Positions 1 to 64,000 of a stretch of 64,000 bases of DNA are shown piece after piece. The DNA comes from Nitrospirota bacterium. Its GTDB lineage: Bacteria; Nitrospirota; UBA9217. Location: NCBI GenBank assembly GCA_963790205.1, contig CAWBNQ010000001.1:384001-448000 (forward strand), given 5' to 3'. The notes beneath the pieces were generated by a model. The model saw only the letters and a list, made by a program, of their open reading frames with translations. It did no database searches and was not told where the DNA came from. Both the position numbers and the translations under genes were made by a program. Each line of letters opens with the position of its first letter. The first letter of the stretch is position 1.

Positions 1-41
1 CGGACTGTGACGTTCCCCTGGTAAAGGAACGGCCGCCGGAA

Positions 42-722
42 TTGCCGATACTGAATACTCCAACAAATATTTTTCGGCAACTAGATGACAAGATTGTGAC
101 ATTTGTGCGAAGCCACTATCTTGAGCTGAAAGAAAAAAAGGATGTCAAGTTTCACTCTATCATTACGGTCCTCGCCACATTCATTTCCACCAGTTATCTC
201 TCGCCTTTTTTCTGGAGCGATGACGTTCAAGGTTTAAAAAACTTTTTTGCTGTTTATCGAATCGCGTTCGCGCTGTTTTGCTTTGCACTATATGCCCTCG
301 TTTTTTATTTCTGGCGTGTTTATTTCACGTTGAGAAAGGAAGGCGTAATTTCCGACAAGAACATCTTTTCTGCTGAATCAGCCGGTGTATACAGAAAAAT
401 AATTTTTTATATTGCTCTTATACCTTATTTTATACATATAATACATTCTCGTTTTGCGCCAGCCGCCGAGTATCATGAAACAATAAATATCTGGAGGTAT
501 GCCTCGCTTTCCGACGTTTATCGTGAGGCAGGGCTCACCGTTTTTTATAATATGATCGATTTCATTATTTTTGCGGAGTGCCTCAGGTTCTTTTATGCGT
601 GGAGCAATAAGAAGCACATTGCTGTTGTGCTGCTTGCTACAGTACTTCTCTCGGCTTTTCAGTTACTCGTTCGATATGCCATTAGCGGGCATGGAATGTT
701 TTGGCAATCTGCTAGAATGTAA
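42..722 (+). CDS. Hypothetical multi-pass membrane protein, AT-rich
   Basis: 226-aa ORF with about 5 hydrophobic segments; visibly more AT-rich than the rest of the window; start codon uncertain. Confidence 0.6.
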   Translation: MPILNTPTNIFRQLDDKIVTFVRSHYLELKEKKDVKFHSIITVLATFISTSYLSPFFWSDDVQGLKNFFAVYRIAFALFCFALYALVFYFWRVYFTLRKEGVISDKNIFSAESAGVYRKIIFYIALIPYFIHIIHSRFAPAAEYHETINIWRYASLSDVYREAGLTVFYNMIDFIIFAECLRFFYAWSNKKHIAVVLLATVLLSAFQLLVRYAISGHGMFWQSARM

Positions 723-809
723 CAAGCCAGGTCGAGGCGGCATAAGGCACGCCTCACCCGCGATGAACAGAGCTTCGCGCGCCCACTAGCCAGCACAGGA
801 GACCCCGAG

Positions 810-1292
810 ATGTCGACCGTCAATGCTGCCATCCGCACCGCCACAGTCGCCGATGCCGACGCGATCGGAGTACTGGTGAGGGAGTTCCAGGCGTACCTCC
901 GTGCGCTGGGCGACCGCACACAGTTTGAGTTTACCGCCGAGACCTACCGGCGGGACGGCTTTGGCCCAGACCCTGCTTTTTCCGGTCTTGTCGCCGAGCT
1001 TGACGGCGAGGTGGTCGGTTATCTCCTGTACCACTTCGGCTACGATACGGACCGGGCGATGCGGGTGATGTTCGTGATCGACCTCTATGTGCAGGAAGCG
1101 AAGCGCAGGCGCGGGACAGGTGGGGCGCTCATGAGAAGGGCGGCCCGGATCTGCCGGGAGGCCGGCGGACGCGAGCTCATGTGGTCGGTTTTCATTGCGA
1201 ACAAGCCGGCGTTCCAGTTCTATGAGCGCCTCGGGGCCAAGTACCTTCAGGAGCTGAAGTACATGTACTGGCCGGTCCCCTCCTTGCCGTGA
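810..1292 (+). CDS. GNAT family N-acetyltransferase (spermidine/diamine acetyltransferase-like)
   Basis: RBS AGGAG; motif DLYVQEAKRRRGTGGALM and C-terminal NKPAFQFYERLG. Confidence 0.85.
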   Translation: MSTVNAAIRTATVADADAIGVLVREFQAYLRALGDRTQFEFTAETYRRDGFGPDPAFSGLVAELDGEVVGYLLYHFGYDTDRAMRVMFVIDLYVQEAKRRRGTGGALMRRAARICREAGGRELMWSVFIANKPAFQFYERLGAKYLQELKYMYWPVPSLP

Positions 1293-1390
1293 AAGGACAT
1301 CAAGAAAAGCCGGCATAGCTTCGTGCATAGGGGGCGAGGAGATGCTGATATTATTGTAATGAGAACGCCATAACGAGCAGGGAGAAAACC

Positions 1391-1865
1391 ATGATAAAGG
1401 AATACCAGATGTCGATGCTGTCGCTTTTCATTGAGCTGGAGCTTAAGCTCGCTGAAATGTACAGCCTTCTCGCAGAAATATTTTCTGAAGAGAGCTTTTT
1501 TTTCAAGGCTCACAATGGCGAGGAGCTGCAGCACGCGCAGTGGCTGGAATACTTCAAGGCTAAAGTCGAAAAGGGAGAAGTCCTGTTCAAAGAGGACAAG
1601 ACGCGTACAGACACGCTCAAATCTTTCATTGCCAATATACAGACCATACTGTCCGATGCAAAAGCCGGCAAACTGACGATCATATCCGCGCTTTCGTTGT
1701 CTGCGGGCATCGAGGAATCGCTCATCGAGCGGAAAGCCTTTGATCACTTCATAGCAAGCTCTCCGGAACTTCAATATACGCTGAAACGCCTTCTGACCGA
1801 GACTGCGGAGCACGCGGGGGGAAAAAAAACTCAAGAGCAAGTATTTGAAATCTGCCGCCCCGTGA
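1391..1865 (+). CDS. Ferritin-like/rubrerythrin-family protein; probable frameshift in the G6A8 run near 1816-1829
   Basis: ExxH pairs (EELQH, ETAEH) and E-x6-Y pattern (ELKLAEMY); the alternative frame after the homopolymer gives ...KLKSKYLKSAAP* ending at 1865. Confidence 0.6.
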
Positions 1866-1920
1866 CGCGCGCGAACCGGTGGGGCGATCGCTCACTCGCC
1901 CCGGTATGCGAGGACAGGAC

Positions 1921-2432
1921 ATGATCGTCCGACAGGAAGCAAGAGAAGATAGTAAAGGCATTCATGCTTTAAACGAACTGGCATTCGGTCAGCCGCGTGA
2001 GGCGGACATTGTGGATACCTTGAGAAACAACTGTAATGGCGTGCTGTCCTTTGTTGCAACGGAGAATAAAAAAATAGTGGGGCATATTCTCTTCAGCCCT
2101 GCGGAAATTGAAGGACCGCACGGCGTAATCAAAGGCATGGGGCTTGCCCCCCTGGCCGTGTTGCCGGACAAGCAGCGGCAGGGCATAGGAACGCAATTGA
2201 TCAGAAGGGCATGGAAGAACTAAAAAAACTTCGATGCCCGTTCATTATTGTCCTCGGTCACCATGAATATTACCTGCGTTTTGGTTTTGAAAGGGCCTCG
2301 CTCTACGGAATAAAATGCCAATGGGACGGCGTACCGGATGAAGCATTCATGGTCCTGTGGCTTGATAAGTCAAAGGCGGGGCACGTTTCAGGACTTGCAC
2401 GATACCGAGAAGAATTTAACGAGGCGGTTTAA
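1921..2432 (+). CDS. YhbS-like GNAT acetyltransferase, split by a one-base frameshift near 2205-2210
   Basis: N-part GLAPLAVLPDKQRQGIG (ORF 1879-2223) joins C-part IVLGHHEYYLRFGF...YREEFNEAV (ORF 2211-2432). Confidence 0.8.
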
Positions 2433-2466
2433 GGTAACGTCCGCATATAACTATGAATCGCCACAA

Positions 2467-2648
2467 TTGCTTTCCCCATGGGCCTGATCGCCTCCAGAAA
2501 CTCTTCGCCGTACCGCTCAAGCTTCACGTCTCCCACGCCCGGGATCCGTCTCATCTCGGAGGCGGTCTTCGGGAAATGCCTGCACATCTCATGGAGGTTT
2601 TTGTCAGAAAAAATAACATAGGGCGGCACGTGGTTCGCCCCGGTAATC
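2467..2648 (-). repeat. Diverged duplicate of the recQ 3' end (HRDC-coding fragment); direct repeat of ~4848-5030
   Basis: Manual alignment; encodes VPPYVIFSDKNLHEMCRHFPKTASEMRRIPGVGDVKLERYGEEFLEAIR versus recQ VPPYVIFSDKTLHEMCRHFPKTASEMRRISGVGDVKLERYGEEFLEEIR. Confidence 0.95.
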
Positions 2649-2703
2649 TTTCAGAGCGACGCCTTGTTGGCAGGATTGCGTTGTCCGACCTGTAAACGCG
2701 CCG

Positions 2704-3261
2704 TTATTCGGGCTTTTGCTGAAGGTTCTTCAACTGGGTCGATGCCGTATCGATCGCTTTCTTGACGCCGGCATTCTCCGGTTCGAATTCGAGGACGTTC
2801 TTCCAGAGGGAGATCGCGGCGGTCAGGTTGCCCTGCCGGTACTGCACCAGGGCGCGCTCGGAGAGGCGGTCCGAGCACTCCTTCAACCTGGCTTGAAGGT
2901 ATTTCCTGTCGAAGGACAGGTCGCCGTCGATTTTCTGAAAACGCGGGTAGTTTCTGAGCAGGACGGCGTAGGTCCGCCCCGATGCGGCGAACTCCTCCCT
3001 GTCGAAGTCGCCGTCGGCCGCATCCCGGATATCTTCAGCGGCCTTGAGATAGTGCTTGAGCAACCCGCGGTCGCCGGGGTATTTTTGAAGCGCGGCGCTG
3101 TAGACCCCCAGGGCGCCGTCGAAATCGCGCTTCCTGATATCCTGCTCCGATTCCCTGAGCGCGAGATCGGCCTCCGCTCTTTTCTGGGGAATGCAGGCCG
3201 GCAGGAGCAGAAGCATGGCAACAAAAAGCGCTGTACTGTTTTTGGAAAGAAGCCTCATCAT
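2704..3261 (-). CDS. TPR-repeat lipoprotein
   Basis: Signal peptide with lipobox LLPAC; TPR-like helices (ALVQYRQGNLTAAISLWKNVLEFEPEN). Confidence 0.75.
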   Translation of the reverse strand: MMRLLSKNSTALFVAMLLLLPACIPQKRAEADLALRESEQDIRKRDFDGALGVYSAALQKYPGDRGLLKHYLKAAEDIRDAADGDFDREEFAASGRTYAVLLRNYPRFQKIDGDLSFDRKYLQARLKECSDRLSERALVQYRQGNLTAAISLWKNVLEFEPENAGVKKAIDTASTQLKNLQQKPE

Positions 3262-3265
3262 TCCT

Positions 3266-4618
3266 CTACGCGCTCACGTTCAGCGGTCTTCTCACAACAC
3301 GCCTCTCCATGATCCTGATGAAGACCTTGATAAGTTCGGGGTTGAACTGACTGCCGGAGAAGCTCTCGAGCTCGCCAAAGGTCTTTGTTTCCGAAAAGGC
3401 GTTCCGGTACGGCCTGTTGGACATCATGGCATCATAGGTGTCGGCTACGGAGATGATGGCGGCAGGCAGCGGAATGACCTCGCCTTGCAGCCCGTCGGGG
3501 TAGCCGCTCCCGTTGAACCACTCATGGTGGTGCCTGACCGGGAGAATATACTTGTGGAGCGACGGCGCTTTGCTCAGAAGTTCGGCGCCGTATTCGGTAT
3601 GACGCATCATTTCCTGGTGTTCGTCGGGGTCCAGTTTGCCGCGTTTGCGGAGGATCACGTCCGGAATTTTGATCTTCCCGATATCGTGAAAAAGGCAGGC
3701 GACCTCGAGCTCTTCCAGAGCCTTCTTGTCGAGGCCGAGCTCCCTGCCGAGAAGCACGGACAGCACGGAAACCCTGAGCGAGTGGCCATGGGTATAGGGG
3801 TCCCTCGCGTCGATGGCCGCGGCAAGGACCCGGGTCGTGGACAGGTAGGAGTCTTCCAGGTCCTTGGCGGACCTGCTGAGCCGGCCGCGCTGGTCGCTGA
3901 TGAGCGCGGTCATCTCGTTGAAGCTTTCCGTCAATTTCCCGAGCTCGTCGTACGAATAGACCTTGAGCCGGCGGCTTCCCTCTCCCGCCTTGAGATCGTC
4001 GACCCCTGCGGAAAGCTCCCGAATGGGTCTTGTCAGGAACGACGAGAGGGTGACGCTGCCTGCTATTCCCAGGAGAAGCACAACGGCAAACGCCGCCAGG
4101 AGCCTTGCCCGGACCAGACGCTGGGCGTCCTGCAGGACCGAGCTGTTCACGCTGAGGACGACCGTACCGAGCCGCTTGTTCATCAGGACGATGGGACTGG
4201 CTATTTCGAGAAGTCCGGCAGGCGGGTCCGATAACTCCGTGATCATGGTCCCGTCGGGACGCTGGAGCAGGACGCTGCCCTGGGCAAGGCGCAGCTGTTT
4301 CCCGGTCCCGGATATATCGCTGTTGGCGATGACCTTCATGCGCGTGTCGGCGACGGCGATGAACTCCACGTCCCGGTTCGACTCGCGCATTTTGAAGACC
4401 ATGTTGTCGAGGGCGAGGAAATCCTTCGCAAGCAGGCTGTAACCCGCCGATGCCGCGACGCTCCTCGCCAGGGCTTCCGAACGTTTGAGGACCTCGTTCA
4501 GGATGTGGCGGTTCATGATCGCGACGGTGATGAGATAGAAGGCGACGGTGACGGCGATGAGCAGGACGAGCACAAGGCCGGAAATCTTGAATTTTATCCT
4601 GTTCAATATCATGAGCAT
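3266..4618 (-). CDS. Membrane-bound HAMP + HD-GYP cyclic-dinucleotide phosphodiesterase
   Basis: Two TM helices, periplasmic domain, HAMP; motifs DPYTHGHS, HDIGK, HHHEWFNGSGYP; start uncertain (4633/4618/4612). Confidence 0.9.
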   Translation of the reverse strand: MLMILNRIKFKISGLVLVLLIAVTVAFYLITVAIMNRHILNEVLKRSEALARSVAASAGYSLLAKDFLALDNMVFKMRESNRDVEFIAVADTRMKVIANSDISGTGKQLRLAQGSVLLQRPDGTMITELSDPPAGLLEIASPIVLMNKRLGTVVLSVNSSVLQDAQRLVRARLLAAFAVVLLLGIAGSVTLSSFLTRPIRELSAGVDDLKAGEGSRRLKVYSYDELGKLTESFNEMTALISDQRGRLSRSAKDLEDSYLSTTRVLAAAIDARDPYTHGHSLRVSVLSVLLGRELGLDKKALEELEVACLFHDIGKIKIPDVILRKRGKLDPDEHQEMMRHTEYGAELLSKAPSLHKYILPVRHHHEWFNGSGYPDGLQGEVIPLPAAIISVADTYDAMMSNRPYRNAFSETKTFGELESFSGSQFNPELIKVFIRIMERRVVRRPLNVSA

Positions 4619-4831
4619 GACGACACTGAACAATCTCCCTTCCGGCCCCCTGTGCTGCCGGGGTTCCTAACCCCATAATTATAGCGTAAACCGGGGAGGG
4701 AAACAAGCGGCGCGTGTGATCCTGGCGGCCATGCTGTTATGGTCACAAAGAATATCGCCTTGAACCGCCTCTGATCCCGAATGTTCATACCAGAAGGCGT
4801 TCCGCACTCCTTCCCTCCTGGCCGCCTTTTA

Positions 4832-6664
4832 TTATGCGCCGCCAGGGTTGTTTTCCCCATAGGTCCTGATCTCCTCCAGAAACTCTTCGCCGTACCGCTC
4901 AAGCTTCACGTCTCCCACGCCTGAGATCCGCCTCATCTCGGAGGCGGTCTTCGGGAAATGCCTGCACATCTCGTGGAGGGTCTTGTCCGAAAAAATCACG
5001 TAGGGCGGCACGCGGCTCTTCCCGGCGATCCTTTTTCGGATAGAGCGGAGCCGCTCAAAGAGGACCTCGTCGAACAGGCCCTCGTCCGCGGTCTTCCTTC
5101 GCCGCGCTTTTACCTTCACGTCTTCGCGCTTGAGCCCGAAGACTTCTCCTTTTCCCGTGAGCACGGCCGCGCCTTTGGGCGTGAGCCTTAGGACCGGGTA
5201 GCGGTCCCCGTCCTGCCTGATGAGCTCCTGGGCAAGGAGCTCGTTCACGATGAAGCGCCAGTGGTTTTTGTCCTTGTCTCTTCCCGTGCCAAAGGTCTTT
5301 AGCCCGTGGTGTCCGAGTTCCCTCATGCGACTCGTGTCTGCGCCGATCACGATGTCGACGATGTGGACGATGCCGAAGCGCTCGTTGGTCCTGGCCATGG
5401 CGGACATGAGGATCCGGGCATCAAGCGAGATGTCGACTTGTTTTGCAGAGCCGGTGCAGATATCGCACGCCCCGCAATTCTCTTCGGGATAGGCTTCGCC
5501 GAAAAAGGAGAGGAGCTGCTTTCTCCTGCATACGTTGTGGGAAGCGAAGCGAACGGTCTGGTTCAGCTTCTCCATGGCGATCGCGCGTTCCGCTTCGTCC
5601 TCCATCCTGTCGATGAAATATCGGATCTTGGGGATGTCCCCCCTGCTGAAATAGAGCAGGCAATGGGCCGGTTCTCCGTCGCGCCCCGCGCGGCCCGTTT
5701 CCTGGTAATAGGCCTCGATGTGCCTGGGAAGATCGGCATGGACCACGAACCGCACGTTCGACTTGTCGATGCCCATGCCGAAGGCGATGGTCGCAACGAT
5801 CACGGAGATTTCGTCTTTGTTAAAGGCCTCCTGGTTCTTCTCCCGCTGTTCCGCTGAAAGGCCCGCATGGTAAGGGAGCGCCTTGATGCCGCAAGACGCA
5901 AGAGACGCTGCCGTTGTTGTGACCGCATCGCGGGTCGTCCTGTAGATGATCCCCGATTCGCCTTCATGGTCTTTCAGAAAGTCCCGAAGCTGCGCGTCGA
6001 GCTCCGTTTTCGGCAATACTTGGTAGAAAAGGTTAGGCCGGTTGAACGAGGCGCGCACAATATGGGGCGTCCTGAGCCCGAGCTTTTTGATGATGTCCTG
6101 CTGGACCTTCTCCGTGGCCGTTGCCGTGAAGGCGGCAATGGGGACCGTGGGAAACAAGGATGGAATAGCGGAAAGGCCGAGGTAATCGGGCCGGAAATCG
6201 TGGCCCCACTCCGAGATGCAGTGCGCCTCGTCGATGGCGAAGAGCGAGAGGGGGATGCTTTTCAGTGTCTCGATGAACTGCGGCATGGCAAAGCGTTCCG
6301 GCGCGATATAGAGGAGCTTGACCTGGGCGGCCTTGAGCCTTCGGTAGATCCCGGCTATCTCCTGCTGATCGAGGGAGCTGTTCATGAACACGGCGGCGAT
6401 GCCGTTTTCCCTTGCCGCGTCCACCTGATCCTTCATGAGCGAGATGAGGGGGCTGATGACGACTGCCGTGCCCTCCATCAAAAGCGCGGGCAACTGGTAG
6501 CACAGGGACTTTCCCCCGCCCGTGGGCATGACCGCGAACACGTCTTTTTTGCCTAGAATATTCCTGACAATGATCTCCTGGTTCGGCCTGAAGGTCTCAA
6601 AACCGAAGACCGCGCGGAGTGTTTTGTGAGCTGCGGAATGATCGGAGGAAGGGTGAGGGTCCAT
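4832..6664 (-). CDS. recQ: ATP-dependent DNA helicase RecQ
   Basis: MPTGGGKS, DEAHCISEWGHDFRPDY, QETGRAGRDG, RQC zinc Cys cluster, C-terminal HRDC. Confidence 0.97.
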   Translation of the reverse strand: MDPHPSSDHSAAHKTLRAVFGFETFRPNQEIIVRNILGKKDVFAVMPTGGGKSLCYQLPALLMEGTAVVISPLISLMKDQVDAARENGIAAVFMNSSLDQQEIAGIYRRLKAAQVKLLYIAPERFAMPQFIETLKSIPLSLFAIDEAHCISEWGHDFRPDYLGLSAIPSLFPTVPIAAFTATATEKVQQDIIKKLGLRTPHIVRASFNRPNLFYQVLPKTELDAQLRDFLKDHEGESGIIYRTTRDAVTTTAASLASCGIKALPYHAGLSAEQREKNQEAFNKDEISVIVATIAFGMGIDKSNVRFVVHADLPRHIEAYYQETGRAGRDGEPAHCLLYFSRGDIPKIRYFIDRMEDEAERAIAMEKLNQTVRFASHNVCRRKQLLSFFGEAYPEENCGACDICTGSAKQVDISLDARILMSAMARTNERFGIVHIVDIVIGADTSRMRELGHHGLKTFGTGRDKDKNHWRFIVNELLAQELIRQDGDRYPVLRLTPKGAAVLTGKGEVFGLKREDVKVKARRRKTADEGLFDEVLFERLRSIRKRIAGKSRVPPYVIFSDKTLHEMCRHFPKTASEMRRISGVGDVKLERYGEEFLEEIRTYGENNPGGA

Positions 6665-6857
6665 GAGGCTTCATGATAATCGTGAAAGACGATAATGTCA
6701 AGATGGGTTCTGTCACGGGTGACCGGTGAACTCCATTTTCCGTCTTCTCAGACCGGGTCATTTATGGTATGATAAGACGCTTTTGGAGCTCCATGCCGGG
6801 TCGCTTCGCGGCGCGCAAGCTCTTTGTTGCTGAAAATAATCACAGAAGGAGATAGTC

Positions 6858-7628
6858 ATGAAACTGAAGCATATGATTTTCGGATTGTTCATTGTTGTTC
6901 TGGCGGCAACGTCTGCGCAGGCTATCCCGACGCAGATCACCGTGCACGTGAAGGCCAAGGACGCCAAGTTTGTGGGGACCAGCATGGGAGGCGTCCTGAT
7001 CACCGTAAAGGACGCACAGACCGGGGAACTCCTGGCCAAGGGCTATACCGCCGGCGGTACGGGCAACACCGTCAGGATCATGGAGACACCTGCATCCCGG
7101 GGCGCCTCCATTGCCGACGAGAGCGCCGCCAAATTTACGGCCACCATCGATATCGCCGAGCCGACGCAGGTCGAGGTGACAGCCTACGGTCCTGCGGCGG
7201 CCCTGCAGTCCGCAAGCAGGGTGTCCGCAACCCAGTGGGTGGTCCCGGGCAAGAATATTACGGAGGGTGACGCCTGGTTGATGGAGATGCCGGGGTTTAT
7301 CGTGGACGTCCTGGCCCCTCCCACGCACTCGGTGCTCAAAGGCGGGCCGCAGACCGTCACCATTAAGGCCAATATCATGATGATGTGCGGTTGCCCGATC
7401 ACGCCGGGCGGCCTTTGGGACGCGAACAAGATGGAAGTAAAGGCCCTCTTGAAGAAGAACGGACAAGAGGCCGGCGTCCTGCCCATGCACTATGCCGGCA
7501 GTCTCAGCCAGTTTTCGGGCGCGTGGAGTATAGCGGATGCAGGGACTTATGAAGCAACCGTGTACGCCTACGACGCCGCCACCGGCAATACCGGTATCAA
7601 CAGCGTGACATTCATGGTCGGGCACTAA
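6858..7628 (+). CDS. Secreted conserved hypothetical protein with MMCGCP motif
   Basis: RBS AAGGAG; signal peptide (AQA|IP); beta-rich sequence; CGC motif. Confidence 0.75.
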   Translation: MKLKHMIFGLFIVVLAATSAQAIPTQITVHVKAKDAKFVGTSMGGVLITVKDAQTGELLAKGYTAGGTGNTVRIMETPASRGASIADESAAKFTATIDIAEPTQVEVTAYGPAAALQSASRVSATQWVVPGKNITEGDAWLMEMPGFIVDVLAPPTHSVLKGGPQTVTIKANIMMMCGCPITPGGLWDANKMEVKALLKKNGQEAGVLPMHYAGSLSQFSGAWSIADAGTYEATVYAYDAATGNTGINSVTFMVGH

Positions 7629-7775
7629 AGCATACAGTGCCCCGGAAGACTTTTGCTTGCCGCATAATGACCGGGAGGGGCCGCCGTTCATCCGCTCGAA
7701 AGAAGCTGTGGAACAAATCCGTTTGTGCGCTTCTGTCCCGCACGACATAAAATTTGAACGAAGAGGATAAAGATC

Positions 7776-8438
7776 ATGACAAGGAACAAGGGCATCACTG
7801 ACTTCCTGAAAATCATTGTGGTGACTTTTTCTCTATTATCCCCCGCGTCCCCGTGGGTCCCGTCCGCATGCGCCCAGACCGTTGACGAGGCGGTCGCTGC
7901 CGTGGAAAAGCACTATCAGGGGCTGAGCGACCTCACGGCAAAGGTGACCCAGAAAAACCATCTCAAGGCCATCGGCAAGACGCAGACCTTCCAAGGCGCG
8001 CTCCTGATCAAGAAACCGGGCAGGCTCCGTCTCGAATACACGAACGGCCAGCTCATTCTCATCGACGGCAAGGAGGCCCTGTTCTATTCGAAAAAAAGCA
8101 GCGAGGAGATCAAGAAAACCTTTGCGAATTTCGAACACATGAACATTCCCGTCGCGTTCCTTTTGGGCGCGGCGCACATCCGGGACGATTTCGAGGTGCT
8201 CCAGCCGGACCCGAAAACCCCGCGCTCGCTTGAGCTGGTCCCGAAAAAAAGCGACGCAGCCATGAAGAAGCTGTATCTCGTATCCGACGGATCGGGCCGC
8301 ATTACCGCGATGACGATCCACGACCGGTCGGGCAATGTGACGGAGATCGCTTTTGCCGATGTGCGCGAAGACGTGGGCCTTGACGACAAGCTTTTTTCCT
8401 TCAAGCCGCCGAAGGGGACGGAGATCATAGAGCAGTAG
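7776..8438 (+). CDS. lolA: Outer-membrane lipoprotein carrier protein LolA
   Basis: Signal peptide; IKKPGRLRLEY, ILIDGK; C-terminal FSFKPPKGTEIIEQ. Confidence 0.85.
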   Translation: MTRNKGITDFLKIIVVTFSLLSPASPWVPSACAQTVDEAVAAVEKHYQGLSDLTAKVTQKNHLKAIGKTQTFQGALLIKKPGRLRLEYTNGQLILIDGKEALFYSKKSSEEIKKTFANFEHMNIPVAFLLGAAHIRDDFEVLQPDPKTPRSLELVPKKSDAAMKKLYLVSDGSGRITAMTIHDRSGNVTEIAFADVREDVGLDDKLFSFKPPKGTEIIEQ

Positions 8439-8527
8439 GCGGTAAGCAGCAGGCAGTAGACAGGTGGCGACAAACAGAACCTTATTGGCTTTTCCCAGTA
8501 TGCTGTATGCTATCTACTGTCTACTGT
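8432..8527. repeat. Intergenic inverted heptamer array (GCAGTAG)n ... (CTACTGT)n
   Basis: GCAGTAG GCGGTAA GCAGCAG GCAGTAG ... ATGCTGT ATGCTAT CTACTGT CTACTGT; the first unit contains the lolA stop. Confidence 0.85.
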
Positions 8528-8550
8528 ATTCATCACGCTAGGAGGTTATC

Positions 8551-9048
8551 ATGGCAGCGGAAAATTCATTCGACGTGGTTTCAAAGATCGACATGGCCGA
8601 GGTGACGAACGCGGTGACGCAGGCCCTGAAGGAGATCGGTCAGCGGTTCGACTTCAAGGGGAGCAAGTCGAACATCACCCAGGAGAAGGACGCGCTCGTG
8701 ATCGTGTCCGACGACGAGTACAAGCTCAAGAGCGTGATCGACATCCTGCAGGGCAAGCTCGTGAAGCGCGGGGTCCCGGTCAAGAACCTGTCCTACGGCA
8801 AAGTGGAGGCCGCCCTCGCCGGGACCGTGAGGCAGAAGATCACCCTGCAGCAGGGCATCCCCACGGACAAGGCCAAGGAGATCGTGAAGGCGATCAAAGA
8901 TTCGAAGATCAAGGTGCAGGCCTCGATCCAGGCGGACCAGGTGCGCGTTTCGGGCAAGGACAGGGACAATCTCCAAACAGTAATCCAACTGCTGAAAGGC
9001 AAGGACTTCGGCATCGAGCTCCAGTTCGACAACTACCGGAGCGCGTAG
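8551..9048 (+). CDS. yajQ: YajQ family nucleotide/c-di-GMP-binding protein
   Basis: [41 protein letters not shown]. Confidence 0.95.
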
Positions 9049-9363
9049 CGGGACCAGCCGGCGCCGCGAGGCTTTCAGCCGCCTCTAACGAACGGCGACC
9101 AGAGACTGCCTCCACAAACACATAATGCACAAGAGCATCTAAACATGTTGGATGTAAATAACCTAACGCTACGCTTTTAAAACTGGTGGTTTCAAGAACA
9201 TCCAGTTGAACGTGCTCCGGTTTTTTTTACGCCGGACGCCCTTTTCTACCGCTCAATCTTCCACTCCCTTTTGTAAAAATTAGAATTCTAAAGTACCATT
9301 CCGCAGTACCATTTCGCACGATTCTCTAAGAGGGCCCCGATCTCTCTAACCAATTATTAAAAC

Positions 9364-9391
9364 TTGCATTTTTTTCGCAAGTTGCTATAAT
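9364..9391 (+). promoter_or_regulatory. Putative sigma70 promoter of the first chemosensory operon
   Basis: TTGCAT-16 nt-TATAAT with extended -10 TG. Confidence 0.55.
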
Positions 9392-9420
9392 TCGGCGATA
9401 ATGCTAAAGAGGGAGAATGC

Positions 9421-10563
9421 ATGAGCCTTGTCGGCAGGCTGGAAGACCTCGCGTTACCCGACATCTTCCAGATCATCAGTCTGAGCAAAAAAACCGGTAC
9501 CCTGATCGTGCGCAGCCGCAAGGGCACGGGGATGGTCGTCTTTAAAGACGGCCAGGTGATCCAGGCGGCGAGCGACAGCATCCGGGACTCCCTCGGCAAT
9601 ATCCTTGTTTCCCAGGGCATGCTGACCGAAGCCGTGTTGTCGCAGGCACTGGCGGCCCAGCGCAAGGACGTCGATAAGCCCCTCGGCATGATACTCGTTG
9701 AGATGGGCGCCGTGCCTGCCCAGACGCTTGAAAGCGTCGTCCGGAAGCAGATCGAAGAGATCATCTACGATCTGCTTGCCTGGGAAGAAGGCTTCTTCAA
9801 TTTCGAGCTCGGCGAGATCGCGCCCAAAGACAAGATCGAGATCGACACCCAGGAGTTCCTCCTCAAGCACGGCATCAGCGCAGAGTACCTCCTGATGGAG
9901 GGCACGAGGATCCTCGACGAAAAACGGAAGGGGATGCCCAGGCCCGCTCCCGCGCCCAAGGCGCCGGGCGCTCACCACGCGAGCTACGAACCGGCCAAGG
10001 AAGAGTTCCGCACGCGCATCGAGACGGAAGCGCCGTCAAAAGCGATCAGCACGCTCAGGTCGATGTTCGACGAACTGCGCTTCCCCACGGCGACCGCCGA
10101 GGTGACGCTCCTCATTCTCCGGTATGCGAGCGAGGTGGTAAACCGCGCCGTCCTGTTCATGGTCAAGAAGGACGAAGTGCGCGGTCTCGGCCAGTTCGGC
10201 ATCGAGCTGAAGGGACATTCCGCGGACCAGGTCGTGCGCAATATCAGGATCCCGCTGAACCAGCCGTCCCTCTTTCTCCCTGTGATAGAAAACCGCCGCA
10301 GCTTTGTCGGCCCGCTCGACCAGAACGAGAGCAACAAGTACCTCATGAACGAACTCGGCGGCATGCTGCCCGATGCCGTGATGGCCATTCCGCTCATTGT
10401 TGACGGCAAGATAGCGCTGGTGGTGTACGGCGACAATCTGCCCGACCGGAAGCCCATCAGGGGGATGGATACGCTCGAGATCTTCATGAGTCAGGCGGGG
10501 ATGGCGCTCGAAAAGGCCCTTCTCGAAAAGAGGCTGGCAGAACTTCAGAAGGAGAAAAAATGA
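9421..10563 (+). CDS. DUF4388 (PatA-N-like) + MshEN-like + GAF-like protein
   Basis: N-terminal SLVGRLEDLALPDIFQIISLSKKTGTL; tandem LGxILVxxG motifs; C-terminal GAF-like region. Confidence 0.8.
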   Translation: MSLVGRLEDLALPDIFQIISLSKKTGTLIVRSRKGTGMVVFKDGQVIQAASDSIRDSLGNILVSQGMLTEAVLSQALAAQRKDVDKPLGMILVEMGAVPAQTLESVVRKQIEEIIYDLLAWEEGFFNFELGEIAPKDKIEIDTQEFLLKHGISAEYLLMEGTRILDEKRKGMPRPAPAPKAPGAHHASYEPAKEEFRTRIETEAPSKAISTLRSMFDELRFPTATAEVTLLILRYASEVVNRAVLFMVKKDEVRGLGQFGIELKGHSADQVVRNIRIPLNQPSLFLPVIENRRSFVGPLDQNESNKYLMNELGGMLPDAVMAIPLIVDGKIALVVYGDNLPDRKPIRGMDTLEIFMSQAGMALEKALLEKRLAELQKEKK

Positions 10564-10931
10564 AGAACGTTCTGATCGTCGAGGACTCCAAGGCCATTCG
10601 CTCGATGATACGGGTCTCGCTCGAAGAGGACGGGGGGTTTTTTGCGGTCGAGGCGGGCAACGGCTTCGAGGCGCTCAAGACCCTGCCCACCCGCCGCTTC
10701 GACCTTATTATCACCGATATCAATATGCCGGACATCAACGGACTGGAGCTGATCGGCTTCGTGAAGTCCAACCCGGAGTACAAGGACATCCCCCTCGTTA
10801 TCGTCAGCACGGAAAAGAGCGATGAAGACAAGAAACGCGGCCTGGCCCTCGGCGCGTCGGGCTATGTCGTAAAGCCGTTCACGAAGAAAGACCTCATGTC
10901 GATGGTAAAGAGCGTGTTGGAGGGGAAGTAG
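10560..10931 (+). CDS. cheY: CheY-like single-domain response regulator
   Basis: VED, DINMP, ST, KPF receiver motifs; overlaps the upstream stop. Confidence 0.9.
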   Translation: MKNVLIVEDSKAIRSMIRVSLEEDGGFFAVEAGNGFEALKTLPTRRFDLIITDINMPDINGLELIGFVKSNPEYKDIPLVIVSTEKSDEDKKRGLALGASGYVVKPFTKKDLMSMVKSVLEGK

Positions 10932-10933
10932 AA

Positions 10934-10967
10934 ATGCGGAATGCAGGAAGCACCCTGCATTCGCGCA
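10934..10967. repeat. Short intergenic hairpin with heptamer-like arm (AATGCGG AATGCAG)
   Basis: GAATGCAGG-AAGCAC-CCTGCATTC perfect stem after the cheY stop. Confidence 0.55.
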
Positions 10968-11037
10968 GGCGAATACTTAGACTCATTGTCGTCGTACCAT
11001 CCCGCTGGGAATCGCGAGACGGGAATCAAGGGTTGCC

Positions 11038-13041
11038 ATGGCAAAACCAGACCGGTCCATAAAAGATTTTCTTGCTGAAGCGGAGGACATCCTCGAGACC
11101 GCCACCAAGACCATGCTCGCCCTCGAGACGGAGCAAAATGCGGGGCGCTCCGCGCCCGAGCAGGTGAACGCCCTGTTCCGCGCGGTCCATTCGTTCAAGG
11201 GCCTCGCGGGCATGTTCGGGCTGAAGGCCCCTTCCGATGTCTCGCACAAGCTTGAATTCCTCCTCGACGAGGTCCGGCTCGGCAAGGTCGCGCTCAGCCG
11301 GGAGGCCCTCGATGCGCTCTTCGACACGTTGTCCCTGCTCGGCAGGCTGGTCCAGCAGGTCGGCAAAAAGCAGGAGCCGGAGGACATCAGCCCGGCGCTC
11401 GAGCTCATTGACGGCATCCTCAAGGCAAAGCCGTCCGGCGCCGCCGACCGGTCGCTCCTCGACCACATCGACATCGACCGCGGGCTCCTCCAGGTACTGA
11501 CCGAGTACGAGGAATACCGGCTCACGGAAAACATCAGGGAGCAGAAGAACCTGTTCACCCTCAAGGCCTCGTTCGAGCTTGCCGATTTCGAAACGGGCAT
11601 CAAAACTCTGAACGAGGCGCTCAAGAAAAACGCGGAGATCATCTGCACCCTGCCTACGGCCGGCGCCGCGGGGGGCGGGATCGGTTTTACGATCGTTGCC
11701 GGCGCCGAGAAAACGCTGAAAGAACTTTCCACCGCGCTCAATATGCGGAACGTATCGATCGTCCCGGTGCCCTACGTGGAAAGGCGGCGGGCCGAAGAGC
11801 CGCGTCCCGTGGATGCCGGCGCGCTCCGGTCCGTGAGCAACACCGTGCGCGTGGATATTTACCGGCTCGACAGCCTCATGAGCACCGTGGGAGACATGCA
11901 CCTGACGAAAAACATCATCGGCCGCATCGTCAAGGACCTCCGGGCCGCGCAGGGGTTTGCCCACCTTTCCATGGATCTGCACAAGGCGCAGCGGAACCTC
12001 GAGCGCAAGCTGAACGAGCTGCAGGAAGGCATACTCGAGGTCAGGATGGTGCCGATCGGCCAGATCTTCACGCGCCTCGCGCAAGTGGTCAGGAAGTATG
12101 CAAAAGAGGCCGGGAAGGAGATCGACCTCCAACTCTCGGGCGAGGACACCGAGCTCGACAAGCTCATGATCGAGGACCTGGCCGATCCCATCATGCATCT
12201 TATCCGGAACGCCATCGACCACGGCATCGAGCCCCCGGAGGCGCGCCGGCAGGGAGGGAAGCCGGAGCAGGGCAGCGTGAAGCTTTCGGCGTATCCCAAA
12301 GGCAACCACGTGGTGATCACCGTCGAAGACGACGGGGCGGGGATGGACCCGTCGAAGATACTCGCGAAGGCCGTGGAAAAAGGAGTGCTTTTGCCGGACC
12401 ACGGGCTCGACCCGGAGGCCGATCGCAAGGAAATTCTGGACCTCATTTTTCTTCCCGGGTTCACCACCCGTGAAACAGTGACGGAAATCTCGGGCCGAGG
12501 CGTCGGCATGGACGTGGTAAGGAAAAACGTGTCGAAGCTCTCCGGGATGATCGATATAGAAACAGAGCTCGGCGCGGGCAGCAAATTCATGCTCACGCTT
12601 CCGATCACGCTTGCAATCATTAAAGCGCTCATCGTTGAAGCGGGCGGCCAGGTTTTCGCGGTGCCGCTCAGCTCCGTGCTCGAGATCATCCAGACGACGG
12701 AAAAGCAGGTGGAGACCGTCGAGACGCGTGAAGTGATGGCCATTCGTGATGAAACCGTTCCGCTCCTCAGGCTCACGCAGGTGTTCAAGCTGCCGCCGAA
12801 GACGGAGGGGGGGTCGTTATATCTGATCCTCGTGGGGCTGGCCGAGCGCCGGCTGGGGATCGTCGTTGACAGCCTCCGCGACCAGCAGGAGATCGTGATC
12901 AAGCCCCTGGGGAAGCGGCTGACTGACCTGCCGGGCATCGCCGGCGCCACGGAGCTGGGAGACCAGCGCGGCGTCGTGCTCGTTCTCGACGTCGAGTCGC
13001 TGATCGAAGGGGCGATGAAGAAGCTGGTGGCGCGGGCTTAG
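11038..13041 (+). CDS. cheA: Chemotaxis histidine kinase CheA (Che5/alpha-group-like)
   Basis: HPt ALFRAVHSFKG; HLIRNAIDHGIE; DDGAG; SGRGVGMDVV; C-terminal CheW domain. Confidence 0.97.
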   Translation: MAKPDRSIKDFLAEAEDILETATKTMLALETEQNAGRSAPEQVNALFRAVHSFKGLAGMFGLKAPSDVSHKLEFLLDEVRLGKVALSREALDALFDTLSLLGRLVQQVGKKQEPEDISPALELIDGILKAKPSGAADRSLLDHIDIDRGLLQVLTEYEEYRLTENIREQKNLFTLKASFELADFETGIKTLNEALKKNAEIICTLPTAGAAGGGIGFTIVAGAEKTLKELSTALNMRNVSIVPVPYVERRRAEEPRPVDAGALRSVSNTVRVDIYRLDSLMSTVGDMHLTKNIIGRIVKDLRAAQGFAHLSMDLHKAQRNLERKLNELQEGILEVRMVPIGQIFTRLAQVVRKYAKEAGKEIDLQLSGEDTELDKLMIEDLADPIMHLIRNAIDHGIEPPEARRQGGKPEQGSVKLSAYPKGNHVVITVEDDGAGMDPSKILAKAVEKGVLLPDHGLDPEADRKEILDLIFLPGFTTRETVTEISGRGVGMDVVRKNVSKLSGMIDIETELGAGSKFMLTLPITLAIIKALIVEAGGQVFAVPLSSVLEIIQTTEKQVETVETREVMAIRDETVPLLRLTQVFKLPPKTEGGSLYLILVGLAERRLGIVVDSLRDQQEIVIKPLGKRLTDLPGIAGATELGDQRGVVLVLDVESLIEGAMKKLVARA

Positions 13042-13047
13042 GAGAAA

Positions 13048-13173
13048 AAATCCAAATAATAAATGCCAAATCCCAAATAATGCTCAAATTCGAGATTCGA
13101 GTGACCGGGTTTTGGATTTTGGTCGCTGATTATTGAAGTTTATTCGCGATTTGGTGCTTGGTATTTTGGAGTT
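13048..13173. repeat. Intergenic inverted heptamer array (AAATNCC)n ... (TTTGGNN)n
   Basis: Left AAATCC AAATAAT AAATGCC AAATCCC AAATAAT; reverse complement of right arm AACTCC AAAATACC AAGCACC AAATCGC GAATAAA. Confidence 0.8.
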
Positions 13174-13184
13174 CGGTATAAAAG

Positions 13185-13979
13185 ATGTACAAAGAATTTT
13201 ACGGACTGACGGAAAAACCGTTTAACAAAACGCCGGACCCGCGGTTTCTCTACCAGAGCGCCAAGCACGCCGAGGCGCTCGCGAGACTCCAGCATGCGGT
13301 GGACGAGCAGGACATCGTTCTTTTGACCGGTGAGATCGGTTCAGGCAAGACGACGCTGTCGCGGGTGCTGATCGATTCTCTGGATGAGAGCTATCGCCCG
13401 CTGCTCATCATTAATCCCCGGCTCTCGCCGGCACAGCTGCTGCGCACCGTGGCCCTGCGTCTCGGCATGGACGATTCCGGCCGGCACCGGCACGGTCTCC
13501 TGGAGGGGATCAACGCCAAGCTGTACGAGTTCTTCGAGGCGGGCAAGCAGCCGGTGCTCATCATCGACGAAGCGCAGCTGATCCCGGGAAAGGCGACCTT
13601 CGAGGAACTGCGGCTTTTGACGAACTTTCAGCTCGATGACCGCAACCTTCTGGCGCTCGTGCTCATCGGCCAGACCGAGCTCAGAGAGCGGCTGGACCGG
13701 CGGCAATATCGGGCGCTCCGGCAGCGCATCGGGATGCAGTACCATTTGGGGCCGCTCGACGGGGAAGAAACGCGGGAGTACGTGAAGCACCGGTTAAGCG
13801 TCGCGGGCAGGGAAGCGCCGCTCTTCGAAGAGCAGGCGCTTGCTCTCCTGTTCGAGCACTCGGGCGGCGTGCCGCGCCGCATCAATACCATTGCCGGCAA
13901 TGCGCTCATCGAGGGATTCGGACAGAACGCGGAGGTCATCGGTCCGGAGATCATCGAGAGCGTGGTGAAGGACGGGTAA
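13185..13979 (+). CDS. ExeA/GspA-like AAA ATPase
   Basis: MYKEFYGLTEKPFNKTPDPRFLY N-terminus; Walker A GEIGSGKT; Walker B LIIDEAQ; GVPRRIN. Confidence 0.92.
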   Translation: MYKEFYGLTEKPFNKTPDPRFLYQSAKHAEALARLQHAVDEQDIVLLTGEIGSGKTTLSRVLIDSLDESYRPLLIINPRLSPAQLLRTVALRLGMDDSGRHRHGLLEGINAKLYEFFEAGKQPVLIIDEAQLIPGKATFEELRLLTNFQLDDRNLLALVLIGQTELRERLDRRQYRALRQRIGMQYHLGPLDGEETREYVKHRLSVAGREAPLFEEQALALLFEHSGGVPRRINTIAGNALIEGFGQNAEVIGPEIIESVVKDG

Positions 13980-13986
13980 TGAGGAT

Positions 13987-14092
13987 AAATCCGAAATTCG
14001 AAGCACGAAATCCTGAATAATGTTAAAACGGCAAATATTGAGAACCGTGTTCGCTTCGAAGGTAAAAATTAGAGTTTAGAGTTTGTATTTGG
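13987..14092. repeat. Intergenic heptamer array (AAATCCG AAATTCG AAGCACG AAATCCT) with degenerate right arm
   Basis: Same family as 23004-23107; right side TTAGAGT TTAGAGT TTGTATT. Confidence 0.7.
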
Positions 14093-14098
14093 AGAACC

Positions 14099-14767
14099 AT
14101 GGATATTCTCTCAGCGCGAAAAAAGGCGGCGGAGCGGGCAAAGGCCTTGAAAAAGGCGGAGGAGGAGACACCTGCGGCGGTCCCTCCTCCGACGGAGCAG
14201 CAGCCGTCTCCGGCAGAGACGCCGCCCGTACCGCCTGCAGCGGGCGTTGCGGCCGGTCCCGCGGGCAGCGCCGCACCCGCCGCTCCGGAAGCCGCGGCCG
14301 TTCAGGCGTTACCGCCGGACAGGGAGCCGGCAGAGGCCCTTGCTTCGACGCAAGAGATCGAGATGCTCTCGTTCCGGCTCGGCGACGAGGAGTACGCCGT
14401 GATGGTTGATTCGGTGAAGGAGGTCCTCAAGACCCGCGATCTTACCCCCGTGCCGAACTCGCCGGACTATGTGCTCGGCGTCATGGCGCTCCGCGGGCCC
14501 GTATTGCCGGTCATAGACCTCTGCAAGCGGCTCGGCCTGCCCCCCGGGAAGAAGGATGATAAATCGCGGATCATCGTCGTCAGCGTTAACGAAGAGGACG
14601 CGGGTCTCCAGGTGGACCGGGTGACGGGCGTGATACGGATTTTGCCCGAGGCAATGCGGCCGACGCCGGAGACCATCGAGCACGGCGCGGAATTTCTCCG
14701 GGGGATCGCGCGGAAGGACGACAAGCTGTACATCCTGCTCGACATAGAAAAGGCGGTCGGGAGCTGA
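14099..14767 (+). CDS. cheW: CheW with Pro/Ala-rich N-terminal extension
   Basis: LSFRLGDEEYAV, TPVPNSPDYVLGVMALRG, LYILLDI. Confidence 0.92.
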   Translation: MDILSARKKAAERAKALKKAEEETPAAVPPPTEQQPSPAETPPVPPAAGVAAGPAGSAAPAAPEAAAVQALPPDREPAEALASTQEIEMLSFRLGDEEYAVMVDSVKEVLKTRDLTPVPNSPDYVLGVMALRGPVLPVIDLCKRLGLPPGKKDDKSRIIVVSVNEEDAGLQVDRVTGVIRILPEAMRPTPETIEHGAEFLRGIARKDDKLYILLDIEKAVGS

Positions 14768-14910
14768 TTGCCGGCAAGGCTATCCCTGCCATAAAGAACA
14801 ATCAGGCGTTGTTGAGCTTTCGTGACGGTTTTTGTTCGCCGCGATTGAAATTTTTTTGTTTGATCGGATTCCGAAATCAGACTCAAGCTTCAAGGGGGGA
14901 GGAATAAACT

Positions 14911-16923
14911 ATGGAGAGGAAGACAAACAGAACGGTATTCGCTTTACTTGCCGCGCTGTTATCCGCTGCCCTGCTCGGCGGATGCGGCAGCAGTACGAAT
15001 GAAGGGGTCTTGCCGGCAAGTGGGAACACAGGCGCAGCCACCACGGTGGGCATCAACAACTGCACCACCTGCCACACCGTGCAGACGGCCGACTGGCTCA
15101 CGACCAAGCACGCCAATGCCGTGAACGGCCCCTATAGCGCGGGCTCGCCGTCCTTGGGCGGCAATTATAATGTCAATGTCGCACTATGCGGGCAGTGCCA
15201 CGACCCGAACGGCGACAGCGCCAACATCATTGCCGCGGGCTATATCGGCAGCGTTCCCCGGCCTATCGTGGGGTGCGAAGCGTGTCACGGCGGGGGCAGC
15301 CTGCACAACGGCTCCGGGCCGATATCGCTCCTGTCGAATACGACGGGAACGGTCCTCGGTACGGTCGCGGTCTCGGGACAGTTCGTCATGTGCACGAATT
15401 GCCATGAGCTGCTCGATTCATCGGGAACGACAACGAATCCGAGTCCTGCGCATTTAAGTACGCCGCCTACAGGTTCGCAGTACTTCATCACGGACTCTCA
15501 TTTTGCCGTGGGCGCATTTGATGCGGCAGGCAATTTTACGGCAGGTACAGGCACCACTACCGGCGCCAACATCACCGGCTATGCCATGGATTACAATAGC
15601 CCCACAGTCTGTACGGACTGCCACAACCCTCATGGCACCGCTGATATCAACCGGGACTGGGCCGCATCAAAGCATGCCGACAAACAGGGAAGTGGCAACA
15701 ACGGCGGTCCGTGGGCCAGAGATAACTGGTCCTGTGACGGGACCAGTTCGCTGGCATGCGGGGTAACCACGACACTGATCAATGACCGGCGCTACTGTCA
15801 GCGCTGCCATACGAAGACCGGATTCGCCGCGTATGCCGATGCGATCAGATCCGGTAATACAGCGCTGTTCAAGGCGCTGGATACCGGGATCTACCCTCCA
15901 GGGTTGTCCTCCCCCGTGGCGTACTCACAGACCTGGAAGCCCGAGATGCTGGAGTGCCTGGGCTGCCATACGGATAACCTCGGAAATATGAGGGACCCCG
16001 GCGCTTTCACGGCGACCTATGACTACCGGACCACCGTGGCCGGTGCTCCCTCAGGCTCGCCCAATTTCGTGTACGCACATGCAACGTTCCGATATCCTGA
16101 TCTGGGCGGCGCGAACGTCTGCATCCTCTGCCACAGCGGCAGAACCAATGGCGCCACGATCAAGAACCTGAACACCGATCCGACCTTGTCTACGGCTGAT
16201 TTCAGCAGTTTGAAGGCCGCCGACAGCCACCATTTCCCGGTTGCGGCAATTATGTTCAAGGGGTTGGGATACGAATATGCCGGAAGGGACTATGACAATC
16301 CCTCGTCGTACAAGCATTTCAAGATCGGCACCCCGGCAGTGCCGAACACCGGCACGAACGGTCCCTGCGTGGGCTGCCACATGTTCCGGTCCAACGGACC
16401 CGCCAGCCATTTATTCGAAACCGTGAGTAAGACCGGCAGTACGATCACGGACGTGTCGAGCGAGGTCTGTGTTAATTGCCATGCAGGCTCCAGCACATCG
16501 CTTGCCGCCTTGGTGGATGCGGAGAGACTGGATTTCACCTATGCGCTCAGTATTTTCAGTGCCTTGACCAATTCCACCAATGCCGTGCACCCGCCTCTTA
16601 CGAGCAGCACCATCGACTGGCGTGCGCCAGGAGATACGGACCGAACCGGCAATACGACCGGCAAGAACAACCTCGGCGCTTATTTCAACTTCGCCTCTCT
16701 GAACGGCAACGAGATGGGGGCGTACGTCCATAACAGCAGGTACACGAAGCGATTGATCTATGACTCTCTCGACTGGCTTGACGACGGCGTGCTGAACAAT
16801 TCGGTGGGCACGACCCTATCGGCCTTCTGCAGCAGCGGCGCCGCAACAGCGAACTGTGCGGCGGGGATGACCTATCTTCTGCCGAACGGAGTCAGGCCGG
16901 GCGCGCCTTCGGAACGACCCTAA
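14911..16923 (+). CDS. Outer-surface multiheme c-type cytochrome lipoprotein (10 CxxCH; OmcB/OmcC-like)
   Basis: Lipobox LLGGC; 10 CxxCH motifs counted; C-terminal GAYVHNSRYTKRLIYDSLDWLDD resembles the Geobacter OmcB-family terminus; Thr/Gly/Ser/Asn-rich. Confidence 0.88.
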   Translation: MERKTNRTVFALLAALLSAALLGGCGSSTNEGVLPASGNTGAATTVGINNCTTCHTVQTADWLTTKHANAVNGPYSAGSPSLGGNYNVNVALCGQCHDPNGDSANIIAAGYIGSVPRPIVGCEACHGGGSLHNGSGPISLLSNTTGTVLGTVAVSGQFVMCTNCHELLDSSGTTTNPSPAHLSTPPTGSQYFITDSHFAVGAFDAAGNFTAGTGTTTGANITGYAMDYNSPTVCTDCHNPHGTADINRDWAASKHADKQGSGNNGGPWARDNWSCDGTSSLACGVTTTLINDRRYCQRCHTKTGFAAYADAIRSGNTALFKALDTGIYPPGLSSPVAYSQTWKPEMLECLGCHTDNLGNMRDPGAFTATYDYRTTVAGAPSGSPNFVYAHATFRYPDLGGANVCILCHSGRTNGATIKNLNTDPTLSTADFSSLKAADSHHFPVAAIMFKGLGYEYAGRDYDNPSSYKHFKIGTPAVPNTGTNGPCVGCHMFRSNGPASHLFETVSKTGSTITDVSSEVCVNCHAGSSTSLAALVDAERLDFTYALSIFSALTNSTNAVHPPLTSSTIDWRAPGDTDRTGNTTGKNNLGAYFNFASLNGNEMGAYVHNSRYTKRLIYDSLDWLDDGVLNNSVGTTLSAFCSSGAATANCAAGMTYLLPNGVRPGAPSERP

Positions 16924-16956
16924 CCCACACTTGAGCTAAAGGAGGTTTCATATATT

Positions 16957-17964
16957 ATGGAACGATTTCTGAAATGGAGAACATGGCTCGTGCTCGGCAC
17001 GCTGGGCGCCTTCTTTGCGGCCGGATGCGCGGCGCTCAAGGATTCGCGGCCGATCCTGCCGATCAAGGATTATGAAAAGATGATCGCCGGCCGCCTCGAC
17101 GCGGACTACATCGGCACCGACAACTGCCTCAAGGCATGCCATTTTCATGACAAGATCCGGCGCGATTTCGACCTCTCGACCATGGGCGCGCAGCTCTCGC
17201 GTGAATCGGGACTGCCGCTCGTCAATTGCGAGAGCTGCCACGGGCCGGGGAGCCTCGCTGTCGACCTGCTGACGCCGGAGCGGCTCGCCGCCGATGCGAA
17301 AGCCGGGAGACGGTCGGCGTGCGACTTCAAGACCTTCATCGACATCAAGAACCTTCCGGCGCAGGCGCGGTCGCTCATCTGCCTCAAGTGTCACTCGGCC
17401 AATGCCACGTTCAACCTGCACAACTGGAACGCGGGCACTCATAACCTTGCCGACGTGTCCTGCTCCGACTGCCACCGGATCCACGGGGGGCACAATCTGA
17501 AGGTCAAGCTCAGGGACACCGCGGAGATGTGCGAGCGCTGCCACCAGCAGGTGAAAGCGGCCTTCACCCTGCCGTACCACCACCCGGTGCCGGAGAAGAA
17601 GGTCTTCTGCACCGACTGCCACGATCCGCACGGCGGCCAGGAAAAATGCCTGAGGAGGGAGACGATAAAGGCGACCTGCACCCAGTGCCATGCGGAAAAA
17701 GAAGGCCCCTTTATCTACGAGCACGCGGACGTAACCGAGGACTGCAGCGCGTGCCACACGCCGCACGGGTCGGTGAACAACAACCTGCTCACCCTTCGCG
17801 AGCCGTTCCTCTGCCTGCAGTGTCACCCAACGCACTCGAGCAGTATCAGCATGACGACGGCGGACCAAAAGCGCGCTTTCTACACGCGGTGCACGGACTG
17901 CCATTCACAGATCCACGGTTCCGACCAGCCGTCAGCGAGCGGCAAAGGCAACTTCATACAATAG
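16957..17964 (+). CDS. DmsE/MtrA-family decaheme cytochrome (lipoprotein)
   Basis: Lipobox AAGC; 9 CxxCH + 1 CxxxCH (CLKACH); EKEGPFIYEH, CHTPHGS, CHSQIHGS motifs typical of MtrA/DmsE. Confidence 0.92.
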   Translation: MERFLKWRTWLVLGTLGAFFAAGCAALKDSRPILPIKDYEKMIAGRLDADYIGTDNCLKACHFHDKIRRDFDLSTMGAQLSRESGLPLVNCESCHGPGSLAVDLLTPERLAADAKAGRRSACDFKTFIDIKNLPAQARSLICLKCHSANATFNLHNWNAGTHNLADVSCSDCHRIHGGHNLKVKLRDTAEMCERCHQQVKAAFTLPYHHPVPEKKVFCTDCHDPHGGQEKCLRRETIKATCTQCHAEKEGPFIYEHADVTEDCSACHTPHGSVNNNLLTLREPFLCLQCHPTHSSSISMTTADQKRAFYTRCTDCHSQIHGSDQPSASGKGNFIQ

Positions 17965-17977
17965 AGGAGGCTCGAAG

Positions 17978-19882
17978 ATGAAAAAGACCATTCTTACACT
18001 TATTGTATTCATGCTCTGGGCCTCCCTGGCGGCCGCGGAGCAGGCCGCGAGCGACAACACGGCGGAGGCCCAGTCAACGGAAGCTCTCGGCGCCGATTTC
18101 GAAGGCCGCGTGGGTGCGGGCTACCGCTGGATTACGCAGAGCGGCAATCCCATCGCCGGCGAGTATGACTTTATCAAGTCTTCCGCCACGGGCGCCCTGG
18201 ACCTCGAGTACGATCCGCTTCCGCACCGTTTTGTGCTCGAATCCTATTTTTTGAACAACAAAGATTATTTCGGGGAGATGGATTACGCATACCGGGACGT
18301 CGTACTCTTCGATATGTATACCCGCGGGCTGTTCCATAACCTGGGCCATTACAGCTTCGGTCCCCCTTCGACGACGCCCGGAGTGAGCTTTACCGACAAG
18401 GACCCGGGGGCCGAGTACGGCATCGAGAACCAGCTGCGCAGGGCGTTCATTCGCTTCAAGACCCCTGACTTTCCTTTCCATCTCTATGCAGAGGTCATAA
18501 CGGTCGACCGGGAAGGCGAGATCCAACAGCGCTTCCTGCGCGAATTTTCCTCGGGGATTGACATGGTGTCGCAGTCCCGGGACATCGACTGGAACACGCA
18601 GCAGGTCCGCGTGGGCGCGAACAGCCACCTGGGGCCGGTTGAAGTAGACTATAGCCACATGGAAAAGAAATTCGAACCGCTCACGAGCCAGGAGCTTTTC
18701 GACGTCTATCCTCCCTCCACCACGCCGATACCTCACAACCTCACTCCCGAGCTCAAATCCTCGTCGGACACGGTGAAGCTCCATACCTCCTATTCGGGCA
18801 GGCTGGTGCTGGCGGGCACGTATACGAACGGGGACAAAAAGAACGAGGACAGCGGGGCGAAAGTGAATTTTTGGAACTCGGCTGGAGATATCACTTTTAT
18901 GCCGGTGACCAGTGTGATCATGGCCGTCAAATACCGGCACTACAATACCGACGCAAGCAACCCGGGCGCGGTGAATAACGTGACCCCGTTCGGCACGACG
19001 GTTGTCACTGTCCGGGACTCAATCTCTTCGTCAAGGGACGTTGTAACCGGCACGCTCCGGTACCGGGCGACCGACCGGCTGACGCTCAACGGGGAGTATG
19101 TGGAGGATACTACCGATCGTGCAAACGCCGAGGTTTTTTGGGACGTGCCGGAGAAGACCACGAAGGGAACGGCAAAACTCGGGCTCACCTACCGCGTCAT
19201 GAACAAGGTCACCCTCCGGGCGGACTACAGCCGGACCACGGTGGACAACCCTGCCTATGACACGGACCCCGACAAGGCGCAATCCGCCCGCGCGTCCATA
19301 ACGTGGGTGCCGACGCCCCGGTTCAACACCCTGCTCAGCTACAGCGCGGTGCGTGAGTCGCGGGACCTCCTGGGCGCGCCGCTGGGCGGGGGCAGCAGAG
19401 AAGCGTCGCGCGATCAGGGGCTGGCCAGCTTTACCGTGCTGATGAGCAACCGGTCATCGATAACGATAAGCTATGCCTACTTTAAAAACAAGGTCGACCA
19501 GACGGTCTCCCTTGACAGCGGATCCGGGCCTTTCGCCCTCGACTCGGGCGTTCCTTACGACGATATCTCCCACGTGGGATCGATCGTTCTCGCCGTGGCG
19601 CCGGTTGACGGGGTCAATCTTACCGCATCGGGAAGCAGGAGCTATTCGCGCGGCAATTTCAACCTCGCGGGGGCCGGCCCGGTGACCAATGTGGCGGGTA
19701 TTGCGGAGTTGTCGGACATGAAGGTCATCGACAGCACCTATGCGGCAGGCATCGAGATGCAGCACAGCAGATACGTGGGCAGCGAACTGACGTACCAGTT
19801 CCGGCGGTATGAAGACCAATTGGACAATACTCTGGACGGCACGGTGAAGACGGTGCTGGCCACCCTGTCCATGAAGTGGTAG
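17978..19882 (+). CDS. MtrB/PioB-like outer-membrane beta-barrel of a porin-cytochrome conduit
   Basis: Signal peptide; amphipathic beta-strand pattern; C-terminal aromatic residue (LSMKW); directly follows the decaheme gene. Confidence 0.82.
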   Translation: MKKTILTLIVFMLWASLAAAEQAASDNTAEAQSTEALGADFEGRVGAGYRWITQSGNPIAGEYDFIKSSATGALDLEYDPLPHRFVLESYFLNNKDYFGEMDYAYRDVVLFDMYTRGLFHNLGHYSFGPPSTTPGVSFTDKDPGAEYGIENQLRRAFIRFKTPDFPFHLYAEVITVDREGEIQQRFLREFSSGIDMVSQSRDIDWNTQQVRVGANSHLGPVEVDYSHMEKKFEPLTSQELFDVYPPSTTPIPHNLTPELKSSSDTVKLHTSYSGRLVLAGTYTNGDKKNEDSGAKVNFWNSAGDITFMPVTSVIMAVKYRHYNTDASNPGAVNNVTPFGTTVVTVRDSISSSRDVVTGTLRYRATDRLTLNGEYVEDTTDRANAEVFWDVPEKTTKGTAKLGLTYRVMNKVTLRADYSRTTVDNPAYDTDPDKAQSARASITWVPTPRFNTLLSYSAVRESRDLLGAPLGGGSREASRDQGLASFTVLMSNRSSITISYAYFKNKVDQTVSLDSGSGPFALDSGVPYDDISHVGSIVLAVAPVDGVNLTASGSRSYSRGNFNLAGAGPVTNVAGIAELSDMKVIDSTYAAGIEMQHSRYVGSELTYQFRRYEDQLDNTLDGTVKTVLATLSMKW

Positions 19883-19890
19883 CGGGAGGA

Positions 19891-20820
19891 ATGATGAGAC
19901 GATTAAGCTGGTTACTGTTTGCCGCACTGGCGCTCAGCGCCACGGCGGCGGCCGCCGCGGACAAGACCGTGGGCGTCATCCTGTCCGGGAACATCACATA
20001 CTACCAGGAGATCCAAAAGGCCTTTGCCGTCACGCTGGTCAAAGAGGGGTTCGACCATAGCAAGGTCGACACCCTGCTCCAGATGCCGTCGCCCGACCCC
20101 CTCTCCTGGACCAACGCCGCCCGTAAACTGGTGGTGGCCGATGTCAACGTGCTGGTGACCTACGGCGCGGCCTCCGCGCTGGCGGCCAGCAGGGAGACCA
20201 AGAGCATCCCGATCGTGTTCGCCGGCGTCTATGATCCCGCAGCCATCGGGGTGGCGGCCCGCAACATTGCCGGCATAAGCTCCAAGGTGCCGCTCACGAG
20301 CCTGCTCCGGTATTTGCGCAAGCTGATGCCGTTTACCCGGCTTGCCGTGGTCTACAACGAATCCGAAGCCGATTCGGTCCGCCAGGTGGAGGAACTGACC
20401 CAGCTTGAGAGCCAGTACGGCTTTCAGACCGTGCGGATGCCGATCAGGAAGGTCGATGACGCCCGCAGGCTTGTTTTTGCGGGAAAGGCGGACGCCGTAT
20501 TTATTACCGTGAGCGCCGCTGCGAACGAGGCCCTCGATACGATCATTAAAACCGCAAACGGGGCCAGGATCCCGGCCGTAAGCCAGACCGGCGGGACCGC
20601 CGAGAAGGGCGTCATCCTGAGCCTTGCACCAAGCCCGATCGAGCAGGGCGAAACGGCCGCGCGGATCGCTGCGAAGCTGCTCAGAGGCGCTAGTCCGTCC
20701 AGCATACCCTCCGAGGTCCCCAAGCTGGTCGAGCTGGTGCTGAACCTCAAAGAGGCGAACGCCCTGGGCCTGAAGGTGCCCATGGACCTGATCACGGACG
20801 CGACAAGGGTGATCAAATGA
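19891..20820 (+). CDS. Periplasmic substrate-binding protein (ABC_sub_bind type), no cognate permease/ATPase nearby
   Basis: RBS GGAGGA; signal peptide; [33 protein letters not shown] overlaps the MCP ATG. Confidence 0.85.
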
Positions 20821-22910
20821 GCATACTATCAAAAATGAGCTTAAAGACACAGGCGATGATCGCCACGGCCGGTATTCTTCTCCTGGTGCTCACGTTCAAT
20901 ACGCTTACCACGATCTATGTGACGACGGGCAAATACCGGGAAGCGCTCATCGCGAGAACGACCGTGCTTGCGGACGGGATCAAGAAGGACATCAACAAGG
21001 CGATCGGGTTTGGGCTCCCCCTGAACGCGCTCGAAGGCATGGGAGACAAGCTGCGCGCGTTGACCGAAGAAGACAAGGACATCTCGCGCGCCCTGGTCAT
21101 GGACACGGACGGCAAGGTGCTCTATACCAGCGACAAGGCGCTCGAGAACGCGGTCTTGAGCGATACGGCGAGCAAAGATGCGCTGGCGGCGACCAGCCCC
21201 ATGGTCCAAACCTATTCCGACGCGGCCGGGGGGCATATTGAAAAGGTCTTGCCGATTACGAGCCTCGACGGCAAAAAGCTTGGCGTGTTTCGCATCGCGC
21301 TGAACGAGAGCGCCGTCAACCGGCAGATCCGGAGCCTTCTTCTCTGGTCGCTCCTGGTCGCGCTGATAAGCTTTGTGGTCGCCACCGCCCTCGTCTATCT
21401 TTTCGTGCACAGCGAGATCACGAAGCCGCTCGCCCAGATGTCGACGACCGCTGCCGGCATGGCTGCCGGCGATCTCTCCCACGAGATCACCGTTACCGGC
21501 GAGACGGAGATCGCTATCCTGGGGGCCGCCATTAATACCATGTCGTCAAACCTGCGGGAGATGCTCGGCAAGATCAAACAGACCGGGGCGAGCCTCGGCG
21601 AGGCCATGACGCTGATGGGAAACGCCACGCTCAAGATGAGCCAGGGCGCCCGGGTCCAGCAGGAGGCAACGGAACAGACGGCGATGACCGTGAGCGAGAT
21701 GACCGCCTCCATCAAGGGCGTTGCCGAAAACGCCGAAGAGATGTCCCACGCCGCCACCGAAGCCTCGTCCTCGGCCTCGGAGATGGCGTCGTCGATCGAA
21801 GAGGTGGCCCGCAACGCCGGCGCGCTCTCGACGGCGGCCGAAGATACGGCGGCCTCCATCGAGCAGATGCTCGCGTCCATCAAGCAGGTGTCCGAAAACA
21901 CGGAGGCGCTCTCCGCGTCGGCGGAGCAGACCTCTTCGTCGATTACGGAGATGAGCGCCTCGGTGAAGGAAGTGGAGCAGCGGGCGCTCGATGCGGCGCG
22001 TTTGGCGGAAAAGGTTTCCGCCGATGCATCGGACCGGGGCATGGCCGCGTCACGCGAGGCGATCAAGGGCATGCAAAACATTAAGGAGGCCGTCGAGGCC
22101 ACGGCTGACGTCGTAAACCGGCTGGGGAAACGCTCCCAGGAGATCGGCCAGATCCTCAAGGTCATCGACGAGGTGACGGACCAGACGAGCCTGCTTGCGC
22201 TGAACGCGGCCATTCTCGCGGCCCAGGCCGGCGAACACGGCAAGGGCTTTGCGGTGGTCGCGGAGGAGATCAAGGAGCTGGCCGAGCGGACCGCGGCGTC
22301 CACGCAGGAGATCTCGGGCCTGATCGTTGCCGTGCGTGAAGAGACCGAACAGAGCGTGCAGGCCATGGCCCGGGGGCTCAAGGCCGTCGAGGCCGGCTCA
22401 TCCCTCGTGAATGTGACGAGCGAGGTGCTTGAACAGGTGGCGGACAGCTCCCGCCAGTCCGTGGACATGGCGCGCGCTATCGAGAAAACCACGGCGGAAC
22501 AGGCCAGGGGCGTGGCCCAGATCAAGGAGGCGTCAGTCAGCATTGCCAACCAGATCGAGCAGATCGCCCGGGCCATGCAGGAACAGCGCCGCGGCAGTGA
22601 ACGGATCGGGCAGGCCGCGGAGCGGATGCGCGATATCACCAGGCAGGTCAAGACGTCGACGCATGAGCAGACCTCGGGGGGAAGGCAGATTGCCAAGGCC
22701 GTTGAGTCCGTGAAGGTGCAGGCGGCCCAGATAGCCCGCTCCACGTCGGAGCAGAGTGTCGGCGCGCAGCATATCAGCGACGCAGTGAGCAAGATCCAGA
22801 AGATCACCCAGGAGGTCGTCGACGTGTCCGTCGAAATGGATATAACGGTCCAGACCCTCAAGACCCGCGCCGATGCGCTCCAGGCGGAACTTGAGGGCTT
22901 TAAGGTTTAA
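20817..22910 (+). CDS. Methyl-accepting chemotaxis protein 1 (long signalling domain)
   Basis: 2 TM, periplasmic domain, HAMP; tip [27 protein letters not shown]. Confidence 0.95.
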
Positions 22911-22932
22911 GGGAATTGTAAAGAGTCAAGAT

Positions 22933-23145
22933 CCACCACGGAGATTCACCCCGTTAGAGATGAAGAGTCCTGGCGGGGCAGGCGGAGAGACAGAGAAAAG
23001 AGGAAATCCTAAATCCGAAGCTCGAAATCCTAAACAGTATCAAATATCAAATTTGAACATTTGAGTTTCGCACTTGTTTCGGATTTAGCAATTCGTGCTT
23101 AGAATTTACCCCCTCCGCCGTGCTTTCCGTGATTCTGAGGTTCAA
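22933..23145. repeat. Nested intergenic repeat: heptamer inverted array (23004-23107) inside a CCACGGAG/ACAGAG-type element
   Basis: Inner left AAATCCT AAATCCG AAGCTCG AAATCCT AAACAGT; reverse complement of right AAATTCT AAGCACG AATTGCT AAATCCG AAACAAG; outer ACCACGGAG...ACAGAG / TTCCGTG ATTCTGAGGTT. Confidence 0.8.
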
Positions 23146-23175
23146 TCAGCTTTTTTGTTCGGGCTAGGAGGTCAC

Positions 23176-25200
23176 GTGCGAATCGGCATAAGACAGAGAC
23201 TCGTTTTCCTCATCTTCTTCGGACTCTTTGCCACCATGAGCCTTATCGGGACGTATCGATATTTCATGGAGAAGCGCGCCATCATGGCCGACACCGGCAA
23301 CCACGGCGAAGAGACCGGCAAGCTCATGGCCGAGCTCGCAGCACCGCTCTTGCAGACGTCGGATTTCGGCGGGCTTAACTACATGGCCCAGAATTTCATG
23401 CATACCCCCGATGCGCAGGAAGTGACGATCACCGACGCCGGGGGAAGGCAGCTCGTGCGGGCCGCCAAGCCCTCGCTCACGGAGAAGCGCATTTTCGCGG
23501 GGCCCTTTCCCGTCCTTTCCGACCAGACCAAGCTTGGCGAAATCAGGGTCGCGGTGTACCCGGCCGATCTTGACAAGAGGCTCAGGGCCTACGCAGTCAG
23601 CACCCTTCTGGAGCACCTCTTTATTTTTGTCATCCTTGCCGTTCTGCTCACCGTTTCGGTCTCCCGCACCATCACGCGACCGGTCCAGGAACTGGGAGCG
23701 GCGCTCAAGGACGTAATAGACCGCAAGGACTTTACCCGGCGCGTCGATGCCGGCCGAAATGACGAACTAGGCGCCCTTGCCGCCGGCGTGAACTACCTGC
23801 TGTCGCGTCTCGAACAGTTCGTCATCGATATGAGCGCCATCGCCGCGCGGATCAACGAGCTGAGCCCGCGGATCGCGGCCGGCACCCTCGAGGTGAAGCA
23901 GAACGCCGAAGTCGAGGCGACGGCCGTAGTGACCGTTACCGCGTCGGTCGAGAAGATATCCTCCTCCATCCAGTCCGTGGCCGAGAGCGCCGAGAGCCTG
24001 TCCACATCGGCGGAAGAGACGTCGTCCGCGATCCTCGAAATGAACGCCTCAAATACGGAAGTGGCGCGCCACACCGGGGAATTGACGGGCTCCGTCGAAG
24101 AGGTCACGACATCGGTCATGGAAATGATCGCCGCCATCCGCGAGGTGGCGGGCCACGTGGAGAGCCTGTCGTCCGCCGCCGAGGAGACCTCAGCCTCGGC
24201 GATCCAGATCGAAGCCACGGTCCGGGAGGTGGAACGCGCGGCACAGGAATCAGCGAAGCTTTCCCAGCAGGTTTCCCGCGAGGCCCGCGACATCGGTGTT
24301 ACGTCCATCCGGGAAACCACGAACGCGGTGGGAAGGATCAAGGAATCCGTCGAACGCTACTCCAGCCTCGTAACGCGGCTCGGCAAGCGCTCGGAGGAGA
24401 TCGGCAAAATCCTCGGCGTGATCGTTGAGGTGACGGAGCGTACGAACTTGCTGGCGCTGAACGCCTCCATCCTCGCGGCGCAGGCCGGCGAACATGGAAA
24501 AGGGTTTGCGGTCGTGGCCGAGGAGATCAAGGCCCTTGCCGACCGGACCGCCGGCTCGGCCCAGGACATCGCCAAACTTATTGCCGCGGTCCAGAAGGAG
24601 ACCAAAGAGGCAGTGGCGGCCATGACCGACAGCCTGACCGCCGTGGAAGAAGGCGTCAGCCGCTCCCAGGACGCCGGCGCGGCGCTTGATAAGATCCTGG
24701 CCAGCTCGGGACGCTCGGCCGAAACGGCAAACATGATCGAGCGGGCCATGGGGGAGCAGTCCCGCGGGATCAAACAGGTAAGCGAGGCCGTTGGAAACGT
24801 GAAGCAAATGATGAACCAGATCGCGACGGCCACGCAGGCCCAGAGCAAGGGCTCGGAGATGATCCTCACCGCCGCGGAGGGCATGCGCGACATCGCGCGA
24901 CAAGTGAAAAACGCAATGACGGAACAAGGGCGGGGGGGCAAGCAGATCGCCGAAGCGGCTGAGAACGTGACCGCGCGGGCCGGAACGATCGCTGCCGGCA
25001 CGAGGGAGCAGCGCCAGGTCAGCCGCCAGATCCTCGAGTCCATGGAGCGGATACAGGACATTCCCCGTCAGAACATGAAGCAGATGGAAGGTTTGGCAAC
25101 AGCGGTCGCAACGCTCGGCGAGCAGGTGCAGTTGCTGAACGAAGAGCTCGTGACCATGACGGTAAGAAAGACGTCGTCCGGCGGCGAGCAGGTGTCCTGA
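23176..25200 (+). CDS. Methyl-accepting chemotaxis protein 2
   Basis: AGGAGG RBS then GTG at 23176; 2 [29 protein letters not shown]. Confidence 0.95.
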
Positions 25201-25378
25201 GAACAATCCTCCGGTGTCCGAACAGTCTCGCGAAGCAGGCGGGAAAAAGTGACGGCGGAAGGGGAACAAATTCGGCGGGCAGGGTGATCCCACGCGGAGC
25301 GCCTCTCGCGGCCATGAGGAGTCCAAGGGTGCCTTTCCAGACGGTTGACGGCAGTCGCAGGTTGTTGAGGAGATTTTC

Positions 25379-27526
25379 ATGAGGGCGCTTAAGGAAATAC
25401 TAGCAGGCCTGACGCTGAAAAAAAAGATTGAGTCCAGCATGGGCCTGAAGCTTGTGGTCGCGCTGGCCGCCGTGATTTCCGCGCTCATGGTCCTTGGTAC
25501 GATCTTTGTGGCCCGCATGCTGCAGGAGGACCAGTATCGCAGCATCGAAACGCGCGGAAGAGAACTGGGGGTGTTTCTCGGAAAAGCGGCCACGGACGCG
25601 CTTCTCCACAAGGACATCCCCGCGCTCGACGGTCTCGTCGCTGAGGCGGTAAATTCGCAGGATGTGTTCTATGCCTATATCGTGGACGACTCAAGCGCGG
25701 TATTGAATAACATCCAGGCCAGCTTCAACCGCACGAATCCCGCCATGCGGTCCTTTTTATCCGATAATCAATCCGGCGATGTGGCCGTGCTCGCCGCAAA
25801 GGCGAAGGAAACACTGGACGCCATCGAGACGCAGTCAGACATCATGCTCGGCGCCACCCGCCTCGGCAAAGTCAAGATGGGTTTTTCCCGGGAAAGGGCC
25901 AAGAAGGCCGCGCGCAACGTGGTCTGGCTGCTGCTCGGAACGAGCGCCGCGATCGTGCTCGTTCTGTCAACGCTGATCTTTGTCCTGACGCAGCGGATGA
26001 TCGTCCTTCCCACCCGTCAGGCGGTATCGGTGGCATTGGGTACCGCCGAAGGCGATCTTACCCGGAGCGTTCGCGTGCGGTCCGTCGACGAGCTCGGGAT
26101 GCTCGGGCGGGGCCTGAACCGGATGATCCTCGGGCTGAAGGACATGATCGGCAGCATCCGTGAAGCTGCCCGCCATATGGTGTCGGTCCAGGGCGAGGTC
26201 AGGGGAATATCCACGAAGTTGACCTCGGGGAGCCAGGTGCAGTCCGAATCAGTGGAAGAAGCGGCGTCATCGGTGAATGAGATGCACTTCTCCCTGAAGG
26301 AAATAGCGGCCAGCATGGATGATCTTCACGCGACATCGGAGCGGACCTCGTCATCGGTTATCGAGATGGCGGTCTCGGTGAACGAAGCGGCCAAGTCCGT
26401 GTCCGACCTGTCGGGGTTTATCGACGAAACGTCATCGGCCATTACCCAGATGTCGGCCGCAATGCGGCAGATAGCGGAGCATGTCGGGATGCTGTCTTCC
26501 ACGGCCGAAGAGACCTCGGCCTCCGCCCTCGAGATCAGCGCCTCGGTGAAAGAAGTGGAGGCAACGGCCCGGCAGTCGGCGTCTCTTGCCGAGACGCTTG
26601 CGGAGGATGCCCAGGGGCTGGGCGTACGCTCTATCGAAAAGACCATCGAAGGGATGGGCCGCATAGAATCCAATGCGCGACGGACCGCCGACGTCGTGAA
26701 CCGCCTCGGCGAGCGCGCCGAGAGCATCGGCGGCATCCTGACCGTGATCGAGGATATCACAGACCAGACCGGCCTCCTGGCCCTGAATGCCGCCATCCTT
26801 GCGGCCCAGGCCGGCGAACACGGCAAGGGCTTTGCCGTTGTTGCCGCCGAGATACGGGAACTGGCGAACCGCACGGCAGCGTCCACGCAGGAAATCGGGA
26901 AGCTCATCGCCGCGGTGCAGGCTGAGTCCCGCGAGGCCGTTGACGTCATGAAAGAAGGGGTCGCATTCGTGGAAGAGGGGGTCCACCTGGCCACCGGCGC
27001 CGGAGATGCCCTGAGAAAGATCCTCGAACAGGCTGGATCATCGCGGGACATGAGCCGGAGCATCAACACGGCGGCGACAGAGCAGGCGCGGGGGATCAAG
27101 CAGGTGAGCGAGGCGGTCGACCGGATCAACGAGATGACCCATCAGATCGCCAGGGCCACCAACGAGCAGAAGGCGGGCAGCGAGCAGATCATGCAGGCCG
27201 CCGAAAAGATGCGGGAGCTCACGCGATTTGTCAAAAACTCCAGTGAAGAGCAGGCAAAAGCCGGAAAGGACATCACTCAGGCGGTCGAGACCATAAGCAC
27301 GAAGATCGGCATGGTGAACCGGGCCACGGGAGAGGTCCAGCAGGGAAGCGACCTGATCGTCAAGGCAATTGAACGGATCAAGGAGATCGCCAGGGCCAAT
27401 GCGGACCTGGCTTCGGGACTGAACAAGGCCATGGAGGCCATGGCGGCACAATCGACCCAGCTCGGCAAGGAAATCGCAAAGTTCAAGATGGCCGACGCGG
27501 GCCGGAGCGGGGCACAGGGATCATAA
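25379..27526 (+). CDS. Methyl-accepting chemotaxis protein 3
   Basis: 2 [29 protein letters not shown]. Confidence 0.95.
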
Positions 27527-27531
27527 GAGCT

Positions 27532-28053
27532 ATGGCGAAAGAAAAGAAGACTGCGGCAGCCGAAGACACCGTACAGCTCGTGACGTTTCAGGTCGGGACC
27601 GAGGAATACGGACTCGATATAAGCTTCATCACCGAAGTGGTCCGGCCGCTCAAGATCACGCCCCTTCCCAAAATGCCGGCGTTTGTCGAAGGCGTGATCA
27701 ATCTGCGCGGCGTCATCATTCCCGTCGTCGACCTGCGGAACCGCTTTGAGTTGAAGACGATCAAGAATGACCCGAGAAAAATGCGCATGATCATTGCGCG
27801 CGGCGCCGTTCACGGGAGCGCCGGAACGTCCGGCGACCTTCTCGGGCTCGTTGTCGACAACGTGGACGAAGTGATCCATGTTCCAAAAAAGGACATCGAT
27901 CCCGCGCCCGGGGCCGCCACGGGCAGGAATGCGGACTTCATCACCGGCATGGGCAAGGTAGGCGATCGGCTCATTATCCTCCTTGACATAACCAGGATTT
28001 TGAGCCAGCAGGAGCGCGTTGCGCTGGCGGAGGCGGGAAATGCCGAATCTTGA
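27532..28053 (+). CDS. cheW: CheW
   Basis: LVTFQVGTEEYGL, ITPLPKMPAFVEGVINLRG. Confidence 0.95.
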   Translation: MAKEKKTAAAEDTVQLVTFQVGTEEYGLDISFITEVVRPLKITPLPKMPAFVEGVINLRGVIIPVVDLRNRFELKTIKNDPRKMRMIIARGAVHGSAGTSGDLLGLVVDNVDEVIHVPKKDIDPAPGAATGRNADFITGMGKVGDRLIILLDITRILSQQERVALAEAGNAES

Positions 28054-30034
28054 TTTGCTGGGCAGGAAACTGCAGAGCCGCGACGCGGAGGAGCGGCGGG
28101 AGGCGGCTATTGACCTCGGCCGCGCCGGCCGCGCCGCCGTGCCTCTCCTGTTCCGCGCCATGAGCGATGCCGACTGGCGCGTCCGAAAGACGGCAGTCGA
28201 GGCGCTCGTCGCCGTCGGCGGCACCGAGGTTATTGAGGGCCTGGTCCGGCAGCTTTCGTCGCACGATAATGCCGGTGCGCGGAACTCGGCCATTGAAGCG
28301 CTCGTTCACATCGGCGCAGAGGCCGTGGACGGGCTGCTGGCATCGCTGGCTACGCCGGACCCGGACGTGCGGAAATTTATCGTCGACATCCTCGGCGATA
28401 TCAGGGACCCGCGCGCCGTGCCGCCCCTGATCAACAGGCTGGAAGACCCTGACGAGAACATCCGCGTGGCCTCGGCCGAGGCCCTCGGAAAGATCAAGGA
28501 CCGGCGCGCTGTGGACGCCCTGCTGGGCTGCCTCACGCGCAACGACCAGGGCTGGCTCGACTACGCCGCCGCCGAGGCCTTGGGCGAGCTCGGCGACGAA
28601 CGCGCCCTCGGTCCGCTTCTTGCGGCGCTCGGCAGGAGCAGTCTCCGGGAGCCGGTGCTCGACTCGCTCGGGAAGATCGGAAATGTCAATACTCTTGCGC
28701 CGCTCATCTCGGGGCTTGCCGATCCGCTCAGGATCGTGCGCGAAGTCTCGATGGTGGCGCTCACCGCGATCCATCGGAAGAGCACCCCGGCGGACCGGGG
28801 GAAAATGGTCCAGGCCGTGCGCGCGGGCATGAGCGAACGCGCCGTCGATTTTCTCGAAGAGATGCTGCAGGCGAGCGCAGGGGAACTTCAGAAGGCGGCC
28901 ATCGCAGGCCTCGGCTGGGCCGGCAGAGAGAGGTCCATTCAGAAGCTGCTTGCGCTTCTTCAGGAGGAAGATATGGAGGAGCCCATGGTCCAGGCGCTCG
29001 AAACCATCGACGGCAACCATGTGCCGGTCCTCTTCGGGTATCTATCGGACGAGAACGCACTTGTACGGCGCACCGTGGCCCGCGTGCTGGGCAATACCGG
29101 CCGGCGTGAAGCCGAGGACCCGCTGATTCGGCTGCTTTCCGATGAAAACGGGCACGTGCGGAGTACTGCGGTAGAGGCTCTTGGGCAGTTGCGAAGCAAA
29201 AAGGCGGTTGCCGTGCTTCTCAAACTACTCACCGATGAGTATGAAAGCGTGCAGGAGTCGGCAATCCGCGCGCTCGCTGAGATCGGCGACGAGTCCGTGC
29301 TCGACAGCCTGGTAAAGGATTTTACGTCCCGCGATGCGCATATGCGGAAGAATATCGCGCTCCTGCTCGGAAAGTTTTCGAGCGGCAAAGCGGCCGACGC
29401 GCTCGCCTTTGCGCTCAAAGACGAAGAGCCGGAAGTAAGAAAGGCCGCGGTGCAGGCGCTTGGTAATCTCCCGGGGGGAGACAGGACGAACCGATCGCTT
29501 ATGCTGGCCGTTGCAGACGACGATCCCGAAGTGCGCATGCTTGCCGCTGAAGCGTTCGGCAAGGCAAGAAGACCGGATGCAGTCGAAGCGCTCATATCCC
29601 TGCTCGAGGACCACGACCTCTGGGTCCGGGCCGCGGCGGCGCGGAGCCTGGGGAGGGCTGGCGGTGAGCGGGTGAGCGCGGCGCTTGCGGCACACCTCGA
29701 TGCGGCATCCGATATCTTTCTCCTTGCCCTTGTCGAGGTGCTGGGCAGGCTCAAGGCCGAAGAGGCCCTTGCGCCCCTCCTGAAACTCGCCGACCATGAC
29801 GATCCGGAGGTGCGGAAGACGGTGCTTGCGGCGCTTGCCGGGTTCCGCTGGGAGGCCGTGCAGCGGACGGTCATCGCGCGGCTCTCAGACCCGCACTGGA
29901 GCGTTAGGAAAGCGGCGATCGAGGTCCTGAAGCAAAAACAAGACGCGGCAGCGGGACCTCTCCTGGAGCGGATCGCCGAGAGTGACCCGGACGGAACCGT
30001 GCGCCATGCGGCGAAGGAAGCGCTGGGAAAATAA
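28040..30034 (+). CDS. HEAT/PBS-lyase repeat protein
   Basis: Many L.D.D..VR..A..ALG repeats; ATG at 28040 overlaps the cheW end. Confidence 0.9.
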   Translation: MPNLDLLGRKLQSRDAEERREAAIDLGRAGRAAVPLLFRAMSDADWRVRKTAVEALVAVGGTEVIEGLVRQLSSHDNAGARNSAIEALVHIGAEAVDGLLASLATPDPDVRKFIVDILGDIRDPRAVPPLINRLEDPDENIRVASAEALGKIKDRRAVDALLGCLTRNDQGWLDYAAAEALGELGDERALGPLLAALGRSSLREPVLDSLGKIGNVNTLAPLISGLADPLRIVREVSMVALTAIHRKSTPADRGKMVQAVRAGMSERAVDFLEEMLQASAGELQKAAIAGLGWAGRERSIQKLLALLQEEDMEEPMVQALETIDGNHVPVLFGYLSDENALVRRTVARVLGNTGRREAEDPLIRLLSDENGHVRSTAVEALGQLRSKKAVAVLLKLLTDEYESVQESAIRALAEIGDESVLDSLVKDFTSRDAHMRKNIALLLGKFSSGKAADALAFALKDEEPEVRKAAVQALGNLPGGDRTNRSLMLAVADDDPEVRMLAAEAFGKARRPDAVEALISLLEDHDLWVRAAAARSLGRAGGERVSAALAAHLDAASDIFLLALVEVLGRLKAEEALAPLLKLADHDDPEVRKTVLAALAGFRWEAVQRTVIARLSDPHWSVRKAAIEVLKQKQDAAAGPLLERIAESDPDGTVRHAAKEALGK

Positions 30035-30913
30035 ATGTTTGAAGAACAGATCATTCCGCTGCCGGATGATGTTTTCAGGCTCCTCCGGGACTTCATCCAC
30101 GGCTATTGCGGCATCTTTTTTGACGACGGTTCCAAGTTCCTTCTGGAACGAAGGTTGTCGCGCCGGCTTGAGCAGCACCGCCTCAAGAGCTTCGAGGAGT
30201 ACTACCACTTTCTTCGCTACGACCGGAAGCGGGAAGAGGAACTCACCGTTCTCGTCGACAACCTGACTACGAACGAGACCTACTTTTTCCGGGAAAGCCC
30301 CCAGCTTCGCGCCTTTTCCGCGGAAATCCTCCCCGAGCTGCGCCAGACCCTTGCCGACCGGAAGACGCTCCGGATCTGGAGCGCCGGCTGCTCCACCGGA
30401 GAGGAACCCTATACCATCGCCATCCTGCTGCTCGAATCGGGCGAATGGTGGCGTGACTGGCAAGTGGAGATCCTCGGCAGCGACATCAACCAGCGGGTGC
30501 TGCACACGGCGCGCAAGGGAGTGTATAAAAAGAGCGCCCACCGCGCGACCAGCCCGGAGATGCTGTCGAAATATTTCATCGAAGAGGAAAAAGGAAATTA
30601 CCGGATCATCGATACGGTGCGCGAGCTGGTATCGTTCAGTTCCCTGAACCTCCTCGATCCTTATAAGACCAGCCTGATCAGCAACGTGGACGTTATCTTC
30701 TGCAGGAATGTCATCATTTATTTCGACAAAGAAGCAAAGAAAAAAGTGATCTCCAGTTTTCACGATAAGCTCCGCGAGGGCGGCTATCTGCTCCTCGGGC
30801 ATTCGGAATCATTGATCAATATCTCGAACGCCTTTCTGCTGCGCACACTCAAGAACGACATGGTGTACCAGAAGCCGCTCAGGGAGAAAATTGAAATTTC
30901 AAATTTCAAATAA
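30035..30913 (+). CDS. cheR: Chemotaxis methyltransferase CheR
   Basis: TTNETYFFRE, IWSAGCSTGEEPY, IFCRNVIIYFD, LLLGHSE. Confidence 0.96.
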   Translation: MFEEQIIPLPDDVFRLLRDFIHGYCGIFFDDGSKFLLERRLSRRLEQHRLKSFEEYYHFLRYDRKREEELTVLVDNLTTNETYFFRESPQLRAFSAEILPELRQTLADRKTLRIWSAGCSTGEEPYTIAILLLESGEWWRDWQVEILGSDINQRVLHTARKGVYKKSAHRATSPEMLSKYFIEEEKGNYRIIDTVRELVSFSSLNLLDPYKTSLISNVDVIFCRNVIIYFDKEAKKKVISSFHDKLREGGYLLLGHSESLINISNAFLLRTLKNDMVYQKPLREKIEISNFK

Positions 30914-30997
30914 CAAAGCCCGAATAAATTCTCAGTTCAAAGTACTAATGTCCGATCCGATCGAAATTCAGCGTTTAGGCTTTTATCCGGGAGCTTT
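30894..30997. repeat. Heptamer array overlapping the cheR C-terminus
   Basis: AAATTTC AAATTTC AAATAAC AAAGCCC GAATAAA; same family as 13048-13173; right arm degenerate. Confidence 0.7.
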
Positions 30998-31001
30998 CTA
31001 G

Positions 31002-32078
31002 GTGAAAAAGATCAAGGCATTGATTGTTGACGATTCCGCGTACAACCGCATGGCCATTGCGCAGATGCTTGCCAGCGACGCGGGGATCGAGGTCGTCGGG
31101 AGCGCCCACGACGGCGTCGATGCCATTGCGAAAACACTCCGCCTCGCTCCGGATGTGATCACGCTCGACCTCGAGATGCCGAATATGGACGGCTTCACCT
31201 TCCTGCGGTGGCTCATGAAGGAACGGCCGACCCCGGTGCTCGTACTTTCGTCGCGCTCCGACAGCCGCAGCGTCTTCCGCGCCCTGGAGCTTGGGGCCGT
31301 CGATTTCCTGGCCAAGCCCGAGGCCCGCATCTCCAAGAGCATCGAGAGCGTCCGGAGCGAGCTGGTGGCCAAGGTCCAGTCGATTTTGAACCTGGAGATG
31401 TCGAAGGTCAAGTCCGCCATCGCGCTTCTCACCGTTGAAAAAAAGGCGCCCTTGCCGCGCAAGGAGGACGATGCCCGGTTCGAGAAGAGCCCGATCGAGG
31501 TGGTGGCCATCGCCTCGTCTACCGGCGGGCCGCCCGCGATCCAGGCCATCCTCACCTCCCTTCCCGCGGATTTCGGCGCAGCCATCGTGATCTCACAGCA
31601 CATGCCCGCAGGGTTCACCCGGAGTTTTGCCGAGCGGCTGAACAAGCTTTCTCCTCTCGTGGTGAGTGAAGCCGCCGCCGGGGACCGGCTGGCCCCCGGC
31701 ACGGCGCTGATCGCACCGGGAGGATATCACCTGATCGTAAGGAGGGACCGCACGGGCCTGGTCGCCGAGCTTGCTCCGCGGAGCCCCTCTGACAAATATG
31801 TGCCGTCCGCCGACCGGATGATGATCTCCGTGGCCGAGGCCTGCGGGGCCGCAGCGCTGGGCGTCGTTCTCACGGGTATGGGCAGGGACGGCTCCGAAGG
31901 CGCGGATGCCATCAAGAAAAGAAAAGGACAGTGTCTGGCTGAGAGCGAGGAAAGCGCGGTCGTCTTCGGCATGCCGCAGGAAGCCATACGCACCGGAGCC
32001 GTGGACAGCGTATTGCCGCTCAATAAAATGGCCGAAGAGATAGCGTTGCGCTGCCGTACAGCCAAAAACAGCGCCTGA
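31002..32078 (+). CDS. cheB: Chemotaxis response regulator methylesterase CheB
   Basis: Receiver + ASSTGGP, QHMP, LTGMGRDG. Confidence 0.96.
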   Translation: MKKIKALIVDDSAYNRMAIAQMLASDAGIEVVGSAHDGVDAIAKTLRLAPDVITLDLEMPNMDGFTFLRWLMKERPTPVLVLSSRSDSRSVFRALELGAVDFLAKPEARISKSIESVRSELVAKVQSILNLEMSKVKSAIALLTVEKKAPLPRKEDDARFEKSPIEVVAIASSTGGPPAIQAILTSLPADFGAAIVISQHMPAGFTRSFAERLNKLSPLVVSEAAAGDRLAPGTALIAPGGYHLIVRRDRTGLVAELAPRSPSDKYVPSADRMMISVAEACGAAALGVVLTGMGRDGSEGADAIKKRKGQCLAESEESAVVFGMPQEAIRTGAVDSVLPLNKMAEEIALRCRTAKNSA

Positions 32079-32088
32079 GAATTCGGCC

Positions 32089-32117
32089 TTGATAATTTTT
32101 TAATACTTGACTATAAT
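32089..32117 (+). promoter_or_regulatory. Putative internal sigma70 promoter for GAF-cheY
   Basis: TTGATA-17 nt-TATAAT. Confidence 0.6.
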
Positions 32118-32255
32118 GGGACCAATTGTTTCGATAGCCGGCGGTCGCTTGTACCCTCAGCGGGCACACCCGCAGCAGGAGCCCGGACCGGGGGATCATC
32201 TTTCTCCGGAGCGCCGTGAGCAGAAGCAACGGTTCAAAGCCGCATCGAGGAGGTC

Positions 32256-33089
32256 GTGATGGACAAGGAAACAGCGCCTATCTCCAAAAAAGTCGAAGAG
32301 TTTCTCCAGGTCTTCAAAAAGGGCGAGGAGTTTACCCAGGAGCTTCTGAAAGAGAACGAGAAGCTCCGATACCGGGTGGCCCAGCTTGAGGAACTCACGA
32401 AACTGTCCGGCAAGGAAGGCGACTTCAAGCTGCATTCCATGGAAGAACGAATCAGGCTCCTCGAGGACGAGAACAAGAACCTTCTTGATCGCTTCCATCT
32501 GGTGGAAGAGGAGAACAAGGATTTTGCCAACCGCTATGTGGAAGTAGAGGCGGAGAACAACAACCTGGCGAACCTGTACGTTGCCAGCTATCAGCTCCAC
32601 TCGACCCTGGACTTCAACGAATCACTCAAGATCATCCTCGAGATCGTCATGAACCTGATCGGGGCCGAGGAGTTCTCGATCATGATGCTCGATGAAAAGA
32701 CCAACGAGCTTACGATCGTGGCCCAGGAGGGCATGGGACCCGAGGCCAGGGCCAGCGTAAAACTCGCCGAGGGCATCATCGGCAAAGCCGCCAAGGCGGG
32801 TGAGGCGTATTACCGAGACGGCGACCCCACGGACCTGACGGGCATCGATTACCTCCACCCGATCGTCTGCATTCCCTTAAAGATCAAAGAGCACGTGATC
32901 GGCGTGATTGCGATATACAAATTGCTGGTCCAGAAACAGGCGTTCACGAACGTCGACTACGAATTGTTCTCGATGCTGGCCGGCCATGCGGCCACGGCGC
33001 TCTTTTCATCGAAGCTCTATTCGCAGTCCGAACGAAAGCTTACCACGATCCAGAGCTTCCTTGATCTGTTGAAAGAAAAACAAAACTGA
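32256..33089 (+). CDS. Coiled-coil + GAF domain protein
   Basis: N-terminal coiled coil; LANLYVASYQLHSTLDF; CIPLKIKEHVIGVIAIY; GHAATAL. Confidence 0.85.
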   Translation: MMDKETAPISKKVEEFLQVFKKGEEFTQELLKENEKLRYRVAQLEELTKLSGKEGDFKLHSMEERIRLLEDENKNLLDRFHLVEEENKDFANRYVEVEAENNNLANLYVASYQLHSTLDFNESLKIILEIVMNLIGAEEFSIMMLDEKTNELTIVAQEGMGPEARASVKLAEGIIGKAAKAGEAYYRDGDPTDLTGIDYLHPIVCIPLKIKEHVIGVIAIYKLLVQKQAFTNVDYELFSMLAGHAATALFSSKLYSQSERKLTTIQSFLDLLKEKQN

Positions 33090-33222
33090 AGACATCGTTG
33101 ACTCGCAGATGGCCGAACGGTGGCGTCTCTCGGCGTAACGGTTTAAAATTTAAAAATAAAAACGTAGATCTGGTAAAAATCCCGTCCAAGGGATCCCCGG
33201 CACTGCTTTAGGATTTTGGTAA

Positions 33223-33254
33223 ATCCGTCTTTATCTGTGCTCATCCGTGGTTAA
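33223..33254. repeat. Decamer tandem array (ATCYGTGYTC-like), single arm
   Basis: ATCCGTCTTT ATCTGTGCTC ATCCGTGGTT AA. Confidence 0.65.
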
Positions 33255-33285
33255 ATGCTTTTTTGAGGATAAACGGAGGTTTGAA

Positions 33286-33666
33286 ATGCCCGAATACAAT
33301 TTTCTGGTGGTTGAAGATTCCCCGACGATGAGGCAGCTCATATCGTTCGCCCTGAAGCGGATTCCGGGGAGTAAGATTGTCGAAGCCAATGACGGTATCG
33401 ACGCCCTCAAGAAGCTCTCGACCCAGAAGTTTGACATTATCCTGACCGACATCAATATGCCTATCATGGACGGCCTGAAGCTCGTGTCCATGGTGAGGAA
33501 CGACCCGGCGCATAAAACCATACCGATCATCATTATTACGACCGAAGGGGCGGAAGAAGACCGGAAGCGCGGCCTCGCCCTCGGCGCGAACGCCTATGTA
33601 CCCAAGCCCATCCAGACGGCCGACCTCCTGAATATCGTTAATCAGATTTTGGGGAGCAAAAGCTAG
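33286..33666 (+). CDS. cheY: CheY-like response regulator
   Basis: GGAGG RBS; VED, DINMP, TT, KPI. Confidence 0.92.
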   Translation: MPEYNFLVVEDSPTMRQLISFALKRIPGSKIVEANDGIDALKKLSTQKFDIILTDINMPIMDGLKLVSMVRNDPAHKTIPIIIITTEGAEEDRKRGLALGANAYVPKPIQTADLLNIVNQILGSKS

Positions 33667-33997
33667 CAGGCGTAGTATTGACCACAGGCAAGCGAAGGAC
33701 GAGAAACGAAACAGTTTCCCGTCCTTTTTTATGGCGCTTAAAACCCGGTGAGGGCGAAATGGATGAATCGCCCAGATTGAGTCTTAAAATACCTGATCGA
33801 CAGGGCGAGTTGAAACAGCTCGCCCTTTTTTTCAAAACGAACCGCCATTGCCATGAAGTTAATAAGAGGAGCAAGTTTTGCACAGATACTCAGAGCGCCG
33901 GCAAGGTCGAGCAGGAACCCTCCCGTTGGCCCTCGATGCATTGAGATTAGTCCAAGAAGGAAAAGAGAGAGGTGGTTATCAAGGTATCGCTACGCGT

Positions 33998-35104
33998 TTA
34001 TGGTTTGGCTGAGGAGGCAGAACCCGGCGTCAGCCGTTCCCTGAGCTGGCCGCAGGCCGCTGAAATGTCCCTGCCGCGCGACTCCCGCACCAACGCGGTA
34101 TAGTGGTGGTCAGTCAGGATTTTCTTGAAGCGCTGCACCACGTTGTCATCGGGCCGTTTGAACTCGCTCCCCGGAAAGGGATTAAAGGGGATGAGGTTCA
34201 CCTTGCACTGTATGCCTCTCAGCAGCTTCGCAAGGCGAAGGGCGTCCGCCTCCGAATCATTTACCTCCCGCAGTATTACGTATTCAAACGTGATTTTTCT
34301 TCTGTCATCGAGGGGATAGCGCCTGCAGGCAGCGAGCAGTTCCTTTATGGGATAACGCCTGTTCACCGGCATGATCCTGTCCCTCACCTCATCCGTCGTC
34401 GCGTTCAGGGACACCGCAAGATTTACCTTCATTCCTGATCTTCCCAGCTTTTCAATTTCCGGCACAAGTCCATCGGTCGAAAGGGTAACTCTGCGGGGCG
34501 AAAACCCCGGTCCTTTATCCGCGGTAATGATGAGCAAAGCGTTAAGCACCTGGTCGAAGTTTGCGAGGGGCTCTCCCATGCCCATGAGCACGATGTTCGT
34601 GATGTGCCTGAATCGCCCGTAGGAGGACCCTTTGTCCGCCGCCGCGGCTGGTTCCGCTGCAAGCATTTTTTCCACTGCCAAAACCTGGTCCGCGATCTCG
34701 AATGCTTCGAGATTTCTCAGGAACCCCCCGCCTCCGGTGAGACAGAACCGGCACGCCTGGGCGCAGCCCACCTGCGATGAAATGCAGAGCGTGTTCCGGT
34801 CCTCGTCGGGAATCAGGACGCTCTCTATGGTATGTTCGTCTTCAAGCTCAAAAAGGAACTTCCTCGTACCGTCAACGGAACATTCGGTTTTAAGCGCTCG
34901 AAGATGCGAAATATAAAAGCGCTCAGCAAGCAGTAAGCGCTCGGCCTTCGCGATGTTCGTCATCTCGTCAAACGACTCCGCGTGATGACCGTATATCCAC
35001 TCGAACACCTGCAGGGCGCGATATTTTTTGAGACCCATGCCGACGATCTGTTCCTCAAGTTTGCCGGGTATCAATGTTTTTATGTTCTGTCGGATACTGT
35101 TCAT
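33998..35104 (-). CDS. rlmN: 23S rRNA (A2503-C2)/tRNA methyltransferase RlmN
   Basis: TLCISSQVGCAQACRFC radical-SAM motif, MGMGEP, VNLIPFNP, AACGQL. Confidence 0.96.
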   Translation of the reverse strand: MNSIRQNIKTLIPGKLEEQIVGMGLKKYRALQVFEWIYGHHAESFDEMTNIAKAERLLLAERFYISHLRALKTECSVDGTRKFLFELEDEHTIESVLIPDEDRNTLCISSQVGCAQACRFCLTGGGGFLRNLEAFEIADQVLAVEKMLAAEPAAAADKGSSYGRFRHITNIVLMGMGEPLANFDQVLNALLIITADKGPGFSPRRVTLSTDGLVPEIEKLGRSGMKVNLAVSLNATTDEVRDRIMPVNRRYPIKELLAACRRYPLDDRRKITFEYVILREVNDSEADALRLAKLLRGIQCKVNLIPFNPFPGSEFKRPDDNVVQRFKKILTDHHYTALVRESRGRDISAACGQLRERLTPGSASSAKP

Positions 35105-35157
35105 GGAGAAAAAACGTCCTTGAGCCTTCGGCTCACACAGGAGCATGATAATTTCAT

Positions 35158-35200
35158 CCTCACTTTAGTCCTCTCCCGCCGGGGAGATGGCAGGGGTGAG
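35158..35200. repeat. REP-like palindrome CCTCAC...CTCTCCC-NNNN-GGGAGA...GGGGTGAG
   Basis: Direct reading; preceded by TGAGCC-TTC-GGCTCA hairpin at 35121-35135. Confidence 0.6.
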
Positions 35201-35361
35201 AGACATTTGCAGGTGAAAGCCTGCCTACAGGAGTGCATAACAGGTGCGTAACAGTATCACCTTTAATCAACAAAAGCAAGACCGCCAAAATTTGACATCC
35301 CGCAATATATAATCGTATGATTTCCGGACAGTTCCCTGCCGGCGCGTGAAACCATAAAAAA

Positions 35362-35408
35362 TAACCTTTTGATTTATAAGTCTTAATAACCTGGGAATAA
35401 CTTTTGCA
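35362..35408 (+). promoter_or_regulatory. IHF-like site plus weak sigma54-like GG-N10-GC upstream of cheY
   Basis: TAACCTTTTGATT (YAA-N4-TTGATW) at 35362-35374; GGAATAACTTTTGCA at 35394-35408. Confidence 0.4.
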
Positions 35409-35512
35409 CTCTACTAATCCTTAGGCTCAAGATTTTTTTAATTCCCTGCTTCAATACCAGAAAAATTATTTATTGATATGAACGATAAAGAAAAAAGAGG
35501 AGAGTGCGCCAT

Positions 35513-35878
35513 ATGATTAAAACGTTCCTTGTTGTGGACGATTCCGCCTCTATGCGTCAGCTGATAATGTTTGCCATGCAAGATGCCGGATACGATGTTC
35601 TGCCCGCGGAAAACGGCAAAGACGCCCTCGATAAGCTGAGCAGCACGAAGGTCGACATGGTGATAACCGACCTCAATATGCCCGACATGGATGGCATCGA
35701 ACTGATAACGCATCTCCGGGGCTTGCCTGCTTATAAGTTCGTCCCCATCATTATGCTGACCACGGAGGCGCAGGAAGAAAAAAAGAGGCAGGGTAAGGCG
35801 GCCGGAGCGAGCGGCTGGATCGTGAAGCCCTTTACGTCGGAACAGCTGCTCAATGTGGTTAGGAAGTTTCTTAAATGA
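35513..35878 (+). CDS. cheY: CheY
   Basis: VDDSASMR, DLNMPDMDG, LTTE, GWIVKPF. Confidence 0.93.
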   Translation: MIKTFLVVDDSASMRQLIMFAMQDAGYDVLPAENGKDALDKLSSTKVDMVITDLNMPDMDGIELITHLRGLPAYKFVPIIMLTTEAQEEKKRQGKAAGASGWIVKPFTSEQLLNVVRKFLK

Positions 35879-35970
35879 TAAAAGCCCAATTGAACCAAAC
35901 ATGCCTATTATTGGCTGTCATTTTTCCGTCACTGTCGTGTTTTCAATCAGCAAAAAGCCTGGTTTATGCA

Positions 35971-36025
35971 CAACATATTGATTTATAGATAATGGTATAT
36001 CGTAATTTATGGTACGCAAGTTGCA
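35971..36025 (+). promoter_or_regulatory. Sigma54 promoter with upstream IHF site
   Basis: TGGTACGCAAGTTGCA at 36010-36025 matches TGGYACG-N4-TTGCW; CAACATATTGATT at 35971-35983 matches the IHF consensus. Confidence 0.7.
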
Positions 36026-36172
36026 AACTCTCTTACACATTAGCTGGCAAGATCTTCTTTAACGTATTGATACTTCTCGTCTCCTTCACAAAACAGTACG
36101 ACAGCGCGGGTAACCGCAAAAGAACAGGTATTTTCGAGCACGAGTTGTTCAATCTTTGTCTGAGAGGATATC

Positions 36173-36517
36173 ATGGATATTACCTTTCGTGATCAACAAT
36201 CAGGGAAACAAGCGAACATAACACTGGACGGAAATCTTACGGTGGGCCAGGCAGAAGGGCTGCGGACTCTTCTGATCAAGGCCCTCATCGACGCCGAAGA
36301 GGTACGGGTGGATTTCGGGACCGTTACTGACGTCGATCTATCCTGTCTCCAGCTGCTGTGCTCTGCCCACCGCTCCGCGAGCCGCATGAAAAGAAGCATT
36401 TCCTTATCCGGCGACTGGCCGGAACTGTTTAAACAGATCGTGGAAGAGGCAGGTTATTCACGCCTTGCCGGCTGCCGTCTGGATGTTGACCACAGCTGTC
36501 TTTGGGTAAGAGGATGA
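36173..36517 (+). CDS. STAS domain protein
   Basis: LDGNLTV, VTDVDLSCLQLLCSAHR; Cys-containing C-terminal tail. Confidence 0.85.
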   Translation: MDITFRDQQSGKQANITLDGNLTVGQAEGLRTLLIKALIDAEEVRVDFGTVTDVDLSCLQLLCSAHRSASRMKRSISLSGDWPELFKQIVEEAGYSRLAGCRLDVDHSCLWVRG

Positions 36518-36564
36518 GCGATACCCCCCGCACGGGGTCAACAACTTGAGAGGGGAAGGAACCT

Positions 36565-38730
36565 ATGGAAGATATTATCGGAAAACTCCGGGAAACTTTC
36601 AGGGAAGAAGCCTATGAGCTCCTTGCCGAGCTTGAGGCGGGACTGCTCGAACTTGAGCATAACCCCGGCGACATGGAGCAGGTCGGACGGGTGTTCCGTG
36701 CCATGCACACGATCAAGGGGTCGGGAGCGACCTGCGAATTCCACAATATAGCCGCCTTCACGCACGAACTCGAGACGACGTTTGATAAGGTCCGCAAGGG
36801 GAAAATAGCCGCCACGAAAGAGCTCATCGACCTGGCGCTCACGGCCCGCGACCATATTCAGTCCTTGTTCGATGCGTTCTATGAGGGGGGCGCGGCGGAT
36901 GAGTCGAAAGGCGCCGATATCACCGCAACCTTGAGGAAGCTGTTCCCCGATTCCGCGGGAAAAGGGGCTGTTGCTCCTGCCTCCCCTGCCGCGAAAGGCA
37001 ATCCAACCAGGGAGGAGCCCGCCAAATACGCGACCTACCGGATTCGCTTCCGTCCGGCGAAGCATATTTTCACCTCCGGCACGGACCCCGTGCTGCTGCT
37101 ACGGGAACTGCGCCGGCTCGGCACCTGCCGCGTGCTGGCCCAGACCGAGGCCATTCCGTATCTTGAAGACTATGACGCCGATGACTGTTATACCTTTTGG
37201 GACGTGATCCTGACGACGAACCGGGGCAGGAATGCGATCGAGGACATATTCATTTTTGCAAAAGAGGCGAGCGAGCTCATGATCGAGGTCATCGATGAAG
37301 AGGGCGGCCTGGATGACGAGGCCTCGTATAAGCGGCTTGGTGAAATCCTCCTCGATCGGGGCGACCTGACGCCGAAGGACCTCCAAAAGGCGCTGCAATC
37401 AAAAAAGAAGGTCGGCGAGATGCTCGTGGAGAACGGCATCGTGAGCTATGACAAAGTGGAGTCGGCCTTGGCAGAGCAGCTGCATGTCCGCGAGATGCGG
37501 GAGCGCCGTCAGGTCGCGGAACCCACATCGAGCATCCGGGTGGCCACTGACCGGCTGGACACGCTGGTAAACCTGGTCGGCGAACTGGTGACCGTGCAGG
37601 CACGGCTCAGCCAGACCGCGCTCGTGCGCGGCATTCCTGAGTTCCTCTCCATTGCCGAGGAAGTGGAGAGGCTGACCGTGTCGCTCAGGGACAATACCAT
37701 GAGCATCCGCATGCTGCCGATCGGCACCACCTTCAGCAAGTTCAAGCGGGCCGTGCGCGACCTTTCCGCCGAGCTGGGAAAAGAGATCGAGCTCACGACC
37801 GAAGGCGCGGAGACCGAGCTGGACAAGACCGTTATCGAGCGGTTGAGTGACCCGCTCGTGCACCTGATCCGGAACAGCATCGACCACGGTATCGAAACGC
37901 CGGAAGTGCGGGAGGCCGCAGGCAAGCCGCGGTGCGGCACTATTCACCTCTCCGCCGTCCATTCCGGAGCGCATGTTCTGATCCAGATCAAAGACGACGG
38001 CGCCGGCCTCGATACCGAGGCCATCCGAGCCAAGGCCGCTGAAAAGGGCCTGATGCCGCCTGACGCGACCCCCTCGGACAAAGAGCTCTTTACGCTCATC
38101 CTCATGCCGGATTTTTCCACCTCCAAAAACGTAACGAGCATGTCGGGTCGCGGCGTGGGCCTCGATGTCGTCAAGAAGGCCATTGATGCGCTGCGCGGGA
38201 GCATCGAGATCGCGAGCATCAGGGGCGCGGGCGCCACGATCACGCTCAAGCTGCCGCTCACCCTCGCCATCATCGACGGGTTCCTCACGAAGATCGACGC
38301 GGAACACTTTATCTTCCCGCTCGCCTCGGTCGAGGAGTGCATCGAGCTCAAGCGCGATGCCGGCAAATCCAGCAACAGGCATCTGGTCAATGTCCGGGGC
38401 CACATGGTGCCGTATATCAGCCTTCGCGAGCAGTTCATGATCAGCGGGGCCGCGCCCGCAATCGAGCAGATCGTCATCGTGGGAGAAGAAGGCCGCAGGG
38501 TCGGCTTTACCGTGGACACGGTGATCGGCGAACACCAGACGGTGCTCAAGTCCCTCGGCAGGTTCTATAAGCAGGTCGAGGGCATATCGGGCGCGACCAT
38601 CCTGGGCGACGGTACGGTGGCCCTGATCCTGGACCTCCCGAAACTGATCAGCACCGCCGAACAAGAGGAAAATATTATTGCCAGGAGCGGCGGCATGGCC
38701 TTTGAGCAGGCTGCGTCGGACGTGCCATAA
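36565..38730 (+). CDS. cheA: CheA with internal MshEN-like tandem motif
   Basis: FRAMHTIKG, HLIRNSIDHG, SGRGVGLDVV; RLGEILLDRG...VGEMLVENG...LAEQ. Confidence 0.96.
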   Translation: MEDIIGKLRETFREEAYELLAELEAGLLELEHNPGDMEQVGRVFRAMHTIKGSGATCEFHNIAAFTHELETTFDKVRKGKIAATKELIDLALTARDHIQSLFDAFYEGGAADESKGADITATLRKLFPDSAGKGAVAPASPAAKGNPTREEPAKYATYRIRFRPAKHIFTSGTDPVLLLRELRRLGTCRVLAQTEAIPYLEDYDADDCYTFWDVILTTNRGRNAIEDIFIFAKEASELMIEVIDEEGGLDDEASYKRLGEILLDRGDLTPKDLQKALQSKKKVGEMLVENGIVSYDKVESALAEQLHVREMRERRQVAEPTSSIRVATDRLDTLVNLVGELVTVQARLSQTALVRGIPEFLSIAEEVERLTVSLRDNTMSIRMLPIGTTFSKFKRAVRDLSAELGKEIELTTEGAETELDKTVIERLSDPLVHLIRNSIDHGIETPEVREAAGKPRCGTIHLSAVHSGAHVLIQIKDDGAGLDTEAIRAKAAEKGLMPPDATPSDKELFTLILMPDFSTSKNVTSMSGRGVGLDVVKKAIDALRGSIEIASIRGAGATITLKLPLTLAIIDGFLTKIDAEHFIFPLASVEECIELKRDAGKSSNRHLVNVRGHMVPYISLREQFMISGAAPAIEQIVIVGEEGRRVGFTVDTVIGEHQTVLKSLGRFYKQVEGISGATILGDGTVALILDLPKLISTAEQEENIIARSGGMAFEQAASDVP

Positions 38731-38775
38731 CAACGGCAAGCGATAACCGATTATCCTTTTACCAAGGAGGCTACG

Positions 38776-39285
38776 ATGAACGCCACAGGAATAATGGAAA
38801 CAACACAGTACCTGACGTTTAAACTCGAAGATGAGGTCTTCGCGCTCGACATCTCGAAAGTGCGCGAGGTGCTCAATTTCACGGCCATCACCAAGGTACC
38901 GAAGACGCCGGAGTTCATGCGCGGGGTGATCAACCTCCGGGGCAGCGTGGTCCCGGTGGTCGATCTCCGACTGAAATTCGGCATGAGCAGGACCGAGAAG
39001 ACGGTGAACACCTGCATCATCATCACCGAGGTGACCGTCGACAATGAGACCACGGTCCTCGGGGCGCTCGCCGATTCGGTGCAGGAGGTGATGGACCTCG
39101 GACCGGACCACATCGAGCCCGCGCCGAAGATCGGGACGCATCTCAACACGGAGTTCATCCGGGGCATGGGCAAGCGGGACAACACCTTCGTCATCATCCT
39201 CGACATCGACAAGGTGTTCTCGATCGACGAACTGGCCCTGGTGCAGGCAAAGCAGGCGGAAGCGCCTGCGGATGGCGCCCGGTAG
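38776..39285 (+). CDS. cheW: CheW
   Basis: QYLTFKL, ITKVPKTPEFMRGVINLRG. Confidence 0.96.
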   Translation: MNATGIMETTQYLTFKLEDEVFALDISKVREVLNFTAITKVPKTPEFMRGVINLRGSVVPVVDLRLKFGMSRTEKTVNTCIIITEVTVDNETTVLGALADSVQEVMDLGPDHIEPAPKIGTHLNTEFIRGMGKRDNTFVIILDIDKVFSIDELALVQAKQAEAPADGAR

Positions 39286-39615
39286 TTCTTGCCGAAAGAG
39301 AGAGTGTGGTGACACGTCCCCGCGTAATAACCGTTTTGGAGGGCAGATGTCAACAAGTAGGCAGGGAGCCATGTACTGTGTCTTCTTGACGGCCAACAAA
39401 ATACTTTCATGCAAGGCGTACAAAGGAGTATATGTACAGCGTCTTTTGAACTCGAAGAACATTGCACGAGCACCCGGCGCACGCTGTGTCAGGTGCATGC
39501 CGGTGCGGAGGCGGCAACAACGAAAGATTCGGTCAGGCATCCCACCGGATATGTTAAAATCGATAGGCCGCGGGTACGCGGCTGAAGGCATGCTGAACGG
39601 GACACCATCCAATTC

Positions 39616-40478
39616 ATGAAGAACGGTCAAATGTACAATGATGCCGTAAAAGCAATGTCCCCGAAAGAGTTCGACCGCCTGAGCGAGTTTATTATCGATC
39701 ATTGCGGGATCAAGATGCCTCCGGCAAAAAAGATCATGCTGGAATCGCGGCTTCAGAAAAGGCTCCGAAGTCTGGGGATGACATCGTTCAGAGAGTACTG
39801 CGAGTTCCTGTTCGACTCTCCGGAGGGAAACGGCGAACTCGTGCACATGATCGATGCCGTAACAACGAACAAAACCGATTTCTTCCGCGAGCCCGTTCAT
39901 TTTCAGTTTCTGACCGAAACCGCGCTGCCGGAATTCCTGACCGAGAGCGCGTTCGGCAACAGAAAAAAGTTCATCGTCTGGAGCGCGGGCTGCTCCTCGG
40001 GGGAAGAGCCGTATACGCTGGCGATGGTGCTGAACGAATATGCCTTGCCGCATCCCGATTTCCAGTATTCTATCCTGGCCACGGACATATCAACGAGGGT
40101 CCTCGAAAAAGCGCGCTCCGGCATCTACGACCAGCATCTGGTGGAGGGGATCCCTCAATCCTTCAAGGAGAAATACTTCCTGCGCAGCAAAGACCGGGAA
40201 AAGAAGCTGGTCAGGGTCGTGCCGGAGCTCCGGTCCCGCATTGCCTTTCAACGGGTGAACCTAATGGACGAGGACCTGATCGTCCCCGAAAAAGCGGACG
40301 CGATATTCTGCCGGAACGTGATCATTTATTTTGAACGGGCGACTCAGTACAAACTCTTGAGCCGGCTCTGCCGGTGCTTGAAAAGGGGCGGATACCTCTT
40401 CCTGGGGCACTCGGAGACCGTCCATGGTTTTGATCTTCCCCTGGTGCGCATCGCTTCCACGATTTACAGGAAGATGCC

Positions 40479-40482
<4 letters not shown>
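39616..40482 (+). CDS. cheR: CheR
   Basis: TTNKTDFFRE, WSAGCSSGEEPY, FCRNVIIYF; start 39616 or 39631. Confidence 0.95.
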
Positions 40483-42123
<1,641 letters not shown>

Positions 42124-42211
42124 TTTGCAACAAATGGGTTAATTATGAGTATTCCTATCGCGCATTACAATATCGCTGAAAATCCGGTCTTTTCTCGAGG
42201 AGGCAGAAGCA

Positions 42212-42637
42212 ATGTCATTATCTGTTAAAGCAGCGCCCGATTCGTACGTCAAAACCGAACCCAGGCGGATTCTTATTGTTGACGACGAGCCAACCATCCT
42301 GCTCACGCTGTCCTACGCGCTGCGATCGAGCGGCGTTGAGGTCATTACGGCAAGCAGGCTTGAGCCTGCCGAGGAAGCGCTGGCCCGTTATGCATTCGAT
42401 CTCGTGATCGTGGACATCAGAATGTCCGGAATTCTGGGCATAGAAGGATTGGAGCTCTTGAGCTATATCAAACGCTACTGGCCGAAGACCGAAGTGATCG
42501 TTATGACGGCGCACGGCTCAACCGAGATCAAGCAAGAGGCCTACGAGCGCGGCGCAAGCTACTACTATGAAAAACCCGTCGATATTCTGGAACTGGCGGA
42601 GCGGGTGCGCAGTATGGGAATTCCGGTCAAGGGATGA
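42212..42637 (+). CDS. Single-domain response regulator
   Basis: VDDE, DIRM, MTAHG, EKPVD. Confidence 0.88.
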   Translation: MSLSVKAAPDSYVKTEPRRILIVDDEPTILLTLSYALRSSGVEVITASRLEPAEEALARYAFDLVIVDIRMSGILGIEGLELLSYIKRYWPKTEVIVMTAHGSTEIKQEAYERGASYYYEKPVDILELAERVRSMGIPVKG

Positions 42638-42712
42638 AGGACACGGCAAAACGGACACGTTTTGGGAACAAACTTCACAGGCTTCATGCAACAGTCAACG
42701 AGAGGAGAGGCA

Positions 42713-43087
42713 ATGCTTAAGAAAGTGCTGGTTATAGACGATTCTGCGCTGATACACCAGATGTACAAGATGGTGCTGATGCGGTACCGGTGCGAGATCA
42801 TCGACGCGTTGAACGGTCAGGACGGACTGGATAAACTCGAGAAGCATCCTGATGTGAGTTTGATCCTCCTCGACATCAATATGCCGGTCATGAATGGGAT
42901 CGAGTTTATAAAGAAGGTAAAGGAGCTCGGGAAATACAACGACATACCGATTATCATGGTCAGTACCGAGGGCAAAGAAGAAGATACGATGCGGGGGCTG
43001 GCCCTCGGGGCAAAAGGATATGTAAAGAAGCCTTTTCAGCCAAGCGATCTGCACGCAATCATCGAGAAGATCTATCCATCGAAATAA
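42713..43087 (+). CDS. CheY-like response regulator (Che5-type)
   Basis: IDDS, DINMP, STEGKEEDTMRGLALGAKGYVKKPF. Confidence 0.9.
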   Translation: MLKKVLVIDDSALIHQMYKMVLMRYRCEIIDALNGQDGLDKLEKHPDVSLILLDINMPVMNGIEFIKKVKELGKYNDIPIIMVSTEGKEEDTMRGLALGAKGYVKKPFQPSDLHAIIEKIYPSK

Positions 43088-43167
43088 GCATCCATGGGGG
43101 AAATGCGGGTCGACTGACGTGTTTCTCGAACTTTTCAGGATGCGCTGACCAAGGAGGCCGCAGCGTC

Positions 43168-44049
43168 ATGGGTAAAGAGCTCGTTCAAGAGTCGTCGCTC
43201 AGCGCATTTCTCGAAGCATTTTATGACCTCGACAAGAGAGGGAAGGACGGTGTAATTGCGGCATTCCGCGAGGCGGCCGGTCCGCTCTCCTATCCCGTAC
43301 TTGAATCCGGCCTTAAAAATAACGAAAATGACCGCGTACGGAATGCCGCCATGGAAATCTATGTCGCGTTGGGCGAACGGTCGCTTCCGTTCCTCATTTC
43401 TCTTCTCAATGACGCGGACGAGGAAGTGCGGACGTTCAGCGGCGTCATGCTCGGCACAATGCAGGACCGCGGCGCCGTGCCGTCGCTCATCAAGGCGCTG
43501 GCCGATCCGGACATGAATGTGAAGCATGCGGCGGCAGAGGCGCTCGGCAAGATAGGCGATCCGCGGGCGGTAGAGCCCCTCATAGATGCGCTCGCGACGG
43601 ATATGTGGCTCCAGTTTCCCGCGGCGATCGCGCTCGGCGACATCGGCGATTCTCGCGCTGTCGGGCCGCTGATCTCGCTTCTCGAGCTGCCGGGGGTGAA
43701 CGTGCCGGCCATTCAGGCCCTCGGGAAGCTCGCCCATCCCTCGGCGCTCGGGCCGCTCAGCAGGCTGTTCGACGAAGAAGAGCCCTCCCTTCGCGAGTGG
43801 TCGCTGGAAGCTGTTGCAGCTATCCTCGGCCGCTGGCCGGACAGCGGGTGTGACCTGCGACTCACCCGGAAAACGATCCGCGCGATGATAGAAATGCTCA
43901 GCTCAAGCAGTTTTGAAGCGCGCAGAAATGCCGCTATTACCCTCGGTTGCTGTAAAGTGAGGGAGTCGCTGTCCTGCCTCGTCGAATTGAGCGCCGACCG
44001 GGACATGGGCGAGGTTGCGCGAAAGGCGATTGCCAGGATAGGCCACTAG
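43168..44049 (+). CDS. HEAT repeat protein (short paralog of 28040-30034)
   Basis: HEAT repeats; RNAAMEI..., AAEALGKIGDPRAV resemble the N-terminus of the long HEAT protein. Confidence 0.85.
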   Translation: MGKELVQESSLSAFLEAFYDLDKRGKDGVIAAFREAAGPLSYPVLESGLKNNENDRVRNAAMEIYVALGERSLPFLISLLNDADEEVRTFSGVMLGTMQDRGAVPSLIKALADPDMNVKHAAAEALGKIGDPRAVEPLIDALATDMWLQFPAAIALGDIGDSRAVGPLISLLELPGVNVPAIQALGKLAHPSALGPLSRLFDEEEPSLREWSLEAVAAILGRWPDSGCDLRLTRKTIRAMIEMLSSSSFEARRNAAITLGCCKVRESLSCLVELSADRDMGEVARKAIARIGH

Positions 44050-44191
44050 CCCATGGGTATAAAAAAGACATGGCAACCGTAAAAAAACAGTTGTAAAATC
44101 CATTCCTATCCTCACCCGGAGACAGGTTCCAAAGCACGATATTTCAAGTCCGCGTTACAATCCGTAACCTTCCTCGAAAAACAAAAAATCC

Positions 44192-44221
44192 TTGACACTT
44201 TATCTTCATAGATGTTATTTT
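44192..44221 (+). promoter_or_regulatory. Putative sigma70 promoter of the C1/WL region
   Basis: TTGACA-18 nt-TATTTT with extended TG. Confidence 0.5.
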
Positions 44222-44246
44222 GACTCATATTATTGAGGAGAAATGA

Positions 44247-45026
44247 TTGAAAATCGCAATTACAGGCAAGGGGGGAGTGGGCAAAACCACACTGGCCGGC
44301 CTGCTGGCGAGGCTTTACGCGGCTGAGGGCCGTTCGGTCCTGGCCGTGGACGCCGATCCGGATGCAAACCTTGCCTCCGCGCTCGGCATATCGCCGGAAA
44401 CGGCGTCCCGGGCCCTGCCGCTTGCCGAACAGTCCGATCTGATTGAGGAGCGCACGGGTTCAAGACCGGGCTCCCCGGGCGGAATGTTCAGCCTCAACCC
44501 GAAGGTGGATGACATCCCTGACGCCTATAGTATAAGGCACGAAGGGGTGCGGCTCCTAGTCGTGGGGAAGTCCAAAGAAGCGGGGTCCGGCTGTTACTGT
44601 CCCGAGAACGTGCTCCTGCGCCGTTTGATCAGCCATCTGATTCTCAGGAGTGATGAAGTTGTCATCCTCGATATGGAAGCGGGTATCGAGCACTTGACCC
44701 GCGGCACCGCCGGCAGCGTCAATGCCTTCATTGTGGTGGTGGAGCCCGGCCAGCGGAGCATGCAGACTGCCCGGCAGATCGAGTCGCTCGCCCGCGGCCT
44801 CGGTGTCAAAGAGGTCTTTGTCGTGGGCAACAAGATCCGGCAGGATTCCGAGAGAGCTTTCATCCTCCGCCATCTCGAAGGAATGAAGTTTCTCGGATTT
44901 ATGAGCTATGCCGGTGATGCCGTTACTGCGGACCTCGACGGAAAATCTCCTTACGACGCCTCTCCCGGCGTACGGGAAGAGGCGAAGAAGATCAAAGCCG
45001 CGCTCGACCAGTTGATGAAGAAATAA
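44247..45026 (+). CDS. cooC: CO dehydrogenase nickel-insertion ATPase CooC
   Basis: GKGGVGKT, DADP, GCYCPEN, DMEAGIEHLTRGT; TTG start. Confidence 0.92.
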   Translation: MKIAITGKGGVGKTTLAGLLARLYAAEGRSVLAVDADPDANLASALGISPETASRALPLAEQSDLIEERTGSRPGSPGGMFSLNPKVDDIPDAYSIRHEGVRLLVVGKSKEAGSGCYCPENVLLRRLISHLILRSDEVVILDMEAGIEHLTRGTAGSVNAFIVVVEPGQRSMQTARQIESLARGLGVKEVFVVGNKIRQDSERAFILRHLEGMKFLGFMSYAGDAVTADLDGKSPYDASPGVREEAKKIKAALDQLMKK

Positions 45027-45035
45027 ATCCTTCAC

Positions 45036-45611
45036 TTGAAAAACGAGCTCAGAAAAAAAGCGCTGGTGGCCCGGGACAGCTTATTGCCGGGACAGCGGTC
45101 ATCGAAAAGCAGGCAGATTGAAGAGAGGCTTTTTTCTCTGCCTGAATTCAAGTCGGCACACGTTATTATGTTCTTCGCGTCATTCCGGAGCGAAGTGGAA
45201 ACGGCCCCCATGATCCGTCGGGCGCTGGCTGCCGGAAAACGGGTTGTTCTGCCGAAGGTCAAGGGCAAAGAACTCGAGCTGTTCGAGATAAAAATTTTTG
45301 ACAGCGATGTTTCTCCCGGCGCCTGGGGAATCCCCGAGCCGCGAGGGTCTGCATTGGTAAAGCTCGACGAGCTGGACGTCATTATCGTGCCGGGGGTGGC
45401 ATTCGATGAGCGGGGAAACCGCCTCGGGTATGGAGCGGGGTTTTACGACAAGCTCCTTTCCGAATTTAAAAAGCCGACCGTTGCCATTGCCTTCGAGCAG
45501 CAGATTGTTCCGATGATCCTCGCTGATCCGCACGATGTGCCAGTGAAGAAAATCGTGACGGAAAATAGAATCATAGAAGCAAAATCATTTGCCATAGAGG
45601 GCGCAGAGTAA
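45036..45611 (+). CDS. 5-formyltetrahydrofolate cyclo-ligase
   Basis: WGIPEP, VPGVAFDERGNRLGYGAGFYD, HDVPV..IVTE. Confidence 0.95.
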   Translation: MKNELRKKALVARDSLLPGQRSSKSRQIEERLFSLPEFKSAHVIMFFASFRSEVETAPMIRRALAAGKRVVLPKVKGKELELFEIKIFDSDVSPGAWGIPEPRGSALVKLDELDVIIVPGVAFDERGNRLGYGAGFYDKLLSEFKKPTVAIAFEQQIVPMILADPHDVPVKKIVTENRIIEAKSFAIEGAE

Positions 45612-45674
45612 ATAGAAAAGGTGTGCCGATTGCGTCGGGTTCCCTTAGCCGTCCCCTGTGAACTCTGTGGTTAA
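45591..45674. repeat. Inverted nonamer array overlapping the cyclo-ligase C-terminus
   Basis: GCCATAGAG GGCGCAGAG TAAATAGAA ... CCCCTGTG AACTCTGTG GTTAA. Confidence 0.75.
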
Positions 45675-45679
45675 TTCTT

Positions 45680-46246
45680 ATGGACACTAAAAAAATAGAA
45701 AAAGGCGTTCGGCTCATTCTTGAAGGCATCGGTGAGGATGCCGACCGGCCCGGGTTGAAGGATACCCCGCAGCGCGTGGCCGAGATGTATGGGGAAATTT
45801 TTTCCGGCATCTCCGCGAACACCGAAGAGTTAATGAAGCCCATGGCGGGAGAGAGTCACGATGAAATGGTGATGATCCGGGACATCCCGTTTCACTCGAT
45901 GTGCGAACATCATCTCTTGCCCTTCTCCGGCAAGGCCCACATCGCCTACATCCCGGGCGCCGGAAAGATCGTGGGGATCAGCAGCCTGGCCAAGGCGCTC
46001 GAAATCTTTGCGAAGCGGCCGCAGGTGCAGGAGCGATTGACCGCGCAGTTCATCGACCTGATCGTGAGCAGGCTAAAACCCAAGGGCGCGATGGTGGTCA
46101 TCGACGCGGAACATTTATGCATGAGCATGCGCGGCGTGAAGAAGCCGGGCGCCCGTGTCGTCACCTCCGCGGTGCGGGGCAGTTTCCGCAGCAAGGAGTC
46201 CACGCGCATGGAGATGCTCGAGCTTTTGACGAAGCAGGAAAAGTAG
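45680..46246 (+). CDS. folE: GTP cyclohydrolase I FolE
   Basis: [39 protein letters not shown]. Confidence 0.93.
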
Positions 46247-46361
46247 ACTAGCCCCAAAGTAGCAACTCAAAGAATCTCGAGTCTTAAGAACAGCTAATTT
46301 TTCTATCTATTTTTTACTTAAAGCTCGATAATATAGAGTTAATTTACGGCAGGAGTGAATT

Positions 46362-48463
46362 ATGGCAACACAAGATGTGTGCACTCTCGAACCCTATAGA
46401 CCTTACGGCGCTGACATCAAAGAAACAAGGCCCTATTCGCCGTGCCGCGCGGCATGTCCCGGCGCATACGGATGTGCAGGCCTATGTGGGCCTGATCGCC
46501 CAGGGCAAATACACCGAGGCCTTCGAGGTCATCACCTCGGTAAACCCCATCGCGTCGGTCTGCTCCATGATCTGTCACCATCCCTGCGAGCAGTCGTGCA
46601 GGCGCTGCGGTGTTGACGAGCCGCTGGCCGTCCGTCATTTGAAGCGGTTTGCCATCGAGAAGTCCAAGGACTATCGCCGCGCCAAGCGGAAGCTCGTCCA
46701 AAAGACCAGGGGCAAGAGCATCGGCATCATCGGCTCAGGCCCATCGGGCCTGACCGCAGCGCGAGACCTTGCGGACTTGGGCTACAGCGTGACCCTCTAT
46801 GAGAAGCACCCTGTCCTCGGCGGCATGCTCGCTGCCGCGATCCCTCCCTACCGTTTGCCAAGAGAAGTGTTGAAAGAAGATATTGATGACGTTATTTCAA
46901 AAGGCGTCGAGGTCAGGACGAACTTCGAGATCGGCAAAGACGCAAAGCTCGATGATCTCGCAAAGAAGCACGATGCAGTGCTCGTGGCCATCGGTCTTTC
47001 CCTCAGCCGTTCGCTGAATATTCCCGGCGTGGAAGGCCCCGGAGTGCTGCTCGCTATTCCTTACCTGGAAGATGTCGCATTCGGCCGCAAGCCTGCGCTC
47101 GGTAAGAAGGTGCTCGTTATCGGCGGCGGAAACGTTGCCATGGACGTTGCCCGGTCCGCCCGCAGGCTCGGGGTCCAGAACGTCGAGATGGTCTGTCTTG
47201 AGAACGAGCAGGAGATCCCTGCCTGGAAATGGGAAGTGGACGAGGCTGTTGAAGAGGCGATCAAGATCAATTACCGCTGGGGACCCAAGGCGATCAAGCG
47301 TGAAGGCGATAAGGTAAAGGGTCTCGAAGTCACGAAGGTATTGTCGGTCTTTGACGCGAACAAACGGTTCGCTCCGACCTTTGATAATAATGTGACCACG
47401 CTCCTTGAAGCCGACACGATCATTATCACCATCGGCCAGATGTCGAACATGGTCTTTCCTGAAAGACAGCGCGGTCAAGATCGATGAACGCGGACGCGTT
47501 GAATGGAACCCGGCGACCCAGATGAGCAGCGCAAGAAACATTTTCGTCGCGGGCGAGGTCGTGACCGGCCCCGGCTCGGCTATCGCTGCTGTCGCGAACG
47601 GACGCCGGGCTGCCCTGGCAATGCATCTCTATATTCAAGGCGAGACCATCGAGGGCAGGCTTCCTGTGCAGGAGAAGGAAAAGATCGCCGAGATGCCGTC
47701 CGAAGTTGTTGAAAAGATCAGCAAACAGCCGCGCATGAAGATCAAGCATCTCGCTCCCGAGGTCCGCGTCAAGACCATGGACCACTTCGAGATGGGATAC
47801 AGCGAGGCCGAGGCGCTTGAGGAAGCAGGCAGGTGCCGCGGCTGCGGCGGCGGGGCTGTCGTGGACCAGAAGAAGTGCATGGCCTGCCTCACTTGCTGCG
47901 CATCTGTCCTTACGGCGCGCCGGTTGTGACGTCGGTGTCCGACGATCAGGCCCGAGTACTGCCAGGCCTGCGGTCTGTGCGCTCCGGAATGTCCTGCCGA
48001 GGCCATCAGCATGGTGAGCTACGACGTGCGCGAGATCAGAAATTCACTGCCGGCGATCGTCGGCAAGATCGATCCCAAGCGACAGGAGCCGGTCATTGCC
48101 GCCTTCGTGTGTACGCACCACGCGGGCGTGCTCGGTCTCGATCTGCCGAAGAACGTTCGGGCCGTGCCCGTTCACTGCACCAGCCGGATCGATATTCTTG
48201 ATATGTTGAAGGCCTTCGAAGTCGGCGCCGACGGCGTGGCAGTCGTGCGCTGCGGGAGCGGGACCTGCAAGTACCGCGATATAGAGCCCCGGGTGAATGC
48301 GCGCGTGAAGCGGGTGCAGGACCTGCTCGGCATGCTGAAGATCGAGTCCGGGCGTCTTGAGATACTTTCCGCGGCATCAACGAATGGCGGCAATCCCTAC
48401 GCTGCCGTATGTGCTGAGTTTTCCGAACGCCTTAAACAGATAGGTCTGAGTGCTGGTAAATAA
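46362..48463 (+). CDS. GltD/NfnB-like FAD oxidoreductase + 2x[4Fe-4S] + MvhD fusion (~699 aa), broken by four single-base indels (assembly error or pseudogene)
   Basis: Frames join at ~46459, ~47451, ~47896, ~47939 to give SPCRAACPAH..., CSMICHHPCEQSC, GSGPSG, GGGNVA, CMACLTCLRICP, CQACGLCAPECP, and MvhD FVC...VHCTSRID...GADGVAVVRCGSGTCKY. Confidence 0.8.
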
Positions 48464-48503
48464 CAGCCTGCACGAATAGCATGATATAAAGGAGTAATGA
48501 ACA

Positions 48504-49205
48504 ATGATCGTAGGAACACAAAAACCAATCGAAGAAATATGGAACATGGTGAAGGACTTCAAGAAGGTCCTCGTGTTCGGGTGCAACACCTGCGTTGCCA
48601 TCTGCCATGCGGGCGGAGAAAAAGAGGCCGAGACCATTGCGTCCCTCATCAAGATGAAGGCGGCGCAGGAGGGCAAGACCATGATCGTGAACCACCTGGG
48701 GGTCATGCGCCACTGCGAGCCAGAATACTTCGAGCCCGTTATGGACGAGGTGAAGAAGTACGATCTCGTGCTTTCGACAGCCTGCGGCGTGGGCGTGAAC
48801 TTCCTGTCCGACCGGACCGGGACGATCCCCGTGTATCCGGGGATCAATACCTCATTTTACGGCGCTGTCGAAGCGCCCGGCGTGTTCAAGGAGCTTTGCG
48901 CGGGCTGCGGAGACTGCATTCTGCATTTGACCGGGGGAATCTGTCCCGTTGCGCGCTGCGCCAAGACGCTCATGAACGGGCCCTGCGGCGGCACGAACAA
49001 GGGCAAATGCGAGGTAAGCAACGAGATCGACTGCGCCTGGTACCTGATCGTAGAGCGCATGAAGAAGCTCGGCACCCTGGAAAAGCTCTCCGAGATCCAG
49101 CCGCCCAGGAACTGGTCAACGTCCCGCGACGGCGGGCCGAGGCGCATATCTCTGGAGCATATCCGGGAGTATGAGGAGAAGGAAGAGGCAAAGGCCGGGA
49201 AGTAA
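48504..49205 (+). CDS. metV: Methylene-THF reductase small subunit MetV
   Basis: GCNTCVAIC, STACGVG, CAGCGDC, GGICPVARCAKTLMNGPCGG, CEV...CAW. Confidence 0.92.
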   Translation: MIVGTQKPIEEIWNMVKDFKKVLVFGCNTCVAICHAGGEKEAETIASLIKMKAAQEGKTMIVNHLGVMRHCEPEYFEPVMDEVKKYDLVLSTACGVGVNFLSDRTGTIPVYPGINTSFYGAVEAPGVFKELCAGCGDCILHLTGGICPVARCAKTLMNGPCGGTNKGKCEVSNEIDCAWYLIVERMKKLGTLEKLSEIQPPRNWSTSRDGGPRRISLEHIREYEEKEEAKAGK

Positions 49206-49214
49206 GTCTAAGAT

Positions 49215-49270
49215 CCGTTCAACCCGTTTAGCCCGTTTGAACTGTTTAAACAGTTGGAACTGTTTGAACC
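49215..49270. repeat. Nonamer tandem array (CYGTTTRAA)x6
   Basis: CCGTTCAAC CCGTTTAGC CCGTTTGAA CTGTTTAAA CAGTTGGAA CTGTTTGAA. Confidence 0.85.
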
Positions 49271-49296
49271 AGAAGATTAAAACCTGGAGGCTTAGG

Positions 49297-50268
49297 ATGA
49301 AGAGTGGAAGCACGCTGGAAAAAGTACTCGCGAGCGGCAAGCCCGCGGTCACGGCAGAGCTCGGCCCCCCCATGAGCGCCGATCCCCATGAGGTCATCAA
49401 GAAAGCGCAGCAGCTCAAGGGCTTCTGCGACGCGGCGAACATCACTGATTGTCAGACCGCGGTCGTCCGGATCTCGAGCATTGCCGCCGCGGCCATCGCG
49501 TTTCAGCAAGGGCTGGAGCCGGTCATGCAGATGACCTGCCGCGACCGGAACCGCATTGCCATGCAGGCCGACCTTCTCGGTGCCGCCGCGCTCGGGCTCA
49601 AGAACTGCCTCTGCCTTGCGGGCGACCACCAGAAATTCAGCGCCGCGGGAAGGCTCAAGGGCCACCCCGGCGCAAAGAACGTATACGACGTGGATACCTG
49701 CCAACTCGTCGGTATTCTCAAGAAGATGCGCGACGAGAGCAAGCAGGACGGCGGCGACCCGATCGAAGTGCCGCCCAAGTTCTTTATCGGCGCTTCCTGG
49801 ACGCCCATGGCCGACCCCATCGATTTCAGGCCGATCAATCTCATGAAGAAAGTGAATGCCGGGGCCGACTTTATCCAGACCCAGGGCATCTACGATATGG
49901 AAGGTTTCCGCGCGCAGATGGCAAAGATCCGGAACATGGGTCTTCACGAGAGGACCGCGATCCTTGCCGGTATTATCGTCCCGAAAAGCGCCATGATGCT
50001 GAAGTATATGGATTCCTCTGTTGCCGGCGTGTCGGTGCCGAAGGCCCTCATAGACCGGATGAACAAGGCCAAAGCGGCCGCAGGTGAGGACAAGAAAAAA
50101 GCCAGGGAGCTCCAGGAGCAGGAAGGCATCAAGATCACGATCGAGCTTATCCACCAGGCTTTGGAGACCCCCGGCGTAAGGGGCGTGCACATCCAGGCCA
50201 TCGAGTGGGAGAGCGCCATCGAAGGGATCGTGAAGGCTGCGGGGCTGTATCCGAGGCCCTCTTTTTGA
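49297..50268 (+). CDS. metF: Methylene-THF reductase MetF
   Basis: TAELGPP, ANITD, QMTCRDRNR, LAGDH, GADFIQTQ; GGAGG RBS before ATG 49297. Confidence 0.93.
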   Translation: MKSGSTLEKVLASGKPAVTAELGPPMSADPHEVIKKAQQLKGFCDAANITDCQTAVVRISSIAAAAIAFQQGLEPVMQMTCRDRNRIAMQADLLGAAALGLKNCLCLAGDHQKFSAAGRLKGHPGAKNVYDVDTCQLVGILKKMRDESKQDGGDPIEVPPKFFIGASWTPMADPIDFRPINLMKKVNAGADFIQTQGIYDMEGFRAQMAKIRNMGLHERTAILAGIIVPKSAMMLKYMDSSVAGVSVPKALIDRMNKAKAAAGEDKKKARELQEQEGIKITIELIHQALETPGVRGVHIQAIEWESAIEGIVKAAGLYPRPSF

Positions 50269-50318
50269 TTGCGGATTGTAGATTGCGGATTGCGGAATGA
50301 AAAGAATAAATCTGAAAT
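50267..50318. repeat. Heptamer array (GATTGCG)n starting in the metF stop
   Basis: GATTGCG GATTGTA GATTGCG GATTGCG GAATGAA; remnant AAATCTGAAAT right arm. Confidence 0.8.
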
Positions 50319-50324
50319 AAAACT

Positions 50325-51125
50325 ATGCCGAAAATAACAGTTCTAGACATATATAAGAAGAAGGCCGAAGGCAAGAAGATCACCATGCTCACGGCTTACG
50401 ATTATCCCACTGCCCAGATCGTGGACCAGGCCGGCATTGATATGATACTCGTAGGCGATTCTCTCGGCATGGTGGTACAGGGAGTGACAAGCACTCTTCC
50501 GGTCACGATGGACGAGATGATCTATCACACAAGAATGGCCTCGCGCGCAGCACAATCCTCCATGGTTGTGGGCGACATGCCCTTTCTGTCGTACCAGACA
50601 AGCGCCTCCGACGCTGTTCGAAATGCCGGCCGCTTCCTGAAGGAAGCGGGTGCTGAAGCGGTGAAGCTCGAAGGCGGAAGCCAGATGGCCGACGCCATCA
50701 GGGCGATTGTGAATGCCGGGATCCCTGTTGTGGCCCATATCGGACTGACCCCGCAGTATGTCCACATGCTCGGCGGTTTTAAAGTACAGGGCAAGGATGA
50801 CGCTGCACGGGAAAAGATACTTGCCGACGCAAGGGCGGTCCAGGATGCAGGCGCGTTTTCCGTGGTACTGGAAGCAATGCCGTCCTCCCTTGCAAAAGAG
50901 ATCCATGGAATGCTCCATATCCCGACCATAGGGATCGGTGCCGGCCCTGATTGTGACGGCCAAGTCCTCGTAATTCATGACATATTAGGTCTTTTTGACC
51001 GGTTTACTCCCAAGTTCGTAAAGAAATACGCCAACCTCAAAGACCAGGCGCTGAAGGCGGTAAAAGAGTATAAGCAGGATGTAGAAGGCGGCAAATTCCC
51101 GTCCGAAGAGCACAGCTTCAAATAA
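50325..51125 (+). CDS. panB: 3-methyl-2-oxobutanoate hydroxymethyltransferase
   Basis: [47 protein letters not shown]. Confidence 0.97.
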
Positions 51126-51155
51126 TAAGACCGACAACAAGAGTGGATTTTCGTA

Positions 51156-51178
51156 ACAAAGGGGCAGCTACCTTTTGT
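51156..51178 (+). terminator. Possible hairpin/terminator after panB
   Basis: ACAAAGG...CCTTTTGT imperfect stem. Confidence 0.35.
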
Positions 51179-51249
51179 AGCGCACGCATTTTTATCAATG
51201 AAATTTATAACTTAATTAAAAAATATTGTCGGCATCTTCTCAATTATTC

Positions 51250-51279
51250 TTGACTCATGAGATAGGTGTTGGATATAAT
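51250..51279 (+). promoter_or_regulatory. Putative sigma70 promoter for thyX-cooC-panG-acsE
   Basis: TTGACT-18 nt-TATAAT. Confidence 0.55.
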
Positions 51280-51359
51280 ATCCTTCCCTTGTCATCCGTA
51301 TTTTTCCCCTTTTCTCGCTGTAAGGGTGTCGAGGGTCGCTCTGGAGAGGAGGGGACAAC

Positions 51360-52091
51360 ATGCCTGAAACAGCATTAAACGTGGTTCTCCTCCGGCATAC
51401 GCCGGAACCTGAGGAAGTTGTGGCAATGGCGGCAAAGCTTTGCTACAGCCCGTCTGGCGTTGAGGAGCTGAAGGGGAAGATCGAGGCCAAGGACCAGGCT
51501 GCCTTTGTGGAGAAGCTGGCGGCCATCGGACACCTGTCCCCGATCGAGCATGTTTCGTTCTCCTTTGGCATTGAGGGCATCTCCCGGGCCTGCTCTCATC
51601 AGCTTGTCCGCCATCGCGTGGCGTCTTATTCTCAGCAAAGCCAGCGCTATGTGAAGGCAGAGCAGTTCGACTATGTGATCCCTCCGAGCATCAAGCAGGA
51701 CCCGGCCCTGGTCCGTGAGTTTGAGAAGTTCATGGCCGAGGCCCAGGAGAATTACACCAAAGTCCTGAAGCGGCTCGAAGAGCTCGGGTATAAGGGCGAA
51801 GCCGGACAGCAGGACGCTCGCTATTTGCTGCCGAACGCGGCGGAGACGAAGATAGTAGTCACCATGAACGCCCGTGAGCTCCTGCACTTCTTCCGCGTGC
51901 GGTGCTGCAACCGGGCGCAGTGGGAGATCCGGGAAATGGCCGAGCGCATGCTCGCGCTCGTGAAAAAAGCGGCGCCGACGATCTTCGCCAAGTCCGGTCC
52001 CGGCTGTCTCTATGCAGCCTGTCCCGAGGGAAAGATGACCTGCGGCAAGATCGAAGAGGTCAGGAAGAAGTTCGGGGTGATGAAAGCATAG
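51360..52091 (+). CDS. thyX: Flavin-dependent thymidylate synthase
   Basis: GHLSPIEH, SHQLVRHRVASYSQQSQRY, ARYLLP, RAQWEIR. Confidence 0.96.
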   Translation: MPETALNVVLLRHTPEPEEVVAMAAKLCYSPSGVEELKGKIEAKDQAAFVEKLAAIGHLSPIEHVSFSFGIEGISRACSHQLVRHRVASYSQQSQRYVKAEQFDYVIPPSIKQDPALVREFEKFMAEAQENYTKVLKRLEELGYKGEAGQQDARYLLPNAAETKIVVTMNARELLHFFRVRCCNRAQWEIREMAERMLALVKKAAPTIFAKSGPGCLYAACPEGKMTCGKIEEVRKKFGVMKA

Positions 52092-52156
52092 GGTTCAGCG
52101 ATCAGGGCTCAGGGTTCAGGAAATGCTCAACCCTGGACCCTATCCCCCGAACCCTG
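52090..52156. repeat. Inverted heptamer array (AGGGTTC)n ... (CCCTGGA/CCCCGAA)n
   Basis: AGGGTTC AGCGATC AGGGCTC AGGGTTC AGG ... CCCTGGA CCCTATC CCCCGAA CCCTG; starts in the thyX stop. Confidence 0.85.
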
Positions 52157-52169
52157 TAGTTGAGGTACC

Positions 52170-52940
52170 ATGGGTTTTACAATAGCAGTTGCAGGTAAGG
52201 GCGGCACGGGCAAGACCAGCCTGGCCGGTCTTACCATTCGATATTTGACAGAGAAAAGGCGCGGCGCGGTGCTTGCCGTTGACGCCGACGCCAATGCGAA
52301 CCTGAATGACGTGCTCGGGGTGAAGGTCCACGCAACCGTAGGCAAGCTGCGGGAGACTTCCCTCGAAGCCGTCAAGTCCACGGCCCCGCGGCCGGGCGGC
52401 ATGAGCATGGAGCAGCTCTTCGACTATCAGATCCAGCAGGCATTGGTCGAAGCAAAAGGCTTCGACCTTCTGGTGATGGGCAGGCCCGAGGGTTCGGGTT
52501 GTTACTGCGCGGCGAACAACATCATCCGCAAGTACATGGACAAGCTGGCCGACTCCTATCCCTTTACGGTCATGGACAACGAAGCCGGCCTCGAGCACCT
52601 GTCGCGACGCACAACCCAGGACACGGACCTGCTCCTTATCATCAGCGACTCCTCGGTGCGCGGCGTAATGACCGCCGGCCGTATCGGCGAGCTGGTAAAA
52701 GAACTGGACCTGAACGTCAAACGTTCGGTCCTGATCGTGAACCGCGTGCAGGACGGGACGAGTGACGACCGGTCGCTCCAGAAGGCAATCGAGCAGCAGG
52801 GCGTGGAATTCGCGGGCTTTGTTCCGGCGGACGAGCTGATCTTTGAATACGATTTGAACGGCAGGCCCCTTATCCAGCTTCCCGCTGATTCCAAAGCGTT
52901 GACGAGCTTCTATACCGTACTGGACAATTTGATCCCCTAG
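52170..52940 (+). CDS. cooC: CooC2/AcsF-type nickel-insertion ATPase
   Basis: GKGGTGKT, MGRPEGSGCYCAAN, DNEAGLEHLSRRTT. Confidence 0.92.
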   Translation: MGFTIAVAGKGGTGKTSLAGLTIRYLTEKRRGAVLAVDADANANLNDVLGVKVHATVGKLRETSLEAVKSTAPRPGGMSMEQLFDYQIQQALVEAKGFDLLVMGRPEGSGCYCAANNIIRKYMDKLADSYPFTVMDNEAGLEHLSRRTTQDTDLLLIISDSSVRGVMTAGRIGELVKELDLNVKRSVLIVNRVQDGTSDDRSLQKAIEQQGVEFAGFVPADELIFEYDLNGRPLIQLPADSKALTSFYTVLDNLIP

Positions 52941-52943
52941 ACT

Positions 52944-53852
52944 ATGCCCCCTAAAACGGTCGCCATCATAGGCGCAGGTCGTGTCGGCAGTTCAGTGGGG
53001 TTCCTGCTCAAGCGGGCAGGATATGCCGTCACCGCAGTAGCGGCACGAACCGCGGCGGCAGCAGAAAAGGCCTCGGCTTTTATCGGCGGGGGAGACCCTC
53101 TTGTCGATGTTATAAAGGCAGCGTCCAAAGCAGAGATCGTTTTTATCACTACGCCGGACAGGGACATTAGAGAAGTCTGCGACACGATATCAACCAACGG
53201 TGGGTTGAAGCGCGGGTCACTCGCGGTACACATGTCCGGCGCTCACTCGCTCGATCTCCTGAATGCGGCACGAAAAGCAGGTTCCTATCGGGCGGTGATT
53301 CATCCGCTCCAGTCGCTGGCGAGCAAAGAGCAGGGTATCAAGAACCTCCCGGGCTCGTACTTCCGTATCGAAGCAGACCCCGAGGCGCTGAAGACGGCGA
53401 AAGATATCGTGAAGGCGCTGGACGGCATCGAGCTGGTAATGCCGAAGTGGAGTTCAGATAAGGAGTCAGCCGCCCTCTATCACGCAGGTGCGGTCGCGGT
53501 ATCGAACTACTTCGTGGCCCTTGTTGACTACGGCTTAAAGTTTTATCAGGCGTTGGGCGCCGACAAAAAGGAGGCGTTCAACGCAGTGCTTCCGCTTATC
53601 CGGGGGACGCTTGACAATATCGAGACGCTCGGCATCCCCGACGCGCTCACCGGTCCGATCATGCGGGGCGATGTGCAGACCGTGCGCGACCACCTCGATG
53701 CCATGCAGAAGCGGACGCCGGAGCTGACGGGCCTTTATAAGGAACTGGCGCGTCAGACAGTGTCCGTGGCCAGGGACAAAGGAAGCATCACCCGGGAGAA
53801 GGCGGAGGAACTTTTGAAGCTGGTGAAAAACGAGAAAAGCCGTGAGGAGTAA
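52944..53852 (+). CDS. Rossmann-like + DUF2520 protein (PanG-type ketopantoate reductase candidate)
   Basis: IGAGRVG, HMSGA, HPLQS, YHAGAVAVSN, LTGPIMRGD. Confidence 0.85.
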   Translation: MPPKTVAIIGAGRVGSSVGFLLKRAGYAVTAVAARTAAAAEKASAFIGGGDPLVDVIKAASKAEIVFITTPDRDIREVCDTISTNGGLKRGSLAVHMSGAHSLDLLNAARKAGSYRAVIHPLQSLASKEQGIKNLPGSYFRIEADPEALKTAKDIVKALDGIELVMPKWSSDKESAALYHAGAVAVSNYFVALVDYGLKFYQALGADKKEAFNAVLPLIRGTLDNIETLGIPDALTGPIMRGDVQTVRDHLDAMQKRTPELTGLYKELARQTVSVARDKGSITREKAEELLKLVKNEKSREE

Positions 53853-53903
53853 GGAGTAAGGAGATTAAATCTTAAACCCTCTTCTTACACCTGATGCCTC
53901 ACG
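53841..53903. repeat. Inverted heptamer array (GTRAGGA)n ... (CTTACAC/CCTCACG)
   Basis: CGTGAGGA GTAAGGA GTAAGGA ... CTTACAC CTGATGC CTCACG; encodes the last residues REE* of the upstream gene. Confidence 0.8.
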
Positions 53904-53944
53904 AGAAGTTATAGATTCAGATTCGAAAGGAGAAGTTTCAGAAC

Positions 53945-54733
53945 ATGATAATTATCGGAGAAAAGATAAGCGTTATCGCGAAGAAAGTGCGCGAGGCCCT
54001 CACGAAGTTCGATCCCAAACCGCTCCAGGAACTGGCCGTGGCGCAGGCCAAAGCCGGCGCGAATTTTATCGACATTTCCATCGGCCCGGCCGAGGAGAAC
54101 GGCCCCAAGCTCATGGATTGGGCGGTGAAAGTCCTGCAGGAAGCGGTGGAAAAGCCGCTCTGCCTCGACACCACGAACATCAAGGCCATGGAGGCGGGTC
54201 TCAAGGCGCACAACAACGCGTGGGGAGTGCCGATCATCAATTCCACGTCCAACGAGCCGGAACGCTTCCCGATGATGGAGCTCGCGGGCAAGTACAATGC
54301 CAAGATCATCGCGCTTACCCTGGGCAAGGGCAGCATCCCCGCGGACGCCGAGGACCGCTGCGGCATTGCGGCCGAGATCATGGCCCGCGCCATGGAGAAC
54401 GGCGTGCCTATGGAGAACCTTTTCCTCGACCCCCTCATCCTCCAGCTGTGCACCATGCAGGACCAGGGGCTCCAGGCGATCAGGGCCGTCAAGATGTTCC
54501 AGCAACTGAACGATCCGCCCATGCAGACGGTAGTCGGGCTTTCCAATATTTCGAATGGCGCGCCTAAGCACGTTCGGCCCATTATCAACCGAAATTTCCT
54601 TACGATGCTCATCTACGAGGGGCTTTCGGCCGCGATCATCGACCCGCTCGATAAGGACATGATGGACACGGTCAAGACCACGGAGATGATTATGGGTAAA
54701 AGCATGTATGCCCATTCGTACCTGGACATGTAG
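53945..54733 (+). CDS. acsE: Methyl-THF:corrinoid/iron-sulfur protein methyltransferase
   Basis: MIIIGEKI, LCLDTTN, IINS, FLDP, VGLSNISNG. Confidence 0.92.
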   Translation: MIIIGEKISVIAKKVREALTKFDPKPLQELAVAQAKAGANFIDISIGPAEENGPKLMDWAVKVLQEAVEKPLCLDTTNIKAMEAGLKAHNNAWGVPIINSTSNEPERFPMMELAGKYNAKIIALTLGKGSIPADAEDRCGIAAEIMARAMENGVPMENLFLDPLILQLCTMQDQGLQAIRAVKMFQQLNDPPMQTVVGLSNISNGAPKHVRPIINRNFLTMLIYEGLSAAIIDPLDKDMMDTVKTTEMIMGKSMYAHSYLDM

Positions 54734-54778
54734 GCTACCGTCGGCCGGCGCCGGAGACTGAACCGGTAAACGAACCCT

Positions 54779-54807
54779 TTGACATTCCGGCAGCATCACT
54801 TTATAAT
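54779..54807 (+). promoter_or_regulatory. Consensus sigma70 promoter upstream of acsD
   Basis: Perfect TTGACA-17 nt-TATAAT. Confidence 0.8.
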
Positions 54808-54850
54808 ACACGGGCATTTTTCGTTTTTTACAAATAATCAGGAGGCTTTC

Positions 54851-55789
54851 ATGGCACTGGTAATACCAAAAGAAACCTACAGCGGAAAGATCTATAACGT
54901 TCAGCTCGGAGGCGGAGCAAAGGCCGTTACGATCGGGGGTGCGAACGCGCTTCCCTTCCTGGGATTCGAGGGTACGTTCCCGAACAGGACGGCCGTGGCG
55001 CTTGAGATCATGGACATTGCGCCGGATGACTGGCCCGAGACCCTGAAGAAAGCGATTGGCGGAGCATCGGCAAGCCCCGTGCAGTGGGCGAAGTTCTGCC
55101 AGCAGAGCGGCGCGGACATGGTGGCGCTCAGGCTCATGGGCACCCACCCCGACCAGCAGAACAAGAGCCCCGAAGAGGCGGCAAAGGTAGCGGCGGATGT
55201 CGCCGCAGCGATCGATATTCCGCTCATCATTCTCGGCAGCGGACAGGCCGAGAAGGACACGCAGGTGCTCCAGGCCGCTGCTGCTGCCACGCGCGGGAAA
55301 AACTGCGCTATCGGCAAGGCCGTGGAAGAGAATTACAAGACCGTAGCGGCCGCGGTCATGGCGAACGACCACAAGCTGATCGCCATGAGCCAGCTCGACG
55401 TGAACCTGGCCAAGCAGCTGAACATCCTCCTCACCCAGATGGGTTTCGACAAGGAGCGCATCATCATGGACCCCATGTCCTCGGCCCTGGGATACGGTCT
55501 CGAATATACCTACAGCGTGATGGAACGCATCCGCCTGGCGGCGCTCTTGCAGAATGATCCCATGATGCAGACTCCGATCGTTTGCGACATCGGCTTAAAC
55601 GTCTGGAAGGTCAAAGAGACCATGGCGCCTGATGCCGAGATGCCGGAATGGGGCGGCCTCGAAGACCGCGCCCTGGCATGGGAGGCGGTCACCGCTTCGG
55701 CCATGATTACGGCCGGCGCTGACCTGCTGATCATGCGTCATCCCGGCGCAGCGGCAAAGGCAAAGGAAGTCATCGCCGAGCTGATGTAA
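54851..55789 (+). CDS. acsD: Corrinoid iron-sulfur protein small subunit
   Basis: GGAGG RBS, ATG 54851; LDVNLAKQLN, ALGYGLEYTYSVMERIRLAAL, GADLLIMRHP. Confidence 0.95.
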   Translation: MALVIPKETYSGKIYNVQLGGGAKAVTIGGANALPFLGFEGTFPNRTAVALEIMDIAPDDWPETLKKAIGGASASPVQWAKFCQQSGADMVALRLMGTHPDQQNKSPEEAAKVAADVAAAIDIPLIILGSGQAEKDTQVLQAAAAATRGKNCAIGKAVEENYKTVAAAVMANDHKLIAMSQLDVNLAKQLNILLTQMGFDKERIIMDPMSSALGYGLEYTYSVMERIRLAALLQNDPMMQTPIVCDIGLNVWKVKETMAPDAEMPEWGGLEDRALAWEAVTASAMITAGADLLIMRHPGAAAKAKEVIAELM

Positions 55790-55795
55790 AACATG

Positions 55796-55866
55796 GAAGT
55801 TAAGAAGGTGAGAAGATAGGAATAAAACCTTTTTTCATCTTCCCCGCTTCCCAAGTTCTCAACTTC
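55796..55866. repeat. Inverted octamer array (GAAGNTRR)n ... (YCANCTTC)n
   Basis: GAAGTTAA GAAGGTGA GAAGATAG ... TCATCTTC CCCGCTTC CCAAGTTC TCAACTTC. Confidence 0.85.
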
Positions 55867-55892
55867 AGGTTTATTGAAAGGAGCACAAAATA

Positions 55893-57233
55893 ATGGCACT
55901 CTCCGGAGTCGAAATATTCAAGCATCTGCCCAAGACAAATTGCAAAAAATGCGGACACCCGACCTGTCTTGCCTTTGCCATGAAACTTGCGGCCAAGCAG
56001 GCGAGCCTCGACGCCTGCCCGGACGCGTCCGAGGACGCGAAGAAGATACTGGGCGAGTCAGCCGCTCCGCCGATCCGGGACATAACTCTCGGTGTCGGAG
56101 ACAAGGCTGTGAAGGTCGGCGGCGAGATCTGCATGTTCCGGCATGAGAAGAAATTCTTTAACCCGAACGTGTTCGCCGTTGCGATCAAGGCCTCCGAGGC
56201 CGGTGACGCCGCTGCCAGGAAGATCGAGGCGGTAAAGACCTCCGAGATCGACCGCGTCGGCCAGAAACTCAGGGTCGATGCGATTGCCGTGACCGACGAG
56301 GGCGGCGACGCAGCAAAGTTCGCTTCCGTAGTAAAGCAGGTGGTGGACGGTGCGCCCGGCGTGCCGGTCATCCTGGTCAGCAAGAACCCCGCGACCATCG
56401 AAGCTGGGATAGCGCACTGCGCTGACAAGAAGCCGCTGATCTATGCCGCGACCACGGAAAATGCCGAAGCCATGGCAAAGATCGCCAAGGAAAAGAAGGC
56501 CTCCCTGGCCATCGCAGCCGACGGGCTGGATGCGCTCACCGCCCTTTCAGAAAAGGTAAAGGCCCTCGGCATAGACGACCTGATACTCGATTCCGGCGCG
56601 CGTAAAGCAAAGGACATGATCGAACATTTTACCATTATCCGGCGTGCGGCCATCAAAAAGAATTTCAAACCCCTGGGCTATCCGGTCATCACGTTCGCTA
56701 CCCGTGACAACACGGTTGCCGAGGCCATGACCGCTGCGGTTGCAACGATGAAGTATGCCTCGATCGTCATCCTGAACAATGTCGAGAAGTGGAAGATGCT
56801 CGCGCTCCTGTCGCTCAGGCAGAACATCTACACCGACCCGCAGGTCCCGATGCAGGTCGCGCAGAACATCTACAAGGTCGGCGACGCCAAGGACAACTCG
56901 CCGCTCATGATCACCACCAATTTCTCGCTCTCGTACTTCATCGTGCGCGGCGAGGTGGAGAACAGCAAGGTGCCGTCATGGCTCGCGGTCATGGACAACG
57001 AAGGGCTCTCGGTCCTGACGGCCTGGGCCGCGGGAAAATTCACGGCAAGCAAGATCGCGCAGTTCGTGACAGAGAGCGGCGTTGAGAAGAACATCAGCCA
57101 CAAGGAGCTCATCATTCCCGGCTACGTGGCCGTGCTCTCCGGCGCGCTTGAAGAAAAGCTGCCGGGCTGGAAGATCACCGTGGGACCGCGCGAAGCGAAC
57201 CAGCTTCCGACCTTTCTGAAGGCGAGAGCGTAA
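55893..57233 (+). CDS. acsC: Corrinoid iron-sulfur protein large subunit
   Basis: LPKTNCKKCGHPTCLAFA...CP, RQNIYTDPQVP, TTNFSLSY, GLSVLTAWAAGKF, VGPREA. Confidence 0.96.
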   Translation: MALSGVEIFKHLPKTNCKKCGHPTCLAFAMKLAAKQASLDACPDASEDAKKILGESAAPPIRDITLGVGDKAVKVGGEICMFRHEKKFFNPNVFAVAIKASEAGDAAARKIEAVKTSEIDRVGQKLRVDAIAVTDEGGDAAKFASVVKQVVDGAPGVPVILVSKNPATIEAGIAHCADKKPLIYAATTENAEAMAKIAKEKKASLAIAADGLDALTALSEKVKALGIDDLILDSGARKAKDMIEHFTIIRRAAIKKNFKPLGYPVITFATRDNTVAEAMTAAVATMKYASIVILNNVEKWKMLALLSLRQNIYTDPQVPMQVAQNIYKVGDAKDNSPLMITTNFSLSYFIVRGEVENSKVPSWLAVMDNEGLSVLTAWAAGKFTASKIAQFVTESGVEKNISHKELIIPGYVAVLSGALEEKLPGWKITVGPREANQLPTFLKARA

Positions 57234-57240
57234 AAATAGA

Positions 57241-57300
57241 TTCACCACAGAGAGCACCGAGAAAAACTTTTTAGACTACCTCTGTAACCTCTGTGGCTAA
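57241..57300. repeat. Inverted nonamer array (CCACAGAG.../...CTCTGTGG)
   Basis: TTCACCACAGAG AGCACCGAG ... CCTCTGTAA CCTCTGTGG CTAA; same family as 45591-45674. Confidence 0.85.
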
Positions 57301-57320
57301 AAAGCATTTTAAAGGAGTCA

Positions 57321-59525
57321 ATGATGTCAAAAGTTATTGCCAGCGGGGCCATTCTGGGTTCCCACTACTATGTCAAGCAGGCCGAGGCGCTTGTCGAGAA
57401 GGCCATTTCCGAGAAGGGCGCGGATTTTAAATTTGAGTTTCCCGATACGGGATACTTCCTGCCGCAGATGTTCGCCATGACGGGCTTCGAGGTCCGCACC
57501 CTGGGCGATATGAAGACCGCGCTGGAGCAGCAGGTGAAGCCGCTCCTCACGGATGCGCCGGCAGACCACCTCTACAAGCCCTATCTGGGCGAAGCGCTCG
57601 ACGCGGGCATGGCGGCCCTTTTTGCCCAGGAAATGATCATGGCGATCCGGTACATCTACGGGCAGGAGCCGGTGAAGGACGATTCGATCGGCCTGACCTA
57701 CAACGGCTTCATCTCCGACACCATCCTTCGTAACCTGGGCGTGCAACTCGTGGATGGCTCCATGCCGGGGTATGTCTGCATCATCGGGGCGGCCAATGAC
57801 GACGATCACGCCCTCGAGATCGCGCGCGAACTCCAGCAGAAGAACATTCTTACGCTTATGTGCGGCAACGTGAACGGCGACAGCATGACCAAACAGCTCC
57901 TCAGGAAGGGCGTGCAACTCGGCTGGGACACGCGCCTGGTTCCCCTCGGACCGGAAGTGGAGCACGCCATCTACGCACTGAACTGGGCGGCGCGCGCCGG
58001 GATCACCTTCGGCGGCATGAAGGGCGGTGATTTCAAAAGAATCCTGAAATACTCCAAGGACAAGGTGTTCGCCTTCGCCATGGTGCTGGGCCCGTTGAAC
58101 GACCGCATCTGGACCACGGGCGCGGGCGCGATCAACATGGGCTTCCCGGCCATCGCAAACACCGACATCCCGACCATCCATCCCACGGGCGTCACGATCT
58201 ATGAAGAGGTCGCCAAAGAACTCGACCCCAAGAAGATCGTCGAAAAATGCATCGAGGTCCGTGGCCTCAAAATTACGGTCTCGAAGCCCCCCATCCCGGT
58301 CGCCTACGGCCCGGCCTTTGAGGGCGAGCGCATCCGCAAAGAAGATATGCATATCGAGTTTGGAGGCCAGCGGACCCCTGCCTTTGAATGGCTTCATACC
58401 GTGGACCTGAACAGCATCGAGGACGGCAAGGTCACGATTATCGGGAGCGATCCCGAGGCCCGGTACCAGAAGGGCGGACAGATGCCGCTCGGCGTGTACG
58501 TCGAGGTCGGGGGCCGCAAGATGCAGAAGGATTTCGAGCCTGTGCTCGAGCGCAAGATACACCACTTCATCAATGAAGCGCAGGGCATCTGGCACATGGG
58601 TCAGCGCGATCAGAACTGGTTCCGCGTCAGCAAAGCCGCGTTGAGTGAAGGATACCAGCTGCGCCATTTCGGCGACATCCTGGCAACCCAACTGAAGCAT
58701 AAGTTCAACAACATCGTAGACAAGGTGCAGGTGACTCTCTACGTGGACGAGGCCGATGTAAAATCGAAACTTGAAGAGGCCCGCAAGGCATATCTGGAGC
58801 GCGATGTCCGGCTCGCCTCCATGACGGATGAGTCCGTGGACACCTTCTACTCCTGCATCCTCTGCCAGAGCTTTGCGCCGAACCATGTGTGCGTGGTTTC
58901 CCCCGAGCGGCTCGGTCTCTGCGGGGCGTACAACTGGCTCGATGCCAAAGCGGCCTTCGAGATCGACCCGAACGGTGCGAACCAGCCCGTGATCAAGGGC
59001 GAGGTGTTGGATGACAAGAAGGGCCGCTGGAAGGGCGTGGACGAATACGTGTACACGAACTCGCACCAGGCCCTCGAGTACTTCAACGCCTACACCATCA
59101 TGGATGCACCCATGACCTCCTGCGGCTGCTTCGAGTGCATCGTGGCCATCGTGCCCGAGGCGAACGGCGTGATGGTCGTGAACCGCGGTTATACCGGCAT
59201 GACCCCCATCGGCATGAAGTTCTCCACCCTCGCGGGCACGGTGGGCGGCGGAGCGCAGACCCCGGGTTTCATGGGCATCGGCCGGTTCTTTCTTACGAGC
59301 AATAAATTTCTCTCGGCGGACGGCGGGTTCAAACGCATCGTCTGGATGACCAAGAACCTCAAAGAGTCCTTTGCCGAGGTATTCAAGAAGCGGGCCGAGC
59401 AAGAGGGTATTCCCGATCTTTTGGACAAGATCGCCGATGAGACCGTGGCTGAAGATTCGGACAAACTCATGGCTTTCCTGACAGAAAAGGGCCATCCGGC
59501 GCTCACCATGGATCCGATGTTCTAG
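57321..59525 (+). CDS. acsB: Acetyl-CoA synthase (bacterial ACS alpha, AcsB)
   Basis: FPDTGYFLP; AFEGERIRK; A-cluster ligands CILCQSFAPNHVC...GLCGA and MTSCGCFEC. Confidence 0.97.
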   Translation: MMSKVIASGAILGSHYYVKQAEALVEKAISEKGADFKFEFPDTGYFLPQMFAMTGFEVRTLGDMKTALEQQVKPLLTDAPADHLYKPYLGEALDAGMAALFAQEMIMAIRYIYGQEPVKDDSIGLTYNGFISDTILRNLGVQLVDGSMPGYVCIIGAANDDDHALEIARELQQKNILTLMCGNVNGDSMTKQLLRKGVQLGWDTRLVPLGPEVEHAIYALNWAARAGITFGGMKGGDFKRILKYSKDKVFAFAMVLGPLNDRIWTTGAGAINMGFPAIANTDIPTIHPTGVTIYEEVAKELDPKKIVEKCIEVRGLKITVSKPPIPVAYGPAFEGERIRKEDMHIEFGGQRTPAFEWLHTVDLNSIEDGKVTIIGSDPEARYQKGGQMPLGVYVEVGGRKMQKDFEPVLERKIHHFINEAQGIWHMGQRDQNWFRVSKAALSEGYQLRHFGDILATQLKHKFNNIVDKVQVTLYVDEADVKSKLEEARKAYLERDVRLASMTDESVDTFYSCILCQSFAPNHVCVVSPERLGLCGAYNWLDAKAAFEIDPNGANQPVIKGEVLDDKKGRWKGVDEYVYTNSHQALEYFNAYTIMDAPMTSCGCFECIVAIVPEANGVMVVNRGYTGMTPIGMKFSTLAGTVGGGAQTPGFMGIGRFFLTSNKFLSADGGFKRIVWMTKNLKESFAEVFKKRAEQEGIPDLLDKIADETVAEDSDKLMAFLTEKGHPALTMDPMF

Positions 59526-59546
59526 AAGAATCAGAACCCGGAAGGG

Positions 59547-59613
59547 GTCAGGCGTGAGGCGTGAGGGGCTTTTTAAATCCTCGTTCGCGCCACCCTGCCG
59601 CCTCCCGGCCTCC
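59547..59613. repeat. Inverted heptamer array (GTGAGGC)n ... (GCCTCCC)
   Basis: GTCAGGC GTGAGGC GTGAGGG ... CCTCG...GCCTCCC GGCCTCC; related to 53841-53903. Confidence 0.7.
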
Positions 59614-59666
59614 TTGGCCGCCGGGAAAAATGAGGCGGCTATTTTTGTCTCAAGAGGAAGTGAACG

Positions 59667-60149
59667 ATGGAAAAAAAACTGGAAGGTATACTGTCGCGGT
59701 ACCGAGAAAACGAAGGGAACCTGATCTCGATCCTGCAGGACCTCGAGAGCGAATTCGGCTATCTGCGTGAAGACGCGATCAACTGGATCGCGGAGCAGCT
59801 CGATGTCCCCCCTGCGAAGTTTTACGGCATCGCGACGTTTTATGCGCAGTTCCATCTGAAGCCCAGGGGCAAGAATGTCATAACGGCCTGCTGCGGCACG
59901 GCCTGCCACGTCAAGGGGTCCGAGCGGCTGATCACCAGCCTCGTGAAAGAACTAGCCATTCCCGAAGGTGAGGAGACATCCGAAGACCTCAAGTTCACCG
60001 TGGAAAAGGTGAACTGTGTGGGAGCCTGCAGCATTGCCCCGGTCATCATCATCAATAAAACCGTGAACGGCAAGATGACGCCGGACAAGCTTATGAAAGA
60101 GATGAAGACCCTCAAGGAAGGGAAGCGGGAGTACACCGACTATATTTAA
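59667..60149 (+). CDS. NuoE/HydC-like [2Fe-2S] subunit
   Basis: GIATFYAQF, CCGTACHVKG, VNCVGACSIAP. Confidence 0.93.
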   Translation: MEKKLEGILSRYRENEGNLISILQDLESEFGYLREDAINWIAEQLDVPPAKFYGIATFYAQFHLKPRGKNVITACCGTACHVKGSERLITSLVKELAIPEGEETSEDLKFTVEKVNCVGACSIAPVIIINKTVNGKMTPDKLMKEMKTLKEGKREYTDYI

Positions 60150-60151
60150 AC

Positions 60152-60190
60152 AACGGTTAACGGTTTAAACAGTTCAAACCGCTTAAACGG
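60152..60190. repeat. Nonamer array, reverse-complement family of 49215-49270
   Basis: AACGGTTA ACGGTTTAA ACAGTTCAA ACCGCTTAA ACGG; shares a 17-nt exact match GTTTGAACTGTTTAAAC (opposite strand). Confidence 0.8.
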
Positions 60191-60221
60191 CCAATAGGTT
60201 TCTATCCGGAGTAACGTAATC

Positions 60222-62000
60222 ATGAAGAAAGACGTTTCGATAAAAGTATGCATGGGCACGGGCGGGATCGCCGCGGGCGGCGTGGAGGTGATGTCCACGT
60301 TCGAGAAGGCGCTTGCTTCCGCCGGCATAAAAGCATCAGTGGCAAAGAACTGCTCAATGCATAAGGTCGGCTGCCGGGGCTTTTGCGCGCGCGACGTGCT
60401 GGTCGATGTGATCATCGACGGCGGCAAGTCCACGTACCAGTACATCAAGCCCGACATGGTCGAGCGGATCGTGCATGAACATATTGTCGGCGGCGCTCCC
60501 GTGGGCGACTGGCTCGTGACCGACGACTATCACACCTTCCACGACAAGCAGATCAAGGTTGTGCTCTCGGACTGCGGCGAAGTGGACCCCGAGGACATCG
60601 AATCCTATATTGCGCGCGGCGGCTACGAGGCGACCAAAAAGGTCCTTACGACCATGACCCCGCAGGAAACGATCGAGGTGATCAAGGCCTCGGGTCTTCG
60701 CGGCAGGGGCGGCGCGGGCTTCCCGACCGGCACCAAGTGGGACATGGCGATCAAGGCCCCGGGTCCGGTCAAGTACCTCATTTGTAATGCCGACGAAGGA
60801 GATCCGGGGGCGTTCATGGACCGCTCGGTCGTCGAAGGAAACCCGCATGCGGTCATCGAGGGCATGCTTATCGGCGCCTATGCCATCGGCGCGCCTTATG
60901 GTTATGTCTATATCAGGGCTGAATACCCCCTTGCAGTGGAGCGGCTTCACCTTGCGATCAAACAGGCGAAGGAGCGCGGGTTCCTCGGCAAGAATATTCT
61001 CGGCAAAGAGCTGGATTTTACGATCAAGGTAAAACTCGGAGCCGGCGCTTTCGTCTGCGGCGAAGAGACGGCGCTCATCGCTTCCATCGAAGGAAAGCGC
61101 GGCCAGCCCCGCGCCAAACCGCCGTTCCCGGTCCAGAAGGGGCTGTGGGGGAAGCCGACGATCATTAATAACGTCGAGACACTCGCGAATGTGCCCTACA
61201 TCATCCGGAAGGGCGCTTCGTGGTATGCCGGAATGGGGACCGAGAAAAGCAAGGGCACCAAGGTCTTTGCGCTTACCGGCAAGATACTGAACTCCGGACT
61301 GATCGAAGTCCCGATGGGCATCCCGCTCAAAGAAGTGATCTATGATATCGGCGGGGGCATCGAAGGGGGCAAAAAGCTCAAGGCCGTCCAGACCGGCGGG
61401 CCTTCCGGCGGCTGCATTCCCTCGAACATGATGGATACCACGCTGGATTATGAATCACTCGGAAAAGTCGGGTCCATCATGGGCTCGGGCGGCATGGTGG
61501 TGCTGGACGAGACCGACTGCATGGTGAATGTCGCCAAGTACTTTCTCGAGTTTACCAAATCCGAGTCCTGCGGCAAATGCATACCCTGCCGGATCGGGAC
61601 CAAACGGCTCCTGGAGATTTTGACGCGGATCACCGAAGGCAAGGGGAGGGAAGGCGATATCGAGCTCCTCGAGACCCTGAGCAGCGACGTGAAGACCTCG
61701 TCGCTCTGCGGCCTTGGTCAGAGCGCGCCGAATCCGGTCCTCTCCACGATCAGGTACTACCGTGATGAATACGAGGCGCACATTTACGAAAAGCGCTGCC
61801 CCGCCGGCGTATGCAAAGACCTTCTCTCCTATAGCATCCTGGAGGAATTTTGCAAAGGGTGCACGGCCTGCACACGGGTCTGTCCTGCCGGCGCCATCAT
61901 CGGCGAGAAGAAAAAGCCGCACAAGATCATCCAGGACATCTGCATCAAGTGCGGCGCCTGTTTCGAGACCTGCAAGTTCAAGGCGATAAAAAAAGGGTAA
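60222..62000 (+). CDS. NuoF/HydB-like NADH/FMN-binding subunit with C-terminal 2x[4Fe-4S]
   Basis: GRGGAGFPTG, NADEGDPGAFMDR, FVCGEETAL, ESCGKCIPCRIG, HIYEKRCPAGVC, two ferredoxin motifs. Confidence 0.95.
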   Translation: MKKDVSIKVCMGTGGIAAGGVEVMSTFEKALASAGIKASVAKNCSMHKVGCRGFCARDVLVDVIIDGGKSTYQYIKPDMVERIVHEHIVGGAPVGDWLVTDDYHTFHDKQIKVVLSDCGEVDPEDIESYIARGGYEATKKVLTTMTPQETIEVIKASGLRGRGGAGFPTGTKWDMAIKAPGPVKYLICNADEGDPGAFMDRSVVEGNPHAVIEGMLIGAYAIGAPYGYVYIRAEYPLAVERLHLAIKQAKERGFLGKNILGKELDFTIKVKLGAGAFVCGEETALIASIEGKRGQPRAKPPFPVQKGLWGKPTIINNVETLANVPYIIRKGASWYAGMGTEKSKGTKVFALTGKILNSGLIEVPMGIPLKEVIYDIGGGIEGGKKLKAVQTGGPSGGCIPSNMMDTTLDYESLGKVGSIMGSGGMVVLDETDCMVNVAKYFLEFTKSESCGKCIPCRIGTKRLLEILTRITEGKGREGDIELLETLSSDVKTSSLCGLGQSAPNPVLSTIRYYRDEYEAHIYEKRCPAGVCKDLLSYSILEEFCKGCTACTRVCPAGAIIGEKKKPHKIIQDICIKCGACFETCKFKAIKKG

Positions 62001-62003
62001 GGT

Positions 62004-64000
62004 ATGGCAAATCTTTCTATCAATGGCAGGAAAATTACTGTTCCCAACAATAGTACCATTCTCGACGCTGCGCGGCGAAATGACATCTATATCCCGACGC
62101 TCTGCGACGACCCGAGGCTCGAACCCTACGGCGGATGCAGGCTCTGCCTCATCCAGGTGAAAGGCATGCCCAGGCCGGTGACCGCGTGCACCACGCCGGT
62201 CACCGAGGGCATGGAAGTCGAGACCACGAACGAGCAGATCGAGCGCCAGCGCCGTACCATTGTCGAACTTCTCCTGTCCGACCATCCCAACGACTGCATG
62301 GTCTGCGAGCGGGCCGGTGACTGCACGCTCCAGGAACTGGCCTACTTCTACGAGATCCGGTCGAACCGCTTCGCCGGAGAGCGGCGACAGTATACGAAAA
62401 AGGACCTGAACCCCTTCATCGAGCGCGACATGGAGAAGTGCATACTCTGCGGCAAGTGCGTGCGCGTGTGCGACGAGATCCAGGGCCTCGGCGCGATCGA
62501 TATCGCGGGGAGGGGCTTCACCGCCAAGGTAACGCCGCCCTTTGAAAAGGACCTGGACTGCGAGTTCTGCGGCCAGTGCGTCAGTATCTGTCCCACCGGC
62601 GCGCTCATCGGCAAGCAGTCGCTCGGCAAGGGCAGGCAGAAGGACGTGAAGGAGGTCGAGACCGTCTGCGGCTACTGCGGGTGCGGGTGCAACCTCACCC
62701 TGCATGTGAGCAGGAACGAAGTGGTCCGCGTCACCTCGCGGCCGGACACGATCAACGAGGGCTGGCTCTGCGTCAAGGGACGGTTCGGATACAGCTTTAT
62801 CAACAGCCCGGACCGGCTCACGACGCCGCTCGTCAAGAAGGACGGTTTGTTCATTGAAGCGTCCTGGGACGAGGCCTTCGCCCTCATTGCCGAACGCTTA
62901 AGCGCCATCAAGGAAAAACACGGGCCCGATGCCATCGGCGGGCTCTCTTCGGCCCGGTGCACCAACGAGGAAAATTATCTTTTCCAGAAATTCATCCGCG
63001 CAGGCATCGGCACGAACAACGTCGATCACTGCGCGCGCTACTGACACAGCTCGACCGTGGCCGGTCTGGCCACCGTATTCGGTTCCGGGGCAATGACGAA
63101 CTCGATCGCCGAGATCGAGAACAACGACGTACTGTTCGTCATCGGCTCGAACACCAAGGAGAACCACCCCATCGTAGCGCTTCGGATGATCAAGGCGAAG
63201 CGCAAAGGAGCGAAGATCATCATCGCCGACCCGAGGCGGGTCCCGATGGTCCGGTTCGCGGACATCTGGATGCAGCACAAGCCCGGCACGGATGTGGCGC
63301 TTTTGAACGGGATGATGCATGTGCTCCTGAAGGAAGGCCTGGTCAAGAAGGATTTCATCTCTTCCATGACCGAAGGGTTCGATGACGAGTTCAGGAAGAA
63401 TATCGAGGACTTTACGCCCGAGGCCGCCTCGAAGATCACCGGCGTACCCGCGGACACGATCGTCAAGGCCGCGCGCCTGTACGGGAGCTCGGACCGCGCC
63501 GGTATCTACTATACGATGGGAATCACCCAGCATGCCCACGGCACGGAGAACGTGTTCTCCATCGCCAATCTCGCGCTCATGACCGGAAACCTCGGCAAGG
63601 AGGCTGCCGGCGTCAACCCGCTCCGCGGACAGAACAATGTCCAGGGCGCCACGGACATGGGATGCATCCCGAACATGTATCCCGGATACCAGCGCGTGAA
63701 CATACCGGCGATCCGGGAGAAGTTCGAGGCCCTGTGGAAGGCAAAGCTCTCCGAAAAGGAGGGGCTTACCGCCACGGATATGCTTCCGGCCGCGGAAAAA
63801 GGCATCATCAAGGCCCTGTACATCATGGGAGAAAATCCGGTCATCAGCGATCCCGACGTTGCCCATACCACCAAGGCGCTCAAGGCGCTCGATTTCCTCG
63901 TCGTGCAGGACATCTTCATGACCGAAACGGCCGCGCTTGCGCATGTCGTATTGCCCGCCTCATCGTTCGCGGAGAAGGTCGGGACGTTCACGAACACCGA
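62004..64000 (+). CDS. fdhA: Selenocysteine-containing formate dehydrogenase alpha subunit (Fe-S N-terminus + Mo/W-bisPGD domain), runs off the window end
   Basis: HydA/NuoG-like Fe-S N-terminus; [22 protein letters not shown](TGA 63042)-HSSTVAGL; the frame continues through [29 protein letters not shown]. Confidence 0.93.
63054..63076 (+). other. Bacterial SECIS element
   Basis: GTGGCC-GGTCT-GGCCAC hairpin beginning 12 nt after the in-frame TGA, similar to the E. coli fdhF SECIS with GGUCU apex. Confidence 0.85.

Follow-up and report, generated by a model that had tools for sequence, protein, structure and literature searches.

The means by which electroactive bacteria sense insoluble electron acceptors or donors have yet to be established. 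Geobacter sulfurreducens needs EsnB and EsnC of che cluster 5 (Che5; GSU2220 and GSU2222) on electrodes, and the sole receptor identified there, EsnA, lacks a periplasmic domain that would suggest an outside input (PMC5585712). The available portion of PMC2577667 assigns this cluster to the beta group of che clusters, which are described there as having no mcp genes; alpha-group clusters are said to carry an HD-domain gene and to occur only in Geobacteraceae. Effects on the extracellular matrix are given only as unpublished by Tran 2008, and a link of Che5 to cytochrome expression, asserted by the original prediction, was not found in the literature searched.

The nearest conduits are Shewanella MtrCAB (PDB 6R2Q), Geobacter OmcK/OmcL (PMC10553843, partial text) and Geobacterales operons that combine an OmcI-type decaheme and an MtrB-like porin with an ABC ATPase and a periplasmic binding protein (SBP), for which Soares et al. 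2024 suggest transport and, in the part of the article available, do not mention receptors (PMC11492766). Two sensory systems are also comparable: Pseudomonas YfiBNR, with an outer-membrane partner, a periplasmic relay and an inner-membrane sensor bearing a periplasmic PAS-like domain (PMC4655355, partial text), and the haem-c chemoreceptors GSU0582 and GSU0935, for which periplasmic redox sensing by an MCP is proposed (PMC8396549, partial text). No description of a unit joining conduit, SBP and chemoreceptor was found in the largely open-access literature searched. The locus presented here lies in a window (the whole stretch of DNA analysed) of 64,000 nucleotides from an uncultured groundwater-type Nitrospirota bacterium. 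It is a real variant, new as an arrangement, in which a Che5-orthologous cluster encloses a candidate for the outside input, made up of wire, binding protein and Cache receptor.

The chemosensory cluster and its class

The locus comprises 18 genes (9421-33666), all on the + strand:

9421..10563, +: DUF4388 protein (PF14332) with MshE-type c-di-GMP-binding motif and GAF-like C-terminus (NF053729, 44.7 bits against a cut-off of 38); first gene of the cluster
10560..10931, +: cheY1, single receiver domain (PF00072)
11038..13041, +: cheA with Hpt, dimerisation, HATPase and CheW domains, Che5/beta-group type by Pfam and tree
13185..13979, +: ExeA-like AAA ATPase (PF13401) in the position of GSU2221 (GSU2220-2222 order as given in the accessible part of PMC5585712)
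14099..14767, +: cheW1 (PF01584)
14911..16923, +: 10-haem lipoprotein cytochrome of 670 aa, predicted surface cap (10 CxxCH motifs and a lipobox)
16957..17964, +: MtrA/DmsE-family decaheme lipoprotein, predicted to lie inside the barrel (TIGR03508, 246 against a cut-off of 192; 6R2Q chain A, E 2.5e-42)
17978..19882, +: MtrB-like outer-membrane beta-barrel without plug domain (AlphaFold pLDDT 88; Foldseek 6R2Q_B, E 4.6e-19, TM 0.78)
19891..20820, +: SBP of a conduit-associated clade (PF04392)
20817..22910, +: MCP1, with single Cache domain, HAMP and 64-heptad signalling domain (domain and heptad calls); overlaps the SBP stop codon
23176..25200, +: MCP2, with small periplasmic domain, HAMP and 64 heptads (NF053592, 51 bits, below the cut-off of 194)
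25379..27526, +: MCP3, with periplasmic domain of no Pfam family, HAMP and 64 heptads (domain and heptad calls)
27532..28053, +: cheW2 (PF01584)
28040..30034, +: HEAT-repeat protein (PF13646)
30035..30913, +: cheR (PF01739)
31002..32078, +: cheB (PF01339 and PF00072)
32259..33089, +: coiled-coil and GAF protein (PF13492)
33286..33666, +: cheY2 (PF00072); last gene of the cluster

The sequence bears out the gene order and gap sizes originally described: 33 nt separate the lipoprotein cytochrome from the decaheme, 13 nt the decaheme from the barrel, and 8 nt the barrel from the SBP (ATG at 19891), and the SBP stop and MCP1 start share ATGA at 20817-20820. Judged from the sequence, the probable true starts of MCP2, the HEAT-repeat protein, the GAF protein and cheY2 are 23176, 28040, 32259 and 33286. 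A scan of 8500-28400 returned 4 promoter-like sites (4.3 expected) and 15 terminator-like sites (19.3 expected), and no obvious common motif was found in the gap between cheW1 and the cytochrome when 19 loci were compared by eye. Dispersed repeats occupy four other intergenic gaps. The host assembly (14 contigs, 98.3% complete) has apparent frameshifts elsewhere, and its dsrA is split.

By gene family, order and phylogeny, the outer genes are those of a Geobacter Che5-type (beta-group) cluster. CheA, cheW, cheB and cheR are all present, and the cheW-ATPase-cheA adjacency is common to the window and GSU2220-2222 as described in the portion of PMC5585712 at hand. The outer gene set and order also recur in the Che5 clusters of five Desulfuromonadia genomes (G062, G080, G106, G152 and G089). 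In a quick IQ-TREE phylogeny of 22 rows, with references chosen by similarity and named flagellar CheAs left out, the window CheA falls inside an 18-row clade with Desulfuromonadia CheAs of same-layout clusters (SH-aLRT 98). Hence, the Che5 half of the proposed Che5/alpha-group label stands, on both adjacency and tree, but the alpha half does not: G. sulfurreducens cluster 5 is a beta-group cluster in the available text of PMC2577667, no HD domain occurs among the 18 genes, and the host belongs to the Nitrospirota, not the Geobacteraceae. Given the three MCPs within it, which depart from the beta-group description, the window cluster is filed as an orthologous variant rather than a strict beta-group member.

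Flagellin and FliG were not found in the host genome, while control genomes gave matches. A flagellar chemotaxis system is thus rejected, in agreement with the non-flagellar role first proposed. Four PilT genes score above cut-off in the same genome. The position of the receptors between the two cheW genes, which had been set against the Geobacter layout, is indeed seen here, yet it is the general Nitrospirota state and is also found in clusters without any conduit; haem receptors of PF21563 fill this slot in other Nitrospirota, and in G168 and G192 they stand directly before the decaheme. In the five Desulfuromonadia Che5 clusters the slot holds a receiver-domain gene, whereas in the window it holds the three 64-heptad MCPs, the SBP and the conduit. 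Some clusters that escaped a cheA search of 29 Desulfuromonadia genomes were later caught with the GAF gene, and the blanks of the cheA search were not used.

Conduit, binding protein and receptors

The window has a DmsE/MtrA-family decaheme adjoining a large unplugged barrel of MtrB fold, as an MtrAB-type conduit does, and the pair is predicted from sequence and models to form a haem-protein conduit across the outer membrane. The barrel model has 26 strands, and its best PDB match is MtrB; against Pfam MtrB_PioB (PF11854) it barely reaches the cut-off (23.2 against 23), and TIGR03509 is not matched. The locus shares with MtrCAB the MtrA-family decaheme and the 26-strand MtrB fold, but differs in that its decaheme has a lipobox and nine CxxCH motifs plus one CX3CH, SBP and sensors are attached, and the cap is optional and is not MtrC by sequence. 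The cap falls in the OmcB-family cluster of the Atlas (0.94), has a PF22113 domain match, and finds its best matches in G080 in 12-haem proteins of 744 and 768 aa; MtrC was not found among its PDB sequence matches. These matches suggest an OmcB/OmcC-like cytochrome rather than MtrC.

With respect to OmcK/OmcL, GSU2204 is the barrel's only NCBIfam match and GSU2203 the decaheme's second-best, but the scores lie below both cut-offs (235 against 325 for the decaheme, 128 against 350 for the barrel), and the barrel has no CxxCH. Since the true members are found at a separate locus in G080, the identity is rejected and the two systems are taken as paralogues. The same genome qualifies the statement that conduits of Geobacter-type clusters lie elsewhere, which holds only in part: G080 has the Che5 layout, with a decaheme-barrel pair of the GSU2203/GSU2204 families some 7 kb away from cheY and a 27-haem cytochrome immediately after cheY.

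The SBP has neither cysteine nor haem. Its model is close to closed amino-acid-binding proteins (TM 0.94 to 3LKV), so a plain small-molecule ligand is possible. A TrpX-type ABC importer was rejected: the fold is shared, but the TrpX score of 119 falls short of the family cut-off (390), and no permease or ABC ATPase gene was found by Pfam beside it or in the window cassette. In a FastTree phylogeny of 56 rows with midpoint root, the conduit-linked SBPs of two phyla group in a single clade with support 100; of its 46 rows, 45 are linked to a conduit and one is without. The host genome's other two PF04392 genes both lie downstream of TonB-dependent barrels, neither by a permease, and one precedes a Cache-HAMP kinase and a regulator. 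Gene neighbourhood and co-inheritance make contact of the SBP with the decaheme or barrel a candidate link.

None of MCP1-3 contains a CxxCH motif, which rules out redox sensing by a c-type haem within these receptors themselves. The original idea of receptors that read the redox state or a ligand of the conduit consequently loses its direct haem route and keeps an indirect one. Identity with the GSU0582-type haem-c chemoreceptors is rejected on the same count (0 periplasmic CxxCH), and redox input to the window MCPs, unlike that of the GSU0582/GSU0935 type, must be indirect. MCP2 is weakly like sensors adjoining YfiR-like genes and scores weakly against YfiN-like sensors. The likeness to YfiBNR is nevertheless one of analogy, not membership: the window relay is a PF04392 protein (the SBP's only Pfam match) instead of YfiR, the outer partner is a cytochrome-barrel instead of a lipoprotein, and the output is CheA instead of a diguanylate cyclase.

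When the SBP was modelled with the MCP1 Cache dimer, the score was 0.57, compared with 0.01 for the best of three controls; at least 93% of contacts are shared between runs, and the partners have a pLDDT of at least 90. In calibration, 116 of 157 solved complexes and 2 of 215 mismatches attained the mark, although at or below 0.60 the calibration holds only 18 solved complexes together with both mismatches, this job is unlike the calibration set, and a pass may partly reflect solved SBP-sensor complexes already known to the predictor. The model thus weakly suggests that the SBP binds the MCP1 Cache dimer. The expectation that the Cache would decay after SBP loss failed: in four relatives without SBP and conduit in the cluster it is intact, at 45-59% identity compared with 50-70% where the SBP is present. 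MCP1 therefore has inputs or uses independent of both.

Conservation across relatives

The nested order is common to many genomes of two Nitrospirota families, the host's and a second one, as expected if it were not a random insertion. From comparison of these loci, the conserved unit is decaheme, barrel, SBP and membrane sensor, with a swappable sensor (chemoreceptor or haem kinase) and an optional surface cytochrome; its deepest part is decaheme-barrel-SBP. The cassette lies within Che5 in two families and alone in others, and since it is outside Che5 in most families, the embedding is not needed for its function.

Thirty-seven Nitrospirota regions were selected from 68 barrel-profile matches to span families, and two stop at a contig edge. 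The SBP lies directly 3' of the barrel in 31 of the 35 judgeable loci; the four without it include two second copies. Among the 31 SBP cassettes, 28 have a membrane sensor (MCP1-type receptor in 21, another MCP in 2, histidine kinase with periplasmic CxxCH in 5) and 3 have none adjoining. Of the 30 loci in which both flanks can be seen, only 12 carry a surface cytochrome. In one genome (L023) the SBP is duplicated before a second MCP.

Losses in the host family are nested: the cap is lost in three genomes, the conduit is lost with SBP and MCP1 kept in two (G008 and G009), and the SBP is also lost in four. A conduit without SBP was never seen there (16 of 16 with SBP). Gene remnants at the expected places, a barrel C-terminus in G008 and an SBP C-terminus in G001 (18 aa, E 0.049), point to secondary loss.

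In Desulfuromonadia, loci were found by the decaheme, and 14 of 51 matching genomes were examined. The SBP lies directly 3' of the barrel in all 14, followed by an MCP in one and by a lone receiver domain in ten. These cassettes have decahemes 52-57% identical to the window's and SBPs of the same clade, but they have no adjoining cap gene, and in the 13 genomes with both on one contig they lie at least about 43 kb from Che5; the window has cap and MCPs within Che5. Judged by architecture and not by names, they appear to be the OmcI (GSU1228)-type operons of Soares et al. 2024, whose available text already notes the decaheme-porin-SBP order in Geobacterales and proposes transport, with no receptors mentioned, whereas the window cassette includes them (PMC11492766).

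Che5-type CheR is present in 14 of 14 barrel genomes with an MCP1-type sensor, compared with 9 of 14 without, in a set of 28 genomes in which kin are not independent. The expectation that kinase-type cassettes would be confined to genomes lacking Che5 was borne out only in part: G367 and G333 have no Che5-type CheR, but G269, G293 and G361 do. A barrel-profile search of representatives, confined to the barrels themselves, returned 326 clusters at E up to 1e-30.

A possible sensor across the envelope and its rivals

A sensing role of the window cassette is likely, and the fuller statement, that the Che5 cluster encloses a conserved decaheme-barrel-SBP-chemoreceptor cassette acting as a sensor across the cell envelope, is about evenly balanced. 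Starting from genes, order, families and conservation that are observed, the decaheme would run through the barrel, the SBP would pass the state of this wire on to MCP1, which in turn would tune CheA towards a likely non-flagellar output. The resemblance to MtrAB predicts a decaheme that spans the outer membrane within the 26-strand barrel and equilibrates with outside minerals, humics or partner cells, here via the OmcB-like surface cytochrome. Given that the SBP has neither cysteine nor haem, co-inheritance suggests that it may dock redox-dependently on the conduit's periplasmic face, or bind a small redox-active ligand whose state is set by the wire. It would then bind the MCP1 Cache dimer, as weakly predicted, and the 64-heptad MCPs would signal via CheW1 and CheW2 to CheA and on to CheY1, CheY2 and CheB. 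The output may be type IV pili, surface attachment or matrix, and c-di-GMP may feed in via the DUF4388 protein. Respiratory current may also run through the wire where the surface cytochrome is present.

In favour of sensing count the SBP-barrel adjacency, the single SBP clade, a sensor kept though swapped, the optional cap, the nested losses, the PF04392 paralogues behind TonB-dependent barrels, the CheR co-occurrence, the SBP-MCP1 score, and the four PilT genes with the absence of flagellin and FliG from the search results. The persistence of MCP1 in SBP-less relatives, the few MCPs by Desulfuromonadia cassettes and the distance of these cassettes from Che5, the Nitrospirota barrel loci without SBP and cassettes without adjoining sensor, the lack of MCP haem, the complete capped conduit of the window, as a respiratory conduit would have, and the closeness of the SBP model to amino-acid-binding proteins count against it. 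That sensing is the wire's main job is a bolder, tentative proposal. The cassette would be the redox counterpart of a TonB-receptor/binding-protein/sensor module, with the decaheme in place of the plug and a dedicated SBP clade that conveys the redox state outside the cell to exchangeable sensors of the inner membrane, either Che5 chemoreceptors or haem kinases. Conserved in both Nitrospirota and Desulfuromonadia, it may supply the extracellular signal that the electrode-sensing Che5 pathway of Geobacter so far lacks. Since some Desulfuromonadia are genetically tractable and this class carries the same cassette, the sensing idea is testable by existing genetics. MtrAB-like genes in genome surveys may accordingly mark sensing rather than metal respiration.

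Somewhat unlikely, though a serious contender, is an ordinary respiratory or electron-uptake conduit co-regulated with an SBP-chemoreceptor pair but with no physical connection to it; the pair would sense a dissolved small molecule, and conduit and pair would lie in one operon because both are of use to a cell living on redox-active surfaces. The full cap-decaheme-barrel set fits this, as do its barrel, the only such one found in the host genome with the query used, the MtrAB and OmcB/OmcC likeness, the survival of MCP1 alone in four relatives and with the SBP in two, and the ligand-binding fold kept by the SBP. It sits poorly with a conduit-specific SBP that stays by the barrel in two phyla even without an adjoining MCP (all 14 Desulfuromonadia loci), with the absence of the cap from 18 of 30 loci, and with sensor types that vary while conduit and SBP stay together. 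The published transport reading, to which sensing is an alternative, leads to an uptake system in which a metal or other solute is reduced or let in by barrel and decaheme and handed by the SBP to an ABC importer, with receptors that track the loaded SBP. The suggestion in the available text of PMC11492766, the importer-like SBP fold and the paralogues behind TonB-dependent receptors favour it; we consider it improbable, as the window cassette has no permease or ATPase gene, the TrpX score is low, and the unplugged barrel would be filled by the decaheme. Moreover, the ATPase by the Geobacterales cassette shares 63-70% identity with the one in an mlaE-ATPase-mlaD operon for lipid transport, which lies upstream of this cassette in a different genome; the former is hence probably MlaF, a neighbour and not the SBP's partner.

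A chaperone or periplasmic cap role, in which the SBP assists conduit structure or assembly with no part in signalling and the receptors are mere neighbours, would suit the deepest conserved unit and the persistence of MCP1 without SBP. This is quite improbable, given SBP and MCP1 kept without conduit in G008 and G009, the SBP duplication before a second MCP in L023, the ATGA overlap, the four barrel loci without SBP and the weakly predicted SBP-MCP1 complex, which points the other way. Finally, the apparent frameshifts elsewhere in the assembly and the dispersed repeats in several intergenic gaps could have hinted at a random insertion or misassembly, a practically negligible prospect that is refuted by conserved synteny, the same nested order being present in independent genomes of two families.

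Composition and chemosensory identity of the cluster

The feature occupies a single run of the window:

9421..33666 (+), Che5-type cluster: DUF4388, cheY1, cheA, ATPase, cheW1, cap (10-haem surface lipoprotein cytochrome), decaheme, barrel, SBP (PF04392 periplasmic binding protein), MCP1 (Cache-HAMP chemoreceptor), MCP2, MCP3, cheW2, HEAT, cheR, cheB, GAF, cheY2

The gene order of the original prediction was recovered as 18 co-directional genes over 24 kb, and re-reading the coordinates returned the same gaps from cap to SBP (33, 13 and 8 nt) and again showed SBP and MCP1 overlapping at ATGA. Some gap lengths of the cluster result from dispersed AT-rich repeats, which occur in intergenic gaps (10932-11037, 13042-13184, 13980-14098 and 22911-23175) and have 6-22 BLAST matches each in the host genome, self included.

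The cap carries ten CxxCH motifs. The decaheme has nine plus one CX3CH, scores above the DmsE-family cut-off and matches MtrA of 6R2Q in a comparison of PDB sequences. The HMM match of the barrel is marginal; its structure model has 26 strands, and MtrB is the clear best fold match of this model in Foldseek. The SBP has a fold like those of closed aromatic-amino-acid binding proteins and scores far under the TrpX cut-off. Each of the three MCPs spans 32 heptads from HAMP end to hairpin tip (i.e., 64H), which is probably equivalent to 40+24H, the class ascribed to Geobacteraceae in PMC3543383; scanning all three sequences revealed no haem motif. The Cache domain of MCP1 covers approximately residues 32-176.

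The adjacency of cheW, ATPase and cheA is that of GSU2220-2222 in Geobacter che cluster 5, whose EsnB and EsnC are described in PMC5585712 as required for electrode growth and not for growth on Fe(III) oxide. Five Desulfuromonadia genomes present the outer gene order of the window, with a receiver-domain gene between their cheW genes. In a quick CheA tree, a comparison proposed with the prediction, the window CheA falls in an 18-row clade with Desulfuromonadia CheAs of the same layout (SH-aLRT 98); three other CheAs of the host genome lie outside this clade. The alpha-group label given to the G. sulfurreducens cluster was mistaken: section 12 of Tran 2008 (PMC2577667) places cluster 5, which has no mcp genes, in the beta group and treats alpha clusters as a separate type.

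The G. sulfurreducens cluster had also been called non-flagellar, and in agreement with this label neither flagellin nor FliG was found in the host genome of the window (98% complete). Four PilT genes of this genome score above cut-off, the first gene of the cluster (DUF4388) has an MshE-type c-di-GMP motif above cut-off, and Tran 2008 mentions unpublished effects of cluster 5 on extracellular matrix. From these observations, and from the failure to find flagellin or FliG, we infer that the output is directed at pili, attachment or matrix.

Another che cluster, unrelated to the first (STAS, cheA, cheW, cheR, cheD, cheB and two receivers), lies 2.5 kb downstream, at window 36173-43087. The host genome holds at least five CheA loci, although neither flagellin nor FliG was found in it, and an additional GAF gene with 75% identity to that of the cluster accompanies a cheY elsewhere (C13:12370-13733).

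Conservation in Nitrospirota

Nitrospirota is the phylum of the host's named close relatives. Within the host's own family, the barrel is encoded by 15 of 24 sampled relatives and by the host; a further match, in genome G008, is only a C-terminal remnant. SBP is next to the barrel in all 16 barrel-bearing genomes (host included), and the position 5' of the decaheme is taken by the cap in 12, by cheW1 directly in three and by a contig end in one. The cluster could be read across the conduit slot in six of the nine relatives without a barrel: two keep SBP and MCP1, and four have MCP1 without SBP. An 18-residue SBP remnant directly 5' of MCP1 (E 0.049) was detected in genome G001.

Across the 251 genomes of the phylum, a profile of the barrel gave 68 matches in 61 genomes; 37 matches, selected to span families, were fetched, and 35 were judgeable. 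SBP lies directly 3' of the barrel in 31 of these 35 loci, and 28 of the 31 cassettes (i.e., decaheme, barrel and SBP) include a membrane sensor, which is MCP1-type in 21, another MCP in two and a histidine kinase with periplasmic CxxCH in five (four checked by Pfam). Of the 30 loci whose two flanks could be seen, 12 have the cap.

Synteny in related genomes, another check proposed originally, bears out the nested conduit order: the cassette adjoins Che5 genes in the host's family and in all seven barrel-bearing genomes of a second family, f3 (both flanks seen in five). None of 25 loci from other Nitrospirota families has the cassette beside Che5 genes; their Che5 lies elsewhere, with its own haem-c receptor between cheW genes in the three clusters fetched (3/3). 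Among 28 barrel-bearing genomes, Che5-type CheR occurs in all 14 that have an MCP1-type sensor, versus 9 of the 14 that lack one. The cassette with its Che5 cluster is a real, conserved feature.

Histidine kinases at loci L158, L160 and L165-L168 have no Pfam sensor match and carry CxxCH at residue 89, within a periplasmic stretch that looks helical; this may be a haem sensor domain that has yet to be described. In relatives, many of the MCPs linked to Che5 bear a phosphonate-binding-type PBP domain (PF12974) on the cytoplasmic C-terminus (L084:13098-15950, L091:12846-15749, L120:8133-10919, L146:11786-14653), and other cassettes have a free-standing PF12974 gene between SBP and haem kinase.

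The cassette in Desulfuromonadia and the SBP clade

The decaheme has matches in 51 of 121 Desulfuromonadia genomes. The barrel is 3' of it in 30/30 loci among the matches listed, and SBP directly 3' of the barrel in all 14 loci fetched with wider flanks; at one further locus, L048, SBP is 5' of the decaheme instead. An MCP follows only one of the 14 cassettes, and a lone receiver domain follows ten. In the 13 genomes that carry Che5 and the cassette on the same contig, the two are separated by a minimum of about 43 kb. In genome G080, a paralogous pair of the GSU2203/GSU2204 families lies ~7 kb from Che5, and cheY is followed by a 27-haem cytochrome.

In a midpoint-rooted FastTree of hand-chosen rows, the conduit-linked SBPs from the two phyla fall together in a single clade of 46 rows (support 100), of which they make up 45. 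The other two PF04392 genes of the host genome lie 3' of TonB-dependent barrels, one of them 5' of a Cache-HAMP kinase and a regulator, and distant SBP homologues elsewhere in relatives are mostly 5' of HAMP sensors. These neighbourhoods suggest a barrel-SBP-sensor theme, with the decaheme replacing the plug in the window. SBPs of stand-alone cassettes (alignment A1: L030, L032, L034, L036-L039, L041, L043, L044, L047) share a CX4C pair, a possible redox-sensitive disulfide, absent from the window SBP.

Readings of the module

The best reading, which we consider about evenly balanced between right and wrong, is a sensor across the envelope that would feed the non-flagellar Che5 pathway. The barrel-SBP-sensor theme resembles in its logic YfiBNR (PMC4655355), a system of which the window proteins are not members. 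Modelling of SBP with MCP1 gave a predicted complex with a score of 0.57, against 0.01 for the best control, with contacts agreeing at least 93% between runs and partner pLDDT of at least 90. It was rated weak: in calibration only 18 of 157 solved complexes passed at 0.60 or under, as did both of the two passing mismatches (of 215), and the SBP-MCP1 job is unlike this calibration. Counted against sensing are the Cache domain of MCP1, retained in the four relatives without SBP, and the Desulfuromonadia cassettes, most of which have no adjacent membrane sensor. So is the completeness of the window conduit, with its OmcB/OmcC-like cap; the tandem porin-octaheme-dodecaheme layout is the OmcB/OmcC signature. 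Ranked next, as a rather less probable explanation, is a respiratory conduit that only shares its regulation with a sensor of small molecules.

Uptake, ranked third, seems improbable. Transport was proposed by Soares 2024 (PMC11492766) for such operons with ABC ATPase and SBP; that ATPase shares 63-70% identity with an ATPase whose gene is flanked by mlaE and mlaD in another genome, and is thus probably a lipid-transport neighbour. An assembly role for the SBP, last of the four readings, appears slighter still. The parts of the module all belong to known kinds, and its decaheme-barrel-SBP core is already in print, interpreted otherwise; no description linking the conduit-SBP unit to chemoreceptors was found in the literature searched.

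Most Desulfuromonadia loci (L095-L108) have an MlaF-like ATPase gene just 5' of the decaheme, even without an adjacent mlaD. In the host genome, C3:284000-318000 holds a large multihaem cytochrome cluster (4-13 haems, three proteins of 820-1090 aa) with two-component genes and a probable second barrel, a candidate respiratory conduit region. Window 45036-63044 carries folate and Wood-Ljungdahl genes (MTHFR-like, ACS gamma, CODH/ACS alpha-beta) with NuoF/NuoG-like neighbours. Three genes of the host genome each appear to be split into two overlapping frames, probably by assembly indels: dsrA (C14:63709-64855), a cheA (C3:695406-697419) and an MCP (C1:317816-319802).
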